Shown: one piece after another, positions 1 to 64,000 of the stretch
Layout of the letters: each line of letters begins with the position of its first letter
How positions within the stretch are numbered: the stretch's first letter is position 1
Assembly (NCBI GenBank): GCA_963719225.1
Contig: CAVRAY010000001.1
Location: forward strand, 2,400,001-2,464,000
Reading direction: 5' to 3'
Source: Thermoanaerobaculia bacterium
GTDB lineage: Bacteria > Acidobacteriota > Thermoanaerobaculia > UBA5066
Length of the DNA stretch: 64,000 nt
Translations under genes and position numbers: made by a program
Notes under the pieces: model-generated
The model's input: only the letters and a program-made list of their open reading frames with translations
What the model was told of the DNA's origin: nothing
Databases searched by the model: none

Positions 1-2
1 TC

Positions 3-1406
3 GCGATCGACCGCCCGTGGATTCCGCGCTTCGGGATCCGTTATCAGCTCGGCATCGACGGCCTTTCCCTCGCGCTCGTGCTCCTCACGACGGTGCTCAC
101 GGTCTCGGTCCTCCTCGTCTCGTGCGGGCAGGAGATCGAGAAGCTCAAGGGATACGTCGCCGCGTTCCTCCTCCTCGAAACGGGAATGCTGGGAAGCCTC
201 GTCGCCCTCGACACGCTCCTCTTCTACGTCTTCTGGGAAGTGATGCTCGTGCCGATGTACTTCATCATCGGCATCTGGGGCGGCAAGCGCCGGATCTACG
301 CCACGATGAAGTTCTTCCTCTTCACGATGGCGGGTTCGCTCCTGATGTTCGTCGCGATCCTCTACGCGGCGAACGTCCACCTTCGGGCGACCGGTTTCCA
401 GTCGTTCTCGCTCGCCGAGTGGACGCGCGCGGCGGCCTCCGGAGCCTGGAACCTGACCCCGGGAACCGAGGCGCTTCTCTTCGGCGCTTTCACCCTCGCC
501 TTCCTCGTCAAGGTGCCGCTCTGGCCGCTCCACACGTGGCTTCCGGATGCCCACGTCGAGGCCCCGACGGGGGGCTCGATCATCCTCGCGGGCGTCCTCC
601 TGAAGCTCGGCACGTACGGCCTCCTGCGCTTCGCGTATCCGCTCTTTCCGCACGCCGCGGCCCGATACGGGCCGGTTCTCGCCGTCCTCGCGCTCGTGGG
701 CATCGTCTACGGGGCGTGGGTCGCCGCGGCGCAGAAGGACATGAAAAAGCTCGTCGCGTACTCCAGCGTGAGCCACCTCGCACTCGTCGTGCTCGGCATC
801 GTGGCGGGCACGGGCGCCGCCCTTTCGGGCGCCGTCTTCCAGATGGTCGGCCACGGGCTCACGACCGGGCTGCTGTTCCTCCTCGTCGGCGTTCTGTACT
901 CCCGCCGGCACACGCGCGAGATGGCCGACTTCGGAGGCATCGCGGCGCGCGTTCCCGTGACGACGGCGCTCTTCCTGATCGCCACGCTCGGCTCCATCGG
1001 ACTTCCCGGCCTGAACGGATTCATCGGGGAATTCCTGATCCTCGGAGGCGTCTTCGAGGTGAAGGTCGCGTGGGCGGCGATCGCGGCGACAGGCATGATC
1101 CTCGGCGCGATCTACCTCCTGACGCTCGTCCAGAAGGTGTTCTGGGGTCCCGAGACCGTGCCCGCGAACCGCACGCTCACGGACATCAACGGCTGGGAGC
1201 TGGCGGGCGCATTTCCTCTCATCGTCCTCATCGTCCTCCTCGGCGTGTTCCCGAGACCGCTCCTCGCGCTCGTGGACGGCAGCGTGAGGACGCTCCAGCG
1301 CGTGAGCCCCCCTGCCGCGGCGCCCGCCGCCCGCCCCGCAGACAGCGAGTCCTTCAAGCGCCTCGCGGTGCGCGAGCTGCCGGCTCCGGAGGGAGCCGCC
1401 CGATGA
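3..1406 (+). CDS. nuoM: NADH-quinone oxidoreductase subunit M (5' truncated by window edge)
   Basis: Hydrophobic ORF with FYVFWEVMLVPMYFIIGIWGG, KVPLWPLHTWLPDAHVEAPT and KKLVAYSSVSH motifs. The frame is open from base 3 (WIPRFGIRYQLGIDGLS). Confidence 0.95.
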   Translation, partial: AIDRPWIPRFGIRYQLGIDGLSLALVLLTTVLTVSVLLVSCGQEIEKLKGYVAAFLLLETGMLGSLVALDTLLFYVFWEVMLVPMYFIIGIWGGKRRIYATMKFFLFTMAGSLLMFVAILYAANVHLRATGFQSFSLAEWTRAAASGAWNLTPGTEALLFGAFTLAFLVKVPLWPLHTWLPDAHVEAPTGGSIILAGVLLKLGTYGLLRFAYPLFPHAAARYGPVLAVLALVGIVYGAWVAAAQKDMKKLVAYSSVSHLALVVLGIVAGTGAALSGAVFQMVGHGLTTGLLFLLVGVLYSRRHTREMADFGGIAARVPVTTALFLIATLGSIGLPGLNGFIGEFLILGGVFEVKVAWAAIAATGMILGAIYLLTLVQKVFWGPETVPANRTLTDINGWELAGAFPLIVLIVLLGVFPRPLLALVDGSVRTLQRVSPPAAAPAARPADSESFKRLAVRELPAPEGAAR

Positions 1407-2863
1407 CCGGTTTTCTTCAGGTCACCGGCGCGGACCTCGCCTGTGTAGCGCCCGAGCTCGTCCTCGCTCTCTTCGCGTCGCTCATCCTTCTCCTCGACGC
1501 TTTCGCGCGGCCCCTCCGAGCGTACTTTCCCTACGTGACGCTCCTTGCGCTCGCGCTCGCGAACCTCGCCGGACGCGACGTGACGGGGACGTTCTTCGGG
1601 GGAGCCGTGGAATCCTCCGGCCTCTCGCGCTTCATCGAGCTCGCCGCGCTCGGAGCCGTTGCGCTCGCGGTGCTCGGCGGAGCGGCCGCGCTCGAGCGCG
1701 ACAAGCGCAACCAGGGAGAGTTCTACGCCCTCCTTCTCTTCTCGGCGGTCGGCCTGATCCTCATGGTGCGCGGCGTCGACCTCCTCGTCGTCTTTCTCGG
1801 CCTCGAGCTCATGTCGCTCGCGCTTTACGTCCTCGCCGCCTGGTACCAGGACGTCCCGGCCGCGACGGAAGCCGCGCTCAAGTACTTCCTCATGGGGGCC
1901 CTCGCGTCCGCGTTCCTCCTCTACGGCGTCGCGACGGTCTACGGCCGCCTGGGCACGACGCGCCTCACGAGGCTTCAGGGGATCGCCTCGGGCAATTCTC
2001 TCGTGCCGTTCGACGTCCTTCTCGCGGCGGGCCTGCTCGCGATCGTCGCGGCGCTCGCGTTCAAGATCGCCCTCGTGCCCTTTCACGGCTGGGCGCCCGA
2101 CGTCTACCAGGGCATGACGACGCCCGCCGTCACGTTCCTGTCGACCGCGCCGAAGGTCGGCGCGTTTCTCGTCCTCTTTCGAGTCCTCCACGCGCTGTTC
2201 CCGGTCTCGTTGCCGGACCCGTGGCGACCGCTCTTCTCGATCATCGCGGTGCTCTCGATCCTCTTCGGCAACATCGTGGCGCTGTCCCAGCGCGACCTCA
2301 AGCGGATGCTCGCCTACTCCGGCATCGCGCAGATGGGCTACGTGGCGATTGCCGTCGCGACGCTGACGCCGGAAGCTTTCGAGGGCGCGCTCGTTTTCCT
2401 GGCGGGGTACGTCGTCACGAACGCCGCCGCCTTCCTCGCCGTCGCGGCGCTCTCGGCGGGCGAGAAGGAGCCCCATCCCCTCGGCGACCTCGCGGGCCTC
2501 GGCCGGCGGCATCCCGTCGCGGCCTCCGCCCTGACCCTTTCGATGCTTTCCCTGGCGGGCCTGCCCCCCACGGTGGGATTCATCGGCAAGTTCCTCGTCT
2601 TCCGCGCGGCCGTCGACGCCGGTCTCGTGGGGCTCGCGTTGATCGGCGTCCTCGGAAGCCTGATCTCCGTCGGGTACTACCTCCGCGTCGTCTACGTGCT
2701 CTGGATGAAGGAGCCCGTTCGCGAGGTCTCGCTCGTGCCGGAGGACCTGCTCTCCGGAGCCGCCTTTCTCCTGACGGCGGCGCTCATGCTCGCCTGGGGC
2801 GTGTTCCCGCGCGCCCTTCTCGACGTCGCCCGCGGAGCCGCAGGCGCGTTTACGTGGAAATGA
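1403..2863 (+). CDS. nuoN: NADH-quinone oxidoreductase subunit N
   Basis: ATGA overlap with nuoM; LGLELMSL..Y, EAALKYF, FKIALVPFHGWAPDVYQG and KRMLAYSGIAQ motifs. Confidence 0.95.
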   Translation: MTGFLQVTGADLACVAPELVLALFASLILLLDAFARPLRAYFPYVTLLALALANLAGRDVTGTFFGGAVESSGLSRFIELAALGAVALAVLGGAAALERDKRNQGEFYALLLFSAVGLILMVRGVDLLVVFLGLELMSLALYVLAAWYQDVPAATEAALKYFLMGALASAFLLYGVATVYGRLGTTRLTRLQGIASGNSLVPFDVLLAAGLLAIVAALAFKIALVPFHGWAPDVYQGMTTPAVTFLSTAPKVGAFLVLFRVLHALFPVSLPDPWRPLFSIIAVLSILFGNIVALSQRDLKRMLAYSGIAQMGYVAIAVATLTPEAFEGALVFLAGYVVTNAAAFLAVAALSAGEKEPHPLGDLAGLGRRHPVAASALTLSMLSLAGLPPTVGFIGKFLVFRAAVDAGLVGLALIGVLGSLISVGYYLRVVYVLWMKEPVREVSLVPEDLLSGAAFLLTAALMLAWGVFPRALLDVARGAAGAFTWK

Positions 2864-2864
2864 C

Positions 2865-3515
2865 GTGAAGAGACCCGAGCCGCGGACCGAGCCCGTGCCC
2901 GAAGCGACGAGCCACCGCTTGTCCCTCTTGCTGCGATCGCTGCGCAGTCTCGAAGCGGCCGGTGTTCTCACGGCCTCGTCCTACGAGATCGCGGAGCGTT
3001 TTTCCCTCAACTCCGCGCAGATCCGCAAGGACCTCGCCCAGTTCGGAGAGTTCGGCGTGCGCGGCGTCGGATACCGCGTGCCCGTCCTCAAGGCGCACCT
3101 CAAGGCCCTCATGGGGCTCGAGGCCACGCACGTTCTGGGGATCGCCGGGGCCGGCAAGCTCGGCCAGGCCCTCGCCGACTCGCCGAACTTCAACGCGGAA
3201 GGCTTCCGGGTGGCCGCGCTCTTCGACGTCGACGGCCGCAAGGTCGGCGGGCGCTCGCGCGTGGGCATCCCCATTCACGACATCCAGCTGCTCGAAAGTT
3301 TCGTGAAAGAGCTGGGGATCGAGATCGGAATCCTCGCGATTCCGGCCGAAGGCGCTGTTCCGCTCGCGCAACGGATGGCCGGCGCGGGTGTCCGCGCGAT
3401 CCTGAACTTCGCGCCCGTGACGGTGCCCGCTCTTCCCGGCGTCCTCGTGAAGAACCTCGACCTCACGTTCTTTCTCGAGAACCTCTCGTTCCAGCTCGCG
3501 ATCGCCCGGAGCTAG
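2865..3515 (+). CDS. rex: Redox-sensing transcriptional repressor Rex
   Basis: SAQIRKDLAQFGEFGVRGVGY winged helix, GAGKLG Rossmann motif and AILNFAP. Confidence 0.93.
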   Translation: MKRPEPRTEPVPEATSHRLSLLLRSLRSLEAAGVLTASSYEIAERFSLNSAQIRKDLAQFGEFGVRGVGYRVPVLKAHLKALMGLEATHVLGIAGAGKLGQALADSPNFNAEGFRVAALFDVDGRKVGGRSRVGIPIHDIQLLESFVKELGIEIGILAIPAEGAVPLAQRMAGAGVRAILNFAPVTVPALPGVLVKNLDLTFFLENLSFQLAIARS

Positions 3516-3528
3516 CGCGCAGACCGCG

Positions 3529-6036
3529 TTACTCAGCCCAAAGCACGAGCCCGGTCTCGTTCGGGTGTGACAGCAGCGCGTGCCGGGGGCGCACGCGCAC
3601 CGAGTAGCCGCGCCGGTCGTCGTCGGGGCGCTGGACCGTACCCGCCCACGTCGCGGTGCCGTCGCGGCGCTCGACGAAATCGAGCGGCGTCGAATAGCCC
3701 GCGTCGACGCCTCCGCTGCGGTCCATCTCTCCTTCGAACCAGTCGACCGCGAGGTCGTCCGGTCCGAGCTCTCCGAGACGGAGCTGGACCTCGACGCGAA
3801 AAGTATGGCCCGGCGCGACGCGGGCCGGATCGGCCGGGTCGAGCGTCACGGACGTGAACTCCACGGCGTTCCAGGCGACACGCGTCCTGGCCTTCCAGGC
3901 GGCCAGCTCCTTCGCGCCCTTGTCAGAGTCTTCGGACAGGCGACGCACGCGCGCGGCCGCGGGCGCATACGAGGTCTCGAGGTAATCGCCGAGCATGCGG
4001 TCCGACGAGAACATCCGCCCGAGGCGGGAGGCGGCCGCGGCCATGCGCTCGACCCAGCCCGCAGGCATTTGCGAACGGTCGCCGCCGGGCCGGTCGTAGA
4101 AAAGCGGAATGACCTCGCTTTCGAGCTTCTCGTAGAGCTCGCTCGCGACGTCGTCGTCCGTGCGCCCGTCCGTGTCGTCACCCATGGTGAAACCCGCCCC
4201 GTCGCGCGGAGCCTCGTCCCACCAGCCGTCGAGGACGGACAGGTTGAGGACTCCGTTCATGGCAGCCTTCATGCCCGACGTGCCCGAGGCCTCGAACGGC
4301 CGGATCGGGTTGTTCAGCCAGACATCCGAGCCCGAGACGAGGAGGCGGGCGAGACGCATGTCGTAATCGTCGAGGAGGACGACGCGGCCGAGGAATTCCG
4401 GAAGCGTCGCGAACTCCCCCACCCGCCTGAGGAACTCCTTGCCCGGATCGTCCTTGGGGTGCGCCTTTCCTGCGAAGAGGATCTGAACCGGCCGGCGCGC
4501 GTCGCCCAGGAGCCGCGCGATGCGTTCGGGATCGTGAAAGATCAGCGTCGCACGCTTGTACGTCGCGAAGCGCCGGGCGAAGCCGATCGTGAGGGCCGAC
4601 GGGTCGAGGAGATGCCACGCGCCCTCGATCTCGACGTCCGGCGCGCCCCGCCGCTGACGCGCGACCGCGGTCCGCGACCGCACGGCGTGGACGAGCGCCG
4701 CCCGGAGCCCTTCGTGACGGCGCCAGAGCTCCGCGCGGTCCGCGCCCTCCTCGCGCCGGGGGTCGAGAGCGGTGATCGCGGGCGCGGTCCACGTGTCCGG
4801 ATGGACTCCGTTCGTGACGGCGGCGATGGGAATCTCCGACAGCGGCGCCTCCGGGAAAACGCCGCGCCACAGTCGGCGCGACACGTGCGCATGTAGTTTC
4901 GAGACGCCGTTCACGTGAGTCGACAGGCGCAGCCCGAGCACGGCCATCGAGAAGAACTCGTGAGGGTCCTCGGGAACCTGTCGCCCCAGCCCGAGGAGCT
5001 CCTCGAACGAGAAGCCGTACGCCTCGACCTTTCCCGCGAAGTATTTCTTCATGAGCTCGTGCGGAAAGAGGTCGATCCCCGCGGCGACGGGCGTGTGCGT
5101 CGTGAAGACGTTTCCCGCCATCGCGATCTCGCGCGCCTCGGCGAACGACAGGCCTCTCTCGGCCCGAAGCTGGCGGATCCGTTCGAGCCCGAGAAACGCG
5201 GCATGGCCCTCGTTCGCGTGCCGCACGGTGGGCCTCAGGCCGGCGAGATCGAGCGCCCGCATGCCTCCGATGCCGAGCGCCAGCTCCTGGCGGATTCGCA
5301 TCTCCTTGTCGCCTCCGTAGAGGCGGTTCGTGATTTCGCGGTCGCTCGGCCGATTCACCGGGAGGTGCGAGTCGAGGAGCAGGAGCACCGTCCGCCCCAC
5401 GCGCACGCGGCGGACGAGGAGATGAACGTCCCGTTCGCCGACGCGGACGCTCACGATCGGCGCGACGCCCGCCGGCGTCGGAAGGATGTCGGCCGGAAGG
5501 TCGTGCGGATCGGCGATCGGGTAGGTCTCCTTCTGCCGCGCGTCCGCCGTCAGCGTCTGGCGGAAGAAGCCCTCGCGGTAGAAGAGTCCGACTCCCACGA
5601 GCGGAACCCCGATGTCGCTCCCGGACTTGAGGTGGTCGCCGGCGAGCACGCCGAGGCCGCCCGAATAGATCGGCAGGATTTCCGTGAGTCCGAACTCCGC
5701 GCAGAAATACGCGATGCGATCGCCGGACGCCGCGAGAGCCGCGGCGGTCGCGTGCCGCGGAGGCGACGCGTCTTCCGCGTCGAGAGCCCGTGCGACCGCC
5801 AGAACACGCCCGACGTACTGGTCGTCGGAGGCCAGGGCCGAAAGCCGCGCCGGATCGGTGGTCCTCAGGGTCACGACGGGGTTTCCGCCTCGCTCCCACT
5901 CCTCGGGATCGAGGTCCCGGAAGAGAGCCCGCACGTCCTCCCGCCAGGCGAAGCGAAGGTCGCGCGAGATCGCCGAGAGCGGGGCAAGCCGGTCGGGAAG
6001 CGCCGGAGCGAGCCGATAGGTACCGAGGGGTCGCAT
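3529..6036 (-). CDS. glgP: Alpha-glucan (glycogen/starch) phosphorylase
   Basis: YSGGLGVLAGDHLK, NEGHAAF, FARRFATYKRA and the PLP motif EASGTSGMKAAMNG. Confidence 0.95.
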   Translation of the reverse strand: MRPLGTYRLAPALPDRLAPLSAISRDLRFAWREDVRALFRDLDPEEWERGGNPVVTLRTTDPARLSALASDDQYVGRVLAVARALDAEDASPPRHATAAALAASGDRIAYFCAEFGLTEILPIYSGGLGVLAGDHLKSGSDIGVPLVGVGLFYREGFFRQTLTADARQKETYPIADPHDLPADILPTPAGVAPIVSVRVGERDVHLLVRRVRVGRTVLLLLDSHLPVNRPSDREITNRLYGGDKEMRIRQELALGIGGMRALDLAGLRPTVRHANEGHAAFLGLERIRQLRAERGLSFAEAREIAMAGNVFTTHTPVAAGIDLFPHELMKKYFAGKVEAYGFSFEELLGLGRQVPEDPHEFFSMAVLGLRLSTHVNGVSKLHAHVSRRLWRGVFPEAPLSEIPIAAVTNGVHPDTWTAPAITALDPRREEGADRAELWRRHEGLRAALVHAVRSRTAVARQRRGAPDVEIEGAWHLLDPSALTIGFARRFATYKRATLIFHDPERIARLLGDARRPVQILFAGKAHPKDDPGKEFLRRVGEFATLPEFLGRVVLLDDYDMRLARLLVSGSDVWLNNPIRPFEASGTSGMKAAMNGVLNLSVLDGWWDEAPRDGAGFTMGDDTDGRTDDDVASELYEKLESEVIPLFYDRPGGDRSQMPAGWVERMAAAASRLGRMFSSDRMLGDYLETSYAPAAARVRRLSEDSDKGAKELAAWKARTRVAWNAVEFTSVTLDPADPARVAPGHTFRVEVQLRLGELGPDDLAVDWFEGEMDRSGGVDAGYSTPLDFVERRDGTATWAGTVQRPDDDRRGYSVRVRPRHALLSHPNETGLVLWAE

Positions 6037-6061
6037 GGGGAGGGGGGAGGATAGCCGATCG

Positions 6062-6580
6062 TCAGGGATTCATGCGCCTCACGGTCTTCACGTCGGCGAA
6101 CCGCTCCGCGACGTGCGGGTCGTAGGGGCGCGCCGCGGAGGCATCGCGGACCCCCCGGTACTCGGTGTTGCATCGATAACAGATGACGATCGGCGCGACG
6201 CGCCGCGCGAGAACGAGATCGACCGCCGCCACGGCCAGCAGCACCGGCACGAACCAGATCCCGCCGAAGCGCCATGACACGGCGAGGGCGACCGCCGCGC
6301 CCGCGGCGAGGATCGCGCAGCCGAGGCGCTGGTCGAAATCCTTCTGGGAGAAGAGAGCGGTGGAAGAACAGCGAGAGCAGACGTCCACCCTCTCTCCGCC
6401 TCGAACGGCGTGCGAGTGGGAAAAGGCGATAGAAGAATGCTTAGAAGGACAAGAGACGGAACCCATAGGCGCGTCGGGGGGCGCGGGCAGCTCGATGCGG
6501 GCGAAGCATTCCGAGCAATAAACGGACACGCGCACCTGGTGAGGATACGTGCGCCGCCCCACTGTGCCTCCCTCTCTCAT
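6062..6580 (-). CDS. Hypothetical membrane protein with several CxxC motifs
   Basis: CSEC, CSRC and CYRC motifs flank two hydrophobic segments. The start is uncertain. Confidence 0.7.
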   Translation of the reverse strand: MREGGTVGRRTYPHQVRVSVYCSECFARIELPAPPDAPMGSVSCPSKHSSIAFSHSHAVRGGERVDVCSRCSSTALFSQKDFDQRLGCAILAAGAAVALAVSWRFGGIWFVPVLLAVAAVDLVLARRVAPIVICYRCNTEYRGVRDASAARPYDPHVAERFADVKTVRRMNP

Positions 6581-6635
6581 TCACCTTCTAAGAAAATCTT
6601 CTCTTCGATCCCCTCCCTTCTTCTCTTTCTAAGAA
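6438..6635. repeat. TTCTAAGNA motif cluster: left site 6438 (TGCTTAGAA), right sites 6586 and 6627 (TTCTAAGAA)
   Basis: Read directly. Spacings are 148, 189 and 41 bp; the right sites lie in a polypyrimidine tract. Confidence 0.85.
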
Positions 6636-6686
6636 GATCTTCTTTTCTTTCTTCTCCTTCTCTCTGTCTCTTACCATGCGCAGCTC

Positions 6687-7874
6687 ATGGCCATCCGCCC
6701 GATAGACCGCCGCGCCCTCGGCTGGCTCGCCGCCGCCCACGTCGTCAACGACATGAACCAGGGCGCCGTGCCGGCGCTGCTGCCGTTTCTCATCGCCGAG
6801 CGCGGCCTGACGTACGCGGCGGCGGGAGGTGTGGTCCTCGCGGCGACTCTGCTGTCGTCGCTCGTCCAGCCCGTGCTCGGCCACCTCTCCGACCGGCGGC
6901 CGCTGCCCTTCCTCATGCCGCTCGCGGTCCTTGCCGCGGGCTGCGGCCTCGCGCTCGCGGGCGCCGTGACGGGCTACGGCGCGACGATCGCCGCGATCCT
7001 TCTCTCGGGCGCGGGCGTTGCCGCCTTCCATCCCGAGAGCGCGCGCTACGCGAACTACGCCTCGGGCGAGCGTCGGGCCACCGGAATGAGCGTCTTTTCC
7101 GTGGGTGGCAATCTCGGAATCGCGCTCGGGCCGGTCGCGATCGCTCTTCTCGCGGGGTCGGGAGGCGTCGCGCGCATCGTCTGGATGGCTGTTCCGGCGG
7201 GCATCATGGCGGCGCTCCTCGCGCGTGAGCTGCCGCGCCTGCGCGTCCTGCGACCCGAAACCTCGCGCTCGCGCGCCCGCGACGACGCGGCGGCCCCGCG
7301 ATGGGGAGCCTTCACCCGGCTCTCCGTCGTGATCGCGGTTCGCTCGCTCTTCGCCTTCGGGCTCGTTTCGTTCGTCCCTCTCTATCTCGTGAAGGTCCGC
7401 GGGATTCCAAAAGAACGGGCCGCTCTCGCCGTGACCGCGATGCTTCTCGCCGGCGCCGTCGCGACGCTGGCGGGAGGCCGCCTCGCGGACCGCTTTGGGC
7501 GCCGCGCGGTCCTCGTCGGCGCGCTCTTGCCGCTGGCTCCGCTCCTCGCCCTTTTTCTCCGTGCCCCGGGGATTGCCGGTCTCGCGATTCTCGTGCTCAT
7601 CGGCGCAGGCACCGTGGCGACGTACAGCGTGGCCGTCGTGATGGGACAGGAGTACCTGCCGGGCCGCGAAGGCATCGCCGGGGGCGTCACGATGGGGCTC
7701 GCGATCGGCGTCGGAGGCGCGGGAGTTCCGCTTCTCGGAGCGCTCGCCGATCATCAGGGCGTCGCTTCGGTCTTCCCCGTTCTGGCGGCCCTGCCCCTCG
7801 TCGCCGCGGCGCTCTCGCTCACGCTCCCGGGGCCGCAGCCTGCGCTCAAACGGGAAGTCCCGAACGCCGCGTGA
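6687..7874 (+). CDS. MFS transporter, Fsr (fosmidomycin resistance)-like
   Basis: HVVNDMNQG, VQPVLGHLSDR, AAFHPE and GGRLADRFGRR motifs with a 12-TM pattern. Confidence 0.88.
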   Translation: MAIRPIDRRALGWLAAAHVVNDMNQGAVPALLPFLIAERGLTYAAAGGVVLAATLLSSLVQPVLGHLSDRRPLPFLMPLAVLAAGCGLALAGAVTGYGATIAAILLSGAGVAAFHPESARYANYASGERRATGMSVFSVGGNLGIALGPVAIALLAGSGGVARIVWMAVPAGIMAALLARELPRLRVLRPETSRSRARDDAAAPRWGAFTRLSVVIAVRSLFAFGLVSFVPLYLVKVRGIPKERAALAVTAMLLAGAVATLAGGRLADRFGRRAVLVGALLPLAPLLALFLRAPGIAGLAILVLIGAGTVATYSVAVVMGQEYLPGREGIAGGVTMGLAIGVGGAGVPLLGALADHQGVASVFPVLAALPLVAAALSLTLPGPQPALKREVPNAA

Positions 7875-8730
7875 GGTACGCGGCGAGGAGCTCGCCGACG
7901 AGGACGAACACGAGCCCCACGTAGAGGAGGCCCGTCGCCGCCTGATTCGACTTCATGCGCGCGGTCCTCACGACGAAAGGCGCGAGGACGAGCGGCGCGA
8001 GGAGTCCCCAGGTCACGCGCGACCAGAAGAAGAAACCGTCCCGCATGGGGTCGACCAGGCTCGCGAAGGCTTCGTTCGCCGGGCCTGCGTGAAGGCGCGC
8101 GGCCCAGCCGAGCGCGAGGAGCGCGAAGGCCACCCGCGCGAGCACCAGGAGAGCGAAGACCTCGGTTGCGCGCACGAGGAGGCCGAACGGCAACGACGTC
8201 GAGACGAGGTACCAGTGTCCGAGGTTCATGGCCCAGACGACGGCGCCGAAGAGCAGCGCGCCGAGGAGAAGCCCGGTGGCGAGCCACACGGGCCCGAGGC
8301 CGGGGAGGGAAACGAACGGCTCCACCCACACGCGCGAGAGCAGAAGGGCGAGGGACGAGAGAACGGAGACGAAGAGAAGATTCTTAGAAAGGGTAAGAGA
8401 GCGGGCGGAACGCAGGCGCGCGCAAAGCGTCGCCGCGCCAGCGGTCAGAACGGCCGCGAGGAGAAGGGATCTCGGCGCGAGCATCATCGAAAGCGCGCCG
8501 CCGTCTCGCGCTGCGCCGCCCGCGGCAGCGGCGCCGGCCTCACTCCCCCTTCTAAGAAGAAAACCACCTCTACCCGAAACGAGCCATGACAGGGAGAGGC
8601 ACGCCGTGACGATTCCGCCGTGCAAAGCGAAGAATCCCCCCGAGAGATCCTTCGAGGACGACAGAAGGGTGCATGCGGCCAGCCCCGCCGCGAGCTGCAG
8701 CAGCACCAGCGCGAGGACGTCGGCGACCAC
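7846..8730 (-). CDS. Hypothetical multi-pass membrane protein
   Basis: About 8 TM segments with AMNLGHWYLV and KSNQAATGLLY motifs. GTG start at 8730 chosen because TACACT lies 6 nt upstream. Confidence 0.75.
   Translation of the reverse strand: MVADVLALVLLQLAAGLAACTLLSSSKDLSGGFFALHGGIVTACLSLSWLVSGRGGFLLRRGSEAGAAAAGGAARDGGALSMMLAPRSLLLAAVLTAGAATLCARLRSARSLTLSKNLLFVSVLSSLALLLSRVWVEPFVSLPGLGPVWLATGLLLGALLFGAVVWAMNLGHWYLVSTSLPFGLLVRATEVFALLVLARVAFALLALGWAARLHAGPANEAFASLVDPMRDGFFFWSRVTWGLLAPLVLAPFVVRTARMKSNQAATGLLYVGLVFVLVGELLAAYLTRRSGLPV
8381..8558. repeat. Inverted motif pair TTCTTAGAA (8381) / TTCTAAGAA (8550), 169 bp apart
   Basis: Read directly; both sites are inside the CDS. Confidence 0.85.
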
Positions 8731-8767
8731 GCGCGCAGTGTAGCGGCTGTTGCGGTGGAGCGAATCG

Positions 8768-9532
8768 TCAGGCGGGGCTGACGGCCGGCGGATTCTCGGC
8801 GGGACCTTCGAGCGCCTGTCTCTTCGCTCTCGCCACGAGCTCGGCGCGGCTCGAGTCGTTCGGCCGGTCGTCCGAGATGCGGCCATCGCGGATCCGGATG
8901 ATGCGCCGCGCGTGAGCCGCGATGTCCTCCTCGTGGGTCACGACGATGATCGCGTTTCCCTGCTCGTTCAGCTCCCGGAAGAGGCGCATGATCTCCTCTC
9001 CCGTCTCCGAATCGAGATTTCCGGTCGGCTCGTCCCCGAGGAGGAGCGACGGGCCGGTCACGAGAGCGCGCGCGATCGCGACACGCTGCCTTTGGCCGCC
9101 CGAGAGCTCGTTCGGCTTGTGATGCGCGCGATCGGAGAGACCGACGTGGGCGAGCGCTTTCTCCGCGCGGTCGCGGCGCTCTTTCTTCGAGACGCCCGAG
9201 TAAACGAGCGGCAGCTCCACCTGGGCGAGCGCGCTCGTGCGAGCCAGGAGATTGAACGTCTGGAAGACGAACCCGATCTCCCGGTTGCGGATGCGAGCGA
9301 GCCCGTCGTCGGTCATCTCCTGCACCGGCGCCCCGTTCAGCCTGTAAATGCCGCCCGTGGGCGTGTCGAGACACCCGATCAGGTTCATGAGCGTGGACTT
9401 GCCGGATCCCGACGGGCCCATGATCGCGACGTACTCGCCGCGGTCGATCGAGAACGTGACGCCCCGCAGCGCGCGCACCTTCTCCTCGCCCACCGTGTAC
9501 GTCTTCTCGATGTCGACCATCTCGATCAGCAT
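8768..9532 (-). CDS. ABC transporter ATP-binding protein (MacB/LolD-type ATPase)
   Basis: [32 protein letters not shown] and VTHE. Confidence 0.93.
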
Positions 9533-9539
9533 GGCCGCC

Positions 9540-10289
9540 TCAGCCGAACACCGCGCGCCACCCGACCTTGCCGATCACGTAGACGAGCCAGAGAACGATC
9601 GGCGTCGCCGTGGCGGCGCCCTTCGAGAGGCCCGGGAGGCGGCGGAAGCCGAGCACGAGAAGGGTGAGCGCATACAGCGAAAAGACGTCGAGCGACCCGG
9701 CGAGCGCGAGGAGCGGAGCCGGCGTGGAGGGGTCCAGGAATGCACCCACGTTCGACTTGACGACCTGGGCGATCCCCTCCTGCGTCAAGGAGGCGTCGGG
9801 AAGCTGCAGAAAAATGGGAATTGCGACGAGCGCCCCGACGAGGTTCGGGAGGTACGCGTGACCCCAGATCGAAAGCAGCTGCGTGTAACGCGCGTCGGCC
9901 CCCATCGCCTTTGCCGAACCCCAGAGGACGAGGCCCGGCAAAAAGAAGAAGATCGCGCTTCCCGCGAGGGCGAAGCCGAAGAACAGCGGCATCATCTTCT
10001 TGGACACTTCCACCTGCCGGTTGATGGCCTCGGGTGGGATCGTCCGTCCGCTCTTCTCGGCCCGCTTCTCGATGGACTCGCGAATCGTGCGGTCCATGTC
10101 CATCTTGGGAGCCACGACGAGCCACGAAACCGTGGTGGCCGCGAGGATCAGAACGAGAGGCAGCCACCAGGTCGGCCGTGCGACGAGCCGCCGAAAGGTC
10201 TCGGAGGGACGCGAAAACGTACCGACGACCGCGGAGACGGGCGAGATCGGGGCCTCGGCCGGGGGAATAGCCGGGGACGCTGCGCTCAC
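9540..10289 (-). CDS. Yip1 family membrane protein
   Basis: [19 protein letters not shown] start and a 5-TM pattern. The GTG start overlaps the tolC-family stop. Confidence 0.8.
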
Positions 10290-11968
10290 TTGGTCGATCC
10301 TTCCTCGGCCGGGGCCGGGGCCGTGGAGACGACGAGCCCCTCGAGAACGACGTTGTTGACCTCGAGGATATCCCCAACCGCCTTGTGCCAGCCCGAGATG
10401 TTCTTCAGGTACGTCGCGATCGTCTGGAGCTCGGTCGTGATCGCCGACGTGAGGTCGTTCTGGATCTGCGCGACCTGGAAGGAGGTCGTCATTCCGTTCT
10501 CGTACTTCTTCTTCTCGGCGTCGAGGTTCCGCTCGGCCAGCTCGCGGGCCTTCGTGGCGGCGGCGACGCTTCGGTAGGCCGTGTCGATCGCGCGCGCCGC
10601 CGCCCGGACCTCCACCTGCAGGTTGGCCTTCGTGATCGCGAAGTTCGTGCGGGCCAGCTCGAGATCGGCGTTCGCGATGGCGTCGTTTCCGCGCGCGACG
10701 TTGTTGCCGATCGGCATGACGAACGTGAGGCCCAGCGTCCAGGCCGGGTAGGTCCTGTGCACGATGTCCTGCAGGGCGTCGCCGTAGTTGAACTGGGTCA
10801 GCGTCCCGTCGGGACTCTCGACGAGCGCCTGGGCCCCGAGCCCGTTGAAGCCGTAGCTGCCCGAGAGATCGAGGCGCGGCCTGAGCTGGTTTCTCGTGTA
10901 AGCGCGGGTGACCTTCTTCGACTCGATCGTCAGCAGCGCCTGCCGGACCTCGGGCCGGGTCTCGAGCGCCCGCTTGAAGCCCACGTTCACGTCCGCGTGA
11001 AAGCCTTCGCGGAGGGACTCCCGCGTCGGACGGTCCGTGGGCACGATGGGCCGGCTCCAGTCGGGAATCGACTGCACGTTCAGGAGGCGGCGCAGCCGGT
11101 CCTGGGCGTCGCCGATCAGGCCTTCCGCCGTGATGATGTCCTGCTCCCGCTGCGCGATCGTGACCTCGGTCTGCACGATGTCGATCGGAGCGAGAGCGCC
11201 GACGTCGATCTTGATCTTCGTGATGCGGTTGAGGTCCTTCGCGCGGTCGAGGGCTTCCTGCTTGGCGCGCAGGTTCTCGACGGCATAGACGAGGTCCCAG
11301 TAAGCGACCTCGGAAAGCTGGATCGCCGACTGGACGGCGCGCACGAAGTCGAAGGAGGAGGAGTCGCGCGTGATTCTCGCCTGCACGACGAAGCGAAGGT
11401 TGGCGGCCGGACCGAAGTTCCTGAGAAGGGGCTGCGTGACGCTCGCCGTGAGCCCGCTCGTGTACGTGGGGTTGATGGTCGTGAAGCCCGGGATCGTCTG
11501 GTCGAGCCGCCGGTTCGTCCAGCCGAGGCTGTACGACGTTCCGAGGGGCAGGAGGCCGCCGAACGTGAAGTTGCCGCTCGCCGTCTTCGTCTCGGCCGAC
11601 TGGAGGCGCGAGGCCGTCGCGCTCTGCGTGCTCGTCGCGGCGAGGTCGAGCTCGACGAACGGGTCGAATGCGCCCTTCGCCGACTGGATGCCGAACCTCG
11701 ATTCCTCGAGGTTGTAGGACGCGACGTCGAGGTCCAGCACGTTCTGGAGCGTGAGGGCGATCGTCTGCTTGAGGGACAGCTCGATCTTCTCGCCCGAGGG
11801 CAGGGGCACCTCGCGGCGCGCCTTCGCGCTGATGGGCACCGTCACGGTGTCGTCCGCACGTGCGGGAAGAACGGCCAGGGCCGTGACGAAGCCCGCGACC
11901 AGGACCGCCACGAGGCAAGAGCGCACCCCGTGCGAGCGCGCAAGGTTCGAGGAACGGTCACGAGTCAC
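10286..11968 (-). CDS. TolC family outer membrane efflux protein
   Basis: Signal peptide; LSLKQTIALTLQN, QPLLRNFG, AYWDLVYA and AEKKKYENG. Confidence 0.9.
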   Translation of the reverse strand: MTRDRSSNLARSHGVRSCLVAVLVAGFVTALAVLPARADDTVTVPISAKARREVPLPSGEKIELSLKQTIALTLQNVLDLDVASYNLEESRFGIQSAKGAFDPFVELDLAATSTQSATASRLQSAETKTASGNFTFGGLLPLGTSYSLGWTNRRLDQTIPGFTTINPTYTSGLTASVTQPLLRNFGPAANLRFVVQARITRDSSSFDFVRAVQSAIQLSEVAYWDLVYAVENLRAKQEALDRAKDLNRITKIKIDVGALAPIDIVQTEVTIAQREQDIITAEGLIGDAQDRLRRLLNVQSIPDWSRPIVPTDRPTRESLREGFHADVNVGFKRALETRPEVRQALLTIESKKVTRAYTRNQLRPRLDLSGSYGFNGLGAQALVESPDGTLTQFNYGDALQDIVHRTYPAWTLGLTFVMPIGNNVARGNDAIANADLELARTNFAITKANLQVEVRAAARAIDTAYRSVAAATKARELAERNLDAEKKKYENGMTTSFQVAQIQNDLTSAITTELQTIATYLKNISGWHKAVGDILEVNNVVLEGLVVSTAPAPAEEGSTK

Positions 11969-12059
11969 GAAAACCTCCTGAAACTAAAAGTGATGATAGG
12001 GGAAGAGCATCGCTCAAGAGTACGGATGCGGGGCGAAAAAGTTTCCCGCAGATCCCTCT

Positions 12060-13040
12060 TCAATCGGTCCCGAGCGGCGCGTGGCAGGCGAAGCTTCTCC
12101 CGCTTGCCGCCAGGTCCGAAACGAAGGGCGGCATTTTCTGGGCGCAGATCGGCCGGGCGGACGCGCAGCGCGGGTGAAACGGGCAGCCGGGGGGCGGGAT
12201 GGCGCTCGAGGGAGGTTCCGTCGACGCGGTCGGTCGCGAAGGGCGCGCCCCGGGTGCCTCTCGGGGCCGGGAGGCCAGAAGGAGAGCGGTATAGGGGTGG
12301 CGAGGTGAGGAAAACAGGACGGACGTCGGCGCTTCCTCGACGATGTGACCCATGTACATCACCGCGGTGCGGTCGGCGATCCACCTCACGACCGAGAGAT
12401 CGTGCCCGATGAAGAGGTAGGCCGGGCGCGAAGAGGTGTCCCGCTGAAGATCCCGGAGGAGGTTGAGAATCTGCGAACGGACGGACATGTCGAGCGCCGA
12501 AACCGGTTCGTCGAGCACGACGAGCCGGGGTTCCGTGGCGAGGGCGCGCGCGATCGCGACGCGTTGCCTTTGTCCGCCGGAAAGCTCGCGTGGGAGCCGC
12601 GTGAGTGCCGAAACGGGCAGCTCCACCGAGGCGACGAGCGCGGCCGTGCGCGCTCGCCGCTTGGCCCGCCCGCCGATTCGGTGAATCGCGAGAGGCTCAC
12701 CCACGATCTCACCGACCGTCAGCCGCGGATCGAGCGACGTCGCGGGATCCTGAAAGACGACGCCCACTTCGCGGCGCCGGCGGTTCAGCTCCCGGACCGG
12801 TAGCGCGAGCCAGTCGCTCCCGTCGAAAAGGACGGTCCCTCGGTCCGGCGACGCAAGACGCAGGACGACGCGCGCGGCGGTCGTCTTACCGGAGCCCGAC
12901 TCCCCGACGAGGGCGAGCGTGGAACCGGCGGCGAGGTCGAAGCCGACGCCGTGGAGGGCCGTGACCGGACCCGCGGCCGAGTGGAACGTCTTGTGAAGGT
13001 CGCGAACCGAAAGGAGCGCCGCCGGCTGACTCGCGCTCAT
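12060..13040 (-). CDS. Oligopeptide/dipeptide ABC transporter ATP-binding protein (OppF/DppF-like)
   Basis: [21 protein letters not shown] and GCPFHPRC. ATG at 13040 overlaps the upstream stop. Confidence 0.9.
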   Translation of the reverse strand: MSASQPAALLSVRDLHKTFHSAAGPVTALHGVGFDLAAGSTLALVGESGSGKTTAARVVLRLASPDRGTVLFDGSDWLALPVRELNRRRREVGVVFQDPATSLDPRLTVGEIVGEPLAIHRIGGRAKRRARTAALVASVELPVSALTRLPRELSGGQRQRVAIARALATEPRLVVLDEPVSALDMSVRSQILNLLRDLQRDTSSRPAYLFIGHDLSVVRWIADRTAVMYMGHIVEEAPTSVLFSSPRHPYTALLLASRPREAPGARPSRPTASTEPPSSAIPPPGCPFHPRCASARPICAQKMPPFVSDLAASGRSFACHAPLGTD

Positions 13041-14041
13041 GGGACTCGTTCTTCCGGCGCGCCGTCGAAGAGGAAACAAGCGGCCTCGGTGCCGGGGCCG
13101 GCGGGCACGAGGATCGGTCGCGCCGCCGCGCAGCGCCCGAACGCTTCTCCACACCGCGGCTCGAACGCGCAGCCCGGCGGCCTCCTGCCAGGCTCGGGGA
13201 CCGCGCCGCGAAGGGCGGAGAGACGTGCGGCATCCGGAGGTTGGAATCCCGGACGCGCGCCGAGAAGGGCCTGCGTGTAGGGATGGCGGGGATGCGCGAA
13301 GAGCTCCAGAACGGGCGCGCTCTCCACGATTTCGCCCGCGTACATCACGAGGACGCGGTCCGCGGCCTCGGCCACGACACCGAGGTCGTGGGTGACGAGG
13401 AGGACCGCCAGGGAGAGCTCGGTCTTCAGGTCGAGAAGGAGGTCGAGGACCTGCGCCTGAACCGTTACGTCGAGCGCCGCCGTCGGCTCGTCGGCGACGA
13501 GAAGGCGCGGACCTCCGGCGAGGGCGAGGGCGAGAAGAGCGCGTTGACGCATCCCGCCCGAAAGCTGGTGTGGAAACGCCTTCCTCTGCCTTTCGGGATC
13601 GGGGAGCGACACGCGTGCGAGCCAGCGTTCGGCCTCGATCCCGGCCGCCTTTCGGGACAGGCCGCGATGCCTCTCGATCACGTCCGTCAGCTCCCGGCCG
13701 ATCGTCCGCACCGGGTCGAGCGCGGTGGCGGGCTCCTGGAAGACGAGGCCGATCGAGCCTCCGCGCAGGCGCTCCTTGTCCCTCGCCGGCAGGGCCCGCA
13801 TGTCGCGGCCCGCGAAAAAGACCTCTCCCGAAACCAGGCGCACCGGAGGCGGCACGAGATCCAGGAGCGCGAGCGACGTCAGCGTCTTGCCGCATCCGGA
13901 CTCTCCGACGAGCGCGACGATCTCGCCGGGCTCGATGTCGAAGGAAACTCCATCCACCGCGGGAGCCTCGCCACCGGCGGGACCCGGCACCGCGATCGTG
14001 AGGGCACGGACCGAGAGGAGCGGGGCGGCGGCACCGGACAC
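13037..14041 (-). CDS. Oligopeptide/dipeptide ABC transporter ATP-binding protein (OppD/DppD-like)
   Basis: GESGCGKT, PHQLSGGMRQR and GCAFEPRC. Start is approximate (GTG). Confidence 0.9.
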   Translation of the reverse strand: MSGAAAPLLSVRALTIAVPGPAGGEAPAVDGVSFDIEPGEIVALVGESGCGKTLTSLALLDLVPPPVRLVSGEVFFAGRDMRALPARDKERLRGGSIGLVFQEPATALDPVRTIGRELTDVIERHRGLSRKAAGIEAERWLARVSLPDPERQRKAFPHQLSGGMRQRALLALALAGGPRLLVADEPTAALDVTVQAQVLDLLLDLKTELSLAVLLVTHDLGVVAEAADRVLVMYAGEIVESAPVLELFAHPRHPYTQALLGARPGFQPPDAARLSALRGAVPEPGRRPPGCAFEPRCGEAFGRCAAARPILVPAGPGTEAACFLFDGAPEERVP

Positions 14042-14069
14042 GGCGGGTCTCAGCGGAGGCGGCCGCGGC

Positions 14070-17000
14070 TCAAGCGGGTGCGAGCTCCTTGAGCCGCTCA
14101 CCGACGTCACGGAACGAAGCGTTCGAACCGTAGATCTCCAGGAACGTCCGGTACGCGTTCTCGCGATCTCCGAGGTCCGCATAGAGGTTCGCGAGGTCGT
14201 ACTGCAGGCCCATGCGATCCTCCTCGCGGATTCCCGTCGTGTCGAGACCCTTGCGATACCACTTGATCGCAAGCTGGGGAAGTCCCTTCTCGAGGAAGCA
14301 AAGTCCGAGCATCGAGCAGCATTCCACGGCGTACTGCGGGCTCTTGGCGGCTTTCTGAAACTCGCTGATGGCTTCGTCGGTGAGCGACATCTCCTTGTAG
14401 GCGATGCCGAGGTTGTAGTGCGTCTCGTAGTCCTCGGGCGAAAGCTGCTGCTCGACGCCTTTCTTGAACTCGCGAAAGATCTCCTCCAGCGGAACGTCGC
14501 CGCTGACCTCGGGAACGGCCGCCGCTCCGGCTTCCTGCCGCATCTCCGTCTGGAGCTCGCCCGCGAAGTTGAAGAACTCCTGCTCGTCGGAGAAGAGGGA
14601 GGACTCGTCCAGCGGCGGCCCGGCCGGAACTGGCACGGGAGTCGCGGGAGGTGCGCCCTCGGCGCCGCGTGCCATTTCGTCGGTCAGAGCCTTGCCCAGC
14701 TCCGCGTCGAGAACCGACTCGAAGTCTTCCGAGAGGATGTCCCGGAGCGCCGGGCGCGCGTCTTCACCCGCTCCCCCTTCGAGTCGCGTCCGTCGCCTCG
14801 CGAGCTGCGGATGCCCCGGGAAAAGCCGCTCGAGAGTCTGAAGTCGCTCCGACGCGTCCACCACCATCCCCTGCTCGAGGCAGAAATCGATCTCGAGAAG
14901 CTCGTCGGCCGGAGGCTCCGTGGCTGCGACGGCGGGCTCGGCCCGCCCGGCGGGCGCCGGAGGAGGAGGAGCGGCCGCGGATGCGGGCTCTTTCGAAGGC
15001 CTCGCGCGCGGAAGCGTGTCCCTGAGGGCCGCCGGAAGGCCCGGATGGGACTCGCTCGCCTCCCCCATTTCGGTGCTCGTGCGCTCGACGAGCAGCGCGT
15101 CGATGGCCGAGACGCGATCGTCGCGGCCTTCGGTTCGGTAAAGACTCTTGAGTTGCTCGGCCTCCGCGATCGCCACGTTCTTTCGTCCGCCTTCGAGCGC
15201 GAGCTCGAAGAGCTTCTCGCGCAGGGGAAGCGTGTCCGGCGCGTTCTTCAGAACCCCCCTGAGGTGCTCGACGGCCTTGTCGTAAAGACCGTACTTCCGG
15301 AAGACGTCCGCCTCGGCAAGCGCGGATTCGATCGCGTCAGGCGCCAGCACCTCTTCCACGGCGGTTTCCGCTTCCACGGCGGTTTCCGCTTCCACGGCGG
15401 TCTCCGCCTCCGCGGCGGTTGCGGGCTGCTCGACGGCCGAAAGCGGCTCGCCCGAGAGCTCGATCGACTCCCCTTCGACGGGAATCGAGGCGGGCTCTAC
15501 CGACACTTCGAACTCGTCGGCCGGCAGCGCCGTCTCGACCTCGAGATCGGTCTCGCGTGGCGCCGGGCGCGGCGCTTCGGACCAGTCGGAGATCCCCTCC
15601 TCGCTCGACGGTGCGAAGGACGGCTCCCCAACGGGCTCGACCTCGACCTCCAGCGCGGCTTCCACCTCTTCCTCCTGCGCGGGCCCAAGCGGCTTGATGG
15701 GAGGGAGCGGCGCGAGGGGCGGAGCCACCGGACCCGGGGCGGAAGGCTGGGGAAACGAGGGCATGGACTGCGAGAGACGGCGGACGGCGTTCGGAACCGG
15801 CCCCGTCGAGCCGGGCTCGTGGACGAGCTGATCGTCCTCGAACTCGAGGATGAATTCCCCTTCGGCCGCTACGGCGGGCGGCGGCGCCGAAGCGAAGGAT
15901 GGAGGAGGGGGAATCGGGGCTTCCGGCTCGACCGGAAGACGCCGCTGTGCGCTCATTTCGGACGAGGGTCGCGGCCTTTTTCCGCTCGTCTCGAGCGGCG
16001 GGACGACGGGAATCGCGGGCTGGGAACGAGAACCTGCCCGCTCGACTTCCTGGCGCGGGGCCGGAGGCTCGAGCTGGGCCAGCCGCGTGCGGTACTCCGC
16101 GGAATCCGGCACGAGCAGCATCAGGGCGCGCAGGCCGGTCGCCGCGTCTCCGATCCGGCCCTGGGATTTGTGCGCGTCGACGAGGGCGGATCGCCAGCGA
16201 ATCACCGTCTGTGTGTCGCCGGCCGCCTCCGCGACCTGGATGACGCGCAAGAGCACGTCTTCCCGGCCGGGATTCGATTCGGCGAGGGGGGCCAGGATCG
16301 AGAGGGCCTTTTTCGCCTCGCCCCGGCGCATCGCCTGATCGGCGAGAACGGCCGCCGCCTCGAACGACAACGTGGTCGTGCCGCCCGCCTGCTGGACCTT
16401 GAGCGCGACCGCGAGAACCTCGGCGGCCGCAGACTCGATCGACTGCGCCTTTCCGACCCATTCCTGCGCCTCGCGGACGTCGTTCTCCGCGAGCGCGGCT
16501 TCGGCCGAGAGCAGGAACAGCGGGACGGACCGCGGCGTCGTTTCCAGCGCCCGGCGCAACGCGACGCGGGCGTCGTGCGCGCGCCCGGACTCCACGAGGA
16601 TCGGGACGAACGCGCGCAGGATCTCGGCGTTGTCCGGCGACATCTGGAGCGCCTTCTCGTAAACCTGGATCGACTCGTCGAGAGCGCCGCGCTCGCGCAG
16701 GAGGCCCGCGACGACCGCGTACTCCTTGAGGGCGTCGATCTTGCGGCGCGCCTGCGAGTAGAGGTCCGCCAGCTTGACGTGCAGCTGGATGTTCGGCGGG
16801 TCCGTCTGCACCATCTTCTGGTAGATCCCGATGGCGGCCACGGGGTTGTCGTTCTTCGCGTGGTAATCCGCGAGGACCTGGTACTGGCTCTTCGCTTCCG
16901 TCGTGAGACCCTGCTTCGCGTAGAGCTCGGCAAGCCTCTCGTAGACGTCGAGGCGGGAAGGGTCCAGCCGGTTTATCTTCTTGTAGATCGCGATGCCCCG

Positions 17001-17228
17001 AAGGAAGAACCCGTCGCGCGCGAAGTGCTCGGCGATCTTCGTGAAGTAGGGGATCGCCTCCTCGTTGCGGTTCAGACGCGTGAGGAGATCGCCGACCTTG
17101 TTCAGGATATTGATGTCGCCCGGGATCTCCTCGAGGACTTTCTGATAGTCCTTCAGCGCGGAGTCGACCTTTCCCTTCGCCAGGGATTTCTCGGCCGAAG
17201 CCACGAGCACGTCGCGCTTGCTCGCCAT
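14070..17228 (-). CDS. Large tetratricopeptide-repeat protein with acidic/Pro-rich central linker
   Basis: N-terminal and C-terminal TPR arrays (ETHYNLGIAYKEM) flank an E/P/A-rich middle. Confidence 0.85.
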   Translation of the reverse strand: MASKRDVLVASAEKSLAKGKVDSALKDYQKVLEEIPGDINILNKVGDLLTRLNRNEEAIPYFTKIAEHFARDGFFLRGIAIYKKINRLDPSRLDVYERLAELYAKQGLTTEAKSQYQVLADYHAKNDNPVAAIGIYQKMVQTDPPNIQLHVKLADLYSQARRKIDALKEYAVVAGLLRERGALDESIQVYEKALQMSPDNAEILRAFVPILVESGRAHDARVALRRALETTPRSVPLFLLSAEAALAENDVREAQEWVGKAQSIESAAAEVLAVALKVQQAGGTTTLSFEAAAVLADQAMRRGEAKKALSILAPLAESNPGREDVLLRVIQVAEAAGDTQTVIRWRSALVDAHKSQGRIGDAATGLRALMLLVPDSAEYRTRLAQLEPPAPRQEVERAGSRSQPAIPVVPPLETSGKRPRPSSEMSAQRRLPVEPEAPIPPPPSFASAPPPAVAAEGEFILEFEDDQLVHEPGSTGPVPNAVRRLSQSMPSFPQPSAPGPVAPPLAPLPPIKPLGPAQEEEVEAALEVEVEPVGEPSFAPSSEEGISDWSEAPRPAPRETDLEVETALPADEFEVSVEPASIPVEGESIELSGEPLSAVEQPATAAEAETAVEAETAVEAETAVEEVLAPDAIESALAEADVFRKYGLYDKAVEHLRGVLKNAPDTLPLREKLFELALEGGRKNVAIAEAEQLKSLYRTEGRDDRVSAIDALLVERTSTEMGEASESHPGLPAALRDTLPRARPSKEPASAAAPPPPAPAGRAEPAVAATEPPADELLEIDFCLEQGMVVDASERLQTLERLFPGHPQLARRRTRLEGGAGEDARPALRDILSEDFESVLDAELGKALTDEMARGAEGAPPATPVPVPAGPPLDESSLFSDEQEFFNFAGELQTEMRQEAGAAAVPEVSGDVPLEEIFREFKKGVEQQLSPEDYETHYNLGIAYKEMSLTDEAISEFQKAAKSPQYAVECCSMLGLCFLEKGLPQLAIKWYRKGLDTTGIREEDRMGLQYDLANLYADLGDRENAYRTFLEIYGSNASFRDVGERLKELAPA
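15353..15420. repeat. 18-bp in-frame tandem repeat (about 3.7 copies) encoding AETAVE
   Basis: cttccacggcggtttccg units at 15353, 15371 and 15389, with a degenerate copy at 15407. Confidence 0.85.
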
Positions 17229-17236
17229 GATCGAGG

Positions 17237-17920
17237 TTACGCCGCCCTCGAGGCGCGGCGGACGACGACGCGGTCGAACGTCAGCCGGTGCTCCGGCGAG
17301 GGGCCGTGGCGGCGCAGCGCGGAGATGTGCTCGGGGGTCGCATATCCCCGATGTGATCGGAAGCCATAGAACGGGAAGCGCACCTCGAGCTCGTCCATGC
17401 GCGCGTCGCGCTCCACCTTCGCGACGATCGAGGCTGCGGCGATCGCCGCCACACGCCCGTCTCCGCGAATGTACGCCTCCTGGGCCGCCTCGAGTCCCGG
17501 AACTCGGACCGCGTCGACCAGGACGAGCGTCGGCACGAGTCCGGTGCCGCGCAGGATCTCGAGCGCGCGGCGCATCGCGAGAAGAGTGGCGGCCACGATG
17601 CCGATCGCGTCGATTTCGGCCGCGGTCGCGGCGCCGACCGCCGCACCCACCGCGGCGAGACGGATCCGGGGTGCGAGGGCTTCACGGACTTCCGGCAGAA
17701 GAGCCTTGGAATCGTCGAGGCCGGGCAGCGTCAAGAGGCGGTCGAAGACGACGGCACCGGCGTACACCGGACCCGCGAGACAGCCGCGCCCGACCTCGTC
17801 CACGCCCGCGATCAGGACGTGGCCCCGGGAGCGCGCCTCCTCCTCGATGGCGAAGAGCCTTCTCACCCGCTCCCGCTCCCTCGCGAGGTCGCATGCGTTC
17901 CGACTCCCGCCAGATCCCAT
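17237..17920 (-). CDS. rnhB: Ribonuclease HII
   Basis: AGVDEVGRGCLAGPV, DDSK, AAASIVAKVERD and HRLTF. Confidence 0.93.
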   Translation of the reverse strand: MGSGGSRNACDLARERERVRRLFAIEEEARSRGHVLIAGVDEVGRGCLAGPVYAGAVVFDRLLTLPGLDDSKALLPEVREALAPRIRLAAVGAAVGAATAAEIDAIGIVAATLLAMRRALEILRGTGLVPTLVLVDAVRVPGLEAAQEAYIRGDGRVAAIAAASIVAKVERDARMDELEVRFPFYGFRSHRGYATPEHISALRRHGPSPEHRLTFDRVVVRRASRAA

Positions 17921-17969
17921 CGTGCCTCGCTTCCCGGCCGGAGCTTCGCACCGGCGCGGCGATTCCGGA

Positions 17970-18320
17970 TCAGTTGTCGCGCTTCTCCGCGATGCGGGCG
18001 GCCTTGCCGCGGCGATCCCGAAGGTAGTACAGCTTCGCGCGCCGCACCTGGCCATGGCGTTCGACCTCGATCTTCTCGAGCACGGGCGAATGCACCGGGA
18101 ACGTGCGCTCCACGCCGACACCCTGCGAGATCTTGCGGACCGTGAACGTCTCGCGCGCGCCTCCGCCCTTGCGGGCGATCACGAGGCCGTGGAACACCTG
18201 GATGCGCTCCTTCTCGCCTTCCTTGACCTTCACGTGGACCTTGACGGTATCGCCGGGGGAAAACGGCGGCACGTCCGGCCGCAGGGCGGCTTTTTCGGCC
18301 ATCAGAAGTTTGTCCGTCAT
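17970..18320 (-). CDS. rplS: 50S ribosomal protein L19
   Basis: [22 protein letters not shown] and [10 protein letters not shown]; GGAGG SD upstream. Confidence 0.97.
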
Positions 18321-18413
18321 CGCGGAACCTCCAAAATCGTGGTGACGGGACGAAACAGGCGGGGACACTTCGACCGGCACCCCGAAAAAACCGTTCACCC
18401 GTGAGACGCGATT

Positions 18414-19160
18414 CTAAGGCGAACGCCGCTCGCTCGCAAGTCTCTCCAGGAGTGCTCTTTCCTCGTCGTCGAGCTTCGCTTCCTGAAGGAGGTCCGGGCG
18501 CCTCTCGAGCGTGGCGAGAAGCTGCTGCTCCCGCCGCCAACGCCGGATTTCCTCGTGATGCCCGGAGAGGAGCACCTCCGGCACCTCGAATCCCCGGAAC
18601 GAACGCGGGCGGCTGTAGTGCGGGTAGTCGAGGAGCCCGTCCTCGAAGCTGTCCGCCACGACGCTCGCGGCGTCCTGGACCACGCCGGGGAGATAGCGGG
18701 ACACGGCCTCGAGGATCGCGAGCGCCGCCGCTTCTCCTCCGGAAAGGACGAAGTCCCCGAGAGAGATCTCCTGATCGAACAGGCCCTGGAGGCGCGTCCT
18801 CTCGTCGATTCCCTCGTAACGGCCGCAGACGAGCGCGACGCGCGGGAGGGCGGCGACCTCGCGCGCGCGACCCGAATCGAACCGGCGGCCCTGGGGCGAG
18901 AGGAACACGACGCGCGGCGGAGGCCCCGCGTCGCTGCGAAGGGCTTCCACCGCCGCGAAGACGGGCGGAGCCGTCAGGACCATCCCCGGACCGCCCCCGT
19001 AGGGCTCGTCGTCCACCTTGCGGTGCGGATCATCGGAGAACTCGCGCAGATCGACGAGATGGACGTCCAGGATTCCCGCCTCTATCGCGCGCCCCACGAG
19101 AGACTCCCCGAGCGGGGAGGCGAAGTAGCCTGGGAAAAGCGTCACGATGTCGAACCGCAC
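18414..19160 (-). CDS. trmD: tRNA (guanine37-N1)-methyltransferase
   Basis: VDDEPYGGGPGMVL, CGRYEGIDER and SLGDFVLSGGE. Confidence 0.96.
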   Translation of the reverse strand: MRFDIVTLFPGYFASPLGESLVGRAIEAGILDVHLVDLREFSDDPHRKVDDEPYGGGPGMVLTAPPVFAAVEALRSDAGPPPRVVFLSPQGRRFDSGRAREVAALPRVALVCGRYEGIDERTRLQGLFDQEISLGDFVLSGGEAAALAILEAVSRYLPGVVQDAASVVADSFEDGLLDYPHYSRPRSFRGFEVPEVLLSGHHEEIRRWRREQQLLATLERRPDLLQEAKLDDEERALLERLASERRSP

Positions 19161-19169
19161 GCGCCGAGA

Positions 19170-19688
19170 CTAGTCCAGGAGGCCTTCCGGCGGGTCGAGG
19201 ACGATGCGCCGCTTCGCGACGTCGACGGAAACCACGATCGGACGGGAGAACGGGACGTCGCGCGCGCCGCGCGCCGTCTCGAGGACGAGGAGGGACCGCC
19301 CCCCGACGTCAGCAAGCTCCGTGACCCGCCCGAGCACGGTACCCGCCGCGTCGACGGCGAGCGCGCCCTCGATCTCCCAGTGGTAGACGTACCCCTCGGG
19401 TCGGGGAGCGACGTCCCGCGCGCTCACGCTCAGATCCGCGTTCCGAAGCGTCTCGGCCATCGAAACGTCCGAGATTCCTTCGAAGGTGAGGAGCACACGG
19501 CCTTGATGGGGGCGCACCGCCGCGATGCGCACCTCTCGCTCCTCGTGCGCACCGCCGGAGAGGCGGACTCTCAACCCTTCTGAGAATCTCTCCGGAAAAT
19601 CCGTCAACACTTCGACGACGACCTCTCCCTTGAGGCCGTGCGGCTTCACGACTTGACCAATGACGACGCGATCTTCCGGCGCGGTCAT
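19170..19688 (-). CDS. rimM: Ribosome maturation factor RimM
   Basis: IGQVVKPHGLKGEV; located between rpsP and trmD. Confidence 0.93.
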   Translation of the reverse strand: MTAPEDRVVIGQVVKPHGLKGEVVVEVLTDFPERFSEGLRVRLSGGAHEEREVRIAAVRPHQGRVLLTFEGISDVSMAETLRNADLSVSARDVAPRPEGYVYHWEIEGALAVDAAGTVLGRVTELADVGGRSLLVLETARGARDVPFSRPIVVSVDVAKRRIVLDPPEGLLD

Positions 19689-19725
19689 TCGATCGCTCCC
19701 GGGCGCGCCCGCTCGCGGGCGCGCC

Positions 19726-19959
19726 TCAGACCGGCTTGGCGATGAGCTTCCGAACGGTCTCCGACGCTCTCGCCCCTTTCGCGATCCAGGCCTTGGCCTT
19801 GTCGCGGTCGAAGTCGAGACGAGGCGGGTTCTTCGTCGGGTCGTAATGGCCGAGCTCCTCGACGATCTTCGCGGTCGGCGTGCGGCGGGAGTCCGAGACG
19901 ACGATGCGGTAGGCCGGTGCGTTCGTGCCGCCGACGCGGCGCAGGCGAATCTTGAGCAT
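19726..19959 (-). CDS. rpsP: 30S ribosomal protein S16
   Basis: MLKIRLRRVG..YRIVVSDSR..EELGHYDP. Confidence 0.96.
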   Translation of the reverse strand: MLKIRLRRVGGTNAPAYRIVVSDSRRTPTAKIVEELGHYDPTKNPPRLDFDRDKAKAWIAKGARASETVRKLIAKPV

Positions 19960-19991
19960 GACGTTTCCTTCCGTTCTTCGAACGACGAGGG

Positions 19992-21293
19992 TCAGCCGCG
20001 CATGCGCGCGGCACCCTTCATCATCTTCTTCATCGACAGGTATTGCTTCAGGAGCTGGTTCACTTCCGGCACCGACGTGCCGGAGCCCTTCGCGATGCGT
20101 TTCTTCCGGCTGCCGTCGAGGAGCTTCGGGTCTTCGCGCTCGGCCGGAGTCATCGAGTCGATCATCGCCTCGAGGCTCTTCGTCGCGTTCTCCGGGATGT
20201 CGAGGTTCGCGAGCCCCTTGAGAGGTCCGACCTTCGGCAGGTGTCCGAGCAGACCGCCCAGAGGACCCATCTTCTTGAGCTGCGACATCTGCTCGCGGAG
20301 GTCGGTCAGAGTGAACGTGTTCTTCCGCAGCTTCTCGGCGGTCCGAAGGGCTGCGGCTTCATCGGTCTCGGCCGAGACCTTCTCGATGAGCGTGAGGACG
20401 TCGCCGAGGCCGAGGAGCCGCGAGGCCGCGCGATCGGGATGAAACAGCTCGAGCTCGCCCACTCTCTCGCCCGTTCCCACGAACTTCAAAGGCTTGCCCA
20501 CGACCGTCGCGATCGAAAGCGCGGCGCCTCCCCGGGCGTCGCCGTCCGTCTTCGTCAGGATCACCCCGGTGAGCGGCAGCTTCGCGGCGAAGGCCTCTGC
20601 CGAGCGCACGGCGTCCTGGCCCGTCATCGCGTCGGCCACGAACAGGATCTCATCGGGCTCGGAGGCGTCACGAATGCGCGCGACCTCGTCCATCAGGACC
20701 TCGTCGATGTGCAACCGTCCCGCGGTGTCCACGATCGCGACGTCGTATCCGAGGAGCCTGGCGTCCTTGACCGCGGACTTCGCGCGGACGACCGCGTCGG
20801 GCTCGCCCTTCGGATCGAACGACATGAGGCCGTTCTCTTTCGCGAGCGTCCGCAGCTGCTCCGTCGCCGCGGGGCGGTGCACGTCGGCGGGGACGAGCAG
20901 CACCTGCTTGCGAAACGAGGTCTTGAGGTGGAGGGCAAGCTTCGCAGCGGTGGTCGTTTTTCCCGAGCCCTGGAGCCCCACGAGGAGGATCACGGAAGGG
21001 CGCTTTTTCAGGGCAAGCGGCGCCTGCTCGCCTCCGAGGACGCGCGTGAGCTCGTCCCTCACGATCTTGATGACCTGCTGCGTCGGCGAGAACGAGGTCA
21101 GGACCTCCTCGCCCACCGCCTTTTCACGCACGCGGGCCGTGAAGTCCTTTACAACCTGCAGGTTGACGTCGGCCTCCAGGAGCGCCGTCCGGATCTCCTT
21201 GAGCGCCTCGTCCACGTGGAACTCGGTGAGGTGTCCCTCGCCGCGAAGCTCCTTGAAGACGCGCTGGAGACGATTTGAGAGGGATTCGAACAT
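19992..21293 (-). CDS. ffh: Signal recognition particle protein
   Basis: MFESLSNRL, GLQGSGKTT, DTAGRL, TKTDGDARGGAALS and an M domain. Confidence 0.97.
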   Translation of the reverse strand: MFESLSNRLQRVFKELRGEGHLTEFHVDEALKEIRTALLEADVNLQVVKDFTARVREKAVGEEVLTSFSPTQQVIKIVRDELTRVLGGEQAPLALKKRPSVILLVGLQGSGKTTTAAKLALHLKTSFRKQVLLVPADVHRPAATEQLRTLAKENGLMSFDPKGEPDAVVRAKSAVKDARLLGYDVAIVDTAGRLHIDEVLMDEVARIRDASEPDEILFVADAMTGQDAVRSAEAFAAKLPLTGVILTKTDGDARGGAALSIATVVGKPLKFVGTGERVGELELFHPDRAASRLLGLGDVLTLIEKVSAETDEAAALRTAEKLRKNTFTLTDLREQMSQLKKMGPLGGLLGHLPKVGPLKGLANLDIPENATKSLEAMIDSMTPAEREDPKLLDGSRKKRIAKGSGTSVPEVNQLLKQYLSMKKMMKGAARMRG

Positions 21294-21358
21294 CGCCCGG
21301 GCTGCGGAGTCTATCAGGCCGGAGAGAGCGGCTCTGAGAGTCCAACTCATTCATGGGC

Positions 21359-21386
21359 TTGACAGAACGCGGGATTCCCGTATCCT
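21359..21386 (+). promoter_or_regulatory. Sigma70-type promoter with a palindrome in the spacer
   Basis: TTGACA-N16-TATCCT; the spacer contains CGGGA-T-TCCCG. Confidence 0.6.
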
Positions 21387-21523
21387 CTCTGCGAAGCTCG
21401 AGGCGGTACGAACCGTCTACTAGGTGTCTGTGTCCGTCAAGGACGACCCTCGAGTCCCGGATTTTTATCGCTCAGACAGGCCTTCAACGACCTGATCGAT
21501 CACACATTAAGGAGTACCCCGAA

Positions 21524-21754
21524 ATGAAGAAGCTCACGTCCGCCCTCGCCCTCGTCGCCGTCGCAGCGTCTCTCGTCGCCTGCAACAAGCCCGAGGAGAA
21601 GAAGACCGAAATCAAGGTTGAGGCTCCCAAGGTCGTCGAGGAGACCAAGACGACCACCACGAGCACGATGACCACGGCCCCCATGGCCGGGACGGCCTCC
21701 ACGACCTCCACGACCACCACGACCACGACGTCCGCCGCTCCCGCCACGAAGTAA
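21524..21754 (+). CDS. Small Thr-rich lipoprotein (76 aa)
   Basis: TAAGGAG SD; MKKLTSALALVAVAASLVAC lipobox; low-complexity Thr tail. Confidence 0.85.
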   Translation: MKKLTSALALVAVAASLVACNKPEEKKTEIKVEAPKVVEETKTTTTSTMTTAPMAGTASTTSTTTTTTTSAAPATK

Positions 21755-21779
21755 GCGGCGAGCTCCCAGGAACATCGAG

Positions 21780-21810
21780 ACGCCCCGGCGAGCCGGGGCG
21801 TTTTCGTTTT
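21780..21810 (+). terminator. Rho-independent terminator
   Basis: ACGCCCCGG-CGAG-CCGGGGCGT stem followed by TTTCGTTTT. Confidence 0.85.
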
Positions 21811-21850
21811 CGGGCACCCGACTTGCTAAACGGACGGACCGGAGGAACCG

Positions 21851-22663
21851 ATGAAGATTTCGTCGCTCTTTGGGGCCTCCCTTCTGGGTGCTCTCTGCCT
21901 TTCCGCGCTGCGCTCCCCCGCGGACACGATCTCGTCGATGGATTCGTTCCTCCCGGCCGTCCACATCAACGGAGCCAGCGGCGTTTTTCGAACCGACGTG
22001 ACGATCTTCAATCCGGATCCGTCCGCCGCCGCCGCCGTCGATCTCTATTACACGGAAGCCGACCGAGACGGTTCTTCGAGTATCCCGTACCCCATTCCCG
22101 GCGATCTCGGACCGCGCTCCTCGGTCACGCTTACGGACGTCGTCCTTTCCACGTTCGGTTTCGGGTCGAGCTACGGCCTGATCGACATCAAGAGCTCTCT
22201 GCCGATCCACGTCACGAGCAACACGTACAACGTCGCCGGCGCCGTGCCGGGCACGTACGGACAGTTTTCGCCCGGCCAGCCGAAGCGAAACGCCGTCGGA
22301 TTCGACAACTCCATTCTCGGCGACCTGTATCTCACGGGAATCCCGAATGACTCGAATCACCGGACGAACGCCGTGGTCATGAATCCGACCGAGTTCCCGC
22401 TCGAGGCCGGCCTCGAGCTCGTGGACCGGGATGGCAACCCGTACAAAACGGTCCTCGTCAACGTCCCTCCGTTCTCGCTCCATCAGCTCAACGACATCTT
22501 TCACGACGCCTTCGCCTCGGCCTCTCCTCCGGTGGGCGGCCCGTGGCGTCTCACCGTTTTCGTCAATTCCTCGAACGGTGCGCAGGCTCTCTGTTATGCG
22601 ACGGTGACCGATCTGCGTACGGGAGATCCGTACCTCCTGACCGGCCAGCTCGCTCGTCCCTGA
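21851..22663 (+). CDS. Secreted hypothetical protein
   Basis: GGAGG SD and signal peptide; G..FRTDVTIFNP, RTNAVVMNP and YATVTD..TGDP motifs resemble those of the ORF at 62981-64000. Confidence 0.8.
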   Translation: MKISSLFGASLLGALCLSALRSPADTISSMDSFLPAVHINGASGVFRTDVTIFNPDPSAAAAVDLYYTEADRDGSSSIPYPIPGDLGPRSSVTLTDVVLSTFGFGSSYGLIDIKSSLPIHVTSNTYNVAGAVPGTYGQFSPGQPKRNAVGFDNSILGDLYLTGIPNDSNHRTNAVVMNPTEFPLEAGLELVDRDGNPYKTVLVNVPPFSLHQLNDIFHDAFASASPPVGGPWRLTVFVNSSNGAQALCYATVTDLRTGDPYLLTGQLARP

Positions 22664-22675
22664 GGAGGGTTCCGG

Positions 22676-23662
22676 CTGCGTACTCTCCTCGTCGACCTCG
22701 GCAACGTCCTCGTCCGGTTCGATCACGACGTGACGCTCCGGCGAATCGAGGCGGCCACCGGCGTGCCTTCCGCGGCCCTGCGTCCGCACCTCTTCGGGCC
22801 GATCGAGCACGAATTCGATCTCGGACGGATGCCGGCGGCGGCCTTCTTTCGCGCGGCCGAGCGTGCCGCGGGGATTCCCCGGCTCGACGACGACCTCTGG
22901 ATTCCGGCCTGGCGCGATATTTTCACGGTCGTTCCCGCGGCTCTCTCCGCGCTACGCCAACTCGAGCCTGACGTCGTGCCCATTCTCGTCTCCAACACGA
23001 ATGCTCTTCACTGGGAAGGTGTGCTGCTCGTCGCTCCGGAGCTGCCTCGCCTCGTCCCCCTTCGGGCACTTTCCTTCGAGGTCGGCGCCGCGAAGCCCGA
23101 TCCCGCGCACTTTCACGCCGCCCTCGCGCGCGCCGGAGCGCGGTCCGAAGACGCTCTCTACGCCGACGACCGGCCCGACCTCGTCGAGGCGGCGCGGGGC
23201 CTCGGCATCGACGGATTCGTCGTGGCCGATCCCGAGCTGTTCGCGGACGAGCTTCGCGACCGCGGCTTCCTCGCGCCGTCACCCGCGCACCTGCCCTCGC
23301 CGCCGGCGCACTTCGGGGGCGCCTCCTCACCGCACTTCGTGAAAGGCGTCACGGAGTTCCGGGCGGCGCGTTTCTTCGAGGCTCACGAAGAATGGGAACG
23401 GCTCTGGAAGGAAAGCAAAGGCGACGACAAGGTCTTTCTGCAGGCGCTCATCCAGCTCGCCGCGGCGTGCGTCCACATCGGGCGTGGCAACGCCGCGCCG
23501 GCGAAACGCCTTCTGGAGCTCGCGAAGGCGAAGCTGGATCGGTTCGGGAAGGAAGAGGGGGAAATAAACCTTGGATTTCTTAGAAAGGAAATCGGATCGG
23601 CCCTCGCGGAGGCTCCTGAGGCCCTTCTACGGGTCGATTTGCGCAGCTGGTTTCCAATGTGA
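22676..23662 (+). CDS. HAD-family hydrolase fused to a C-terminal DUF309-like domain (probable CTG start)
   Basis: HAD motif I (LLVDLGNVL) lies upstream of the listed GTG; SNTN, KPDP and DDR motifs; C-terminal FFEAHEEWE..W..LQALIQLAAA. Confidence 0.8.
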   Translation: MRTLLVDLGNVLVRFDHDVTLRRIEAATGVPSAALRPHLFGPIEHEFDLGRMPAAAFFRAAERAAGIPRLDDDLWIPAWRDIFTVVPAALSALRQLEPDVVPILVSNTNALHWEGVLLVAPELPRLVPLRALSFEVGAAKPDPAHFHAALARAGARSEDALYADDRPDLVEAARGLGIDGFVVADPELFADELRDRGFLAPSPAHLPSPPAHFGGASSPHFVKGVTEFRAARFFEAHEEWERLWKESKGDDKVFLQALIQLAAACVHIGRGNAAPAKRLLELAKAKLDRFGKEEGEINLGFLRKEIGSALAEAPEALLRVDLRSWFPM

Positions 23663-23724
23663 CGGCGCGCGCGGCGCCCCTGTTCCCCTCCAAGAAATCT
23701 CTTTCTCTCTCTTCTTCCTAAGCA
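23577..23724. repeat. Inverted motif pair TTCTTAGAA (23577) / TCCTAAGCA (23716), 139 bp apart
   Basis: Read directly; the right site has one mismatch and lies in a pyrimidine tract. Confidence 0.75.
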
Positions 23725-25052
23725 AAATCTCCTTCTTTTTCCGGCACCCTCGGCAAGACGCCAGCCGCGCGCGCGGCGACTTCCGAGAGGAGCGTTCCGT
23801 CCGGCATGCGGCTCGCCGCGCCGTGCATTCCGCGCTGGCCGACGCCGAGGCGCGCGAGCGCTTCGCCGACGCGCCCGGAAATGCCGCGCGGGCGCGACCA
23901 GCCCGCAGCGGCTTCTTCGAGGACCACCCGGTAGGCCTCGGCAATGCGCTCGGGCCGCCGGGGCACGCCCCAGACCGACGCGGCGCGTCCCCTCTCAGGG
24001 GCGAGATCCGGCTCGAACGCGAGCCGCTCCATGGTCTGCGCGAGACGCGCGACCTCGTCGCCGCCGACCGGGATCTTGTCGGCAAACGCGTCTGGCAGCT
24101 CGCGGAACCAGCCCGTGTCCGACACGACGAGCGGCAGTCCGAAGCCGGCGAGACGGCACACGGCGTGGGAGGTCTCTCCCATCGTAGGATGGCGCAGGTT
24201 CACGGCGAAGGTCGCGGCGGAGGCCGCGCGCCAGAGGTCCACCTCGGACAGATAGCCGCCGAACCTCACGTCCTCCTGGAGGCCGCTCTCACGCACGGTG
24301 GATCGGAGGGCGTCGTCGTCCGCCACGGCTCCGCCGATGAAGAAGAAGGGCCGGCGCCCGGGCGGAAGCGTCGCGAGCGCCTCGAGGATCTTCGCGATGC
24401 GCTTGGCGGGCGACACGATCCCGAGCGTGATCCCGGCCGGCCGGTCCCGCGGGAAGCCGAGGGCCTCGCGCGCCTCGAGGATTGGCGTCCGCGGGGCGGG
24501 CGCGACGTGCTGCGGGATCGTGAGGGCGCGGGTGCCTGGGCACTCCGCGAGAACCGCGCCGGTCACGAGCTTCGAATGCGAGACGACCGCTTCGGCGGCA
24601 CGGATCACTCCCGCGGACATCGGATAGCGCCACGGGTCGAGGTCCCAGACCGGGACGCAGGAGCCATCCCTGAGCGTCGCGGCAAACGCCATCCCGCGCA
24701 CGCCATGCGCCCGTTCCAGCTCGCGGACGTAGTCGCCGGACCGTGAGCGCGTGAGGTACGCCGCCGCGAAGAGATGGTGGAGGACGAACTCGTGGAGAAC
24801 CACGACCGCCGGAGTCCGGCGTTCCGGATCGAAGAGCGCCTCGACGGACGGCGCGTGAAGCGGATCGTTGCCGATCTGGACGAGGAGCACGTCGTGGTTC
24901 GCCTTCAGCGCGGCGGCCGCGTTCGCGGGTTCGTACGAAGAGACCGAAAGAGAGGGATTCTTAGAAAGTGAAGAGAGGATCTCTGCGTCGTAGTCCGCGA
25001 TGCCGGAGCGCGTGGGTGGGAGAGGGCCGATGAAACCTACCGAGAGGGGCAT
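23718..25052 (-). CDS. Glycosyltransferase family 4
   Basis: PLPPTRSGIADY, NLRHPTMGETS and VVSDTGWFREL. Confidence 0.88.
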   Translation of the reverse strand: MPLSVGFIGPLPPTRSGIADYDAEILSSLSKNPSLSVSSYEPANAAAALKANHDVLLVQIGNDPLHAPSVEALFDPERRTPAVVVLHEFVLHHLFAAAYLTRSRSGDYVRELERAHGVRGMAFAATLRDGSCVPVWDLDPWRYPMSAGVIRAAEAVVSHSKLVTGAVLAECPGTRALTIPQHVAPAPRTPILEAREALGFPRDRPAGITLGIVSPAKRIAKILEALATLPPGRRPFFFIGGAVADDDALRSTVRESGLQEDVRFGGYLSEVDLWRAASAATFAVNLRHPTMGETSHAVCRLAGFGLPLVVSDTGWFRELPDAFADKIPVGGDEVARLAQTMERLAFEPDLAPERGRAASVWGVPRRPERIAEAYRVVLEEAAAGWSRPRGISGRVGEALARLGVGQRGMHGAASRMPDGTLLSEVAARAAGVLPRVPEKEGDFA

Positions 25053-25103
25053 TTATCGAATTCCGCCCGCATCGAGCAGCGCCCGCACGGCATTTTCCCA
25101 GGA
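24958..25103. repeat. Motif TTCTTAGAA (24958) with a degenerate partner TTCCCAGGA (25095), 137 bp apart
   Basis: Left site is exact. The right site has two core mismatches but keeps the GATCCCTCTT flank. Confidence 0.5.
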
Positions 25104-26090
25104 GATCCCTCTTACCCTTTCAAAGCCTCTTTCTCCGAATTCCCTCGATTTCTGCGCGTCCGCAAGAAGAGCTGTTGCCGACTCGGCGAGGGCTTCCGCG
25201 CTCGGCGCGACGACGCGGCCGTTCTCCCTGTCGACGACGAACTCCAGCGGCCCGCCCGAGTCCGTGCACGTCACGACGGGCTTCTTCGACAGGAACGCCT
25301 CGAGCGCGATGTAGCCATAGTCCTCGTCGGCCGGCGGAAAGATCACGACACCGCAGGTCGCGTAGAGACCGAGGAGCTCGTCGTCGGACACGCGCCCGGC
25401 GAAGCGAATTTCGGCGCCGCTCTTTCCGGCAAGAGCTTCCAACCTGGCGCGGTCGGCGCCGTCACCCGCGATGACGAGCCGGAATCTCCCGGCTGCGGCC
25501 GCCGCGATCGCGAGATCCACCCGCTTCCACGCGTCGAGCCGGCCGGCCACGAGCGCAAATCCTCTCGAGACCTCGCACCGATAGCGTCCCGCGAGCGGCG
25601 GCGGATGATAGAGAGCCTCCGCCTCGATCCCGTTGAACCGCGCGAGCCGGTCCGCGGTGTTCTTCGCGTTCGTGAAGATCTTGCGCGCTTCCGAGAGGCC
25701 CGTGCGATCCGCTTCGGCGATCAGCTCGCGCCAGCGCGAGTCCTCGGGCGAGGCGGTGAAATCGCTCTGGGAGGTGCCGAAGCGGTCGTAGGCCTGGCGG
25801 AACTGATGGATCAGCCAGACGACCTTGTTCTCGTGCCTCACGAGGTAGGACGGGAACTTCATGGGGATGACGAGATCGACGCGCTTGCCGTCCGCTTCCG
25901 AAACGTCGAGAAGCCTCCACGCGAGCGCCGAGGTCAGAATCTCCGCGCGCGGGTACCACTTGAACGGAAGGCGCACGAGGTCGGCCTCGTGACCGGAGGC
26001 GGCGATCTCGCGCACGAGCCCCTCGGCGTGACGTTCGGCGCCGCCGGAGGAGAACGGCACCTGCGCCGTGCAGACGAGGACGCGCGCCAT
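25053..26090 (-). CDS. Glycosyltransferase family 4
   Basis: PFSSGGAE, GRLDAWKRVD and EDYGYIALEAF. Confidence 0.9.
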   Translation of the reverse strand: MARVLVCTAQVPFSSGGAERHAEGLVREIAASGHEADLVRLPFKWYPRAEILTSALAWRLLDVSEADGKRVDLVIPMKFPSYLVRHENKVVWLIHQFRQAYDRFGTSQSDFTASPEDSRWRELIAEADRTGLSEARKIFTNAKNTADRLARFNGIEAEALYHPPPLAGRYRCEVSRGFALVAGRLDAWKRVDLAIAAAAAGRFRLVIAGDGADRARLEALAGKSGAEIRFAGRVSDDELLGLYATCGVVIFPPADEDYGYIALEAFLSKKPVVTCTDSGGPLEFVVDRENGRVVAPSAEALAESATALLADAQKSREFGERGFERVRGISWENAVRALLDAGGIR

Positions 26091-26098
26091 CCCTTCCC

Positions 26099-27445
26099 CT
26101 ACTTCACGCCCGTGACGGCGTAATCCTGCGGGGCGAAAAGAAGGCGCGCGAGCGGTGCGAACCGTGGGTCGTCGGCGAGACCCCTGGGCAGCCCCTCCGA
26201 CTCCGGAACGGGAGAGCGGAAGCCCACTTCGACGTCCCGGAACCCGGACGCCGTCAGGAGCCGTGCGAGCGAAGGCGCGGGGACCGGCCTCACGTGCGTG
26301 AGGTCCATCCAGAACCAGCGCATCGCATAGACGGACTCGGGATTGATCGTCTCGAAAAGCACGCGGCCGGTCGGCGCGAGCTTCCGGAGGGCGAGCTCCA
26401 CGAGGTCGAAGAGGGACGCGGCCGGAAGGTGCTCGACGACCTGGAAGGCCGTCACGCCCCCGAGTGAGGAGTCCGCGCGGGCAGCGAGCCACGTGAAGAG
26501 GTCGGCTTGATCCACCGCGAGCTTCTTCTCTTTCGCGCGCGCGGCCATCACGGGGTTCGCGTCGCAGCCGATCGCGGCGACTCCCTCGGCGGTCAGAGCC
26601 TCGAGGAACTCTCCGCGCCCGCAGCCGAGGTCGGCGACGGGCCCGGGCGCGCCGCGAAAACGGGCGGCGTCGCTCGCCTGGCGGGCACGAATCTCCTCTT
26701 CGCTTCCCCGGAAATGCTCCTCGAAGTCGGCGTAGAGACCCGCGCGCAGGGGGTCGTCGGCACGCACCGCGGAATCCGCAGCCTGCCCACGCGCGACGGG
26801 TGAGGGCCGGGCTTCGGAGAGGTTCTGCAAATTGCTTCGAAGGGAGGACCAATCGAGGCGCAGCATCCGGAGGCCTTCGTTCGCCTCTTCGACCTTTCCA
26901 AGAATCCCCCGGGTTTCCTCCGCCGACCGTTCCCTCTCCCGCGCGAGCGCCTCGAAGCGCTGGTCGCGGTCCTTTTCGAGCGCGTCCAGCCGGCGCTGGC
27001 TCGCTCGGAGCTCCTCGCCCGCGCTCTCGCGTGCTTCGCTCTCGCGCGCGAGCCGCGCGTTGAAGCCTTCGTCGCTCTCCGTGATCTGCCGCAGGACGGC
27101 CTCCGTCTCGAGAAGCGCGCCGCGGAGGGATTCGAGGAGCGCGGAGTTGAATGTCGTCTGGTCCCGCGTGACGATCCTGAGGACGCGCAGCAGCGCGGCC
27201 TTGAGCGGCCGCAGAGAGGCGCCGGCCGGCAGCACGGGGGCGACGAAGCGTCCCGCGTTTTCCAGCATCGTTCGCGGCCCCGTGTACGCGGGGACGCCCG
27301 GCGAGGGGGCGGACCGTTGGGCCGGCGCGTTCGTCGGCGCGAGACCCGAGCCGGAGAAAGCCGCGAGCGACGTGATCTGCTCCGCAAGCTCGGCGGCCAG
27401 GGCCGCGACGTCGCGTTTCGCCGCGTCCTCGGGCTTTCCGCTCAT
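26099..27445 (-). CDS. Class I SAM-dependent methyltransferase with coiled-coil N-terminus (surface-glycan locus)
   Basis: FEEHFRGS, DLGCGRGEFL, FQVVEHL, ETINP and DLTHVRP. Confidence 0.88.
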   Translation of the reverse strand: MSGKPEDAAKRDVAALAAELAEQITSLAAFSGSGLAPTNAPAQRSAPSPGVPAYTGPRTMLENAGRFVAPVLPAGASLRPLKAALLRVLRIVTRDQTTFNSALLESLRGALLETEAVLRQITESDEGFNARLARESEARESAGEELRASQRRLDALEKDRDQRFEALARERERSAEETRGILGKVEEANEGLRMLRLDWSSLRSNLQNLSEARPSPVARGQAADSAVRADDPLRAGLYADFEEHFRGSEEEIRARQASDAARFRGAPGPVADLGCGRGEFLEALTAEGVAAIGCDANPVMAARAKEKKLAVDQADLFTWLAARADSSLGGVTAFQVVEHLPAASLFDLVELALRKLAPTGRVLFETINPESVYAMRWFWMDLTHVRPVPAPSLARLLTASGFRDVEVGFRSPVPESEGLPRGLADDPRFAPLARLLFAPQDYAVTGVK

Positions 27446-27485
27446 GCGTCGCTTATATTAAGCGCGAATGATCGGAAGGAGACTC

Positions 27486-27608
27486 ATGGAGAAGCTTCGG
27501 AGCACGGCGGCGCGCTACGACTACCTGATTCCGTGGCTCGTGCTCGTCCTCGTCGTGGGGATCACGGCAGGCGTCCTTCAGGTCCTCATCGTCAAGCTGC
27601 TGCGCTGA
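27486..27608 (+). CDS. Putative 40-aa single-pass membrane protein
   Basis: AAGGAG SD; MEKLRSTAARYDYLIPWLVLVLVVGITAGVLQVLIVKLLR; GC3-rich codons. Below the ORF-track cut-off. Confidence 0.65.
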   Translation: MEKLRSTAARYDYLIPWLVLVLVVGITAGVLQVLIVKLLR

Positions 27609-28686
27609 CGCGGGCGTCTCGGGCGAGGGAGCGCAGCACGCGAACGAGCATCACCCCCACGGCGAGCGCCATCGGACCGACGAAGACCCCCAGGAGCCCG
27701 AACGCCGGTATTCCCCCGAAAACGCCCAGGAAGACCATGAGGGTCGAGAGATCCGAGTCCTTTCGGCCGATGAGGAGAGGCTTGAGGACGTTGTCGGCGA
27801 GCAGGGACGTGACGAGCACGTTCCAGAGCAGAAAGCCGATCGCCATCCCCGTGCGACCCTGAATGAACAGTGCGACGAGACCGGGCAGCCAGACGATGGC
27901 CGTCCCTCCCACGGGAAGGAGCGAGAGGACCCCCATCGCGACGCCCGCGAGAATCGCGGAAGGAAGGCCGGCGGCCGCCCACGAGAGCCCGCCGGAGGCG
28001 CCCTGCACCATGGCGCATACGAGCGAGCCCTTGAAGATGGCCTCGAGCATTCCACCCAGAGACTGGACGATCCGGTGGCGCTCCGCATCCTCGATCGGAA
28101 AAAGGTCGCTGACCGCCTCCGCCAGGTCCTCTCCGTCGATCAGCAGGAAGAAAAGCAGGAAGAGCGTCAGGAAGAAGTTGATCAGCGCCTCGAGAAAGGA
28201 CAGCGCAACGTCGCCGCTCTTGGCCGCGAGAAACGCCGACGCCTTCGTCGCGAACTCGGCTCCCCGCGCCTGCATCTCGTCCGAGGAGAGACCCGTGCGC
28301 GTCTCGATCCACGTCAGCGCCGGCCCGACCCCCGGCAACGTCGCGAGATCGCCGAGCGTCCGCAGCTCGCGGGCGCGAAGCTTCTCCCCGATCGCCGTGA
28401 CCGCGGCGGAGGCCTGATTCACGATCGCCTTGCCGAGGAGAACGGCCGGAAGCAGGACCACGATCCCCGTCGAGATCGAGAGGATGGCCGCCGTCAGGCC
28501 TGGCCGCCCCGGCACGCGCGCCTTGAAGCGCCCCCACAGGGGCCAGAGAGCGACCGCGAGGATGACACTCCAGGCGATCGACGTCAGGAACGGGCGGAGG
28601 ACGACGAAGCAAAGAATCCCCGTCCCGAGGACGAGGAGAAAAAAGAAGGCTAGCGGGTAGGTACGGCCCTCTGCGCGCGCGGTCAT
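27592..28686 (-). CDS. AI-2E family transporter
   Basis: LFFLLIDGE, P.GGTAIVWLP, DNVLKP and FGLLGVFVGP. Confidence 0.9.
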   Translation of the reverse strand: MTARAEGRTYPLAFFFLLVLGTGILCFVVLRPFLTSIAWSVILAVALWPLWGRFKARVPGRPGLTAAILSISTGIVVLLPAVLLGKAIVNQASAAVTAIGEKLRARELRTLGDLATLPGVGPALTWIETRTGLSSDEMQARGAEFATKASAFLAAKSGDVALSFLEALINFFLTLFLLFFLLIDGEDLAEAVSDLFPIEDAERHRIVQSLGGMLEAIFKGSLVCAMVQGASGGLSWAAAGLPSAILAGVAMGVLSLLPVGGTAIVWLPGLVALFIQGRTGMAIGFLLWNVLVTSLLADNVLKPLLIGRKDSDLSTLMVFLGVFGGIPAFGLLGVFVGPMALAVGVMLVRVLRSLARDARVSAAA

Positions 28687-28731
28687 CGGACGGGAAGGAT
28701 CATACGAAATGGCTTGCTAGACTGAAGTGTC

Positions 28732-29697
28732 ATGCGGCCCGCCCCCTCGTGCGCTCCGCGCCAGCCGCCACCCCCTCTCCCCGACGATCCCGCCGGCCTT
28801 TCCAGGGCCGCGATCGAGTCGGCGCTCGCGCACGGCTTCGCCGCCGCCGGCATCCTCGCGGTGACGCGGCCGCTCTCGTTCGACAGGTACCGCGCGTGGC
28901 TCGAGAGCGGATTTCACGGGGAGATGGCGTATCTCGACCGTGACGCGTCCGCGCGCGAGCGCTTCGATTCGATTCTTCCCTACACGCGGGCGGTCCTCGC
29001 GGTCGCGCGCGCCGTGGAGGGCCGCGGGCCGGGCAACGTCGCGCAGTTCGCGCGAGGCGAGGACTACCACCGCGTGGTGCGCAGGTACCTGAAGGCCGTC
29101 ATCGAGGATCTTCGCCCGATCGCCCCCCGCGGCACGCATTTCCGGGTCTGCGTCGACACGGCGCCCCTTCTCGAACGGGACATCGCGGTGCGCGCGGGTC
29201 TCGGCTTCCTTGGCAGAAACGGGCTCTTGATCGTCCCGGGTCTCGGCTCGCACGTGGTCCTCGGAGAGGTCCTGACGGACGCCGCTCTCGCGCCGACCGC
29301 TGCGCCCGCCGATCCGGGCGCGGACCGCTGCGGGACGTGCACGGCCTGCCTCGACGCGTGCCCGACGGCCGCCTTCGTCGCGCCGCGCGTCCTCGATGCG
29401 CGGAAATGCATCTCGTACCTCACGATCGAGAAGAGGACGCCCTTCGCGCCGGAAGAAGAGGCCGCGCTCGAGGGCCGCCTCTTCGGATGCGACGTGTGTC
29501 AGGACGTCTGTCCGTTCAACGCGGCCCGCGGCGTCGCGCCTGGAGGACCGGCGGCCTCACTCGACCCCGAGGAGGTCCTCGCCCTCGGAGCAGACGGCTT
29601 TCGGGCGCGCTTCTTCGGCTCGACGATCTGGCGGGCGACGCACGAAGGCCTCGCGCGGAACGCGTCGGCGGCTCTCCGCCGCGAGGCGTCCCGATGA
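28732..29697 (+). CDS. queG: tRNA epoxyqueuosine(34) reductase
   Basis: ARGEDYH, VDTAPLLER, CGTCTACLDACPT, CISYLTIE and GCDVCQDVCP. Confidence 0.93.
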   Translation: MRPAPSCAPRQPPPPLPDDPAGLSRAAIESALAHGFAAAGILAVTRPLSFDRYRAWLESGFHGEMAYLDRDASARERFDSILPYTRAVLAVARAVEGRGPGNVAQFARGEDYHRVVRRYLKAVIEDLRPIAPRGTHFRVCVDTAPLLERDIAVRAGLGFLGRNGLLIVPGLGSHVVLGEVLTDAALAPTAAPADPGADRCGTCTACLDACPTAAFVAPRVLDARKCISYLTIEKRTPFAPEEEAALEGRLFGCDVCQDVCPFNAARGVAPGGPAASLDPEEVLALGADGFRARFFGSTIWRATHEGLARNASAALRREASR

Positions 29698-30515
29698 GCG
29701 GGACGCAGCTCGTCGTCGCGGGGATCTTCGTCCGCGAAGGACGGCTCCTCATGTCGCGCCGGCCGGACCGCGGGGCGTGGCCGGGGCTCTGGGAGCTGCC
29801 CGGCGGCAAGGTCGAGGACGGGGAGACGCCGGAAGAAGCGCTCGTGAGGGAATGGAAGGAGGAGATGGACGTCACGCCGCTTGCGCTCGCGCCCTGGAGG
29901 TTCGAGACCATCGCGGGGGCGGTGCCGGGAGGCTCCTCGCAGCACGTGACGCTGTTGTTTCTTCGAATTGGGGGGTTGGCCGGCGTGCCGCGCGCCGCCG
30001 CCGTGGACGCCGTGAGGTTCTCGCCCGCGGCGGAGGCCCGCCTTCTCCCCACGCCGCCCGGCGACGCCGCGGCCCTGCGTCATCTCCTCGAGGAGGCCGG
30101 GGGCGGCGACTTCGCGAACACCGAGTCCGACGAAGGGCGGGACCTCGTTCGCGCGCTCGCCTCCCGCTCCCCCTTCATAGAAAACTCCGAATCGATCTCT
30201 TCGATCCGCGCCCTGGCGTTCGACAAGCCGCGGAAGAACGGCGCGGGCGTCGTCTCCGGCCTCCTCGTCGCGACGCCGGACGGTGCGCGCGCCTACCGCA
30301 ACGTCTGCCCCCACGTCTCGATCCCTCTCGACCGCGGCGGCGAGCCTCTTCTCACGGTCGACGGTCTCTTCCTGGTCTGCCGCAACCACGGCGCCCTCTT
30401 CGCGCCGGAGGACGGGTTCTGCGTGGCCGGGCCGTGCGAAGGCGAATCTCTCGTCCCGCTTCCGATCGCGCGGCGCGGGACCGGTTGGGCTCTCGACGAT
30501 GAAGGCACCCGATGA
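29694..30515 (+). CDS. NUDIX (MutT-like) hydrolase fused to a Rieske [2Fe-2S] domain
   Basis: WELPGGKVEDGETPEEALVREWKEE Nudix box; C-terminal NVCPH...VCRNHGALF...GPC. Confidence 0.82.
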   Translation: MSGTQLVVAGIFVREGRLLMSRRPDRGAWPGLWELPGGKVEDGETPEEALVREWKEEMDVTPLALAPWRFETIAGAVPGGSSQHVTLLFLRIGGLAGVPRAAAVDAVRFSPAAEARLLPTPPGDAAALRHLLEEAGGGDFANTESDEGRDLVRALASRSPFIENSESISSIRALAFDKPRKNGAGVVSGLLVATPDGARAYRNVCPHVSIPLDRGGEPLLTVDGLFLVCRNHGALFAPEDGFCVAGPCEGESLVPLPIARRGTGWALDDEGTR

Positions 30516-31789
30516 CGGGAACCCTTCTCCTCGTCCTCTATCTGCTCTGCGCGGCCGCGTCCGCCTTCTTCGCATCCGCCGAGACGGCGATCACTTCCCT
30601 GACCGACGCCGCGATCTTCCGCATGAAGAGCGCGGGCGAGAAGAGCGCCGAGCGTCTCGAGCGCATGCGGGACGAGCTCCCGCGCACGCTCGGAACCCTC
30701 CTCGTCGGGAACACGCTCGCGAACGCCGCCGCCGGTTCGCTCGGCGCCGGCCTCGCGATCTCGGCGTTCGGAGAGAAATGGGGCGTCCTCGTCGCGACCG
30801 TCGTGACGACCCTTCTCCTCCTCGTGGTCTCGGAAGTCACGCCGAAGACGCTTGCCGCGCGGAGGCCCGAACAGGTCGCGGCCCTCTTCGTCGGTCCGAT
30901 CTCGTTTTTCGTCCGCCTCCTCGCGCCCCTGACGCACCTCCTCTCGGCGATCGCGCGGTGGATCCTCGGCCCGTTCGGCGCCGACGAGCCGGCGGACGTC
31001 ACCGGCGAGGACGTCAAGAGCGTCATCAACCTGTCCCGCGAGCAGGGCGGCCTCAAACGCGAGGAGAGCGAGCTCCTCCACGCGGTTCTCGCGTTCGGCC
31101 AGACGCCCGTCAAGGAAGCCATGGTGCCGCGCGCGCGCATCGTCCTCCTCCCGGTCCTCGCCACGTTCGAGCAGGTCGAGGCCGTTTGCCGCGAGCATCG
31201 CTACAGCCGCTATCCGGTCTTTCGGCAGAATACCGACGACATCATCGGGATTCTCCACGTGAAGGACCTCTTCGACGTCTCGGACGCCGACGAAAAGACG
31301 TTCGAGATGAGCCGTCACCTGCGTCCCGCGGTGTTCGTGCCCGAGCTCAAGCGATCCGAGGATCTCTTCAGGGAGATGCGTCGCCGCCGGTTCCACATGG
31401 CGGTCGTGGTGGACGAGAGCGGCGCCGTGGCCGGCCTCGTCACGCTGGAGGACCTCATCGAGCAGATCGTGGGCGACATCTTCGACGAGCACGACGAGCC
31501 GGCGGGACGCCCCGAACGCGACGGCACGTCGCTCCTCGTCGAAGGCGCGTATCCTCTGGCGTCGCTCGAGCGCGATCTGGGGGCCTCGTTCGACGACCCG
31601 GACGACGAGACGGTCGCCGGCCTTCTCCTTCGGAAGTTCGGGCGCATTCCAAGAGCCGGAGCCCGCACACGGGAAGGCGAGATCGAGTTTCTCGTCGAGC
31701 GCGCCTCGCCCCGCGCCATCGAGCGCATCCGCATCCTCCGCGTTCCGGCGGCTCCCCAGGCCGTGCCGGCCGACGCACGAAAGGCCTGA
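30512..31789 (+). CDS. Hemolysin/CNNM family protein (DUF21-CBS-CorC)
   Basis: SAFFASAETA, EVTPKTLA, YSRYPV and GLVTLEDLIEQIVGDIFDE. Confidence 0.92.
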   Translation: MTGTLLLVLYLLCAAASAFFASAETAITSLTDAAIFRMKSAGEKSAERLERMRDELPRTLGTLLVGNTLANAAAGSLGAGLAISAFGEKWGVLVATVVTTLLLLVVSEVTPKTLAARRPEQVAALFVGPISFFVRLLAPLTHLLSAIARWILGPFGADEPADVTGEDVKSVINLSREQGGLKREESELLHAVLAFGQTPVKEAMVPRARIVLLPVLATFEQVEAVCREHRYSRYPVFRQNTDDIIGILHVKDLFDVSDADEKTFEMSRHLRPAVFVPELKRSEDLFREMRRRRFHMAVVVDESGAVAGLVTLEDLIEQIVGDIFDEHDEPAGRPERDGTSLLVEGAYPLASLERDLGASFDDPDDETVAGLLLRKFGRIPRAGARTREGEIEFLVERASPRAIERIRILRVPAAPQAVPADARKA

Positions 31790-31794
31790 AACAC

Positions 31795-32802
31795 GTGACC
31801 GAATCTCCTCGTGTCGTGACCCTGATCCCCGGCGACGGCATCGGACCCGAGATCACCGCCGCCGTGTCCGCCATCCTCGAGGCCGCCGGAGCCGGCCTCG
31901 CCTGGGAGCGCCAGGACGCCGGAGAGGCGAGCATCAAGGTTTCCGGGATGCCGCTTCCTCCCGCCACGATCGCCTCCATCCGGCGGACGAAGGTCTGTCT
32001 CAAGGGACCCGTCACGACGCCCATCGGCACCGGCTTCCGAAGCGTGAACGTGACTCTCCGCCAGGCGCTCGACCTCTACGCGAACCTGCGGCCCGTCAAG
32101 AACGTGCCCGGCGTCGCCTCCCGTTACGGCGATCTCGACCTGGTCGTCGTGCGCGAGAACACGGAGAGCCTCTATTCGGGAATCGAGCACGTCGTCGTGC
32201 CGGGCGTCGTCGAGTCGATCAAGGTCATCACCGAAAAGGCTTCCACGCGCATCGCGCGCTTCGCCTTCGCGTGGGCCCGCGCGAAGGGCCGCAAGAAGGT
32301 GACGATCGTGCACAAGGCGAACATCATGAAGCTCTCGGACGGCCTCTTTCTCGACAGCTGCCGGAACGTCGCCACGGACTTCCCCGACATCGAGGTGAAC
32401 GACGTCATCGTCGACGCGGCCTGCATGAAGCTCGTCATGAACCCGAAGCAGTTCGACATGCTGCTCCTCGACAACCTCTACGGAGACATCGTCAGCGACC
32501 TCGCTTCCGGCCTCGTCGGGGGGCTCGGCATCACGCCCGGAGCGAATCTCGGCGAGACGTGCGCCGTCTTCGAGTCGGTGCACGGCTCGGCTCCCGACAT
32601 CGCCGGCAAGGGCATCGCGAACCCGACGGCGCTCCTTCTCTCGGCCGTGATGATGCTCCGCCACATCGGCGACGAGGCGTGTGCCCGGCGCGTCGAGGGA
32701 GCTCTCTTTGCGGCCCTCGAGGAGGGAGGCGCGAGGACTCGCGATGTCGGCGGGACGGCGACGACACAGCAGTTCGCGCGGGCCGTCGCCGCGAAGCTCT
32801 GA
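31795..32802 (+). CDS. Isocitrate/isopropylmalate dehydrogenase family protein (NAD-dependent IDH-like)
   Basis: IPGDGIGPE, SVNVTLR, VHKANIMK, NLYGDIVSDL and FESVHGSAPDIAGK. Confidence 0.9.
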   Translation: MTESPRVVTLIPGDGIGPEITAAVSAILEAAGAGLAWERQDAGEASIKVSGMPLPPATIASIRRTKVCLKGPVTTPIGTGFRSVNVTLRQALDLYANLRPVKNVPGVASRYGDLDLVVVRENTESLYSGIEHVVVPGVVESIKVITEKASTRIARFAFAWARAKGRKKVTIVHKANIMKLSDGLFLDSCRNVATDFPDIEVNDVIVDAACMKLVMNPKQFDMLLLDNLYGDIVSDLASGLVGGLGITPGANLGETCAVFESVHGSAPDIAGKGIANPTALLLSAVMMLRHIGDEACARRVEGALFAALEEGGARTRDVGGTATTQQFARAVAAKL

Positions 32803-32813
32803 GCGGAGACGCG

Positions 32814-33107
32814 TTGCCCAAGATCGTTTTTTTGAACGAGGGCAAGAGGGCGAACGTCGCCGCCGGCCGGACGGTGCTCGACGTCGCGCTGGAGCTCGGC
32901 GTCGCGATCGGAAACGTCTGCGGCGGGGGCGGGACGTGCTCCACCTGCCGCATCGCGTGCGTCCTCAACCCCGAGAACCTTTCGCCGCTCCAGCCGAACG
33001 AGATCGCCTTCGAGCTCGGAGAAAGCGTGCGACTCGGCTGCCAGGCGCGCATCGAAGGAGACGTGGGGGTTCGCGTCGTGCCGATTCCGAGGGCGATCCT
33101 TGTCTAG
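32814..33107 (+). CDS. [2Fe-2S] ferredoxin
   Basis: CGGGGTCSTC...RLGCQA; TTG start with GGAG upstream. Confidence 0.85.
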   Translation: MPKIVFLNEGKRANVAAGRTVLDVALELGVAIGNVCGGGGTCSTCRIACVLNPENLSPLQPNEIAFELGESVRLGCQARIEGDVGVRVVPIPRAILV

Positions 33108-33810
33108 GCCGTCCATCCGGCGGGCCCTGCGCCGCGCGGGCGCGGAGACGCCGCCGCGCGCGCCGCGCCCCGACGGCCCGCGGAACCTGGACAGGATCCC
33201 GCCGCCGAAGATCTTCCTGCCCGGCGAGACCGAAGCTGCGGGCTTCGTCGACTTCTCGGACGTCTTCGGGCGCGTCGCCCCGGTCGAGATGGAGATCGGC
33301 GTCGGCAAGGGCTCGTTCCTCCTCGCGGCCGCGGCCGCGCGAGGCGATCGGAACTGGTTCGGCCTCGAGATCGAGCCCGAGTACGCCGCGATCGTGCGTC
33401 TCAGGGCCGCGCGGGCGGGCCTCTCGAATCTCCGCGTCGAACGCCTCGACGGCAAGGCGTTCGTGCTGCGCCGGCTTTCCCCCGGATGCCTCGCGGGCCT
33501 TCACGTGTATTTCCCGGATCCGTGGCCCAAGAAACGGCACCACAAGCGCCGTCTCGTGGATGCCCCGTGGGCGGAGGCCGCCGCTCGCTCTCTCGCGCCC
33601 GCGTGCGCTCTGAGGGTCGCCTCGGACCACGAGGAGTACTTCGCGTTGATGGACGAGGTGCTCTCGAAAGAGTCTCTCTTCGAGAAGCTCGCGCCCGAAG
33701 AGGCGGGCGACTGGTCGACGGGAACGAGCTACGAATTGAAATTCCGGAGGACGGGTCGGCCGATCTACAAGGCGGTCTTTCGAAGGCGCGCTTCGGGCTC
33801 GGTGCGCTGA
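33100..33810 (+). CDS. trmB: tRNA (guanine46-N7)-methyltransferase
   Basis: EIGVGKG, FPDPWPKKRHHKRR and TSYELKF. Confidence 0.9.
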   Translation: MSRPSIRRALRRAGAETPPRAPRPDGPRNLDRIPPPKIFLPGETEAAGFVDFSDVFGRVAPVEMEIGVGKGSFLLAAAAARGDRNWFGLEIEPEYAAIVRLRAARAGLSNLRVERLDGKAFVLRRLSPGCLAGLHVYFPDPWPKKRHHKRRLVDAPWAEAAARSLAPACALRVASDHEEYFALMDEVLSKESLFEKLAPEEAGDWSTGTSYELKFRRTGRPIYKAVFRRRASGSVR

Positions 33811-34403
33811 CGCTCCTCGGGCACCGTCGAGACGAGCACAGAGGCTTCCTCGCGCCCTTTTGCGAGGAGCGGCTTGAGGAATTTGCGGAAGTAGTCGATT
33901 CCCGAGATGAGCGCCATCGCGGTCATCACGTAGAGGGCCGCCCGACCCGTCTTGCGCCAGAGACCGATGTCGTCGAGCTTGCCGCCCATGATCATCAGGG
34001 AGATCCCGACGATCTGACTCCCCATCTTCCATTTGCCGAGCTTCGAGGCGGCGATCGTCAGCCCGTGGCTCACGGCGATCGAGCGCAGCCCGGTCACCGC
34101 GAACTCCCGACCGATGATGATGCACACGCACCAGGCGTCGGCCTCCTGCAGGTCGACGAGCGAAATCAGCGCGGCCGAGACCAGGAGCTTGTCCGCGATG
34201 GGGTCCAGGAGCATCCCCATCGTCGTCACTTTCTTGAAGCGTCTCGCCCAGTAGCCGTCCAGCCAGTCCGTGATCGCGGCGAGGAGAAAGACGGCGAGCG
34301 CGAGGTACTCGCGAGCCGGAAGCTTCGTCAGGAGGATGACGACGAGGAGCGGAACGAGAAAAATCCGGAACAGGGTGAGCGCGTTGGGGACGTTGACGAA
34401 CAC
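33765..34403 (-). CDS. pgsA: CDP-diacylglycerol--glycerol-3-phosphate 3-phosphatidyltransferase
   Basis: NVPNALTLFR, TDWLDGYWAR, LDPIADKLL and REFAVTGLR. Confidence 0.92.
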   Translation of the reverse strand: MFVNVPNALTLFRIFLVPLLVVILLTKLPAREYLALAVFLLAAITDWLDGYWARRFKKVTTMGMLLDPIADKLLVSAALISLVDLQEADAWCVCIIIGREFAVTGLRSIAVSHGLTIAASKLGKWKMGSQIVGISLMIMGGKLDDIGLWRKTGRAALYVMTAMALISGIDYFRKFLKPLLAKGREEASVLVSTVPEERQRTEPEARLRKTAL

Positions 34404-34486
34404 CAGACCACGATTCTAGACCCGCGAGCGGTCACGGGGCCGCGCGCTGGACACGCCCCGATCGCTCCCTGACAATCGGCTGCCCC

Positions 34487-35905
34487 ATGGAAAATGCCCC
34501 CATCGTCTTCGGCACCGACGGCTGGCGGGGGCGCATCGCACGCGATCTCACGTTCGACAGCGTTCGCCGCGTCGTGTCCGCAGCTGCCTCGTGGACGATC
34601 GACGAGACGAACGTCGAGCCGGGAGATCCCTGGACGCTCCCGGTCGTCTTCGACACGCGATTCCTCTCCCCGGAGCTGGCCGCCGAGAGCGCTGCGCTCC
34701 TCTCTTCCCTCGGTTTTCGCGTCCTGCTGTCGGACCGCCCCGCTCCGACGCCGTGCGCGTCGTGGCACGTCGCCTCCCGCGGCCTCAGGGCGGGCCTCGC
34801 GATCACGGCGTCCCACAACCCGCCGCCCTGGAACGGCGTGAAGGTGAAATCCTCGTTCGGCGGCAGCGCGACCCCCGCCACGTACGACGCGATCGCCCGA
34901 GCCGTGGACCGGCCCGTGGCGGAAAAGACCGGCGGCTCGGTCGAGACGCTCGACCTCGCCACGCCGTACCGCGATGCGCTCGCGAGCCTCGTCGATCTCG
35001 AGGCGATCCGCGGGGCCGGCCTCAGGGTCCTTTTCGACGCGATCCACGGAGCGGCGGGGACGCTCCTCGAAGCGATCGTCGGCGCCGGCCACCCGACGAC
35101 CGTGGTCTCGCTCCGTGCGAACCGCGATCCGCTCTTCGGCGGAGTCAACCCCGAGCCCATTCCCGAGAATCTCGCCGCGTCGCGGCGGGCGCTCACCGAG
35201 GGTCGCTTCGACGTCGTGCTCGCGAGCGACGGAGACGGCGACCGGCTCGGCGTGCTGGACTCGGGCGGCCGCTTCGTCACGCCGCACCGGATCCTCGCGC
35301 TCCTGGCCGAGAGTCTCACGATTCGCGGTCGCATCCGCGGCGGCATCGCGAAGACGTTCTCGACGTCGCTTCTCCTCGACCGCGTCGCCTCGCGTCTCGG
35401 CGTGGAGCTCCACGTCACGCCGGTGGGCTTCAAGCACATCGCCGCGAAGATGATTTCCGGCGAGGTCGCGATCGGCGGCGAGGAATCGGGCGGCCTGGGC
35501 GTCTCCTTCCACCTGCCCGAGCGCGACGGAGTCCTCTCGGCGCTCCTCGTCCTGGAGGCGATCGCGCACTCGGGCGGGACGCTCGAGACGATGTTGACCC
35601 GACAGGAAGCCGCCTACGGCGCGCTCGCCTACGGCCGCCGGGACCTCCATCTGCCGATGCAGGTCCTGCGCGCTTTCGTCGAGAGCCTGAGGTCCGGTCC
35701 GCCGGCCTCCCGTTGCGGCGAGCGCGTGACGGGCATGGACGACATGGACGGCGTGAAGCTGCTCTTCGGGTCTCGCGGCTGGCTGCTCCACCGGCTCTCC
35801 GGTACGGAGCCCATCATCCGCATCTACGCCGAGCACGAGGATCCGGGGATGATCGCGAAGCTCCTCGACGAGACGGAGGCGGAGCTCGCGAAGCTTCCAA
35901 GTTGA
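34487..35905 (+). CDS. Phosphoglucomutase/phosphomannomutase family protein
   Basis: FGTDGWRG, TASHNP, DGDGDR, GGEESGG and R.SGTEP. Confidence 0.93.
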   Translation: MENAPIVFGTDGWRGRIARDLTFDSVRRVVSAAASWTIDETNVEPGDPWTLPVVFDTRFLSPELAAESAALLSSLGFRVLLSDRPAPTPCASWHVASRGLRAGLAITASHNPPPWNGVKVKSSFGGSATPATYDAIARAVDRPVAEKTGGSVETLDLATPYRDALASLVDLEAIRGAGLRVLFDAIHGAAGTLLEAIVGAGHPTTVVSLRANRDPLFGGVNPEPIPENLAASRRALTEGRFDVVLASDGDGDRLGVLDSGGRFVTPHRILALLAESLTIRGRIRGGIAKTFSTSLLLDRVASRLGVELHVTPVGFKHIAAKMISGEVAIGGEESGGLGVSFHLPERDGVLSALLVLEAIAHSGGTLETMLTRQEAAYGALAYGRRDLHLPMQVLRAFVESLRSGPPASRCGERVTGMDDMDGVKLLFGSRGWLLHRLSGTEPIIRIYAEHEDPGMIAKLLDETEAELAKLPS

Positions 35906-35929
35906 GCCCCGGTCGTCGAGACCGCAGAG

Positions 35930-36204
35930 ATGTTCGTTTCACGGTATGTCGCGGCCCGCGGCGGCTTGGGGAAGATCAAATCGATTCGAACGTTGGTTCT
36001 CCGCGGTCCTCCGCGCGAGGGAGGCAAGCCCGGACGGTTCATGGCCCGAGCGCGGCCTTGTTACTGGCTCGTTGGCGAGCCTTCGGCTCGGCGGGGCGCG
36101 AAACAGAGGCAGTCGCGCAATTTCGAGCCGCGCTCACGATCGATCCCACCTACACGCGGGCGTCCGAAGCGCTCGTGCAGTCGCCGCCGGCGAAAATGAG
36201 ATAA
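35930..36204 (+). pseudogene. Probable degraded gene fragments
   Basis: One frame gives RYVAARGGLGKIKSIRTL and another gives a TPR-like AVAQFRAALTIDPTY. No intact gene; codon usage is atypical. Confidence 0.35.
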
Positions 36205-36216
36205 CGCGGCAACACG

Positions 36217-37491
36217 CTACCGCGCGTCGGCGAGGACGAATCCGGAACCGCTGAAGCGCATCGAGGCGCCCGCGCCGAGGCCCGCGAGCGGATCGGACTC
36301 CGAGAGGAGCTCGGGCAGGACGTCTCCCCCGTAGGCGACGACGGCGCGCGCGGCAATGGCGAGCGGCTGACCCTGCGTGACCTCGAATCGGGCCGGCTCG
36401 GACGAGACCGCGAGCGCCACGGCCCCGCTGCCCGACAGCTTCAGGAAGGGAGGCGCCGTGCGGTCACCCGCGTCCGGCGTTACGTCCGCGCGGCACGAGA
36501 GGGCGCTCTCGAACGCGAGCAGCCTCTCGGGATGGACCGAGAGGGTCTCGCTCGCGAGCGCCTTGAGCCACGGCACGCGGCCCGGATCCGCCACGAGCAG
36601 GATGCCGTCGCCCGACGCGCCGACGAGGATTCGGTCGAGGCCGTCGGGCGTGGCAGCCGGAGAGCTGTCGATCACCGGCGATCCCGAGCGGCCCACCACG
36701 ATTCCGCGCCGCACGCGCACGCCGCTCGCGCAGGAAACGGAAAGGAATCCGCCGGGCTTCGGGGAGAAGGGTCCGAGAGGCCGGGCCACGGCCGGCGCGG
36801 CGGTCTCCAGCCCGGCCAGAATGGCCATGGAGGGCCGCGGCCTCACACCCGAGGAGATCTTGTTCTTGCCGCTCGCCGTGAGGGAGTCCAGCGGCTCGGG
36901 CTTTACCATCGGGCTCGGCCGGGTGTCGGCCGGGGAGGGGCTCTTCGCCGTCGCGATCCGCACCTCGGCCGCCGCGGCGCGCGCCGTGCGGGCGACCGAG
37001 TCGTCTCCCTCGGCCCCGTCCTTGAGCTCCGCGCCCGCCATCTTGAAATGCCGCTGCGCTTCGTCCCAGGCTCCCCGCCGCTGCGCGACGAGTCCCAGCG
37101 TCAGATGCGCCTTGCGATGCGCCGGCGCGAACCCGAGGACCTTCTCGAGCGGCTCTCGCGCGTCGCGATCCCGGCCCGACTTGAACAGGATGAGGCCGAG
37201 GTTGAACAACAGCGGAACCGACTCGGCATGCTCGTTGAGGAGATCGCGCGTCATCGTCTCGGCCTCGTCGTACTGGCCCAGATGGAAGAGCGTGATCGAG
37301 AGATTGAGCAGGACTTCGGGGTCGCGGGGGCGCAACCGCCGCGCCTCCTCGAACTCGCGCCGCGCGGTCTCGTGGTAACCGCGGGCCATCTCCTCCTTGC
37401 CGCGGTTCAGGTGGAGGAGGAAGAGTCCGTGGTCGAAGAAGGGCGCGGGTCTGAAGGCCCTGGTCGTCTCTGATCCCCGCGTGGCCGCCAT
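36217..37491 (-). CDS. TPR protein with AIM24-like C-terminal region
   Basis: N-terminal TPRs (HLNRG, LFNLGL); C-terminal GDGILLVAD, LLAFE, LSGSGAVAL and FSGSGFVL beta motifs. Confidence 0.72.
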   Translation of the reverse strand: MAATRGSETTRAFRPAPFFDHGLFLLHLNRGKEEMARGYHETARREFEEARRLRPRDPEVLLNLSITLFHLGQYDEAETMTRDLLNEHAESVPLLFNLGLILFKSGRDRDAREPLEKVLGFAPAHRKAHLTLGLVAQRRGAWDEAQRHFKMAGAELKDGAEGDDSVARTARAAAAEVRIATAKSPSPADTRPSPMVKPEPLDSLTASGKNKISSGVRPRPSMAILAGLETAAPAVARPLGPFSPKPGGFLSVSCASGVRVRRGIVVGRSGSPVIDSSPAATPDGLDRILVGASGDGILLVADPGRVPWLKALASETLSVHPERLLAFESALSCRADVTPDAGDRTAPPFLKLSGSGAVALAVSSEPARFEVTQGQPLAIAARAVVAYGGDVLPELLSESDPLAGLGAGASMRFSGSGFVLADAR

Positions 37492-37507
37492 TCCGCCCCC
37501 GTCCGCC

Positions 37508-38242
37508 TCAGCGCACCCGCCCGAGCAGAGGAGCCTGTCGTTCCGTGAGGTCGACGGCCGTGTTCGAAAGGACCGCCATGCCGTTCATGCTCGAGACGCG
37601 GATCGGAGCCGCCGGCCTCGTCGGCGTTCCCCGGAAGCCGCCGCCGAACGCAGGCCCAGCTGCGCCCTCTCCGTGCCGCGCGACCAGGACGCGCCGGATG
37701 TACTCGCGCGTTTCGCGGTATGGCGGCACGCCGGAGTGGTGCGTCACGGCGTTCTCGCCGGCGTTGTAACCCGCGAGCGCGAGGGTGACGTCGCCCTTGA
37801 ACTGCTCGAGAAGGGCGGCGAGGTATCTCACGCCCGCGCGAATGCTCTGTCCCGCGTCATTCCGGTCGGAGACGCCGAACCTCATGGCCGTGCCCGGCAT
37901 GAGCTGCATGAGGCCGCGGGCGCCCTTCCGCGACGCGGCGCGCGGGTTGAAGTTGGACTCCACGAGCATGACGCTCTTGACGAGCGCCGCGTCGACGCCC
38001 GCCGCGCGCGACTCGCTCGCGATCGTCGCGTCGTACGGAGACGGCGTGTTCCGGCGTTCGACGAGGTAGGCGTCCGAAGGCACGCCCCCGTTCACGCGCC
38101 AGCCGCTGCCGACCTTGTCGTTGAAGATCAGCGCCGAGCCGTTCGACTGCCGCACGAGATGGACGTCTGCTTGCAGGACCCCCGCCGCCGCGAGCACAGC
38201 GACCACCGACACCCGGGTCAGAACGATCCCGCGAGACAGCAT
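37508..38242 (-). CDS. Lytic transglycosylase (SLT domain)
   Basis: VESNFNPRAAS, GARGLMQLMP, AGYNAGE and PPYRETREY. Confidence 0.92.
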   Translation of the reverse strand: MLSRGIVLTRVSVVAVLAAAGVLQADVHLVRQSNGSALIFNDKVGSGWRVNGGVPSDAYLVERRNTPSPYDATIASESRAAGVDAALVKSVMLVESNFNPRAASRKGARGLMQLMPGTAMRFGVSDRNDAGQSIRAGVRYLAALLEQFKGDVTLALAGYNAGENAVTHHSGVPPYRETREYIRRVLVARHGEGAAGPAFGGGFRGTPTRPAAPIRVSSMNGMAVLSNTAVDLTERQAPLLGRVR

Positions 38243-38275
38243 TGCCCGAAGATTATAGCCCAGCGGGGTACAGCC

Positions 38276-41080
38276 TCAGGGGGCGAGCCGCTCCCTCACC
38301 TTCGCGACGCCCAGCGCGAGGGCCGGCTCGATCTGGGCCGCGTCCTTGCCGCCCGCCTGCGCGAGATCGGGCTTTCCGCCGCCCTTTCCCCCGACCGCCG
38401 GCGCCATGACCTGCGCCAGCTCGTTGGCGGAGACCCGGGCCACGAGGTCGGACGTCACGGCTGCGAGCAGCGTGACCTTGCCTTCCAGCTCGGTTCCGAG
38501 GAGGACGACGCCGGACTTCAGCTTGCTTCGGAACGTGTCGGCGAGATTACGCAGCTCGTTCGTCGGGAGCGACGGCACGCGGCGGGCGAGGACCTTCACT
38601 CCCGCAATCTCCTCGATGCCATCGTTGTCGCGGCCGGAGACGTCCGAAGAGGACGAAGAGGAAGACTTCTTAGAAGGTGAATGTCCAGAGGCAGAGGCGC
38701 CCGGCTGCCCGCCCGAGGCGACCATCGCGCCTGCGCTCACCCCCGCGCCGCCGCCCGCCAGCGCGAGATCGCGCTTGAGAGCGGCAATCTCTTTTTCTCT
38801 CCTTCTAAGCAAATCGACCATTTCCCTGAGCTTCGAGGGCAGCACGTCGAGCGGTGTGTTCACGATCTGCGAGATCTGAGAAAGGATGTCTTCGTCCCTC
38901 TGGAGCCTTTCGACCGCGTTCAGCGACGTGACCGCCTCGAGGCGGCGGACGCCCGCAGCGAGGCCCTTGTCCGAAAGGACCTTGAAGGCGCCGATTTCGC
39001 CCGTGCGCCCGACGTGACAGCCGGCGCAGAGCTCCGTCGAGAAGCCCGGCACGTCGACCACGCGAACGCGCTCGCCGTACTTCTCGCCGAAGAACATCAT
39101 GGCGCCTTTCTTCTTCGCGTCGTCCATCGACATGACGGCCTTTGACACCTCGCGGTCGCGCAGGATTTCCTCGTTTACGAGGCGCTCGATCTCGCGGATC
39201 TCCTCGGCGGTCGTCGGGCGCGAGGCCGCGTAGTCGAAGCGCAGGCGGTCCGGCGAGACGAGCGAGCCCATCTGGCGAACGCTCTCCCCGAGGACCTTCC
39301 GCAGCGCGGCATGCAGGAGGTGCGTCCCCGTATGGTTCGCCTGGGTCTTGCGGCGCGTCCACTCGGGAACACCCATAGAAACCAACTGCCCGGGGGCCAG
39401 GGCACCAGAAGAAATTCTTAGAAGGTGAAGAATGGCGCGGCCATTGGGCGCGCGGCGCGTGTCGAGGACCGTCGCGGCGCCCGCCTCGCCGCCGGTTCCC
39501 TTCCAGAGGAATTCCCCCTGGTCGGCGACCTGGCCGCCGCCCTCGGGATAGAAGACGGTGCGTTCCATGACGACCCACCCCTGCTGACCAGCGGTGAGGC
39601 GTTCGCCACGTTCGAAGAGACCCTGCTTAGAAGGTGTAAAGAGACCGAGGACTCGCCCGCCTTCCAGGCTCACGAAATCCTGCTCGGGATACCCGCGGAA
39701 TTCGGTCGTCCACGACGGATCGATCTGGTCGTCCGGCGGCAGACCGCCCTCCCCTTCGAACTTCGACGCGCCCTTGCTCCGCTCGCGGGCCGTGGCGAGC
39801 TCCTTTTCGAAGCCCGCAACGTCCAGCTTGACGCCTTCATCAGAAGAAATCTCTTCGATCGTCTCCAGCGGAACACCATACGTGTCATAGAGGCGGAAGG
39901 CAGCCTCGCCCGAAAGAAGCGCCTCGCCGCGACGCCGCATTTCCGAGATCGCCTCGCCGACGCGGTCGACGCCGACAGACATCGTCTTCGCAAAGCGCGC
40001 CTCTTCTTCTTCGATCAACCCGAAGATCGCCTTTGCGCCGGGATTCTCTTCACCTTCAAAGAAAATCTCCAATGACTCCGTTACCCCGGGGACGAGCCTG
40101 AAGAGGAACGTATCGACGATGCCCAGCCGGCGCCCGTACCGGACTGCACGCCGAATGATCTTTCGCAGAACGTATCCGCGGCCTTCATTCGAAGGAATGA
40201 CTCCGTCCGCGATGAGCATCGTCGCGGCGCGGGCGTGATCGGCGACGACCCGGAACGGCGCGTCTTCGACCGCCATCCCTCCGACGTACTTCCGGCCTGA
40301 GATTGCCTCGATCTTCGCGATGATTCGCGCGAACAGGTCCGTGTCGTAGTTGTTGTTCTTTCCCTCGAGGATCGCGGTGATGCGCTCGAGGCCGGCGCCC
40401 GTGTCGACGCTCGGCTTCGGGAGCGGGGTCATCTTCCCGGAGGCGTCGCGGTCGAACTGCATGAAGACGAGATTCCAGATCTCCATGACGCGATCGCCTG
40501 CGCCGTTCGGCGTCGCGTCGCCGGGCACTCCGTCGCCCTGGTCGTAGTGGATCTCGCTGCACGGGCCGCAGGGACCCGTATCGCCCATCGACCAGAAGTT
40601 GTCCTTCTCGCCGAAGCGGGCGATGCGTTCTTTCGGGAGGTACTTCCCCCACAGCGCGGCCGCCTCGTCGTCGTCCGTGAAGACCGTCGCCCACAGGCGC
40701 GAGGGGTGGAGCCCGTAGCGTCCCGTGACGAGCTCCCACGCGTAGTCGACCGCCTCCTCCTTGAAGTAATCGCCGAAGGAGAAATTGCCGAGCATCTCGA
40801 AGAAAGTGTGGTGCCGCGCCGTGTATCCCACGTTGTCGAGGTCGTTGTGCTTGCCGCCCGCGCGCACGCACTTCTGCGAGGAGGTCGCCCGCACGTAGCC
40901 GCGCTTCTCCCGCCCGAGGAAGAGGTCCTTGAACTGGTTCATCCCCGCGTTCGTGAAGAGCAGGGTCGGATCCTCGGCCGGCACGAGCGAGGAGGACGCC
41001 ACGCGCGTGTGCCCCTTCTCCTCGAAGAAGGACAGGAACGTCTCGCGGACCTTGCGGGAGGTCCAGCCGGAGGCCGCCAT
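38276..41080 (-). CDS. alaS: Alanine--tRNA ligase
   Basis: FTNAGMNQFK, HHTFFEMLGNFSFGDYFK, NHTGTHLLH and GGKGGG. Confidence 0.97.
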   Translation of the reverse strand: MAASGWTSRKVRETFLSFFEEKGHTRVASSSLVPAEDPTLLFTNAGMNQFKDLFLGREKRGYVRATSSQKCVRAGGKHNDLDNVGYTARHHTFFEMLGNFSFGDYFKEEAVDYAWELVTGRYGLHPSRLWATVFTDDDEAAALWGKYLPKERIARFGEKDNFWSMGDTGPCGPCSEIHYDQGDGVPGDATPNGAGDRVMEIWNLVFMQFDRDASGKMTPLPKPSVDTGAGLERITAILEGKNNNYDTDLFARIIAKIEAISGRKYVGGMAVEDAPFRVVADHARAATMLIADGVIPSNEGRGYVLRKIIRRAVRYGRRLGIVDTFLFRLVPGVTESLEIFFEGEENPGAKAIFGLIEEEEARFAKTMSVGVDRVGEAISEMRRRGEALLSGEAAFRLYDTYGVPLETIEEISSDEGVKLDVAGFEKELATARERSKGASKFEGEGGLPPDDQIDPSWTTEFRGYPEQDFVSLEGGRVLGLFTPSKQGLFERGERLTAGQQGWVVMERTVFYPEGGGQVADQGEFLWKGTGGEAGAATVLDTRRAPNGRAILHLLRISSGALAPGQLVSMGVPEWTRRKTQANHTGTHLLHAALRKVLGESVRQMGSLVSPDRLRFDYAASRPTTAEEIREIERLVNEEILRDREVSKAVMSMDDAKKKGAMMFFGEKYGERVRVVDVPGFSTELCAGCHVGRTGEIGAFKVLSDKGLAAGVRRLEAVTSLNAVERLQRDEDILSQISQIVNTPLDVLPSKLREMVDLLRRREKEIAALKRDLALAGGGAGVSAGAMVASGGQPGASASGHSPSKKSSSSSSSDVSGRDNDGIEEIAGVKVLARRVPSLPTNELRNLADTFRSKLKSGVVLLGTELEGKVTLLAAVTSDLVARVSANELAQVMAPAVGGKGGGKPDLAQAGGKDAAQIEPALALGVAKVRERLAP
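38667..38811. repeat. Inverted motif pair TTCTTAGAA (38667) / TTCTAAGCA (38803), 136 bp apart
   Basis: Read directly; inside alaS. Confidence 0.85.
39415..39632. repeat. Direct motif pair TTCTTAGAA (39415) / TGCTTAGAA (39624), 209 bp apart
   Basis: Read directly; both are followed by GGTG and lie inside alaS. Confidence 0.8.
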
Positions 41081-41114
41081 GGCTCGGAGGATAAGGGGTC
41101 TCCCCCCCACCCCC

Positions 41115-42293
41115 CTAGCCAGGCTGGTTGGAGAAGTCGAACGGCGAGGCCGCCTCCTCCGAGCTGAGCGCATCGGGCGACTGCAGGGCGCCTTCCATGA
41201 GCTCGTTCGCGATGTCCGACGTCGACTGGATGCCCTGCACCTTGAGCTTGAACTCGTTCGGGTTCGACGAGCGGCGGATCGCCTCGTCCAGCGTGATGAG
41301 GCCCGTCTTGTAGAGCTGGAAGAGCGACTGGTCGAACGTCTGCATCCCGTACTGCGAGGTACCGGCCTTGATCGCGTCGTGGATGTACTTCGTCTTTTCC
41401 TTGTTCTCGATGCAATCGCGGATGTAGTTCGTCGCCACGAGCACCTCGACGGCCGGCACGCGGCCGAGGCCGTCCGCGCGCGGGAGGAGGCGCATCGAGC
41501 ACACGGCCTTGATGACGGCCGCGAGCTGGAGGCGGATCTGCTTCTGCTGGTGGGGCGGGAAGACCGAGATGATGCGGTTGACCGTCTCGGTCGCGTCCAT
41601 CGTGTGGAGCGTCGACATGACGAGGTGGCCCGTCTCTGCGGCCACGAGAGCCGTCTCGACGGTCTCGAAGTCGCGCATCTCGCCCACGAGGATGACGTCC
41701 GGGTCCTGCCGGAGGGCGGCGCGGATCGCCGACGCGAACGAGCGCGTGTCCACCTCGAGCTCGCGCTGGTTGATGATCGATTTCTTGTCGCGATGGAGGA
41801 ACTCGACCGGGTCCTCGATCGTCATGATGTGCTCGGCGCGGGTCGAGTTGATGTAGTCGATCATCGCGGCGAGCGACGTGGACTTGCCCGAGCCGGTCGT
41901 CCCGGTCACGAGGATGAGGCCGCGCGTCTCCTCGCAGATTTTCTCGAGAATGGGCGGGAGGAGAAGGTCACGGACCGTGAGGATGCGGGCCGGGATGACG
42001 CGGCAGACCATTCCCACCGTCCCGCGCTGCTGGAAGATGTTGCAGCGGAACCGCCCGAGCCCCGGCACCGAGTACGCGATGTCGATCTCGAAGTTGTTCT
42101 TGAACTTTTCCTTCTGCCGCGAAGACATGATCGAGAACGCCATCGCGATCGTGTCTTCCTGCATCAGGCGCTTGAGGTCCACGAGCGGGGTCAGCTCGCC
42201 GTCGACCCGGATGATCGGATGCGCACCGACCTTCAGGTGGAGGTCGGACGCTTTCCGCTCGACCGAGATCTTGAGCAGGTCGTTGATGTGCAT
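41115..42293 (-). CDS. pilT: Type IV pilus retraction ATPase, PilT/PilU family
   Basis: ASDLHL, GTTGSGKSTS, TIEDPVE, LRQDPDVILVGEMRD and GMQTFDQSL. Confidence 0.9.
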   Translation of the reverse strand: MHINDLLKISVERKASDLHLKVGAHPIIRVDGELTPLVDLKRLMQEDTIAMAFSIMSSRQKEKFKNNFEIDIAYSVPGLGRFRCNIFQQRGTVGMVCRVIPARILTVRDLLLPPILEKICEETRGLILVTGTTGSGKSTSLAAMIDYINSTRAEHIMTIEDPVEFLHRDKKSIINQRELEVDTRSFASAIRAALRQDPDVILVGEMRDFETVETALVAAETGHLVMSTLHTMDATETVNRIISVFPPHQQKQIRLQLAAVIKAVCSMRLLPRADGLGRVPAVEVLVATNYIRDCIENKEKTKYIHDAIKAGTSQYGMQTFDQSLFQLYKTGLITLDEAIRRSSNPNEFKLKVQGIQSTSDIANELMEGALQSPDALSSEEAASPFDFSNQPG

Positions 42294-42420
42294 GAGCGAC
42301 CTCCGGGCCCTTACGGGATTCGGGCAAGGATAAGACTTTTCAGGCACTTGGGTCAACGCGGGGGGTGACACCGAGGCTCGATCTCGCTGTATATTTCGGG
42401 GGCGCCGAGGGAGGACGAAG

Positions 42421-43053
42421 ATGGCCGACGACAAGCCTCACCGACCCGACGAAACGAGCGGCGTCACCCGCCGCGGCCTCATCAAGGGAATCGCGAGCGC
42501 CGTGACCGCAGCCTCGGCGGGCGCAACGGCGCTGCTCGTCGAGACGCGCCACGAGCTCGAGGCCGCGAGCCCCTCCGGGCCGATGGCCGTGAGCGTCACG
42601 GTGAACGGCGCCGTGAAGACGGGCTCTTTCGAGCCGCGCGTGACGCTCGCGGAAGCTTTGCGCGATTCGTGGGGCCTGACGGGGACGAAAGTCGGGTGCG
42701 ACCGTGGAGCGTGCGGCGCCTGCACGGTCCTGCTCGACGGCATCCCCGTGAATTCCTGCCTCACGCTGGTCCACGACGCGGACAAGAGGAAAGTCACGAC
42801 GATCGAGGGCCTCGGCACGCCCGAGTCCCTCGCGCCCATCCAACGGGCCTTCCTCACGGCGGACGCGCTGCAGTGCGGCTTCTGCACCCCGGGCATGGTC
42901 GTTTCGTGCGCGGCGCTCCTCGCGAAGACCCCGAAGCCCTCGCCGGACGAGGTGAAGAACGCCGTGAGCGGCAATCTCTGCCGGTGCGGAACGTACCTCG
43001 GCGTCCTCGATGCCTGCCGGATGGCGGGAGAGACGGGGGTGGCCCGTGGCTGA
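42421..43053 (+). CDS. Xanthine dehydrogenase family 2x[2Fe-2S] subunit with Tat signal (PaoA/YagT-like)
   Basis: TRRGLIKG twin-arginine motif; GCDRGACGACT, QCGFCTPG and GNLCRCG. Confidence 0.9.
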   Translation: MADDKPHRPDETSGVTRRGLIKGIASAVTAASAGATALLVETRHELEAASPSGPMAVSVTVNGAVKTGSFEPRVTLAEALRDSWGLTGTKVGCDRGACGACTVLLDGIPVNSCLTLVHDADKRKVTTIEGLGTPESLAPIQRAFLTADALQCGFCTPGMVVSCAALLAKTPKPSPDEVKNAVSGNLCRCGTYLGVLDACRMAGETGVARG

Positions 43054-45415
43054 AGAGAAGAAGCTGGAGAAAGAAAAGACTTCTATGAAGGTGCCCGACG
43101 CGACGGGGACCGAGACGGTCGTCGAAATAGGCCTCGCTGGCCATACCCTTTCCAAGAGAATCCTTCTTCCTCCCGGCGATCCCGTTCCGTACGACAAGGT
43201 CGACCGTCCGCTGACCGGCAAGCGCCGCCCGCGCCTCGACGGCCCCCAGAAGGTGACCGGCCGGGCCACCTACACGCACGACGTCAGCCGGCCCGGAATG
43301 CTCTACGGGCGCGTCGTGCGGTCTCCCCACGCACACGCCGACATCGTGTCGATCGACACCTCGAAGCTCGACGCGATGGGCGTGGTCTGGGTCAAACCGG
43401 ACAAGAAGAAGGTTCGATACCACGGTGAGGCGGTGCTCGCGCTCGCAGCGGCGACGCCCCAGCTCGCCGACGACGCGCTTCACGCCGTGGCCGTGAAATA
43501 CGACGTGAAGCCGCACACGGTGAGGCTCGTCGACGCGATGAAAGACGGTGCCCCGCTCGTCTTCGAGAAGCCCGTCGAGGAGAAGCGCTCCGCCGGCGAC
43601 GCGCCCGCGGCAGGCGGGGCGGTGGCCCAGCACGGCAATGTGCGCGGCCCGAAGACCTCCGGGAAGGGCGACGTCGCGAAGGGCTTCGCGGAAGCCGACG
43701 CCACGCTCGAGCTGACGATGACGACCGCCGTGCAAACGCACGTCCCCATGGAGACGCACTCGCTCTTCGCCGAATGGGAAGGCGACAACCTGAAGGTGTA
43801 CGCCTCCACTCAGGGCACGTTCACCGTCAAGGACGAGCTCGCGACCGTCCTCGGAATCCCGAAGGACAAGGTCGAAGTCGTGACGGAGTACGTCGGAGGG
43901 GGCTTCGGCGCGAAGTTCGGGGCCGGCGACTACGGCGTCTTCGCGGCGCAGCTCGCGAAGAAGGCCGGCAAGCCGGTGAAGCTGGTCCTCGACCGGAAAG
44001 AAGAGCACCTCGCCGCGGGGAACCGGCCGGACTCCATCAACACGATCAAGGTCGGATACAAGAAGGACGGGACCGTGACGGCCGTCCAGTACACGTCCGT
44101 GGGGACCGCCGGCGTCGCCACCGGGACGGGAACAGGCTCCTTCGCGAAGAACGCGTACGGCTTCGAGAACGTCAAGGTCGACGAGTCTGACGTCTTCACG
44201 CACCTCGGCCCCGGATGTGCGATGCGCGCCCCCGGGCACCCGCAGGGAGCGTTCACCGTGGAGGCCGCCCTCGACGCGGTCGCCGAGGCGTGCGGGCTCG
44301 ACCCGCTCGCCGTGCGCTTCAAGAACGATCCTTCCGAGATCCGCCGCGCGGAATGGGAAGCGGCGGCGAAGGCCATCGGCTGGTCGCGCCGCGACGCGAT
44401 CACACGGGCGAACAAGGCCGCGGCGGCCGCCGGCCTTCCTCTCCGGCGCGGGCTCGGATGCGCCGCTGCCGTCTGGTACAACATCGTCAACAAGGGCTCG
44501 CAGGTCCAGGTCCGGATCCACAAGGACGGCGCCGTCGAGGTCGAAAACGGCGTCCAGGAGATCGGCTGCGGCATCCGCACGGCGATCGGACTCGTGACCG
44601 CGGAGGAGCTGGGCCTCCCCGTCGAGGCCGTGAGCGTTCACATCGGCAACTCGAAGTATCCCTACGGGCCCGCCTCCGGTGGGTCGACGACGACGGCCTC
44701 CCTCATCCCCGCCGTCCGCGCGGCGGCTTTCCACGCGGCGCGGAAGATGGCCGAGATCGCCGCTCCGCTCCTCGGGGCGAAGCCGGAAGACGTCAAGCTC
44801 GAGGGCGGCGCGTTCCTCGCGAACGGAAAGCGCGCCGACTGGGCGAAGGTCTGCTCGCGGATGAGCGGAGAGTCGATCCTCGCGACCGGCGACCGCGCTC
44901 CCGACTACGACGGGGCCGATCCGCGCCTCCTGGGCGCGCAGTTCGCCGACGTCGTCGTGGACGTCGAGACGGGCGTCGTGAAGGTCGAGAAGGTCGCCGC
45001 CGCGCACACATGCGGCCTTCCCGTGTGGAGGACGGGCGTCGAGAGCCAGATCCGGGGCGGCGTGCTGCAGGGCGTCAGCTACGCGCTCTTCGAGGAGCGC
45101 GTCATCGACCTTCCGACGGGCCGCTTCCTGAACCCGAACATCGAGCAGTACAAGATCCTCGGCGCCAAGGACGTCCCCGAGGTCGTGACCATCGTCCTCG
45201 ACCTCTTCGCCGGCAAGAACAACGCGCACGTGAGAGGCATCGGCGAGCCCGCCACCGTCCCGACCGCCGCGGCGATCGCAAACGCCGTCTCCCACGCGCT
45301 CGGCAGCCGCGTCACGGACCTGCCCATCACGCCGGCGCGCATCCTGGCCGCCGCACCCACCATCGTCAATCCGCTCCGCGCCGAAAGGCCGGCGGGAGCC
45401 GAGGTGAAATCATGA
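43046..45415 (+). CDS. Xanthine dehydrogenase family molybdopterin-binding subunit
   Basis: KVTGRATY, VGGGFGAK, AMRAPG, GGSTT and GIGEP. Confidence 0.92.
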   Translation: MAEEKKLEKEKTSMKVPDATGTETVVEIGLAGHTLSKRILLPPGDPVPYDKVDRPLTGKRRPRLDGPQKVTGRATYTHDVSRPGMLYGRVVRSPHAHADIVSIDTSKLDAMGVVWVKPDKKKVRYHGEAVLALAAATPQLADDALHAVAVKYDVKPHTVRLVDAMKDGAPLVFEKPVEEKRSAGDAPAAGGAVAQHGNVRGPKTSGKGDVAKGFAEADATLELTMTTAVQTHVPMETHSLFAEWEGDNLKVYASTQGTFTVKDELATVLGIPKDKVEVVTEYVGGGFGAKFGAGDYGVFAAQLAKKAGKPVKLVLDRKEEHLAAGNRPDSINTIKVGYKKDGTVTAVQYTSVGTAGVATGTGTGSFAKNAYGFENVKVDESDVFTHLGPGCAMRAPGHPQGAFTVEAALDAVAEACGLDPLAVRFKNDPSEIRRAEWEAAAKAIGWSRRDAITRANKAAAAAGLPLRRGLGCAAAVWYNIVNKGSQVQVRIHKDGAVEVENGVQEIGCGIRTAIGLVTAEELGLPVEAVSVHIGNSKYPYGPASGGSTTTASLIPAVRAAAFHAARKMAEIAAPLLGAKPEDVKLEGGAFLANGKRADWAKVCSRMSGESILATGDRAPDYDGADPRLLGAQFADVVVDVETGVVKVEKVAAAHTCGLPVWRTGVESQIRGGVLQGVSYALFEERVIDLPTGRFLNPNIEQYKILGAKDVPEVVTIVLDLFAGKNNAHVRGIGEPATVPTAAAIANAVSHALGSRVTDLPITPARILAAAPTIVNPLRAERPAGAEVKS

Positions 45416-46423
45416 AGGCGTTCGAGCGCGTTCAGCCCGCCTCGTGGGAAGACGCGGCCGCCGCCCTGGCGGCCGCGAAAAAGGCCGGCGTCGCCGCCGA
45501 GGCGAAGGGCGCCGGGACGGACATCCTCGACCGGCTCAAGGAGCGGAGCGCCGCGCCGGACCGCCTCGTCGACCTCCGCCGGCTCACGGGAAACGACACC
45601 ATCGAGAAGTCTCCTTCCCAGATCGCGATCGGCGCCCTCGTCACGCTGACGCGCGTCGCCGAAGGCCTGCGCGCCGAGCTCCCCGCCCTCGCCGCCGCGT
45701 GCGAAGGCGCGGCGACCCCGCAGATCCGGAACGCCGCGACACTCGCGGGAAACCTCTGCCAGCGCCCGCGGTGCTGGTACTTCCGCTCCGCCGACTTCAC
45801 CTGCCTGAAGAAGGGCGGAGGCGAGTGCTATGCGCAAAAGGGCGAGAACGCGTTCCACGCCATCTTCGGGAACCGCACGTGCGCGATCGTCCACCCTTCG
45901 GCGGCAGGAGTCGCGCTCGCGGCGTACGGAGCGCGCGATCGAGACTCTCTCCGCGGGATCCAAGCGGACGATTCCGATCGCCGATTTTTTCGTGACTCCC
46001 GAGGTGAACCTCGCGGGTGAGAACGCGCTCGCCGACGGTGAGCTCATCACCCGCATCGTCGTGCCCCGCCGCGCGGGCCTTCGATCGGCCTACCGCAAGA
46101 TCAAGCACAAGCAGACTTTTGACTGGCCGCTCGCCGACGCCACCGTTGTCTACCGCGACGACGGAGGCATCGCCCGCGACGTGAGAATCGTGATCGGGTC
46201 GGCAGCTCCCGTGCCGTGGCGCGTGAAGAAGGCCGAGGCGCTCGTCGAGGGTCAACACATCGACGGAACGCTCGCCGCGCGGGCTGCCGCCGCCGCGACC
46301 GAAGGCGCCACGCCGCTCGCGGGCAACGCGTACAAGCTGCCGCTCGTCTCGGCGGCCGTCCGGCGCGCGCTGCTGGGCGCCGCGGGGCTTCCCGACGGGA
46401 CCGAAAGGGCACCACAGGCATGA
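45412..46423 (+). CDS. Xanthine dehydrogenase family FAD-binding subunit (PaoB/YagS-like), frameshifted near 45931-45937
   Basis: GAGTD and TPQIRNAATLAGNLCQRPRCWYFR in one frame; IETL..TIPIADFF..APVPWR..NAYK in the next frame. Confidence 0.85.
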
Positions 46424-46653
46424 GCGAAACGGCATTCAACGACATCCGGCCCGACCCCGCGGCATGCTGCCGCCACCTGCGCACGAAGATGATGTCCGTC
46501 GTCATGGAGTGGGACGAGCACGCCGCCGAATACCCGTCCACGAGCGCGGCCTACTGGTGCCTGAAGACGATGGGGCCCGTGGGCCCCGACGACGGCCCCG
46601 CGGCGCTCGACGACTGCCGGGCCGGCCGACCCTGCTTCCAGGCTCAGCTGTAA
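46420..46653 (+). CDS. Small Cys-rich hypothetical protein (77 aa)
   Basis: ATGA overlap; CCRHLRTK...YWCLKT..GPDD...C..GRPCF. Confidence 0.72.
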   Translation: MSETAFNDIRPDPAACCRHLRTKMMSVVMEWDEHAAEYPSTSAAYWCLKTMGPVGPDDGPAALDDCRAGRPCFQAQL

Positions 46654-46686
46654 AAGGCGGCGGGCGGGCAGAAGAGCGAGATCGAG

Positions 46687-47307
46687 CTGTTCGTCTCCGG
46701 AGTTCTTCTCGCGGCAGGTGCCTCCACGCGCTTCGGATCTTCGAAGATGCTCGCGCCGGTCGGAGAAGAAAAAACACCTTTGCTTCGCAGGGTGCTGGAG
46801 ACATGGCTCGCATCCGGGTTCGACGAGGTGATCGTCGTTCTGGGAAGGGATGCCGCTGACATTCGAGCCAGGCTCGAAGAGAACCTGCTTAGAAGGGTCA
46901 ATGGGGAAGAATCAGCCGCAGCGCCTGTCCGCTTCGTCGAGAACCCGAAGTGGGAGGCTGGGATGTTTTCTTCTGTGAAAGCGGGGCTCGCCGCGACGTC
47001 CGCCCACTCGACGCACATCGCCATCTCCCCCGCCGATCTTCCCTTTCTAAGCAAAGGTACTCTTCGGACCGTGATCGGTGCAGCAGCCTCCGCCGACGAG
47101 CGCACGGTCGTCGTTCCGACCTTCGGCCGCCGCCGCGGGCATCCGCTCGTGATTCCCGCGTCCCTTCGGGCGCGTCTGCTCTCCTGGCCCGACACCGCCC
47201 GCTTGAATCTTCTCTTCGAGGAAAAAGATCTCTCGGTCCTCCATCTCGAAGGCTTCGATGAAAGCATCCTTCATGACGTCGACACGCCGGGCGATCTCTC
47301 CCGATGA
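46687..47307 (+). CDS. Molybdenum cofactor cytidylyltransferase-like nucleotidyltransferase (MocA family); start non-canonical or uncertain
   Basis: GVLLAAGASTRFGSSK lies upstream of the first ATG; GMFSS, ADLP, GHP and DVDTPGD. Confidence 0.82.
   Translation: MFVSGVLLAAGASTRFGSSKMLAPVGEEKTPLLRRVLETWLASGFDEVIVVLGRDAADIRARLEENLLRRVNGEESAAAPVRFVENPKWEAGMFSSVKAGLAATSAHSTHIAISPADLPFLSKGTLRTVIGAAASADERTVVVPTFGRRRGHPLVIPASLRARLLSWPDTARLNLLFEEKDLSVLHLEGFDESILHDVDTPGDLSR
46886..47053. repeat. Inverted motif pair TGCTTAGAA (46886) / TTCTAAGCA (47045), 159 bp apart
   Basis: Read directly; inside the mocA-like gene. Confidence 0.85.
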
Positions 47308-48092
47308 GCAGCCGACTCCTCACCGAGCTTCCCGCCCTGCTGGAAGTCCATGGCCAGCTCGCGATGGCGACGGTGGTCTCCGCCGTCGGATCCACGCCCC
47401 GCGAGACCACGGCCCGCATGCTCGTCCTGCCCGACGGATCGACCGTCGGGACGATCGGCGGCGGGAAGTTCGAGTCGCTCGTCGTCGGGGATGCCCGGAA
47501 GCTCCTCGAGTCCCACGGTCTTCCTTTTACCCACGACTATGCCTTCGTGCCGACGGGGGAGGGCTCGTTCGGCGCGGTCTGCGGCGGGACGGCCACCGTC
47601 CTTCTCGAGATCGTCGAGCGTGCGCCGCATCTCCTCGTCGTCGGCGCCGGGCATTGCGGCCGCGCGCTCGCGCGCGCCGCGCGCTTCACGGGCTGGGACG
47701 TGACGGTCGCCGACGAAAGGCCCGCGCAGCTCGATCCGGCGGCGTTCCCGGACGGCGTCCGGCTGGTGCATGTGAAGGACGACTACTCGGACCTGCCCAT
47801 CCCCGCTCCACGTGATTCCGTCGCTCTCGTTTCGCGCGGGCACGTGACGGACGGCCGCGCCTTTCGCCGCCTCCGCGGCGTCCCCCTCGCCTATCTCGGG
47901 ATGATCGGCAGCAAGGCGAAGCGAAAGGCTCTTTTCGACGAGCTGCGTGCCGAGGGCTATACGGAGGCCGAGCTCAATCGCGCGCACAACCCCATCGGCC
48001 TCGAGATCGGGGCGGAGTCCCCCGAGGAGATCGCGATCGCGATCATGGCGGAGCTGATCGCGACCCGGCGCAAGGCCGATGGGCGGACGTGA
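47304..48092 (+). CDS. XdhC family molybdoenzyme maturation protein
   Basis: GSTPR, GTIGGG, CGG, GAGH, YLGMIGS and PIGLEIGAESPEEIAIAI. Confidence 0.92.
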   Translation: MSSRLLTELPALLEVHGQLAMATVVSAVGSTPRETTARMLVLPDGSTVGTIGGGKFESLVVGDARKLLESHGLPFTHDYAFVPTGEGSFGAVCGGTATVLLEIVERAPHLLVVGAGHCGRALARAARFTGWDVTVADERPAQLDPAAFPDGVRLVHVKDDYSDLPIPAPRDSVALVSRGHVTDGRAFRRLRGVPLAYLGMIGSKAKRKALFDELRAEGYTEAELNRAHNPIGLEIGAESPEEIAIAIMAELIATRRKADGRT

Positions 48093-49591
48093 GCGTACTT
48101 CCAAAACCTCGCGGAGGCGTCCTCGTCCTCACCGCGATCTCTGCGGCGGCGTTCGCGTATGCCGCGGCTCGGGCGATCCGGATCCCGATCGTCCACGACG
48201 AAGCCCTCACGTACTTCCAGTTCGTGGCGGGCCCGTGGGCCGGAAGGCTCGACCCGGGCATCCCGTTTCCCGAGAACAACAACCTCAACGCAATCCTTTC
48301 GGCCGCGGCCTGGAAGGTTTTCGGAGGCGGCGACCTCTCCCTCCGTCTGCCGAACCTGCTCGCTTATCCCCTCTTCCTCGTCGCCACGGCGCGCCTCGCC
48401 CTCCGGCAGAGCACGGTTGCGCTCTGTGTTGCTGCCTTCCTTCTTCTCAACGCCAACGCGTTCGCGCTGGAGTTCTTCTCTCTCTCTCGGGGTTACGGCC
48501 TCGGACTCGCGTTCCTCGCCTCCGGCGTCGCGTTCCTCGTCGGGGCGCTCGAGCGGCCCGGGCGCGCCCCGATCTCCGCGAGCCTCGGGGTTCTCAGCCT
48601 CGGATTCGCCGCGTATGCTCACCTGTCGTTTCTCTTTCCGCTCGCCGCCTGCGCGGCGGCGATATTCGCCCGGGAGGCGTGGCGCCTCGTCTCCCGGGCC
48701 CGCTCCGCGAATCCTGGATCCTCGTCTGGTCCGTCCCTGCTGATCCCCCTCGGCATCTCGGTGCCCTTCCTTCTCGTGCTCGTCCCGTATTCCATGGAGC
48801 TGACGAAGCTGGGACGCTTCTACATGGGAGGCGTCCAGGGCCTCTGGTCCGACACGGTCGTCTCCCTGCTCGCCACGTTCCGGTATCTCCCGCCCGCCGA
48901 GGCGCCCCGCGCTCCCCTCCTGGAGGCGGCCCTCGCCGCGGTTCTTTTCCTCCTGGCCGCGGCCGTCGTCGCCCGGCCGGCACGGCTCTCGCCGCTCTCC
49001 CTCGTTCCCGCCTCTCTCCTCGCTCTCACGGCGGCGGGCATCGAGCTGTCGGGCCGACTCTTCGGCGCCCGGTATCCCGTCGAGCGAGCCGCTCTTCCGG
49101 TCCAGTTCCTCTTTCTCGCGACGGCGACCGGCGTCGCCGGGGACTGGATCGCCAAGGCGCGATCGGGCCGGAAGCCGGCCTCGGCCGCCGTGTTTCTTTC
49201 GGCGGCTCTCGCGGTCGCCGCGTTCGCCGCCGCCGCGAACACGACGCACACCCTCCTCTGGCGGTTCGACGCCGACACTCCCCGGATGCTCGACGACCTG
49301 GACCGGGAGCGCCGCGAGCGTGGCCTCCTCCAACGCGTGCGCCTCGGGATCACCTGGCTCATGCAGCCTTCCATCAACTACTACCGGGTGCGCCGGCGTC
49401 TCGACTGGCTCCTCCCCGTGAACCGGCGCGGCCTGGCTGACCTGGACCCGGACTTCTTCTACTGGACGCCGAAGGACGACGACGCGGCTCGGGCTCTCGG
49501 TGTCGCGGCGACGACGATCTATCCGACGTCGGGGAACCGCTTCGCCGCCCGCGTCAGGCCTCCGGCCCCTTCGCACGTGACTCCACCCTGA
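48089..49591 (+). CDS. Multi-pass membrane protein, GT-C/ArnT-like glycosyltransferase candidate
   Basis: HDEALTY after TM1, LRLPNL, SRGYG and many TM segments. Confidence 0.65.
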   Translation: MSVLPKPRGGVLVLTAISAAAFAYAAARAIRIPIVHDEALTYFQFVAGPWAGRLDPGIPFPENNNLNAILSAAAWKVFGGGDLSLRLPNLLAYPLFLVATARLALRQSTVALCVAAFLLLNANAFALEFFSLSRGYGLGLAFLASGVAFLVGALERPGRAPISASLGVLSLGFAAYAHLSFLFPLAACAAAIFAREAWRLVSRARSANPGSSSGPSLLIPLGISVPFLLVLVPYSMELTKLGRFYMGGVQGLWSDTVVSLLATFRYLPPAEAPRAPLLEAALAAVLFLLAAAVVARPARLSPLSLVPASLLALTAAGIELSGRLFGARYPVERAALPVQFLFLATATGVAGDWIAKARSGRKPASAAVFLSAALAVAAFAAAANTTHTLLWRFDADTPRMLDDLDRERRERGLLQRVRLGITWLMQPSINYYRVRRRLDWLLPVNRRGLADLDPDFFYWTPKDDDAARALGVAATTIYPTSGNRFAARVRPPAPSHVTPP

Positions 49592-49643
49592 TCGCCGCGG
49601 CGGAGATACGATTCTCCTGGATCCCGGGGCGAAGGAGGCACGC

Positions 49644-49904
49644 GTGACGAAGAGACGCCGCAGGAAGACCCGGACGGCCGCGCGACTCAACAAGAAGCAC
49701 ACGGTCAAGGCCCACTTCAACGTCCCGCAGCTCACGAAGGCGGGCTCGTCTCTCTCCCTCGAGGTCTACGCCGACGAACAGAAGATCGGCGAGGTCACGA
49801 TCGGGCGCGGTTCGCTCTTCTGGCGCGGGGGCCGCCGGCATCTCCTGAAGAAGATCTCCTGGACCCGATTCGCCGAAAAGATGGACGAGCTCGCGTACGG
49901 CTGA
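49644..49904 (+). CDS. Small basic hypothetical protein (86 aa)
   Basis: AAGGAGG SD with GTG start; typical codon usage. Confidence 0.75.
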   Translation: MTKRRRRKTRTAARLNKKHTVKAHFNVPQLTKAGSSLSLEVYADEQKIGEVTIGRGSLFWRGGRRHLLKKISWTRFAEKMDELAYG

Positions 49905-49922
49905 GCGCGGATCTGCGAAGCG

Positions 49923-50870
49923 CTATCGCGCGCCCGCCGCCACGGGAGCATGCACGGGCGTCAGCCAGCCGTAGCGGTCGTCGACCTTGCCCTCCACGAT
50001 GTCGAAGAAGGCCTTCTGCAGGGCTTCCGTCATGGGGCCGCGCTTGCCGTTTCCGACGGGAATCCGGTCCACCGAGCGGATCGGCGTGATTTCGGCAGCC
50101 GTGCCCGTGAAGAACATCTCGTCGGCGGCGTAAATCATCTCGCGCGGAATCGTCTTCTCTTCCATCTGGAAGTCGAGCTCGCGGGCGAGCTGGATGACGG
50201 ACAGGCGCGTGATGCCCGGAAGCGTCGAGGCCGAAAGGGGCGGCGTGTAGAGGCGGCCTTTCCACACGAGGAAGAGGTTCTCGCCGGAGCCTTCGGAGAT
50301 CCGCCCGTTGTGGTCCATGGCGATCCCCTCGTGGTAGCCGTTCGTGATGGCCTCCATCTTGATGAGCTGGCTGTTCGCGTAGTTCGCCGTGGCCTTCGCC
50401 ATCGCGGGCATCGTGTTCGGCGCGATGCGCATCCAGGACGAGCAGCAGGCGTCGACCCCCTGCTCGAGCGCGTCGGCGCCGAGGTACTTGCCCCACGGAT
50501 AACACCCGATCGCGACGTCCACCGGGTTCGGGAACGGGTTCACGCCGAGCGTCCCGTATCCTCGATAGACGAGCGGCCGGATGTAGCAGGCCTTGAAGTC
50601 GTTCGCGCGCACGACCTCGAGCGTCGCCTCTCGGAGCTGTTCGATCGTGTACGGAATCACCATGCGGTAGATCTTCGCGGACCAGAAGAGCCGGTCGAGA
50701 TGCTCGTCGAGCCGGAAGATCGCGGGCCCGCGGGCCGTGTCGTAGCAGCGCTCGCCCTCGAAGACCCCGGATCCGTAGTGAAGGGCGTGCGTGAAGATGG
50801 AGATCTTCGCGTCGGCGAGATCCACCAGCTTCCCGTTCATCCAGACCTTCTTGACGTTTTCGAAGCTCAT
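49923..50870 (-). CDS. ilvE: Branched-chain amino acid aminotransferase
   Basis: HALHYGSGVFEG, EGSGENLF, LPGITR and FFTGTAAEITP. Confidence 0.95.
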   Translation of the reverse strand: MSFENVKKVWMNGKLVDLADAKISIFTHALHYGSGVFEGERCYDTARGPAIFRLDEHLDRLFWSAKIYRMVIPYTIEQLREATLEVVRANDFKACYIRPLVYRGYGTLGVNPFPNPVDVAIGCYPWGKYLGADALEQGVDACCSSWMRIAPNTMPAMAKATANYANSQLIKMEAITNGYHEGIAMDHNGRISEGSGENLFLVWKGRLYTPPLSASTLPGITRLSVIQLARELDFQMEEKTIPREMIYAADEMFFTGTAAEITPIRSVDRIPVGNGKRGPMTEALQKAFFDIVEGKVDDRYGWLTPVHAPVAAGAR

Positions 50871-50933
50871 GAAGCCCTCCGCGTCGATCTCGAGGAATCC
50901 TAACCGAAACGAAGCGTGTGACCGGAAACGGTT

Positions 50934-51734
50934 TCAAGCGGAATCGACCAACTTCGCAAGCGCCACGACCACGGCGGTCTCGAGGCGGAGAATGCGGGGG
51001 CCGAGAGAGAAGAAAAGAGCACGGTTTTCTTCGAATAACGAGATTTCGGCCGGAGCGAACCCACCCTCGGGACCGATGGCGACAAGGGAGGGCTGGGAAA
51101 ACGCCTGGGCGCCGCCCAGAGGCGCCGCTGGATCCAACACGACGAGCCTTTCCCCTCTTACCTCTCCAAGAAACTCTTCGGTGCTCTTCGGACCTTCCAC
51201 TCCCGGCACGATCGTCCGGTCGCACTGCTTCGTCGCTTCGACGGCGATCCGGCGCAGGCGCTCGAGGCGGGCGGGCGACGAGAGCGCCGTCACGTGCGAC
51301 TTCTGCGACCGTTCGCACGCGAGGAGGACGAAACCCGCCGCTCCGCATTCCGTGCCCTTCTCGATCGCCCATTCGACGCGCGCGGGCTCGGCGCACGCGA
51401 GGGCGACGGTCACGCGGTTCGCGGGCTCGCCGGGGAGAGAAGGGGAAGAAGAAGAGGAAGAGGAGGAAGAAGAGAAGATCTTCTTAGAAGGTAATAGGGC
51501 GATCGCGGCGCCTCCCCTCGCGAGAACGGCCCTGACACGTGCGCCCTTTCCGTCGAGCGCGATGACCTCGTCGCCGTCGCGCAGGCGCCTCGAGCGAACG
51601 TGTTCTCTCTCTTCCCTTCTAAGTAGAATCTCTTTCTTCCGGTCTTCGTGCTCTTCGAACGTCGCCATCTGCTCCGCCAGATCGGGCACGTAGACCCGTG
51701 GCGGCCGCGCGGGGGCGGGGGCGTTCTCACTCAT
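50934..51734 (-). CDS. rsmE: 16S rRNA (uracil1498-N3)-methyltransferase
   Basis: EKGTECG, EATKQC, IGPEGGF and LGPRILRLETA; contains a poly-Ser insert. Confidence 0.9.
   Translation of the reverse strand: MSENAPAPARPPRVYVPDLAEQMATFEEHEDRKKEILLRREEREHVRSRRLRDGDEVIALDGKGARVRAVLARGGAAIALLPSKKIFSSSSSSSSSSPSLPGEPANRVTVALACAEPARVEWAIEKGTECGAAGFVLLACERSQKSHVTALSSPARLERLRRIAVEATKQCDRTIVPGVEGPKSTEEFLGEVRGERLVVLDPAAPLGGAQAFSQPSLVAIGPEGGFAPAEISLFEENRALFFSLGPRILRLETAVVVALAKLVDSA
51027..51172. repeat. Degenerate inverted motif pair TTCTTCGAA (51027) / CTCCAAGAA (51164), 137 bp apart
   Basis: Both sites are imperfect, with the same purine-left/pyrimidine-right flanks. Confidence 0.5.
51481..51625. repeat. 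Inverted motif pair TTCTTAGAA (51481) / TTCTAAGTA (51617), 136 bp apart
   Basis: Read directly; the left site is preceded by a polypurine tract of about 45 nt. Confidence 0.85.
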
Positions 51735-52572
51735 TCGAAGAAGCCCACGCTGTCCCGAGCCATTCGTTCTCCTGAATGGATCGGACCAGCCGAAAGCCTT
51801 CCTTCCGAAGCAGAATCTCCCACTCCCCTTCCCTCTCCACGAGCTGTCCGGAACAGAGAAGCCTCCCGCCCGGCGCGAGATGCCCGCGGAGCACCGCAAG
51901 GAGCGGAGCCGTCTCCTCGTGGATCATGTTCGCCACGACGAAGTCGAACCGGGCTTCGTCTCGGATCGCCTCGAGGGGACCGGCGAACGCCTCGACGCGC
52001 GGAATCCCGTTCGCGCGGGCCTGCTCGCGCGTCGCGAAGGCGGCGAGTGGGTCGACGTCGAACGCCACGACCCGGCGCGCCCCTTCGAGCGTGGCGACGA
52101 ACGCGAGCGTCCCGGTGCCGCAGCCCACGTCGAGGACCCGCGCGCCGCGCAGGTTCTCCGCGAGGAGGAGACGCACGGCGATGCGCGTGGACTCGTGCGA
52201 GCCGGTCCCGAAGGCGCGGACCGCGGGAAGGAAGAGCCGACGAACGCCGGGAGGCGCCGCAGTTGCGAGAGGACCGTCGTGTGGGTCGAAGAGAAATTTC
52301 TCGACGAGCACGGCCTTCCTCAAGGCAGCCGACTCGGCGACCCAATCGGTGGATTCTTCTTCGAAGGTGGAAAGACCGCGAGCGCCGAGCGCCTCGAGTG
52401 CGGAAAGCGCAGCCGCGACGTCCCACGTTCGGACCCAGAGAAAGAGTTTGCCATCCACGTCGGCCGCAGACGAAAACTCCAGCCCCCCTAACCCTTCTAA
52501 GAAATCCCCATGGTTCTCTTCGAATCTGGCGGCCAGCTTCGCGGGGACTTCAATGCGAACCGCAGTTGTCAT
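51727..52572 (-). CDS. prmA: Ribosomal protein L11 methyltransferase
   Basis: AFGTGSHEST, VLDVGCGTG and VVAN; located between dnaJ and rsmE. Confidence 0.88.
   Translation of the reverse strand: MTTAVRIEVPAKLAARFEENHGDFLEGLGGLEFSSAADVDGKLFLWVRTWDVAAALSALEALGARGLSTFEEESTDWVAESAALRKAVLVEKFLFDPHDGPLATAAPPGVRRLFLPAVRAFGTGSHESTRIAVRLLLAENLRGARVLDVGCGTGTLAFVATLEGARRVVAFDVDPLAAFATREQARANGIPRVEAFAGPLEAIRDEARFDFVVANMIHEETAPLLAVLRGHLAPGGRLLCSGQLVEREGEWEILLRKEGFRLVRSIQENEWLGTAWASSNE
52357..52503. repeat. Inverted motif pair TTCTTCGAA (52357) / TTCTAAGAA (52495), 138 bp apart
   Basis: Right site is exact; the left site has one mismatch and keeps the GGTG flank. Confidence 0.7.
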
Positions 52573-52580
52573 GCACCGAG

Positions 52581-52619
52581 GAAAACCGGGGCGAACACTC
52601 CGTGTCGCGTTCCCCCCGG
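52581..52619 (-). terminator. Possible terminator between dnaJ and prmA
   Basis: Imperfect stem CCGGGG...ACAC-GGA-GTGT...CCCCGG followed by TTTTC on the minus strand. Confidence 0.45.
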
Positions 52620-52629
52620 CGCCCCCCTC

Positions 52630-53751
52630 CTACGTACGAACAAATTCTCTCAATCTCTCGAAAAAGCCTTTTTCATCCTTCGTCGGCGTTCCCGACTCCG
52701 AACCGAACGCTTTCGCGAGCTTCTCCATCGCCTCGCGCTGCACGGCGTTCATCTTCTTCGGCACGCGCACGGTGAGGAGGACGTGCTGATCGCCCTTGCC
52801 GCGGCCGTCCAGCCGCGGAACGCCTTTCCCCTTGAGCGTGAACACGCGGCCCGCGGCCGTGCCGGGCGGGACATCGAAGGTGGCGTCGCCGTGGAGCGTC
52901 GGAACCCGCAGCGTGCCGCCGAGGGCGGCGAGATGGAACGGCACGGCCCACGTGAGGATCACGTCGAAACCGTCGCGCCGGAACTGCTCGTGCGGCGCGA
53001 CCGAGATGAAGACATAGAGATCGCCGACGCGGCCGCCGCGCCGGCCCGCATTCCCCTCTCCCGTGAGGCGCAGCCTCGCCCCTTCGTCCACGCCTGCGGG
53101 GATCGCCACCGTGAGGGTTCGCGCGCGGCGCGTACGGCCGTCTCCCCGGCATTCGGGACAGGGATCCTTCACGCGTTCGCCCGCGCCCTCGCAGTCAGGA
53201 CACGGACGGGCGAGGGCGAAAAACCCCTGCCGATACTGGACGCGCCCCTGGCCCCGGCACGTCGAGCACGTGACGGGAGCGGCCCCGCCGCGACCTCCGC
53301 GGCCCTGACAGGCCTCGCAACGCTCGTAGCGGTGGATCGGGAGCGAGACTTCCGAGCCGAAGGCGGCGGATTCGAATGACAGCGTGACATCGGCCTTCTG
53401 GTCCTCGCCGTTGCGGCGCGCCCCCCGCACGTCTCCTCCGGTCGCGAAGCCGAACAGGTCGCCGAGGATGTCGGCGAAGTCCACGAACTGTGTCGGATCG
53501 AATCCCACCCCGCCCATCCCGCGCAGCCCTTCGTGCCCGAAGCGGTCGTAGCGCTCGCGCTTCTCGGGGTCCGAGAGCACGGAATATGCCTCGGCCGCCG
53601 CCTTGAACTTCTCCTCGGCGCTCTTGTCCTCCGGGTTCTTGTCGGGGTGGTGCTTCAGCGCGGCCCGGCGGTAGGCGGACTTGATCTCGTCGGTCGAGGC
53701 GCTTCGCCCCACACCGAGTACCTCGTAATAGTCGCGAAGGGTCGTGCTCAC
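52630..53751 (-). CDS. dnaJ: Chaperone DnaJ
   Basis: HPD J-domain and four CxxCxGxG repeats. Confidence 0.96.
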
Positions 53752-53773
53752 GGCAGGCTGCTAGGGCTCGGAG

Positions 53774-55624
53774 TCAGGCGGGTTTCTCCGCGCCATCGCC
53801 CCGCCGCTCCTTGGACTCGGGCTTGTAGAGCATGGCCTGCGTCAGGATGCGCGAAACGCCTTTCATGTCGATCATCGCGTCGTCGATCGGGCCTCTTTCC
53901 TCGCCCGTCAGGACCTCACGCGCGTTCTCGAGCGTGCGCTGGACGCGGTCTTTCTCGTCTGGCTGCAGGAGATTGCCGAACTCGCGGAAGATGCGGTCGT
54001 TGCCCCCGATCATTCCCTCGAGCTTGTTCTTGAGCTGGCGGAGCTCCTTGCGCTTCGTGTCGGCCGCCTTGTTCACGGTGGCCTCCTCGATGATCTTCTC
54101 GATCTCGGTCTGCGACAGGCCGCCAGCCGGGTTGATCTGAAGCCCCTGCGCCTTTCCGGTCGCGAGGTCCTTCGCCGAGACGTTCACGATTCCCGAAGAA
54201 TCGATCGCGAACGTGACCTCGATCTGGGGAACCCCTTTCGCGGCCGCCGGGATGCCGACGAGCTGGAACTTGCCGAGGGACTTGTTCTCCTTGGCGATGT
54301 CGCGCTCGCCCTGCAGGACGTGGATCTCGACGGTCGTCTGGTTGTCGGCGACAGTCGTGAAGATCTGGGTGTTCTTCGTCGGGATCGTCGAGTTGCGCTC
54401 GATGAGCTTGACGAAGATGCCCCCGTGCGTCTCGAGGCCGAGAGACAGCGGCGTGACGTCCAGGAGGACGAGGTCCTTGATGTCGCCGCGCAGGACGCCC
54501 GCCTGGATCGCCGCGCCGACCGCGACGACCTCGTCCGGGTTGATCGAGCGGTTCGGCGGCTTGCCGAAGATCGTCTCGACCATCTGCTGGACCTTCGGCG
54601 TGCGCGTCTGACCGCCCACGAGGATGATCGTATCGATCTGCTCGGGCTTGAGCTCGGCCGCTTCCAGGGCATTCCGACACGGCCCCTCGGTGCGCTTGAT
54701 GAGGTCCGCGGCGAGCGCCTCGAACGTGTCGCGTGTCAGGAGCTTGTTGATGTGCTTGGGGCCCGAAGCGTCGGATGCGATGAACGGGAGAGCGATCATC
54801 GTCTCGAGCGCGGTCGAGAGCTCGCACTTGGCCTTCTCCGCGGCCTCTTTGAGCCTCTGGAGCGCCAAGCGGTCCTGCCTCAGGTCGATCCCCGTCTGCG
54901 TCAGGAACTCGGCAAGGAGCCAGTCCATGATCGTCCGGTCGAAGTCCTCGCCGCCGAGGAACGTGTCGCCCGAGGTCGCGAGCACCTCGAACATGCCGTT
55001 GTCGATGCGCAGGATCGAAATGTCGAACGTGCCGCCGCCGAGGTCGTAGACGGCGATCGTCTCCTGTTTGCGGTTCTTCTCGAGCCCGTATGCGAGCGCG
55101 GCCGCCGTGGGCTCGTTGATGATGCGGAGCACCTCGAGGCCGGCGATGCGGCCCGCGTCGCGCGTGGCCTGGCGCTGGGAATCGTCGAAATAGGCCGGGA
55201 CCGTGATGATCGCTTCCTTGATCTCCTCGCCGAGCGCCTCTTCGCAGAATTCCTTGATCTCGCGCAGGGTGAACGAGGAGATCTCCTCGGGCGAATAGTC
55301 GCGGTCGCGCACCTGGATCTTCACATCGCCGTTCGGAGCCTCGACGAGCGCATACGAAAGGTGCTCGCGCGCGTGCTTGACGTTGGCGTCCGACATCTTG
55401 CGGCCGATGAGCCGCTTCACGGCATAGATCGTCTGCGTCGGGTTCGTGATTGCCTGGCGCTTCGCGATCTGGCCGACGAGCCGCTCGCCGTCCTCCGTGA
55501 AGCCCACGATCGAAGGCGTCGTCCGGGCGCCCTCGCGGTTCGGGACGACCTGGGGCGAGCCGACTTCGACGACGGCCACGCACGAATTCGTCGTGCCGAG
55601 ATCGATGCCGAGAACCTTAGCCAC
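53774..55624 (-). CDS. dnaK: Chaperone DnaK
   Basis: [23 protein letters not shown] and [10 protein letters not shown]. Confidence 0.96.
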
Positions 55625-55639
55625 GGTGCTCCTCCTGGC

Positions 55640-56373
55640 TCATGCCTTCGTGTCCCCGCCGGCCCGGGGCGCTGCGACCTTCACGCGCGCGGGCCTGAGA
55701 AGCCGGTCGTTGAGGAGGTATCCCTTCTGGAAGACCTCGAGCACGGTGCCGGGAGCGACGGATTCCGTCTCCTCGCGCATGACGGCCTCGTGAACGTTCG
55801 GATCGAACGGAAGCCCCAGGGCCGGCACTTCCACCACGCCGTATTTCTTCAGCGTGTCCGCGAATTGTTTCGCGATCATGTCGATGCCCGCGTGGAACTC
55901 GTCCCCCGTGGCGTCGGCGCGATGGACGAGGGCGCGCTCGAAGTTGTCGACGACGCCCAGAATGTCGGCGAACGCCTCCGCGAGCGCGAACCGGAAATAC
56001 TCGGCCTTGTCCCTTTCGGTCCGGCGCTTGAGATTGTCGAAGTCGGCCGACTTCCGGAGCAGCGCCTCGCGAACGCGGCCCAGGTCCTCCTCGGCGCTGA
56101 TCGCACGTTCGCGCTCCTTCGCGACCCGATTCTCCAGGACGGCCAGCCGAGGGTCCGGGGCGGCCGGCGCGGGAGGGGGGGTGCGGCCGCCGGCGCGGGA
56201 TCGGGCGCCGCGACGGCCACCGGACGCGTGGCTTCGTGCTTTCGGTGCTTTTCCTCGACGGCTTCGACGGCGCGCTCGGCCTCGGCGAGAGCGCGCGCGA
56301 CATCGCTGCGGCTCTCCGTCTCGAGGAAGATGATGTCCTCGTCCTCGCGGCGCGGCTTTTTCGGGCCGCTCAT
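55640..56373 (-). CDS. grpE: Nucleotide exchange factor GrpE, frameshifted at the G7 run 56175-56181
   Basis: ADFDNLKRR, VVDNFERAL, FDPNVHEA and GYLLNDRLLRPARV are in a different frame from the ATG coupled to hrcA. Confidence 0.9.
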
Positions 56374-57428
56374 GCGGCTCCCTCCGTGAGCCGTCGGCTC
56401 ACGTAGCGCGAGAGCTCGGCGACGAGCGGCACGACGCGCGCGTACTTCATCCGGCGCGGCCCGATCACGCCGAGCGCGCCGATCACACGGTCGCCCCTGC
56501 GGTACGGAGCGGAAACCACCGCGCTGCCGGTCTCGTCCGTGAAGGGGCTTTCCGAGCCGATGACGACCGCGAGAGAGTCGGCCGTGATGCAGTCGGTCAG
56601 GAGGTTCACGAGCCGAGCCTTCTCCTCGAAGGCGTGAAACATCCGGCGCAGGGCTTCGAGATCGTTCCGGAACTCGGGTTTCTGGAGCAGCGACTCGGTG
56701 CCCTCCATGTAGACCGCCTCTTCCGGCGGGCGCGCCTCGGCGAAGGCCCGGCGCCCGAGCTCGAGGGCGCGAGCGAGAGCGCTGTCCATCCGCACCTTTT
56801 CCTCTCCCAGCGACGCGAGGAGAAGGATGCGGATCTCGTCGAGAGTCTTTCCGGCGAAGTCAATCGTCAGCCGGTTCGAGATGCTTTCCAGCTCGGCCTG
56901 CGAAAAGTCCTCGCGGGTCTCGATGAGACGGCTCTCCACGAGCCCCGTGTCGGAAACCTCGGCCACGACGAGCCTGCGGTCGGCGACACGCGTGAAATGC
57001 ACGGACTCGAGGACGAAGCTCATGGAGGCGGGAGCGGCCACGACGCCCACCTCGCCCGTCAGGCGGCAGAGAACGCCCGACGTGGCCTTGAGGAAGAGCT
57101 CGATCTCGAACGGCTCCGGCGAGAGCTCGTCTGCGATGCGCGCGCGGTCCGTCTCGGAGGGGGTCTGCGCCGGCATCAGCTCTCGAACGAACGCGCGGTA
57201 GCCGCGATCGGTCGGCACGCGGCCGGCCGAGACGTGAGGGTGCGTGAGAAAGCCGAGATCCTCGAGATCGGCCATCGCATTTCTGAGCGATGCCGACGAA
57301 AGGCCGAACTTTCCCCCCTTCGTCAGCTGACGCGACGACACCGGGACCGCGCTCTCGATGTACGCGACGATCACCGAGGCGAGAACCTCGCGGGACCTCG
57401 CGTCCAAACCGTTGAAATCGTTGGTCAT
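56370..57428 (-). CDS. hrcA: Heat-inducible transcription repressor HrcA
   Basis: SSASLRNAMADLEDLG, PHVSAGRVPTDRGYR and GVIGPRRM.Y. Confidence 0.94.
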   Translation of the reverse strand: MTNDFNGLDARSREVLASVIVAYIESAVPVSSRQLTKGGKFGLSSASLRNAMADLEDLGFLTHPHVSAGRVPTDRGYRAFVRELMPAQTPSETDRARIADELSPEPFEIELFLKATSGVLCRLTGEVGVVAAPASMSFVLESVHFTRVADRRLVVAEVSDTGLVESRLIETREDFSQAELESISNRLTIDFAGKTLDEIRILLLASLGEEKVRMDSALARALELGRRAFAEARPPEEAVYMEGTESLLQKPEFRNDLEALRRMFHAFEEKARLVNLLTDCITADSLAVVIGSESPFTDETGSAVVSAPYRRGDRVIGALGVIGPRRMKYARVVPLVAELSRYVSRRLTEGAA

Positions 57429-57557
57429 CGCGACGCAAGGCCCTCCGCCCTTGCCTGACTCCCTGAGCTTCCCGGGAGAGGGCCATGATATCAAAGCGAC
57501 TCGCCCTCGGGTGTAAGATCAGATGCCCCCTGGGGAGGTCGGCAGAGCCTTATCCGT

Positions 57558-58901
57558 ATGGTTTTCTTCAATTACGCGACGATGCAGATGGCCGCCAAGA
57601 TCGTGTACTACGGTCCGGGCCTCTGTGGGAAAACGACGAATCTTCACGTGATTTACGGGCGCACGGCACCCACCTCTCGAGGGGAGATGGTCTGTCTCGA
57701 GACGGAAACGGACCGGACGCTCTTCTTCGACCTCCTTCCCCTCGACGTCGGCGTCATCGGCGGATTCAAGACCCGTCTTCAGCTGTACACCGTCCCCGGA
57801 CAGGTCTTCTACAACACGACCCGGAAGCTCGTCCTCAAGGGCGTGGATGGAATCGTATTCGTCGCCGACTCGCAGCGACCCATGAAGGATCCGAACGTCG
57901 AGAGCCTCCGCAACCTCCGGGAGAACCTCGCGGAGATCGGCGTGTCACTCGATGCGACTCCCCGCGTTTTCCAGTACAACAAACGGGACCTCGCGAACAT
58001 CCTGACACTCGACGAGCTCAACGAGGCGTTGAACCCGGACGGCTCAATCGAGTGGTACGAGGCGTCGGCGACGAACGGGACGGGAGTCTTCGAGACCCTC
58101 AAGGCGATCTCGAAGCTGACCCTGCGCTCGCTCAAGGGACGGATGGCCGTCGAGCAGCGGCGTCCCGCGGTCGTCGCGTCCGCGGCCACGCCGGGTCCCC
58201 AGCCGCTCATGTCGTCCAAAGCCGCCGCGTCGGGCATCGGCGAAGCCATCGACGCGATGGCGACGTCTGCGGTCTCCGCGTCCCATGTCGCGCCGGGAGA
58301 CGGCTTCGACTCGACGATCTCCCGTCTCAAGCGCTTCCAGGAAGCCGCCCGGCAGTCCCGCGATCTCGATTCACGCGAAATTCCAGCCGACACCTCGCCC
58401 GCGATTCCCCTTCCCGCCGAAACCGCCCCGTTCGACGCCGCCAATTTCCCGCATCCCGACGACGCGTCCAGCGAGGTGAGTTTTGCCGAGATCCAGCCTC
58501 CGCCGGACGACGTCCCCATGGACTCTTCGATGAAGCACGTGCGCGTGCGCTCGAACGTCGACATCCTTTCCGAGCTCGAAAAGCTCCGCAAGCTCGCGAC
58601 GCAGCGGCCCGCCTCGCCGAGCGGCTCCCACAAGACGAAGACCAAGAGCGCGGCCGACGTCTCGCTCGACGACCTGCTCGGGTCGACGCGGAATCACCGC
58701 AAGGACGTGGTGCAGTCGTTCGACCTCCAGGTCCCCCGCGACACGCTCGCGAAAACCCGGCACGTGACGGTCGGGCTTTCGTTCGGGGACGGAGAGGGCG
58801 CCGCGCTCGGCTCCGAGAAACGGTTCGACGTGGATTTCGCGGGCTTGAAGGACATCAACAAGCTCCTGCTTTCGCTGAAGTTCCATGTCAAAGGCGAGTG
58901 A
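57558..58901 (+). CDS. MglA-like small GTPase with long C-terminal extension
   Basis: KIVYYGPGLCGKTTNL, RTLFFD, LYTVPGQVFY, FVADSQ and NKRDL. Confidence 0.88.
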   Translation: MVFFNYATMQMAAKIVYYGPGLCGKTTNLHVIYGRTAPTSRGEMVCLETETDRTLFFDLLPLDVGVIGGFKTRLQLYTVPGQVFYNTTRKLVLKGVDGIVFVADSQRPMKDPNVESLRNLRENLAEIGVSLDATPRVFQYNKRDLANILTLDELNEALNPDGSIEWYEASATNGTGVFETLKAISKLTLRSLKGRMAVEQRRPAVVASAATPGPQPLMSSKAAASGIGEAIDAMATSAVSASHVAPGDGFDSTISRLKRFQEAARQSRDLDSREIPADTSPAIPLPAETAPFDAANFPHPDDASSEVSFAEIQPPPDDVPMDSSMKHVRVRSNVDILSELEKLRKLATQRPASPSGSHKTKTKSAADVSLDDLLGSTRNHRKDVVQSFDLQVPRDTLAKTRHVTVGLSFGDGEGAALGSEKRFDVDFAGLKDINKLLLSLKFHVKGE

Positions 58902-58957
58902 GGCCGGGGGCGATTTCGCTTGACCTCGTGCTCCCGGCTCGGGTCCACTTCCAAACG

Positions 58958-60796
58958 ATGAGTATCCGCCGGCGTCTTCTTGCCCGGGTCGCGGGCCTCC
59001 TGGCGGGGCTTCTGCCGTTCGTGATCGCCGGCTGTTCGGCAGCGCCTCGCGAGGTCCCGGTGACTTCAGCCGCACCGCCGGAGGACCCGCCGGCGATCTC
59101 CGCGGCGCGCAAGCTCGCCTCCGAGCAGTTCCACCAGGGCAAGGCGCTCGCGCTCGAGGGCGAGAGCGATTGCGCCCGCCAGGCATTCCGCGATGCCCTC
59201 GAGGGCTTCCGGATCGCGGCCCGAGAGGGCAACCCCTCCGATCTCGCCTTTGCGAGAGAGCTCTACGATTCGATCACTCTTTACCGCCCCGCGATCGAAG
59301 CCGGCGCGCGGGCACGCGAAGCCGAACGGCCGCCGGCCGAAGACCCGCGCGACAGCCTCGTCGCCACGGCGCCGCTCCCCTCTGCCGACGAGGTCGAGAA
59401 GGCCAAGAAGGAGGTCTCGTCGGCACCTTCCGGAATCGGCTTCGACATCCCGATCGTCGTGAACGACGCCGTTCTCAAGGCCGTCGCCTTTTACCAGTTC
59501 CGGACGCCCATGGCCTTCGCCGCGGCCCTGAAGCGCAAGGGACGCTATCTCGACCTCATGCGCGGGATCCTCAGGGAAGAGGGGGTTCCCGAGGACCTCG
59601 TCTACGTCGCGATGGTCGAATCCGCCTTCAAGTACCAGGCACATTCCCGCGCCGCCGCGCACGGCTTCTGGCAGTTCATCGCGGGCACCGGCAAGCGTTA
59701 CGGCCTCAAGCGGAACGGCTCGCTCGACGAGAGGAGCGATCCGATCAAGTCCACGCGCGCCGCAGCGGCCTATTTCCGCGACCTGTACGAGATGTTCGGC
59801 GACTGGCATCTCGCGATGGCCGCGTACGACGCGGGCGAGGGTCGGATTCTGAAGGGACTCCAGCGCACCGGCGCGCGCGATTTCTGGGAGCTCGCGGCGG
59901 GCGGCAGCCTCCGGCGCGAGACCCGCGATTACGTCCCCTTCGTTCTCGCGACGGCCCTCATCGCGAAAGATCCGGCGCGCTTCGGTTTCGACGTCGTGCC
60001 CGATCCGCCACTCGCGTGGGAAACGGTGACGGTGCGGAAGAGTGTCGATCTCGCGCGCGTGGCCGACCTCACCCATTCGACGCTGCCGGAGCTCCAGCTT
60101 CTCAACAGCGAACTGAGGACCCGTGCGACTCCGCACGGTGTTTCCACGTACGACGTACGCGTTCCCGCCGGCTCGGCGGCCCTTCTGGCGTCGCAGATCG
60201 CTGCCCTGCCCGCCGCGCACGCCGTCCTCGAGAAGCGCGTCGTCGTCCGGAAGGGTGAAACGCTCCAGAAGATCGCGCGCCGCGCGCGCGTGTCCGTGGC
60301 CGAGCTGTGCGACTGGAACGACCTGCCCCGCACGGCCCGCCTGAAGAAGGGCACCGTGCTCGTCGTGCCGGGCAACCGCGGGACCGTCCCGAAACGTGTC
60401 GCGGTCGCTTCGGAGTCTCGCGCACCTCAGGGCGAGATCCGCGGCGTTCCGACGCCCGCGGCCGCCGTGACGTCGGCGTCCGGCGTCGGGCCATACACGT
60501 CTGTTCCGCTCACGACCGATTCGCGGCAGAGCGGCCCGGCGGGAGCCCTCGAGATTCCCCAGGAAGGGTTCGTCGATTCACCTTCGCGAACCGCCCTGGC
60601 AAAGAGCACGAAGGCGCAGGAAGTACGCGGCATCCGCGTCGTCCGCCACACGGTCAAGAAGGGCGACACGCTTTACTCCCTCGCCGCTCGATACGGGACG
60701 ACGATCGACGCCATCCTCCGCGAGAACCGCCTTCGCTCTCCGCACTCGCTCAAGGCCGGGCAGACGCTCGTCCTCTCGCTCGTCGCTCTGAACTGA
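58958..60796 (+). CDS. MltD-like lytic transglycosylase lipoprotein with LysM domains
   Basis: IAGC lipobox; AMVES, GFWQF, ETRDYVP and LysM repeats (VKKGDTLYSLAARYG). Confidence 0.9.
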   Translation: MSIRRRLLARVAGLLAGLLPFVIAGCSAAPREVPVTSAAPPEDPPAISAARKLASEQFHQGKALALEGESDCARQAFRDALEGFRIAAREGNPSDLAFARELYDSITLYRPAIEAGARAREAERPPAEDPRDSLVATAPLPSADEVEKAKKEVSSAPSGIGFDIPIVVNDAVLKAVAFYQFRTPMAFAAALKRKGRYLDLMRGILREEGVPEDLVYVAMVESAFKYQAHSRAAAHGFWQFIAGTGKRYGLKRNGSLDERSDPIKSTRAAAAYFRDLYEMFGDWHLAMAAYDAGEGRILKGLQRTGARDFWELAAGGSLRRETRDYVPFVLATALIAKDPARFGFDVVPDPPLAWETVTVRKSVDLARVADLTHSTLPELQLLNSELRTRATPHGVSTYDVRVPAGSAALLASQIAALPAAHAVLEKRVVVRKGETLQKIARRARVSVAELCDWNDLPRTARLKKGTVLVVPGNRGTVPKRVAVASESRAPQGEIRGVPTPAAAVTSASGVGPYTSVPLTTDSRQSGPAGALEIPQEGFVDSPSRTALAKSTKAQEVRGIRVVRHTVKKGDTLYSLAARYGTTIDAILRENRLRSPHSLKAGQTLVLSLVALN

Positions 60797-60891
60797 GGCT
60801 CCGAGATCCCATGCGGGGCGTGGCCCCTTATCCTCGTTGCGTCGTCAGCAGCCGAGGCGTTGATGGTCGCGGGGGCTCCGGCCCCGGCTGC

Positions 60892-60932
60892 TTGCATGCT
60901 ATGAATGCAGCGCCTATAGTGTCTGCATGCAA
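60892..60932 (+). promoter_or_regulatory. TA promoter (probably leaderless) with TGCATGC operator-like repeats
   Basis: TTGCAT-N17-TATAGT, 6 nt before the ATG; TGCATGC occurs at the -35 and over the start codon. Confidence 0.6.
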
Positions 60933-61169
60933 TACACAGTCCGTGGAATTCCCGAAGAGCTCGACGCCGCGATGCGCGAGCGCGCGCGGCGCGAGGGGAA
61001 GAGCCTCAACGAGGTTGCGGTCGCGGCGCTCGCCGAAGGGATCGGCCTCGGGGACGAGCCTGTCGTGAGGCGCGATCTCGCCGACATCGTCGGGACCTGG
61101 AAGAGAGAGGCGGCGGTCGAGAAAGCGCTCGCGGCGCAGGACGAGGTGGACGAGAGCCTCTGGAGATGA
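60927..61169 (+). CDS. VapB/FitA-like ribbon-helix-helix antitoxin
   Basis: MQYTVRGIPEELDAAMRERARREGKSLNE; overlaps the PIN gene. Confidence 0.8.
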   Translation: MQYTVRGIPEELDAAMRERARREGKSLNEVAVAALAEGIGLGDEPVVRRDLADIVGTWKREAAVEKALAAQDEVDESLWR

Positions 61170-61549
61170 GGCTTGCCCTCGACACGAATCGCTACGTCGA
61201 TCTGTGCAACGGTCGCGCTCAGACGGCTGAGCTCGTCGCCACGGCCGAGGAGGTTCTCCTTCCCTTCATCGTCGTCGCCGAGCTCCGCGCCGGCTTCTCG
61301 ATCGGCCGCCGATCCGCCGAGAACGAGCGCGTCCTCCGGCTCTTCCTCCTGAAGAGCGGCGTCCGCGCCCTCTACGCCGACGAGCAGACGACACACCACT
61401 ACGCGGCCGTCTTCCGGCAGCTTCGGAGACAAAGCACGCCGATCCCCACGAACGACATCTGGATCGCCGCATTGGTGCTCCAGAACGACCTCGCTCTGCA
61501 CGCCCGCGACAAGCACTTCGACGAGCTGCCGCAGATCGTCAGAAGGTAG
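61166..61549 (+). CDS. vapC: VapC PIN-domain toxin
   Basis: LDTN, VVAEL, NDIWIAA and RDKHF. Confidence 0.9.
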   Translation: MRLALDTNRYVDLCNGRAQTAELVATAEEVLLPFIVVAELRAGFSIGRRSAENERVLRLFLLKSGVRALYADEQTTHHYAAVFRQLRRQSTPIPTNDIWIAALVLQNDLALHARDKHFDELPQIVRR

Positions 61550-61658
61550 CGCCGCCCCGGATGTTTGCGACCGCGACGTAAACCGCGCAACCACACGCGC
61601 GCGGCGTGGAGAACGGCGGCGTTTCGACGCGACGGGCTCCCCACACCGCGTCCGGTGC

Positions 61659-61943
61659 ATGTCAGATCTTGAGATGCACGTCACTAATCCGCGGGGTCCC
61701 GAGCACGCGTTCGAGGTCCAGCTTCCGTTCCTGCAGCGAATCCTCGGCGAGGGCTTCACGTTCCTTCCCGTAGCCGTCTCGGAGCAGTCGGCTTCGGAGA
61801 AGGCGGATCTCATCGACGTGTTCCTCGGCGAGACCGGCACGCTGGTCCTCGTAAGCACCGACCTCAGCCACCATCACGGCGTCGAGACCGCCCGCCGGCT
61901 CGACCGCGAAACGGCGGAGAACGTCGTCGCGCGGAAAGCAAAC
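61659..61943 (+). pseudogene. Internal fragment of AmmeMemoRadiSam protein B (MEMO1/AmrB), cut by IS481
   Basis: EHAFEVQLPFLQ and VSTDLSH motifs; both termini are missing. Confidence 0.7.
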
Positions 61944-62880
61944 TGTCGGGGCTAAACAGATTGTTCACTCTGGACACCGGCGGTTTACCTCCGAGTGAGG
62001 AGTGCTGGCGGTGGAAATTGTAGTAGTGGAGCCAGCGCGGTAAAGCGTGGCGGCGCTTTGCTGAGGAAGAGTAAGAGCGGCGATAGGCCCACTCCCTGAG
62101 CATGGTCTGGATGAAGCGCTCGGCCTTGCCGTTGGTGCGCGGGCGGTAGCGGTGGGTGAAGCCGTGCCGAATCGAGGCCCTGTCGAGGACTTCGTTGAAA
62201 GTGCCCGAGGTAAAGACCTTGCCGTTATCGGTGAGGAGTCGTCGGGGCTGTATCCCCGAGCCGCGGTACCAGGCGATGGCGCGCTCGAGGAATCCGGCCG
62301 CCGTGTGTTTGTCTTCGGTTTTCAGCGGCTCGACGTAGCTCAGGCGCGAGTGGTCGTCGATGCACACGTAGATGTGCTCGTAGCCGACGCCGCGCTTCAT
62401 TCTTGTGCGGTCGCCGTGGATGCGGTGGCCTGGACCTCCGACGATGTGGGCCAGCTTCTTGATGTCGATGTGGAGGAGGTCTCCGGGATTCGGGAGCTCG
62501 TAGCGATTCGGCGGCTCGGGCGGCTGACGGGATCGCAGACGGCCCACGCCGGCCTTTCGAAGAATCCGGCTCACCGTGGCCCGTGGCAGCCCGATCGTCT
62601 CGGAGATCTCGCGCCCCACGAGGCGCTTCTGGCGCATCTCCAGTACCCTCCTTCTAAGCTTCTCTGGCGTTCGCGTGGGAGAGCTGCGCGGCCGGCTCGT
62701 TCGGTCCAACAGCCCCGCCAAGCCTTCCTCACGGTAGCGCCTCAGCCCCTTGGCCACGGTTCTGACGCTCAGTCCAAGGGCTTCCGCCGCCTCCCGGCGG
62801 CTCCAGCCCTCGGACTGCACTCTGTGGACGGTTAGCTCTCGACTTCGGGGGTTCGTTCTTGCTCTGCTATGGCAGTTCAT
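61864..62880 (-). CDS. IS481 family transposase
   Basis: HTH N-terminus; HIDIKKL, IDDHSR, TDNG, TNGKAERFIQT, YN..R.HSSL and terminal RVNNL. Confidence 0.92.
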   Translation of the reverse strand: MNCHSRARTNPRSRELTVHRVQSEGWSRREAAEALGLSVRTVAKGLRRYREEGLAGLLDRTSRPRSSPTRTPEKLRRRVLEMRQKRLVGREISETIGLPRATVSRILRKAGVGRLRSRQPPEPPNRYELPNPGDLLHIDIKKLAHIVGGPGHRIHGDRTRMKRGVGYEHIYVCIDDHSRLSYVEPLKTEDKHTAAGFLERAIAWYRGSGIQPRRLLTDNGKVFTSGTFNEVLDRASIRHGFTHRYRPRTNGKAERFIQTMLREWAYRRSYSSSAKRRHALPRWLHYYNFHRQHSSLGGKPPVSRVNNLFSPDSLLSARRRSPPFRGRAGGRSRRRDGG

Positions 62881-62966
62881 CCGGGTCTCTCCGATGGCCT
62901 GCTGATGTTTCGCACCAACAGCTTCCCACCGGTTAACCCGGGTGAACAACCTCCTGAGTCTTTACA
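61944..62966 (-). mobile_element. IS481 family insertion sequence (1023 bp)
   Basis: TGT...ACA ends; imperfect 25-bp inverted repeats (17/25, ending TTGTTCAC); GCTAGC on the right flank. Confidence 0.88.
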
Positions 62967-62980
62967 GCTAGCTGAGCTCT

Positions 62981-64000
62981 CTAGGGCAGCGGCGTTATGA
63001 ACGAGCCGTCCGACGTCACGTTGTCGTTGATGACGGCGTAGGCGTAGTACGGCGCGCTGCCCGACACGCGCTCCACCCGGACATAGCCGTTGGCTGCCGC
63101 CGGCGCGATGTCGGTCAAGCGGTACTGGTGGAAGTCGCCGGGCGAGAGCGTCTGCTCGACCGAGCCGGTGACGGAGCTGCCGTCACCAGAGAGGAACGTC
63201 ACCCGCAGCCTCACGTCACCGTCGGCCGCCGCTCCGCCGTTCTGGATCGCCACATTCGTGCGGTCCGACGCGCTCTCGCGCAGCGCGCAAAGGTACGCCG
63301 TGCCGGCGAGGAGCTGGCCGACCGGCACGCCGGAGTACGCCAGGCCCGCCCGGCCGGCCGGGGCGCCCGGCGGGACGGGCGTCGCCGTGCGCACGGTGAC
63401 GACGGCCGCAGAGGCCGACGAGAGGCCGGCGAACGCCACGCGCAGCGTGCCGACGCGGTTGCCGCTGTCGGGGAGCGGCACGCCCTTCACGCGCAGATAG
63501 TTGATCGCGTCCGAGACGATGCGCTGCTCTCCGGGGGCGAGCGAATCCGAGGCCGAGCCGGTGCCGCCGCCGGTCGCCGCCACGTACGTGTAGGTGATCG
63601 AGGCGGGCGTCGTCCCGCGGTTCGTGAGCGCCATCTCCGACGTGTAGAACGAGCCCGCGGCACCGGACGAGGAGAGGATGACCGGCACGAAGAGCGTCGC
63701 CGTCGTCGATGCCGGCGTGTACGTGAGTTGCGTAACGTTTCCGCCCGGGCCGAGCTCCCCGGTCGCGGCGTCGACCGGCACCGCGAACACACCGTTGATC
63801 ACGCAGCTCGAGTTCGCGCACTGTATGACATCGAATTCCCCGGTTCCCGATCCCGAGAAACTTGTGGCCTGGATATCGATCAGGAGGGGGCCGTTCGCCC
63901 GGTTGTACCGAAATGGCGTGGTGAACACGATGTTGTTGGCGAATGGGCACGGACCGGGTGCGGCACACCCGGCGCCCGTAAGCGTGAAATTGCTGGGTGA
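62981..64000 (-). CDS. Hypothetical, probably secreted protein (5' end outside window)
   Basis: The frame is open to the window edge; G..GSFYTSEMALTN, RTNVAIQN and YAVINDNVTSDG motifs. Confidence 0.78.
   Translation of the reverse strand, partial: SPSNFTLTGAGCAAPGPCPFANNIVFTTPFRYNRANGPLLIDIQATSFSGSGTGEFDVIQCANSSCVINGVFAVPVDAATGELGPGGNVTQLTYTPASTTATLFVPVILSSSGAAGSFYTSEMALTNRGTTPASITYTYVAATGGGTGSASDSLAPGEQRIVSDAINYLRVKGVPLPDSGNRVGTLRVAFAGLSSASAAVVTVRTATPVPPGAPAGRAGLAYSGVPVGQLLAGTAYLCALRESASDRTNVAIQNGGAAADGDVRLRVTFLSGDGSSVTGSVEQTLSPGDFHQYRLTDIAPAAANGYVRVERVSGSAPYYAYAVINDNVTSDGSFITPLP

Follow-up and report, generated by a model that had tools for sequence, protein, structure and literature searches.

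The stretch of DNA analysed here (64 kb, referred to as the window) belongs to a Thermoanaerobaculia genome (G000) and raises the question of why one short word, TTCTAAGNA, should be written into it so many times, mostly inside genes. The window holds 16 exact copies (7 plus and 9 minus). A preliminary description had reported these copies, their positions and orientations, and an expectation of about 0.2; all of this was reproduced, as 100 dinucleotide shuffles of the window gave a mean of 0.26 copies and a maximum of 2. Fourteen of the copies lie in coding sequence, as described, while those at 6586 and 6627 are intergenic. The codons CTA, TTA, AGA and TCT, which it had called rare, are used 0.5, 0.19, 2.1 and 3.1 times per 1000 here. 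The GC content is about 68% rather than about 70%. The coding hosts of exact copies include alaS, rsmE, prmA, a glycosyltransferase gene and a HAD/DUF309 gene, together with the conserved unnamed ORFs 6062-6580(-), 7846-8730(-) and 46747-47307(+).

The Motif and Its Enrichment

The word is part of an asymmetric motif of ∼28 bp (about 28-40 bp as a whole signal) with the core TTC-N-AAGAA, in which core position 4 is degenerate, and with pyrimidine flanks. Outside the core the flanks are graded and G-free. Symmetry is restricted to TTC-N3-GAA, with a strand-specific centre and flanks; unlike a two-fold symmetric site, the motif never scores on the two strands at one position. G000 has 834 strong sites at ≥18 bits, against 30 in a shuffled coding set at the same threshold, and 205 coding copies genome-wide compare with 2-6 in five synonymous shuffles. 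The enrichment thus survives a codon-aware null and a codon or peptide artefact is ruled out. An origin at assembly joins or in adapters, the other doubt raised with the preliminary description, is ruled out as well, since the same orthologous positions carry sites in genomes that were assembled independently. Over alaS, the contigs of four public runs represent relatives at 85-95% identity, and one of 1274 bp covers the alaS pair 38667/38803. Among the joints listed (53 more exist) none skips the spacer of this pair, which is weak evidence.

Of the 834 sites, 590 (71%) fall in predicted coding sequence; every reading frame and either strand is used, the sense (289) and antisense (301) orientation equally, and the profile along the host genes is flat. 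Logos drawn from 181 intergenic and from 547 coding sites show the same degeneracy, with a few near-invariant positions, as for a putative binding profile rather than a decaying copy.

At ≥10 bits the window contains 36 motif sites, nearly all in minus-then-plus clusters (Table 1). Five of the six near-matches in the preliminary description are genuine members (19578 and 26896, 17.9 bits each; 23716, 23.9; 52357, 26.2; 40055, 36.0). The sixth, at 62652, is doubtful and by its score and setting probably not a motif member.

Table 1. Motif sites, pairs and clusters in the window.
Feature	Position	Strand	Context, score or basis
Cluster minus(6438) plus(6586) plus(6627)	6438..6635		26.0, 40.3, 37.6 bits
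Back-to-back pair, spacing 169	8381..8558		Inside membrane-protein gene 7846-8730(-)
Back-to-back pair, spacing 102	19476..19586		Inside rimM
Cluster minus(23577) plus(23688) plus(23716)	23577..23724		Spans ends of two convergent genes
Pair, spacing 161	24958..25127		Minus arm strong (34.7 bits), plus arm weak (12.9 bits)
Weak pair, spacing 63	26833..26904		In methyltransferase gene
Weak pair, spacing 215	29959..30182		Motif scores
alaS, essential intact host gene	38276..41080	-	Six sites
alaS pair, spacing 136	38667..38811		Comparison with relatives
Four more alaS sites: minus 39415, weak plus 39611, minus 39624, plus 40055	39415..40063		
Pair, spacing 69	43081..43158		At gene start
Pair, spacing 159	46886..47053		Inside conserved ORF 46747-47307(+)
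Pair, spacing 137	51027..51172		In rsmE
Cluster minus(51481) plus(51617) plus(51734)	51481..51742		rsmE and prmA end
Cluster minus(52357) plus(52495) weak plus(52657)	52357..52665		prmA and dnaJ end
Near-match	62652..62660	+	9.6 bits, unpaired, inside IS481 transposase

Sites Form Back-to-Back Pairs

The preliminary description treated the copies as single dispersed words. The copies stand, but the unit is an oriented pair, and the minus-then-plus clustering had been overlooked. Adjacent sites within 300 bp form 259 divergent (back-to-back) and 9 convergent pairs genome-wide, where random expectation has a mean of 11.8 and a maximum of 24, and practically all clusters follow the order (minus)n(plus)m. 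Even among 316 nominally unpaired sites, an opposite site of at least 8 bits was found inward in 137 and outward in 9. The spacing is 68-260 bp with a mode at 75-79, and its median is 79 for intergenic and 125 for coding pairs. In most pairs both arms belong to a single transcription unit, and in 162 of the 259 to a single gene; 4 of the 57 intergenic pairs lie between convergent genes and 15 between divergent genes. Orthologous pairs keep both arms while the spacing shifts (e.g., 136/118, 122/80, and 137/176). Coding-pair spacings are not tied to multiples of three (63/45/54), and no helical phasing was seen for periods of 8-14 bp. An apparent 30-bp period depends on the modes 75-79 and 135-139 and disappears without the first, so that it is a hint only.

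The arms are complementary by consensus and mostly share a transcription unit, so they might act in RNA or transcription as a long-range stem, a terminator, a promoter element or a Rho-type pyrimidine tract. Such a role is highly improbable. Pairing is no stronger between true partners than after permutation (-31.85 vs -31.53 kcal/mol, sd 0.4, 225 pairs), and a stem would form with the arms in either order, yet one order dominates. The balance of sense and antisense sites, the flat positions along genes and the 15 pairs between divergent genes also argue against it, and there is no Rfam match in the window.

The spacers are GC- and GpC-rich, the intergenic ones included (0.151 vs 0.106), and unrelated to each other: 204 of 259 match no other spacer, and the longest stretch shared with any other site has a median of 18 bp. 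No centre or outer-end motif was found in the pairs, just an enrichment of GC and GpC between the arms and repeats of TCTTC-type units beyond them. Covariation or compensatory change between the arms of a pair was not seen. The cores within a pair are slightly more alike than random cores (0.865 vs 0.855, p = 0.007). A search for target-site duplications gave none in 180 tests (best z 3.4). An autonomous element between long pairs was rejected as well, as the 13 pairs of 0.6-5 kb enclose apparently mixed gene sets.

Origin and Conservation of the Sites

No insertion accompanies 39 of 54 sites, and the other 15 (about a quarter) are at insertions; judged from these alignments, most sites arose by substitution. 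Insertions of at least 3 aa are found at 24-30% of sites and at 1-3% of control positions, and they extend inward, towards the partner arm. Of the genome-specific insertions of at least 8 aa, 8 of 21 include a site; in two of them an entire pair was inserted in frame. In kinase paralogues and in alaS the spacers are ancestral coding sequence.

The essential alaS gene illustrates both routes. In three relatives, its pair 38667/38803 has spacings of 136, 103, and 91. Substitutions over conserved residues gave rise to the 38803 arm, and the 38667 arm lies within a linker insertion of ∼30 aa that is missing from motif-free orthologues. The three strong sites among the other four (39415, 39624, and 40055) align without large insertion to motif-free orthologues. 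Elsewhere in the window, both peptides encoded by the pair 8381..8558 are found again in the orthologue of G019, and in the cluster 51481..51742 the pyrimidine tail is translated into a poly-Ser stretch that is absent in the motif-free orthologue. The first arm of the cluster 6438..6635 lies within ORF 6062-6580 and the other two are intergenic, ahead of an MFS gene.

Protein identity is 0.28-0.38 at sites and otherwise about 0.67. In G019 (77% protein identity) 56 of 69 sites are kept, and A/T third positions in the core are identical in 91 of 106 cases (86%), compared with 265 of 1351 (20%) elsewhere in the same genes. By this comparison the sites are conserved at the DNA level, against codon preference. 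Paired and single sites are kept alike in G019 (34/40 and 24/29), and in G174 of the sister genus paired sites persist in 15 of 19 cases and single ones in 6 of 19 (p = 0.008). Co-loss of arms was not significant (Fisher p 0.3; 19 and 9 pairs).

These data bear on the possibility that each pair marks the ends of a small selfish element (of the REPIN, MITE or Rickettsia RPE kind) that integrated in frame and left ends that were retained or domesticated afterwards. Inverted doublets are over-represented and outlast singlets in G174, some sites are insertion-linked with the insertions reaching inward and two holding a whole pair, and two multicopy IS families carry a site. We still consider this origin unlikely, because most sites lack an insertion, the spacers are ancestral coding sequence and mostly unmatched, and the coding spacings disregard multiples of three. 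The short shared stretches, the lack of target-site duplications, hairpins and arm covariation, and the negative search for Y1_Tnp in G000 speak against it too.

Distribution Along the Chromosome and Among Relatives

Skew, dnaA and dif (C1:2.0376 Mb) indicate a single origin and a single terminus for the chromosome. Sites occur on the whole of it and rise about 3-fold overall from origin to terminus; the density of coding sites increases from 7 to 20 and from 7 to 26 per 100 kb on the two arms, and intergenic sites on one arm show a weak gradient (44 to 69 per 100 kb). Gene content or recombination could produce this gradient. Three strong sites lie within 200 bp of dif, whose arms are unrelated to the motif, and a dif arm was therefore rejected as its identity. 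G174 shows thinning on the origin side (of its 81 hits, 3 fall in the 0.75-Mb region that contains the origin-type parB), and G240 shows it on one side only, among the matches listed. No polarity to replication or transcription was detected (422 leading vs 412 lagging sites for replication), while GGGGAG-type words were skewed in the same test. The rRNA operon has no sites and atypical islands have few. Two multicopy IS families each have one site near the 3' end. Among genes ranked by codon adaptation, the top tenth has 5.0 sites per 100 kb and the bottom quarter 18-20.

All 24 congeners examined have the motif. In the sister genus it is weak, and the range from 9 to 81 exact hits per genome implies that a high site count is dispensable. 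Beyond these two genera the motif was not found in 200 class draws and 300 phylum draws, and none of 22 viral loci with an 18-bp match has a divergent pair. The top paired words in about 350 kb of the motif-free g13 are integron-type repeats, and a paired-word scan of the set from other genera is confounded by orthologous loci. Full-text searches aimed at the motif or the lineage, with subscription journals and supplements outside their scope, showed no paper on the motif among the records listed, as assessed by titles and abstract openings.

The sites of the cyanobacterial HIP1 have been proposed to be the product of a repair or rewriting process. By analogy, sequence-directed repair or rewriting might create the motif out of near-matches at either end of a 70-260 bp tract, leaving the sites as a mutational product. 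This would explain the origin by substitution, the indifference to frame and strand, the cost to proteins, a gradient with replication time and the widely differing densities among relatives. It requires an enzyme with a 28-bp degenerate and asymmetric target, of which none was identified, and the graded G-free flanks and the GC/GpC-rich spacers, even intergenic ones, look selected. We therefore regard it as very unlikely.

Candidate Binding Proteins

No candidate among those tested tracks the distribution of the motif. The best lead, though a doubtful one, is a family-restricted tandem helix-turn-helix protein (G000:C1:3836045-3836539), which is also present in motif-negative genera. Its model has a pLDDT of 69.5, and a fold search returned common three-helix matches only (Z 6.4 at best), including mariner DNA-binding domains (Z 5.4-5.5); leads from the atlas stayed under 0.9. 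None of these matches and leads shows a function.

ParB2 was considered because it is encoded beside dif and the sites are biased to the terminus. It was rejected, as it has its own 18-bp palindrome, unchanged in 10 of 10 loci across motif-positive and motif-negative genomes, and its recognition helix is nearly the same in both kinds of genera; both ParB proteins have other sites. Histones (PF09123 and PF00808) were not found in five of five genomes, and HU/IHF was set aside since the extra one of four paralogues in g1 is also present in the motif-negative G075. ComEA, ComEC, DprA, and a ComM-like gene are present, but competence genes are family-wide and occur equally in motif-negative genera. 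A secreted double-HhH ComEA-like protein is encoded in g1 and g11 and also in the motif-negative G218. Y1_Tnp (PF01797) was not found in G000 and occurs in 4 of 26 congeners, compared with 17 of 17 genomes of the motif-negative g13.

Comparison With Known DNA Signals

The closest genomic footprint is that of the uptake sequences of Pasteurellaceae (USS) and Neisseriaceae (DUS). As set out in PMC2817400 and PMC7811141, these are also lineage-specific, with hundreds of non-palindromic copies, a core and extended flanks, and they also occur in all frames and on both strands, at poorly conserved residues, and scarcely in rRNA, constrained genes or new DNA. The preliminary description had named DNA uptake as a possible function, and the motif could have accumulated as an uptake or recombination signal by molecular drive, without benefit per locus. 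The copy number, the indifference to frame and strand, the placement at poorly conserved residues, the empty rRNA operon, the sparse islands, the trend with codon adaptation and the competence genes with the double-HhH protein all fit. The pairing does not fit. One site suffices for uptake, and in Haemophilus influenzae a second USS within 100 bp brings no increase, while inverted USS pairs overlap within 14 bp as terminators (PMC7811141). Here, the sites form obligate-looking pairs in one orientation at 68-260 bp. The sequence is unrelated, the terminus gradient is not predicted by uptake, and neither the competence genes nor the double-HhH protein are restricted to motif carriers. An uptake role is thus a candidate only, possible but on balance rather unlikely.

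REPINs, REP doublets with a RAYT, resemble the pairs in their over-represented inverted doublets and in the size of their spacings, which in Pseudomonas fluorescens are commonly 71 and 110 bp (PMC3116915). REPINs are extragenic, whereas the motif is 71% intragenic, arose mostly by substitution, and has no hairpin, compensatory change, fixed spacing or RAYT-type transposase found with it. MITEs and Rickettsia palindromic elements differ in that the spacers here are unrelated, near-identical young copies are absent and insertions mostly lacking.

The sites of MatP (matS), Noc (NBS), and ParB (parS) are likewise dispersed, biased along the origin-terminus axis and denser near dif. They are dimer sites present in a few dozen copies, e.g., 43 and 35 matS on two Vibrio chromosomes (PMC11564523 and PMC7383237), compared with about 800 asymmetric sites in oriented, chromosome-wide pairs. 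Where such systems are limited to a terminus domain or kept out of it, the motif has a gradient over the whole chromosome. Its orientation does not follow the replichore as in Chi, KOPS, and Ter, and unlike Xer/dif half-sites it does not match the arms of the genome's dif.

The nearest geometry is that of the opposed ORC sites of yeast and archaea, which load an MCM double hexamer best at 70-90 bp and work up to 300 bp (PMC12440816). Both systems have two opposed asymmetric sites in a close range of spacings, which are measured differently; this is an analogy and no homology is claimed. Since the chromosome has one origin and one terminus, the motif pairs are not replication origins, and the station geometry would resemble that of ORC sites in another role.

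Proposed Function and Significance

The shuffles and the conservation at the DNA level support the earlier view of a lineage-specific DNA signal in coding sequence. Binding by a protein, which that view also held, is an inference; we favour it because the logo is equally degenerate inside and outside genes and no selection for a hairpin is apparent. A function in chromosome organisation, also suggested there, gains support from the origin-to-terminus gradient. We propose, with moderate confidence, that the pairs are docking sites of a lineage-specific protein that organises or segregates the chromosome. Such a protein would read double-stranded sites, and two oppositely oriented copies would cooperate across the GC-rich spacer. 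The arms would be linked flexibly, by a loop or by a sliding or loaded intermediate, with the footprint setting the minimum spacing of ∼68 bp. Its job may be chromosome management, with sites that become denser on approach to the terminus. If additional stations were weakly selected for, new sites could be fixed where proteins tolerate them, presumably in variable loops, linkers, and less codon-adapted genes.

More tentatively, the docking sites may belong to a new kind of chromosome machine, with ∼260-330 stations per genome, at each of which a lineage-specific factor would load or hold a two-part complex between two opposed asymmetric sites. The stations would be strong enough in their effect to rewrite essential proteins, concentrated towards the terminus and possibly read by the tandem helix-turn-helix protein.

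To our knowledge, few DNA signals are written over coding sequence genome-wide, namely uptake sequences, Chi, KOPS, and matS-type sites. Among the signals compared, none depends on a pair of opposed sites separated by a flexible 70-260 bp. Pairs read by a protein would amount to a new mode of bacterial chromosome handling, and pairs made by drive to a third system of the uptake type, obeying different rules. The binder is directly testable, given the motif, a spacing optimum, named candidates and graded carriers within one family (a dense genus, a sparse sister genus and motif-free relatives). The signal also distorts proteins, through poly-Ser linkers and PSKK and FLEG peptides, and this matters for annotating and comparing the lineage.

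Enrichment and Anatomy of the Motif

The window lies at C1:2.40–2.46 Mb of a 4.75-Mb genome (G000; two contigs, 68% GC), and the nearest named relatives of its AlaS are Thermoanaerobaculia records (75–84% identity). All 16 exact copies of the AT-rich word listed in the preliminary description are present, with 0.26 expected, and the genome as a whole contains 338. The proposed enrichment also holds genome-wide: motif words head the 7- to 10-mer lists under an order-3 Markov model, and 205 copies are coding compared with 2–6 in five genome-wide synonymous shuffles (de novo calls, 3996 genes, 89% coding). With an iterated matrix, a threshold of 18 bits gave 834 sites (30 in a shuffled coding set) and one of 24 bits gave 594 (5). 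The motif is strongly non-random.

Each site, or arm, has the consensus ~YYYTTCNC-C-Y-TTC-N-AA-GAA-AW-YYYY, with TCTTC-type units trailing off on its 3′ side. From −8 to +14 the motif strand is almost without G except at two core positions. Intergenic (n = 181) and coding (n = 547) sites give an identical logo. Sites are found in sense (289), antisense (301) and intergenic (244) placement and on the leading (422) and lagging (412) replication strands, and the coding sites use every reading frame and are evenly distributed along genes.

Sites Form Back-to-Back Pairs

Adjacent sites at most 300 bp apart are arranged minus-then-plus in 259 cases versus 9 in the opposite order (11.8 expected), and this pair is the unit of the motif. 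Admitting a 10-bit partner gives 332 pairs, and larger clusters show the same polarity switch. Spacing starts at ~68 bp, peaks at 75–79 bp, has a second bump at 135–139 bp and tails off to ~260 bp, with a median of 79 bp for intergenic pairs and a looser 125 bp for coding pairs. No helical period was found in the spacing, and a 30-bp period was not robust. The spacers are GC- and GpC-rich, intergenic ones included, and unrelated, 204 of 259 being without a match to any other; the sole large spacer cluster consists of 16 kinase paralogues. A tandem array of kinase-like genes was also seen.

A role of the motif in RNA seems hardly tenable. Structure in 133 spacers was not above controls (z +0.11 vs. 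−0.21), and the arms of one pair neither base-paired better than random arm combinations nor were more alike than randomly drawn arms, except for a slight core excess.

Since the profile is degenerate, position-specific, strand-asymmetric and held against codon bias, without selection for pairing, the site is probably recognized as DNA by a putative protein. The one orientation, hard lower spacing limit, broad upper tail and lack of phase suggest that two bound units would cooperate across the spacer via a flexible link.

Evolution and Distribution of the Sites

Stretches of 400 kb from each of the relatives G019, G174 and G082 and 312 kb from the motif-free G166 yielded 283, 183, 226 and 77 orthologues, respectively. 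Sites were retained in 56 of 69 cases in G019, 14 of 38 in G174 (at 18 bits; six more score 10–18), 3 of 49 in G082 and 0 of 23 in G166. Persistence at the DNA level, raised in the preliminary description, is seen in G019 at core A/T third positions: 91 of 106 codons agree there, vs. 265 of 1351 in other parts of the genes. Pairs outlast changes in spacing (136, 136, 103 and 91 bp in alaS), and co-loss of arms could not be demonstrated in the relatives' pairs.

Relative to motif-poor outgroups, 39 of 54 sites came without an insertion and 15 with one, and site-linked insertions reach inward. Eight of 21 long genome-specific insertions contain a site, two of these a whole pair. Protein identity close to sites is 0.28–0.38 vs. 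~0.67. Thus the majority of sites were written over tolerant coding positions, and a minority arrived with added DNA. Enzymatic rewriting of the sequence is a highly unlikely explanation for the motif, and a domesticated selfish unit a quite unlikely one.

All 24 congeners in this comparison carry 56–346 exact 9-mers each (reversed control 15–58), and 16 genomes of two other families only 0–4. Among 200 genomes of the class, only this genus and G174, from the sister genus, rise above background; other sister-genus genomes have 9–50 matches to the same 12-mer pattern, paired likewise, and four motif-negative genera (g81–84) have 0–5. In 300 genomes of the phylum, a draw without the sister genus, only the three congeners drawn stand out (87–139 vs. 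≤7 elsewhere). The negative genomes include the unpublished G025, G193 and G196, on which alone no claim depends. As kin are not independent, the carriers count as one origin, and the motif probably arose once, in the lineage of the two genera.

Chromosomal Context

The origin was placed at C2:0.33–0.37 Mb (dnaA, parAB1-parS, skew minimum) and the terminus at C1:2.04–2.10 Mb (dif, skew maximum), with the contigs ordered on the ring as we infer. On a map of this kind, as the preliminary description had proposed, each tenth contains 36–54 sites in the half around the origin and 95–149 in the half around the terminus. Coding density increases ~3-fold on both chromosome arms; between genes the increase amounts to 9-fold for one arm and 1.6-fold for the other. 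In G174 few sites surround the origin-type parB; in G240, among the matches listed, they are thin over ~1.2 Mb including the contig with the origin-type parB, and not on the other side. This gradient and the indifference to transcription point to a role that would lie in chromosome management.

The most codon-adapted genes have one quarter of the site density, and sites are (nearly) absent from atypical windows, the rRNA operon and a 150-kb region with tRNA and tmRNA genes at its borders. Contamination, listed at 6.2% for this genome, may have contributed to the empty regions. Long site-free stretches adjoin tRNA and tmRNA genes and may reflect islands, a duplication or contamination of the bin; on C2 there are two tmRNA genes, both close to a tRNA-Pro(tgg).

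Coordinates of features in the window, in G000 and in G166
Feature	Location	Strand	Remarks
Tandem-HTH candidate	G000:C1:3836045-3836539 (L204:8045-8539)	minus	164 aa, basic, uncharacterized, adjoins glnS
Secreted ComEA-like protein	G000:C1:1007226-1007921 (L184:7226-7921)		Two HhH domains
IS481-family transposase	Window 61864-62949		Score above curated cut-off
HAD-like hydrolase fused to DUF309	Window 22763-23662		
Basic ORF	Window 49644-49904		86 aa, without Pfam match even at E 1
Second parAB operon	G000:C1:2037568-2039524 (L185); L195-L203		18-bp palindrome inside parB2
Kinase array	G000:C1:2295-2320 kb		Tandem, nine or more Ser/Thr-kinase-like genes; the catalytic domain of each carries a motif pair with a spacing of exactly 93 bp
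Site-free stretches	G000:C2:473-623 kb; C1:52-160 kb		
IS copies (examples)	G000:C1:2033783-2035130; C1:2200806-2202367		IS5-like and IS110-like families; labels assigned from sequence
ORF array	G166:C2:1710001-1721681 (L141)		Short ORFs divided by attC-like repeats, two IS110-like copies

Candidate Readers

None of the protein families tested was co-distributed with the motif, and histone families were searched for in five genomes and not found. The distribution of Y1_Tnp was anti-correlated with the motif. Two ParB genes are present in almost all genomes of the family, and in 10 of 10 examined a second parAB operon ends 100–350 bp from dif; this ParB2 was rejected as reader, having a palindrome of its own, which 9 of 10 loci share exactly and G000 carries with a single base changed. 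Tex (PF09371) was not found in G000, in 26 of 26 genomes of its genus, in 8 of 8 of the sister genus or in the motif-negative G075; the family-wide search found it in 13 of 17 genomes of g13, a motif-negative genus of the same family, and in most other genera.

The 164-aa protein has no Pfam family. Its model has two three-helix units, a disordered GRP-bearing (AT-hook-like) linker and a C-terminal helix. It occurs in 53 of the 60 genomes searched within the family and in 1 of 74 from the rest of the class, so that the range of the motif nests within that of the protein, and also in 17 of 17 motif-free g13 genomes. With nothing tying it to the motif, the protein is no more than a lead as reader; it may be a nucleoid protein.

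Comparison With Known Systems

The motif failed defining tests for MITE/RPE, Chi/KOPS and dif; for HIP1, Chi, KOPS and RPE, general background features were used in comparison. In G000, an IS5-like element (nine copies) and an IS110-like element (five copies) bear a single unpaired site per copy, close to the 3′ end. An IS110-like element in G166 (L141:3237 and 8160), within what is apparently an integron cassette array, likewise has a 21-bit site there, which may be chance.

As far as the cited accounts describe these systems, the motif fails defining tests of REPINs (PMC3116915) and of matS and ParB/Noc-type palindromic domain sites (PMC11564523, PMC7383237); opposed ORC sites served as comparison for the pairs (PMC12440816). 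Its footprint most resembles, on the same basis, that of uptake sequences (PMC2817400, PMC7811141). An uptake-type drive is unlikely. ComEA, ComEC and DprA are present family-wide. A double-HhH ComEA-like protein occurs in the genus, the sister genus and the motif-negative G218, and its linker region holds one of the strongest motif sites.

Literature searches aimed at the motif or the lineage found no description, and it is apparently undescribed in print. A paired-site machine of a categorically new sort is doubtful; the motif belongs among dispersed DNA signals, as a new variant. The best explanation, to which we give an even chance, is that its pairs are docking sites for a putative chromosome protein.

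Follow-up and report, generated by a model that had tools for sequence, protein, structure and literature searches.

Facing pairs of a genus-specific, one-directional DNA motif in Thermoanaerobaculia, a possible signal for short-patch exchange between species

A single genus of Acidobacteriota carries a genus-specific, one-directional DNA signal that is held mostly as facing pairs, and the divergence around these pairs suggests that they may well act in recombination or DNA transfer, driving short-patch exchange between species of the genus. The motif is an oriented element of about 45 bp, composed of a purine tract, a TTTCTTAGAAGG-type core, and a purine tail, and occurs within ordinary genes and between them. 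The Thermoanaerobaculia genome containing the window (the whole stretch of 64,000 nucleotides analyzed here) held 840 copies (PWM sites of ≥16 bits), or 1 site per 5.6 kb, versus 0 sites of ≥16 bits in a 5th-order Markov simulation (1.5 Mb, scaled). The motif was plentiful in all 29 genomes from the genus, which comprises uncultured soil and freshwater Acidobacteria known here from metagenome assemblies alone, and was at chance level in 297 other Acidobacteriota. No other motif dialects were seen in the little sequence (62 kb) from six sister genera. Viral contigs yielded 9 and 4 pair matches and at least 120 single matches, nearly all AT-rich; among the matches listed were 4 GC-rich singles, each without a partner. 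A literature search of titles and abstract openings returned no such motif among the matches listed.

In the window, exact copies of TNCTTAGAA and TTCTAAGNA numbered 9 and 7, respectively, and left (L) and right (R) sites were arranged as follows.

6416..6657: L core 6438-6446 and R core 6586-6594, 148 bp apart (32 and 48 bits), and a second R, core 6627-6635 (52 bits); flanked by a small minus-strand ORF and an MFS transporter gene
8359..8580: L 8381-8389 and R 8550-8558, 169 bp (39 and 21 bits); inside a membrane-protein ORF (7846-8730, minus)
19454..19608: weak pair, L 19476-19484 and R 19578-19586, 102 bp (19 and 12 bits); inside rimM (19170-19688, minus)
23555..23746: L 23577-23585 with R 23688-23696 (111 bp) and R 23716-23724 (139 bp) (33, 35, and 34 bits); where a HAD/DUF309 gene and a glycosyltransferase gene converge
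24936..25149: L 24958-24966, best partner R 25119-25127, 161 bp
26880..26926, minus: single R-oriented site, centre 26900 (21 bits)
30158..30204, minus: single R-oriented site, centre 30178 (26 bits)
38276..41080, minus: alaS (alanine-tRNA ligase), rewritten by several sites
38645..38833: L 38667-38675 and R 38803-38811 in alaS, 136 bp
39393..40085: L 39415-39423, L core 39624-39632, and R 40055-40063, also in alaS, in a stretch that is mosaic across genus genomes
43059..43180: L 43081-43089 and R 43150-43158, 69 bp; at the beginning of a xanthine-dehydrogenase-family gene
46864..47245: L 46886-46894 and R 47045-47053, 159 bp, with a further weak R (centre 47219); within a MocA-like nucleotidyltransferase ORF (46747-47307, plus)
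51005..51194: L 51027-51035 and R 51164-51172 in rsmE, 137 bp; position kept across the genus
51459..51647: L 51481-51489 and R 51617-51625 in the 5' part of rsmE, 136 bp; 136-146 bp in other genus genomes with both sites
52335..52525: L 52357-52365 and R 52495-52503 in the 5' part of prmA (51727-52572, minus), 138 bp

The coordinates and fixed polarity given in a preliminary description of the window were reproduced, as were its five exact pairs at 136, 136, 148, 159, and 169 bp and its same-orientation copies 41 and 209 bp apart. Two of its looser pairings were revised: 23716, placed 139 bp from 23577, is indeed an R site, but a nearer 35-bit partner lies at 111 bp, and the partner proposed for 24958 at 25095 (137 bp) scores 7 bits, with a 17-bit site at 161 bp. 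Once 46 near-duplicate sites (kinase paralogues, IS copies, and a duplicated part of contig C2) had been dropped, the polarity bias anticipated for the whole genome was strong: 268 neighbours 61-250 bp apart comprised 218 facing (LR), 25 RR, 19 LL, and 6 pointing away (RL), whereas 2000 label permutations averaged 67 LR and never exceeded 92. A facing partner within 300 bp was found for 535 of 794 sites. Facing-pair spacing dropped off sharply below a floor of 68 bp (42 pairs at 68-78 bp versus 3 at 57-67), was most frequent at 68-90 bp (the main mode), showed a second mode at about 137 bp, and tailed off as far as 250 bp. The genome-wide peak predicted near 137 bp thus exists, but as the second mode (29 of 212 pairs outside the window at 131-143 bp versus a mean of 14 in four adjacent bins; Poisson p 3e-4). 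A 93-bp spike was traced to a paralogous Ser/Thr kinase gene family and taken out of the counts. Because the spacing has a floor, a decaying tail, and no helical phase, we infer tracking along DNA or a minimal fragment length in preference to looping or wrapping.

Recognition of the sites as DNA, implied by the preliminary description, is supported: silent A/T bases in motif cores were kept in 71-88% of cases versus 10-30% elsewhere. Most pairs lie inside essential reading frames with the spacer translated, in variable, poorly conserved protein stretches, where they retain rare codons and rewrite the encoded proteins. Near sites, codon-position-2 changes rose 2-3-fold and gaps as much as about 10-fold, and the peptide SPSKK was observed 21 times versus 0.3 expected; such odd peptides in these proteomes (SPSKKSSSS, FLEGEE) are to be read as DNA signals, not protein motifs. 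Site 38667 encodes a genus-specific SPSKKSSSS linker insertion of AlaRS. Both sites of its pair with 38803 were kept in 15 of 17 genus genomes, at spacings of 70, 70, 70, 70, 76, 82, 82, 82, 109, 115, 115, 118, 127, 136, and 136 bp. A promoter or ribosome-binding role was rejected, as sites occur on both gene strands (118 versus 94 in genes) and mostly far from starts. The resemblance between R and the 16S rRNA 3' tail of this genome was judged to be chance, since the variable core centre and the strand symmetry are unfit for RNA pairing.

Between close relatives, silent divergence was raised, to roughly the level seen among more distant species of the clade, in a zone reaching from about 80 bp behind to about 240 bp ahead of a site. 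In small samples (64-2138 silent sites, from one terminus-proximal region), four-fold divergence in the zone versus far from sites was 0.22 versus 0.056 (L318/L330), 0.30 versus 0.14 (L331/L330), 0.24 versus 0.14 (G020/G001), 0.31 versus 0.20 (G013/G001), and 0.30 versus 0.20 (G021/G028). The two most distant within-clade pairs gave 0.29 versus 0.28, and comparisons between clades gave 0.29-0.42 versus 0.37-0.39; G000 and G007 had no silent excess near sites (0.28 versus 0.27), nor did three of four within-population pairs. Zone silent divergence is thus uncoupled from genome-wide distance: within clades it stayed at about 0.22-0.31 while that distance varied five-fold. A raised mutation rate is disfavoured because mutation would scale with distance and the zone value does not. 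Equally variable protein regions far from sites had values near those of far positions overall (0.143 versus 0.140, 0.213 versus 0.196, 0.200 versus 0.198, and 0.195 versus 0.195), whereas zones in the same comparison reached 0.26-0.31.

Individual patches point the same way. Seven contigs from one population, 96-99.9% identical, contained two patches, of 207 bp and of 294-354 bp, that fell on sites and started 117-138 bp behind an L site; the two alleles of each patch were 77-80% identical. The minority allele of the second was 87% identical to another species and 77% to its own; neither patch could be matched to a donor genome (best, 87%). Diverged patches away from sites also occurred in this population, and some metagenome contigs may be chimeric. 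Contigs of near relatives had 43095-43165 replaced by 75 different letters, at a site pair, and 40014-40125 replaced, at a site. In alaS, segment trees regrouped species with high support in the site-rich middle, a mosaic among genus genomes in which G013 and G001 are almost identical at codons 552-600. Of 77 discordant tracts, 39 lay no more than 250 bp from a site versus 14.4 expected (ten quartets, not independent); of three quartets spanning the two main clades, one had a clear rise in front-zone discordance (0.227 versus 0.055; 0.063 and 0.090 in the others).

Allele exchange would account for the uncoupling of the zones, and the sites would in turn cause the exchange. A putative protein would read each site and act on about 200 bp ahead, and exchange between species of the genus would affect short, pair-centred patches much more frequently than the remaining chromosome. 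Recognition could occur at uptake or inside the cell, for example by shielding both ends of a short fragment from an AddAB-like nuclease. Each site's forward tract would carry its facing partner, so that facing pairs would spread together; spreading of this kind predicts LR >> LL, RR > RL, matching the counts. Such drive may overpower weak selection, with rare codons, odd peptides, indels, and A/T-rich silent sites as its traces. More tentatively, and with rather less confidence than in exchange as such, these elements could form a sequence-addressed patch-exchange system in which cassettes of 300-450 bp around pairs move between species at least 20% diverged by means of a directional protein and mutual hitch-hiking, rewriting AlaRS, RsmE, and Ser/Thr kinases, with the 68-bp floor and the ~137-bp mode corresponding to one and two machine footprints. 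Exchange may also be the by-product of another function.

The closest parallels are the DUS of Neisseriaceae and the USS of Pasteurellaceae, which, in excerpts of PMC2817400, are clade-specific, number hundreds of copies, many of them within coding sequence, at poorly conserved places, and inflate the encoded peptides; DUS are themselves conserved and tied to conversion fragments averaging 1.1-1.7 kb, with one copy sufficing and inverted pairs at most 21 nt apart serving as terminators (PMC2397512, in part). Like these, the present motif is restricted to one clade, has hundreds of copies at permissive coding positions, inflates peptides, is conserved at the DNA level, and is linked, within the limits given above, to recombination tracts. 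Unlike DUS, it is held as oriented pairs 68-250 bp apart that are mostly not terminators, rather than as sufficient single copies or close terminator pairs; its affected zone spans only about 0.3-0.45 kb, and its density is lower and rises toward the terminus. Chi, the RecBCD/AddAB site, is by comparison polar and over-represented, protects DNA, promotes recombination, and is enriched on the leading strand (PMC3384302, in part). The motif resembles it in being polar and over-represented in a genome with AddAB-like genes, and differs from it in being about 45 bp long, locally paired, and free of strand skew (175/175 and 168/155 by arm).

Sites were present over the whole chromosome, their density falling smoothly on both arms from about 25 to about 6-8 sites/100 kb with distance from the GC-skew terminus (Spearman -0.73, 38 bins of 100 kb), i.e., 3-4 times denser near the terminus, in coding and non-coding DNA alike and with no such rise in control words. 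This rise is not expected of an uptake signal. It gives some room to a possible, though doubtful, alternative in which pairs are loading or stopping sites of a chromosome-maintenance machine that slides or translocates on DNA: two rings loaded ahead of the sites would meet between them, most needed in late-replicating DNA, and nicks or stalls at pairs would yield recombination as a by-product. The location of dnaA in a sparse region, the strong core conservation, and a 68-bp floor with a second mode near twice that and no phase all fit. So does the geometry of opposed yeast ORC sites, whose loading peaks at 70-90 bp and is still efficient at 300 bp irrespective of helical orientation (excerpts of PMC12440816); those, too, are inverted asymmetric sites at short spacing, but ORC is eukaryotic, whereas here no MCM was found (weak AAA matches only), sites lie in genes, and spacers are GC-rich (68%), so that the likeness is an analogy for tracking, not kinship. 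The AIMS/KOPS that orient FtsK likewise rise toward the terminus but are octamers skewed to the leading strand (PMC5993296 and PMC3384302, in part); the motif shares the rise and a purine-rich strand and lacks the skew. Against a chromosome machine, no site cluster was found at dnaA and site clusters were spaced at random (CV 1.1); a break-making site should also vanish by conversion unless strongly selected, and such a machine alone leaves zone alleles from other lineages unexplained. The matS sites, read by MatP, are terminus-biased and can lie in genes. The present motif shares both traits but is asymmetric and spread over the whole chromosome, and MatP (PF06303) was not found in the genome.

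It is improbable that sites steer local hypermutation ahead of themselves (deamination, methyl-CpG decay, or error-prone repair). Four-fold sites ahead of the motif did have an A/T content of 0.16-0.18 versus 0.10 behind and far (very weak sites masked too), a rise missing at the same alaS positions in sister genera, and the excess of codon-position-2 changes and gaps would suit such a process. But A and T both increased, with no strand-specific change, CpG was not depleted (rho 1.34 versus 1.37), distant pairs showed no raised silent divergence, and patch alleles are closer to other species than to each other.

Very unlikely, too, is the earlier proposal of protein-mediated looping or wrapping of about 140 bp between sites on one helix face, despite the second mode and the three rsmE/prmA pairs, which stay mostly at 134-149 bp across the genus. 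The near-integral helical-turn spacings on which it was built did not extend to the genome, where 260 facing pairs had a Rayleigh Z of 0.28 at 10.5 bp and at best 1.84 for periods of 10-11 bp (p 0.46), and 41.2% of facing pairs versus 41.4% expected lay within 2 bp of a multiple of 10.5; any spacing has a 51% chance of lying within 2.5 bp of one. Scans of periods of 8-14 and 8-70 bp gave a best value of 26-27 bp (global p 0.06-0.07), and A/T content ahead of sites had no 10-11-bp period. With the main mode at 68-90 bp, the alaS pair spanning 70-136 bp in orthologues, and cross-genome exact pairs peaking at 76 and 81 bp, half a turn apart, phased looping is refuted at genome scale; nor was a histone-fold gene (PF00808) found in the 97%-complete genome.

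Equally improbable is pairing of the two sites as an RNA or single-stranded hairpin (terminator or processing stem) or as H-DNA: L precedes R always, on either strand, and of 14 very short pairs (28-58 bp), 12 lie in non-coding DNA and are terminator-like, but arm complementarity of true partners equals that of shuffled partners (z -0.6 to 1.6), site flanks showed no mirror or palindromic covariation, and most spacers are translated in essential frames. REPINs are inverted doublets at preferred spacing that occur with a RAYT transposase. Descent of the similarly arranged pairs from the ends of such miniature mobile elements (REP/REPIN or MITE) inserted in genes is largely refuted, for although one alaS site is an in-frame insertion (15-40 codons versus outgroups) and IS110-like copies have one site each, five of the six site positions in alaS owe their origin mainly to substitution, spacers share no repeat family and align with native coding sequence of outgroups, and no Y1 transposase (RAYT, PF01797) was found in the genome.

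No genus-specific reading protein emerged from the candidates searched. The genome has ComEC, two ComEA-like proteins, and AddAB-like genes; the first two are necessary for uptake and not distinctive, competence and AddAB genes being common elsewhere. A list of P-loop proteins held nothing unusual by eye. A tandem helix-hairpin-helix protein was rejected as reader (in 23 of 24 genus genomes, with two-domain relatives of 30-35% identity in 5 of 16 others), as was a further candidate, a protein that we take to be DnaD-like (no Pfam match), present in 39 of 41 genomes.

Uptake-type motifs reshape proteomes in two families, Neisseriaceae and Pasteurellaceae (PMC2397512 and PMC2817400, in part). 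If short-patch exchange is indeed what the facing pairs drive, environmental Acidobacteriota would provide a third, independent case, differing in geometry by its oriented pairs, minimal distance, short tracts, and terminus gradient. It would point to an undescribed DNA-reading protein and offer a direct test of molecular drive versus selection, for which 29 genomes and population data are already public. For members of this genus, it would constitute a route by which species could exchange short patches at which they differ by about 20%.

Copies of an oriented motif of ~45 bp were found throughout the genome that contains the window (G000; 4.75 Mb, 68% GC, two contigs, C1 and C2; window at C1:2400001-2464000): 840 sites scored at least 16 bits, compared with 0 in a Markov-5 control, and removal of 46 near-duplicates left 794 for analysis. 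The full element, longer than the preliminary description stated, consisted of ~20 purine-rich bases, W-T-T-K-C-T-T-(A/C)-G-A-A-R-G, and then ~10 purine-rich bases. Its 11-mer occurred in 65 to 354 copies in 28/28 other genomes of the genus and in 0 to 5 copies in 32 genomes of other genera in the same family and order, while a 12-mer was counted 87 to 180 times in four genus genomes and 0 to 7 times in the 297 further genomes from the phylum. Among metagenome loci, sites were present in 21/21 with a close PrmA and in 1/49 with a distant PrmA. A scan of species genomes for the pair pattern gave at least 117 matches; 78 of the 80 listed were Thermoanaerobaculia or Acidobacteriota/Acidobacteria, and the other 2 were Cytophagales, AT-rich and without the purine tract. 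In a Cytophagales genome (L032, L057), the core formed part of a separate AT-rich inverted repeat, at 75 and 97 bp; its spacers were homologous, it lacked the purine tract, and it is probably a small mobile element. The unpublished genome G037 was among the outgroups in the range, alaS, and gene-content comparisons and was the sole support of no claim.

Many sites lay inside genes. Gene calling with our own dicodon model (4,151 genes in G000) cut genes off at sites and thereby underestimates how many are coding; called coding sequence (87% of the genome) contained at least 488 of the 769 sites that scored 18 bits or more. In alaS, site positions were orthologous across the genus and altered the encoded protein: the sites encoded LRK, LLRI, LLRR, and an inserted SPSKKSSSS linker, all absent from 12 order-level and 6 family-level outgroups. 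Four-fold silent A/T in the cores was kept in 34/40, 46/52, 30/42, and 42/50 cases in four relatives, above the 28, 30, 10, and 11% kept far from sites in the same relatives, and constraint therefore acts on the DNA. Sites were also seen in insertion sequences: nine copies of one bore a weak site, and another, IS110-like element, assigned to that family by eye, was present in five copies, each with one strong site ~70 bp from an end:

G000:C1:1112873, IS110-like copy
G000:C1:2198892, IS110-like copy
G000:C1:2200878, IS110-like copy
G000:C1:2206355, IS110-like copy
G000:C1:2209390, IS110-like copy

Other coding features of the window included a HAD-like hydrolase fused to a C-terminal DUF309 domain (22730-23662), a FitA-like antitoxin and PIN toxin pair (60927-61549), and a xanthine-dehydrogenase-family FAD-binding subunit split into two overlapping open reading frames (45412-46423; FAD_binding_5, CO_deh_flav_C), for which a frameshift or an assembly error is a candidate cause.

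Sites were arranged head-to-head. All pair coordinates and spacings in the preliminary description were present in the sequence, and the fixed polarity it reported held across G000, stretches of ten other genomes, and 21 metagenome loci. Among neighbors 61 to 250 bp apart in G000, 218 pairs faced each other (LR; 67 by permutation), 25 and 19 pointed in the same direction (RR and LL), and 6 stood back-to-back (RL); local density predicted 31 neighbors of any kind. The ten other genomes, with loci that were orthologous and not independent, gave LR 252, LL 14, RR 22, and RL 1, and the metagenome loci LR 45 and LL 3. A facing partner lay within 300 bp of 535/794 sites, and a weak one was found at 19/112 seemingly lonely strong sites, versus 0 to 3 in three control directions. 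No complementarity of partner arms was found beyond the consensus.

The same description had read the pairs as helix-phased, with ~140 bp looped or wrapped, and phasing did not hold: Z was 0.28 at 10.5 bp, and p was 0.46 for 10 to 11 bp. A set of 166 spacings pooled across four relatives reached Z of 5.3 to 5.8 at 10.75 to 11 bp, a period not accepted because the same loci entered as many as four times and G000 itself gave 1.1 and 0.5 there. Spacings instead had a floor (3 pairs at 57 to 67 bp, 42 at 68 to 78 bp), a main mode at 68 to 90 bp, and a tail to 250 bp. The expected peak near 137 bp was real as a second mode at 131 to 143 bp (29/212 pairs outside the window, versus 14), enriched in the window by happenstance. 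Orthologues of the alaS pair were spaced at 70 to 136 bp and three rsmE/prmA pairs mostly at 134 to 149 bp, with single cases at 206 to 226 bp. A spike at 93 bp was due to paralogous Ser/Thr kinase genes, ~nine of them arrayed at G000:C1:2293328-2319611 with others in six other places, every one containing facing sites at exactly 93 bp that encode FLEGEE and SFEEIPSSSS. A family search of G000 found no histone, one of the classes for which a search had been proposed, nor any RAYT, MatP, or MCM. Overall, the preliminary observation was confirmed in part, and its interpretation was partly supported.

Silent A/T was 0.16 to 0.18 over ~180 bp in front of sites and 0.10 behind and far from them, a rise that persisted at lonely sites and after masking of very weak ones, with total A/T and CpG almost unchanged; position-2 changes were 2 to 3 times and gaps up to ~10 times more frequent. 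The same alaS codons in sister genera showed no such shift. Silent divergence in the zone was decoupled from genome-wide distance (16 genome pairs), with an excess that covered positions -80 to +240, approximately, around a site: in the 12 between-species pairs, zones stood at 0.22 to 0.31 and far DNA spanned 0.056 to 0.28. Zone and far values were similar between clades (0.29 to 0.42 versus 0.37 to 0.39; 0.42 versus 0.41 in another comparison), and three of four within-population pairs had no silent zone excess. In close pairs, variable protein regions far from sites had at most a small excess.

Exchange data, like the silent divergences above, all came from one ~0.5-Mb region near the terminus and revealed shuffled alleles in these zones. 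Comparison of seven contigs from a single species showed two patches (207 and 294 to 354 bp) that sat on sites, both beginning 117 to 138 bp behind an L site. Each had two alleles, 77 to 80% identical, and each allele was nearer some other species (82 to 87%) than its alternative; no exact donor was found. Four contigs shared the edges of the first patch, evidence against a chimera, and the minority allele of the second was a single observation. Discordant tracts lay near sites in 39/77 cases versus 14.4 expected, and in 18/43 versus 10.8 in an eleventh, unresolved quartet, with alaS reused many times in both counts; in the front zone, 1/3 quartets had high discordance between clades. Outside site zones, L324-L329 and L331 carried 50- to 400-bp patches that differed by 10 to 30% among members of a single species; exchange of short patches is therefore general in the genus. 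Counted against exchange at sites were the lack of an exact donor, these patches elsewhere, the three within-population pairs with no excess, the low discordance in two quartets, and the repeated use of alaS.

The motif is thus an oriented, conserved DNA signal, placed head-to-head with a spacing floor and no phase, that marks a zone of shuffled alleles. We give about an even chance to its being a forward-acting patch-transfer signal with drive. A putative protein would act forward over ~200 bp from each site, raising the chance of patch transfer and integration. The site would carry whatever is in front of it; facing sites would carry each other, same-direction sites would assist in one direction alone, and back-to-back sites would give no help, in line with the counts of 218, 25/19, and 6. 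Such drive would overcome weak selection, giving rare codons, silent A/T, and indels. G000 encodes ComEC, two ComEA-like proteins, AddAB-like genes, and SMC; no reading protein was found among the candidates examined there. A protein with two helix-hairpin-helix modules (L305:4283-4918, G000:C1:1007283-1007921), present in 23/24 genus genomes and with its linker encoded by a 55-bit site, is a possible DNA receptor. Another protein is presumably DnaD-like.

Patch transfer leaves one pattern without explanation. Site density fell from ~25 per 100 kb near the skew maximum (C1, 2.10 Mb) to 6 to 8 far away on both arms (Spearman, -0.73), one right-arm end bin at 19 excepted; dnaA lay on C2, close to a skew minimum. 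The gradient was present in coding and noncoding DNA, control words had no such rise, and a hand count among the matches listed for G028, another genome, gave weak evidence of the same trend. The gradient favors the main rival reading, in which a machine sliding along the chromosome would be required in the terminus region and exchange would be its by-product; we consider this reading less likely than not. No tie was found between replichore and site orientation. C1 figures are the more trustworthy, since part of C2 probably stems from chimeric joining to a related genome: ~40 to 220 kb and 610 to 760 kb of this contig form a long inverted duplicate at 76 to 82% identity, and reported contamination stands at 6.2%. 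CTAGAAT and CTAGACT, in excess genome-wide (85 versus 21 and 54 versus 11 expected) and less frequent nearer the terminus, are likely true -10 promoter words separate from the motif. TCACC and TTCTAAG beside the anti-Shine-Dalgarno core of the 16S rRNA 3' tail (L001 near 3043), R-strand-like, were judged chance.

The motif is not a REP or MITE family. The closest likeness in working was to DUS/USS (PMC2397512, PMC2817400), although the motif departs from their single-site rule (PMC2397512); Chi, KOPS, and AIMS are defined by strand skew, which the motif lacks (PMC3384302, PMC5993296), and opposed yeast ORC sites offer a comparison for pair geometry (PMC12440816). A literature search, with subscription journals mostly outside its coverage, gave no paper on the motif among the matches listed. 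Together, these analyses describe a real genus-wide cis-element, possibly a new kind of signal, and make its link to interspecies patch exchange testable.
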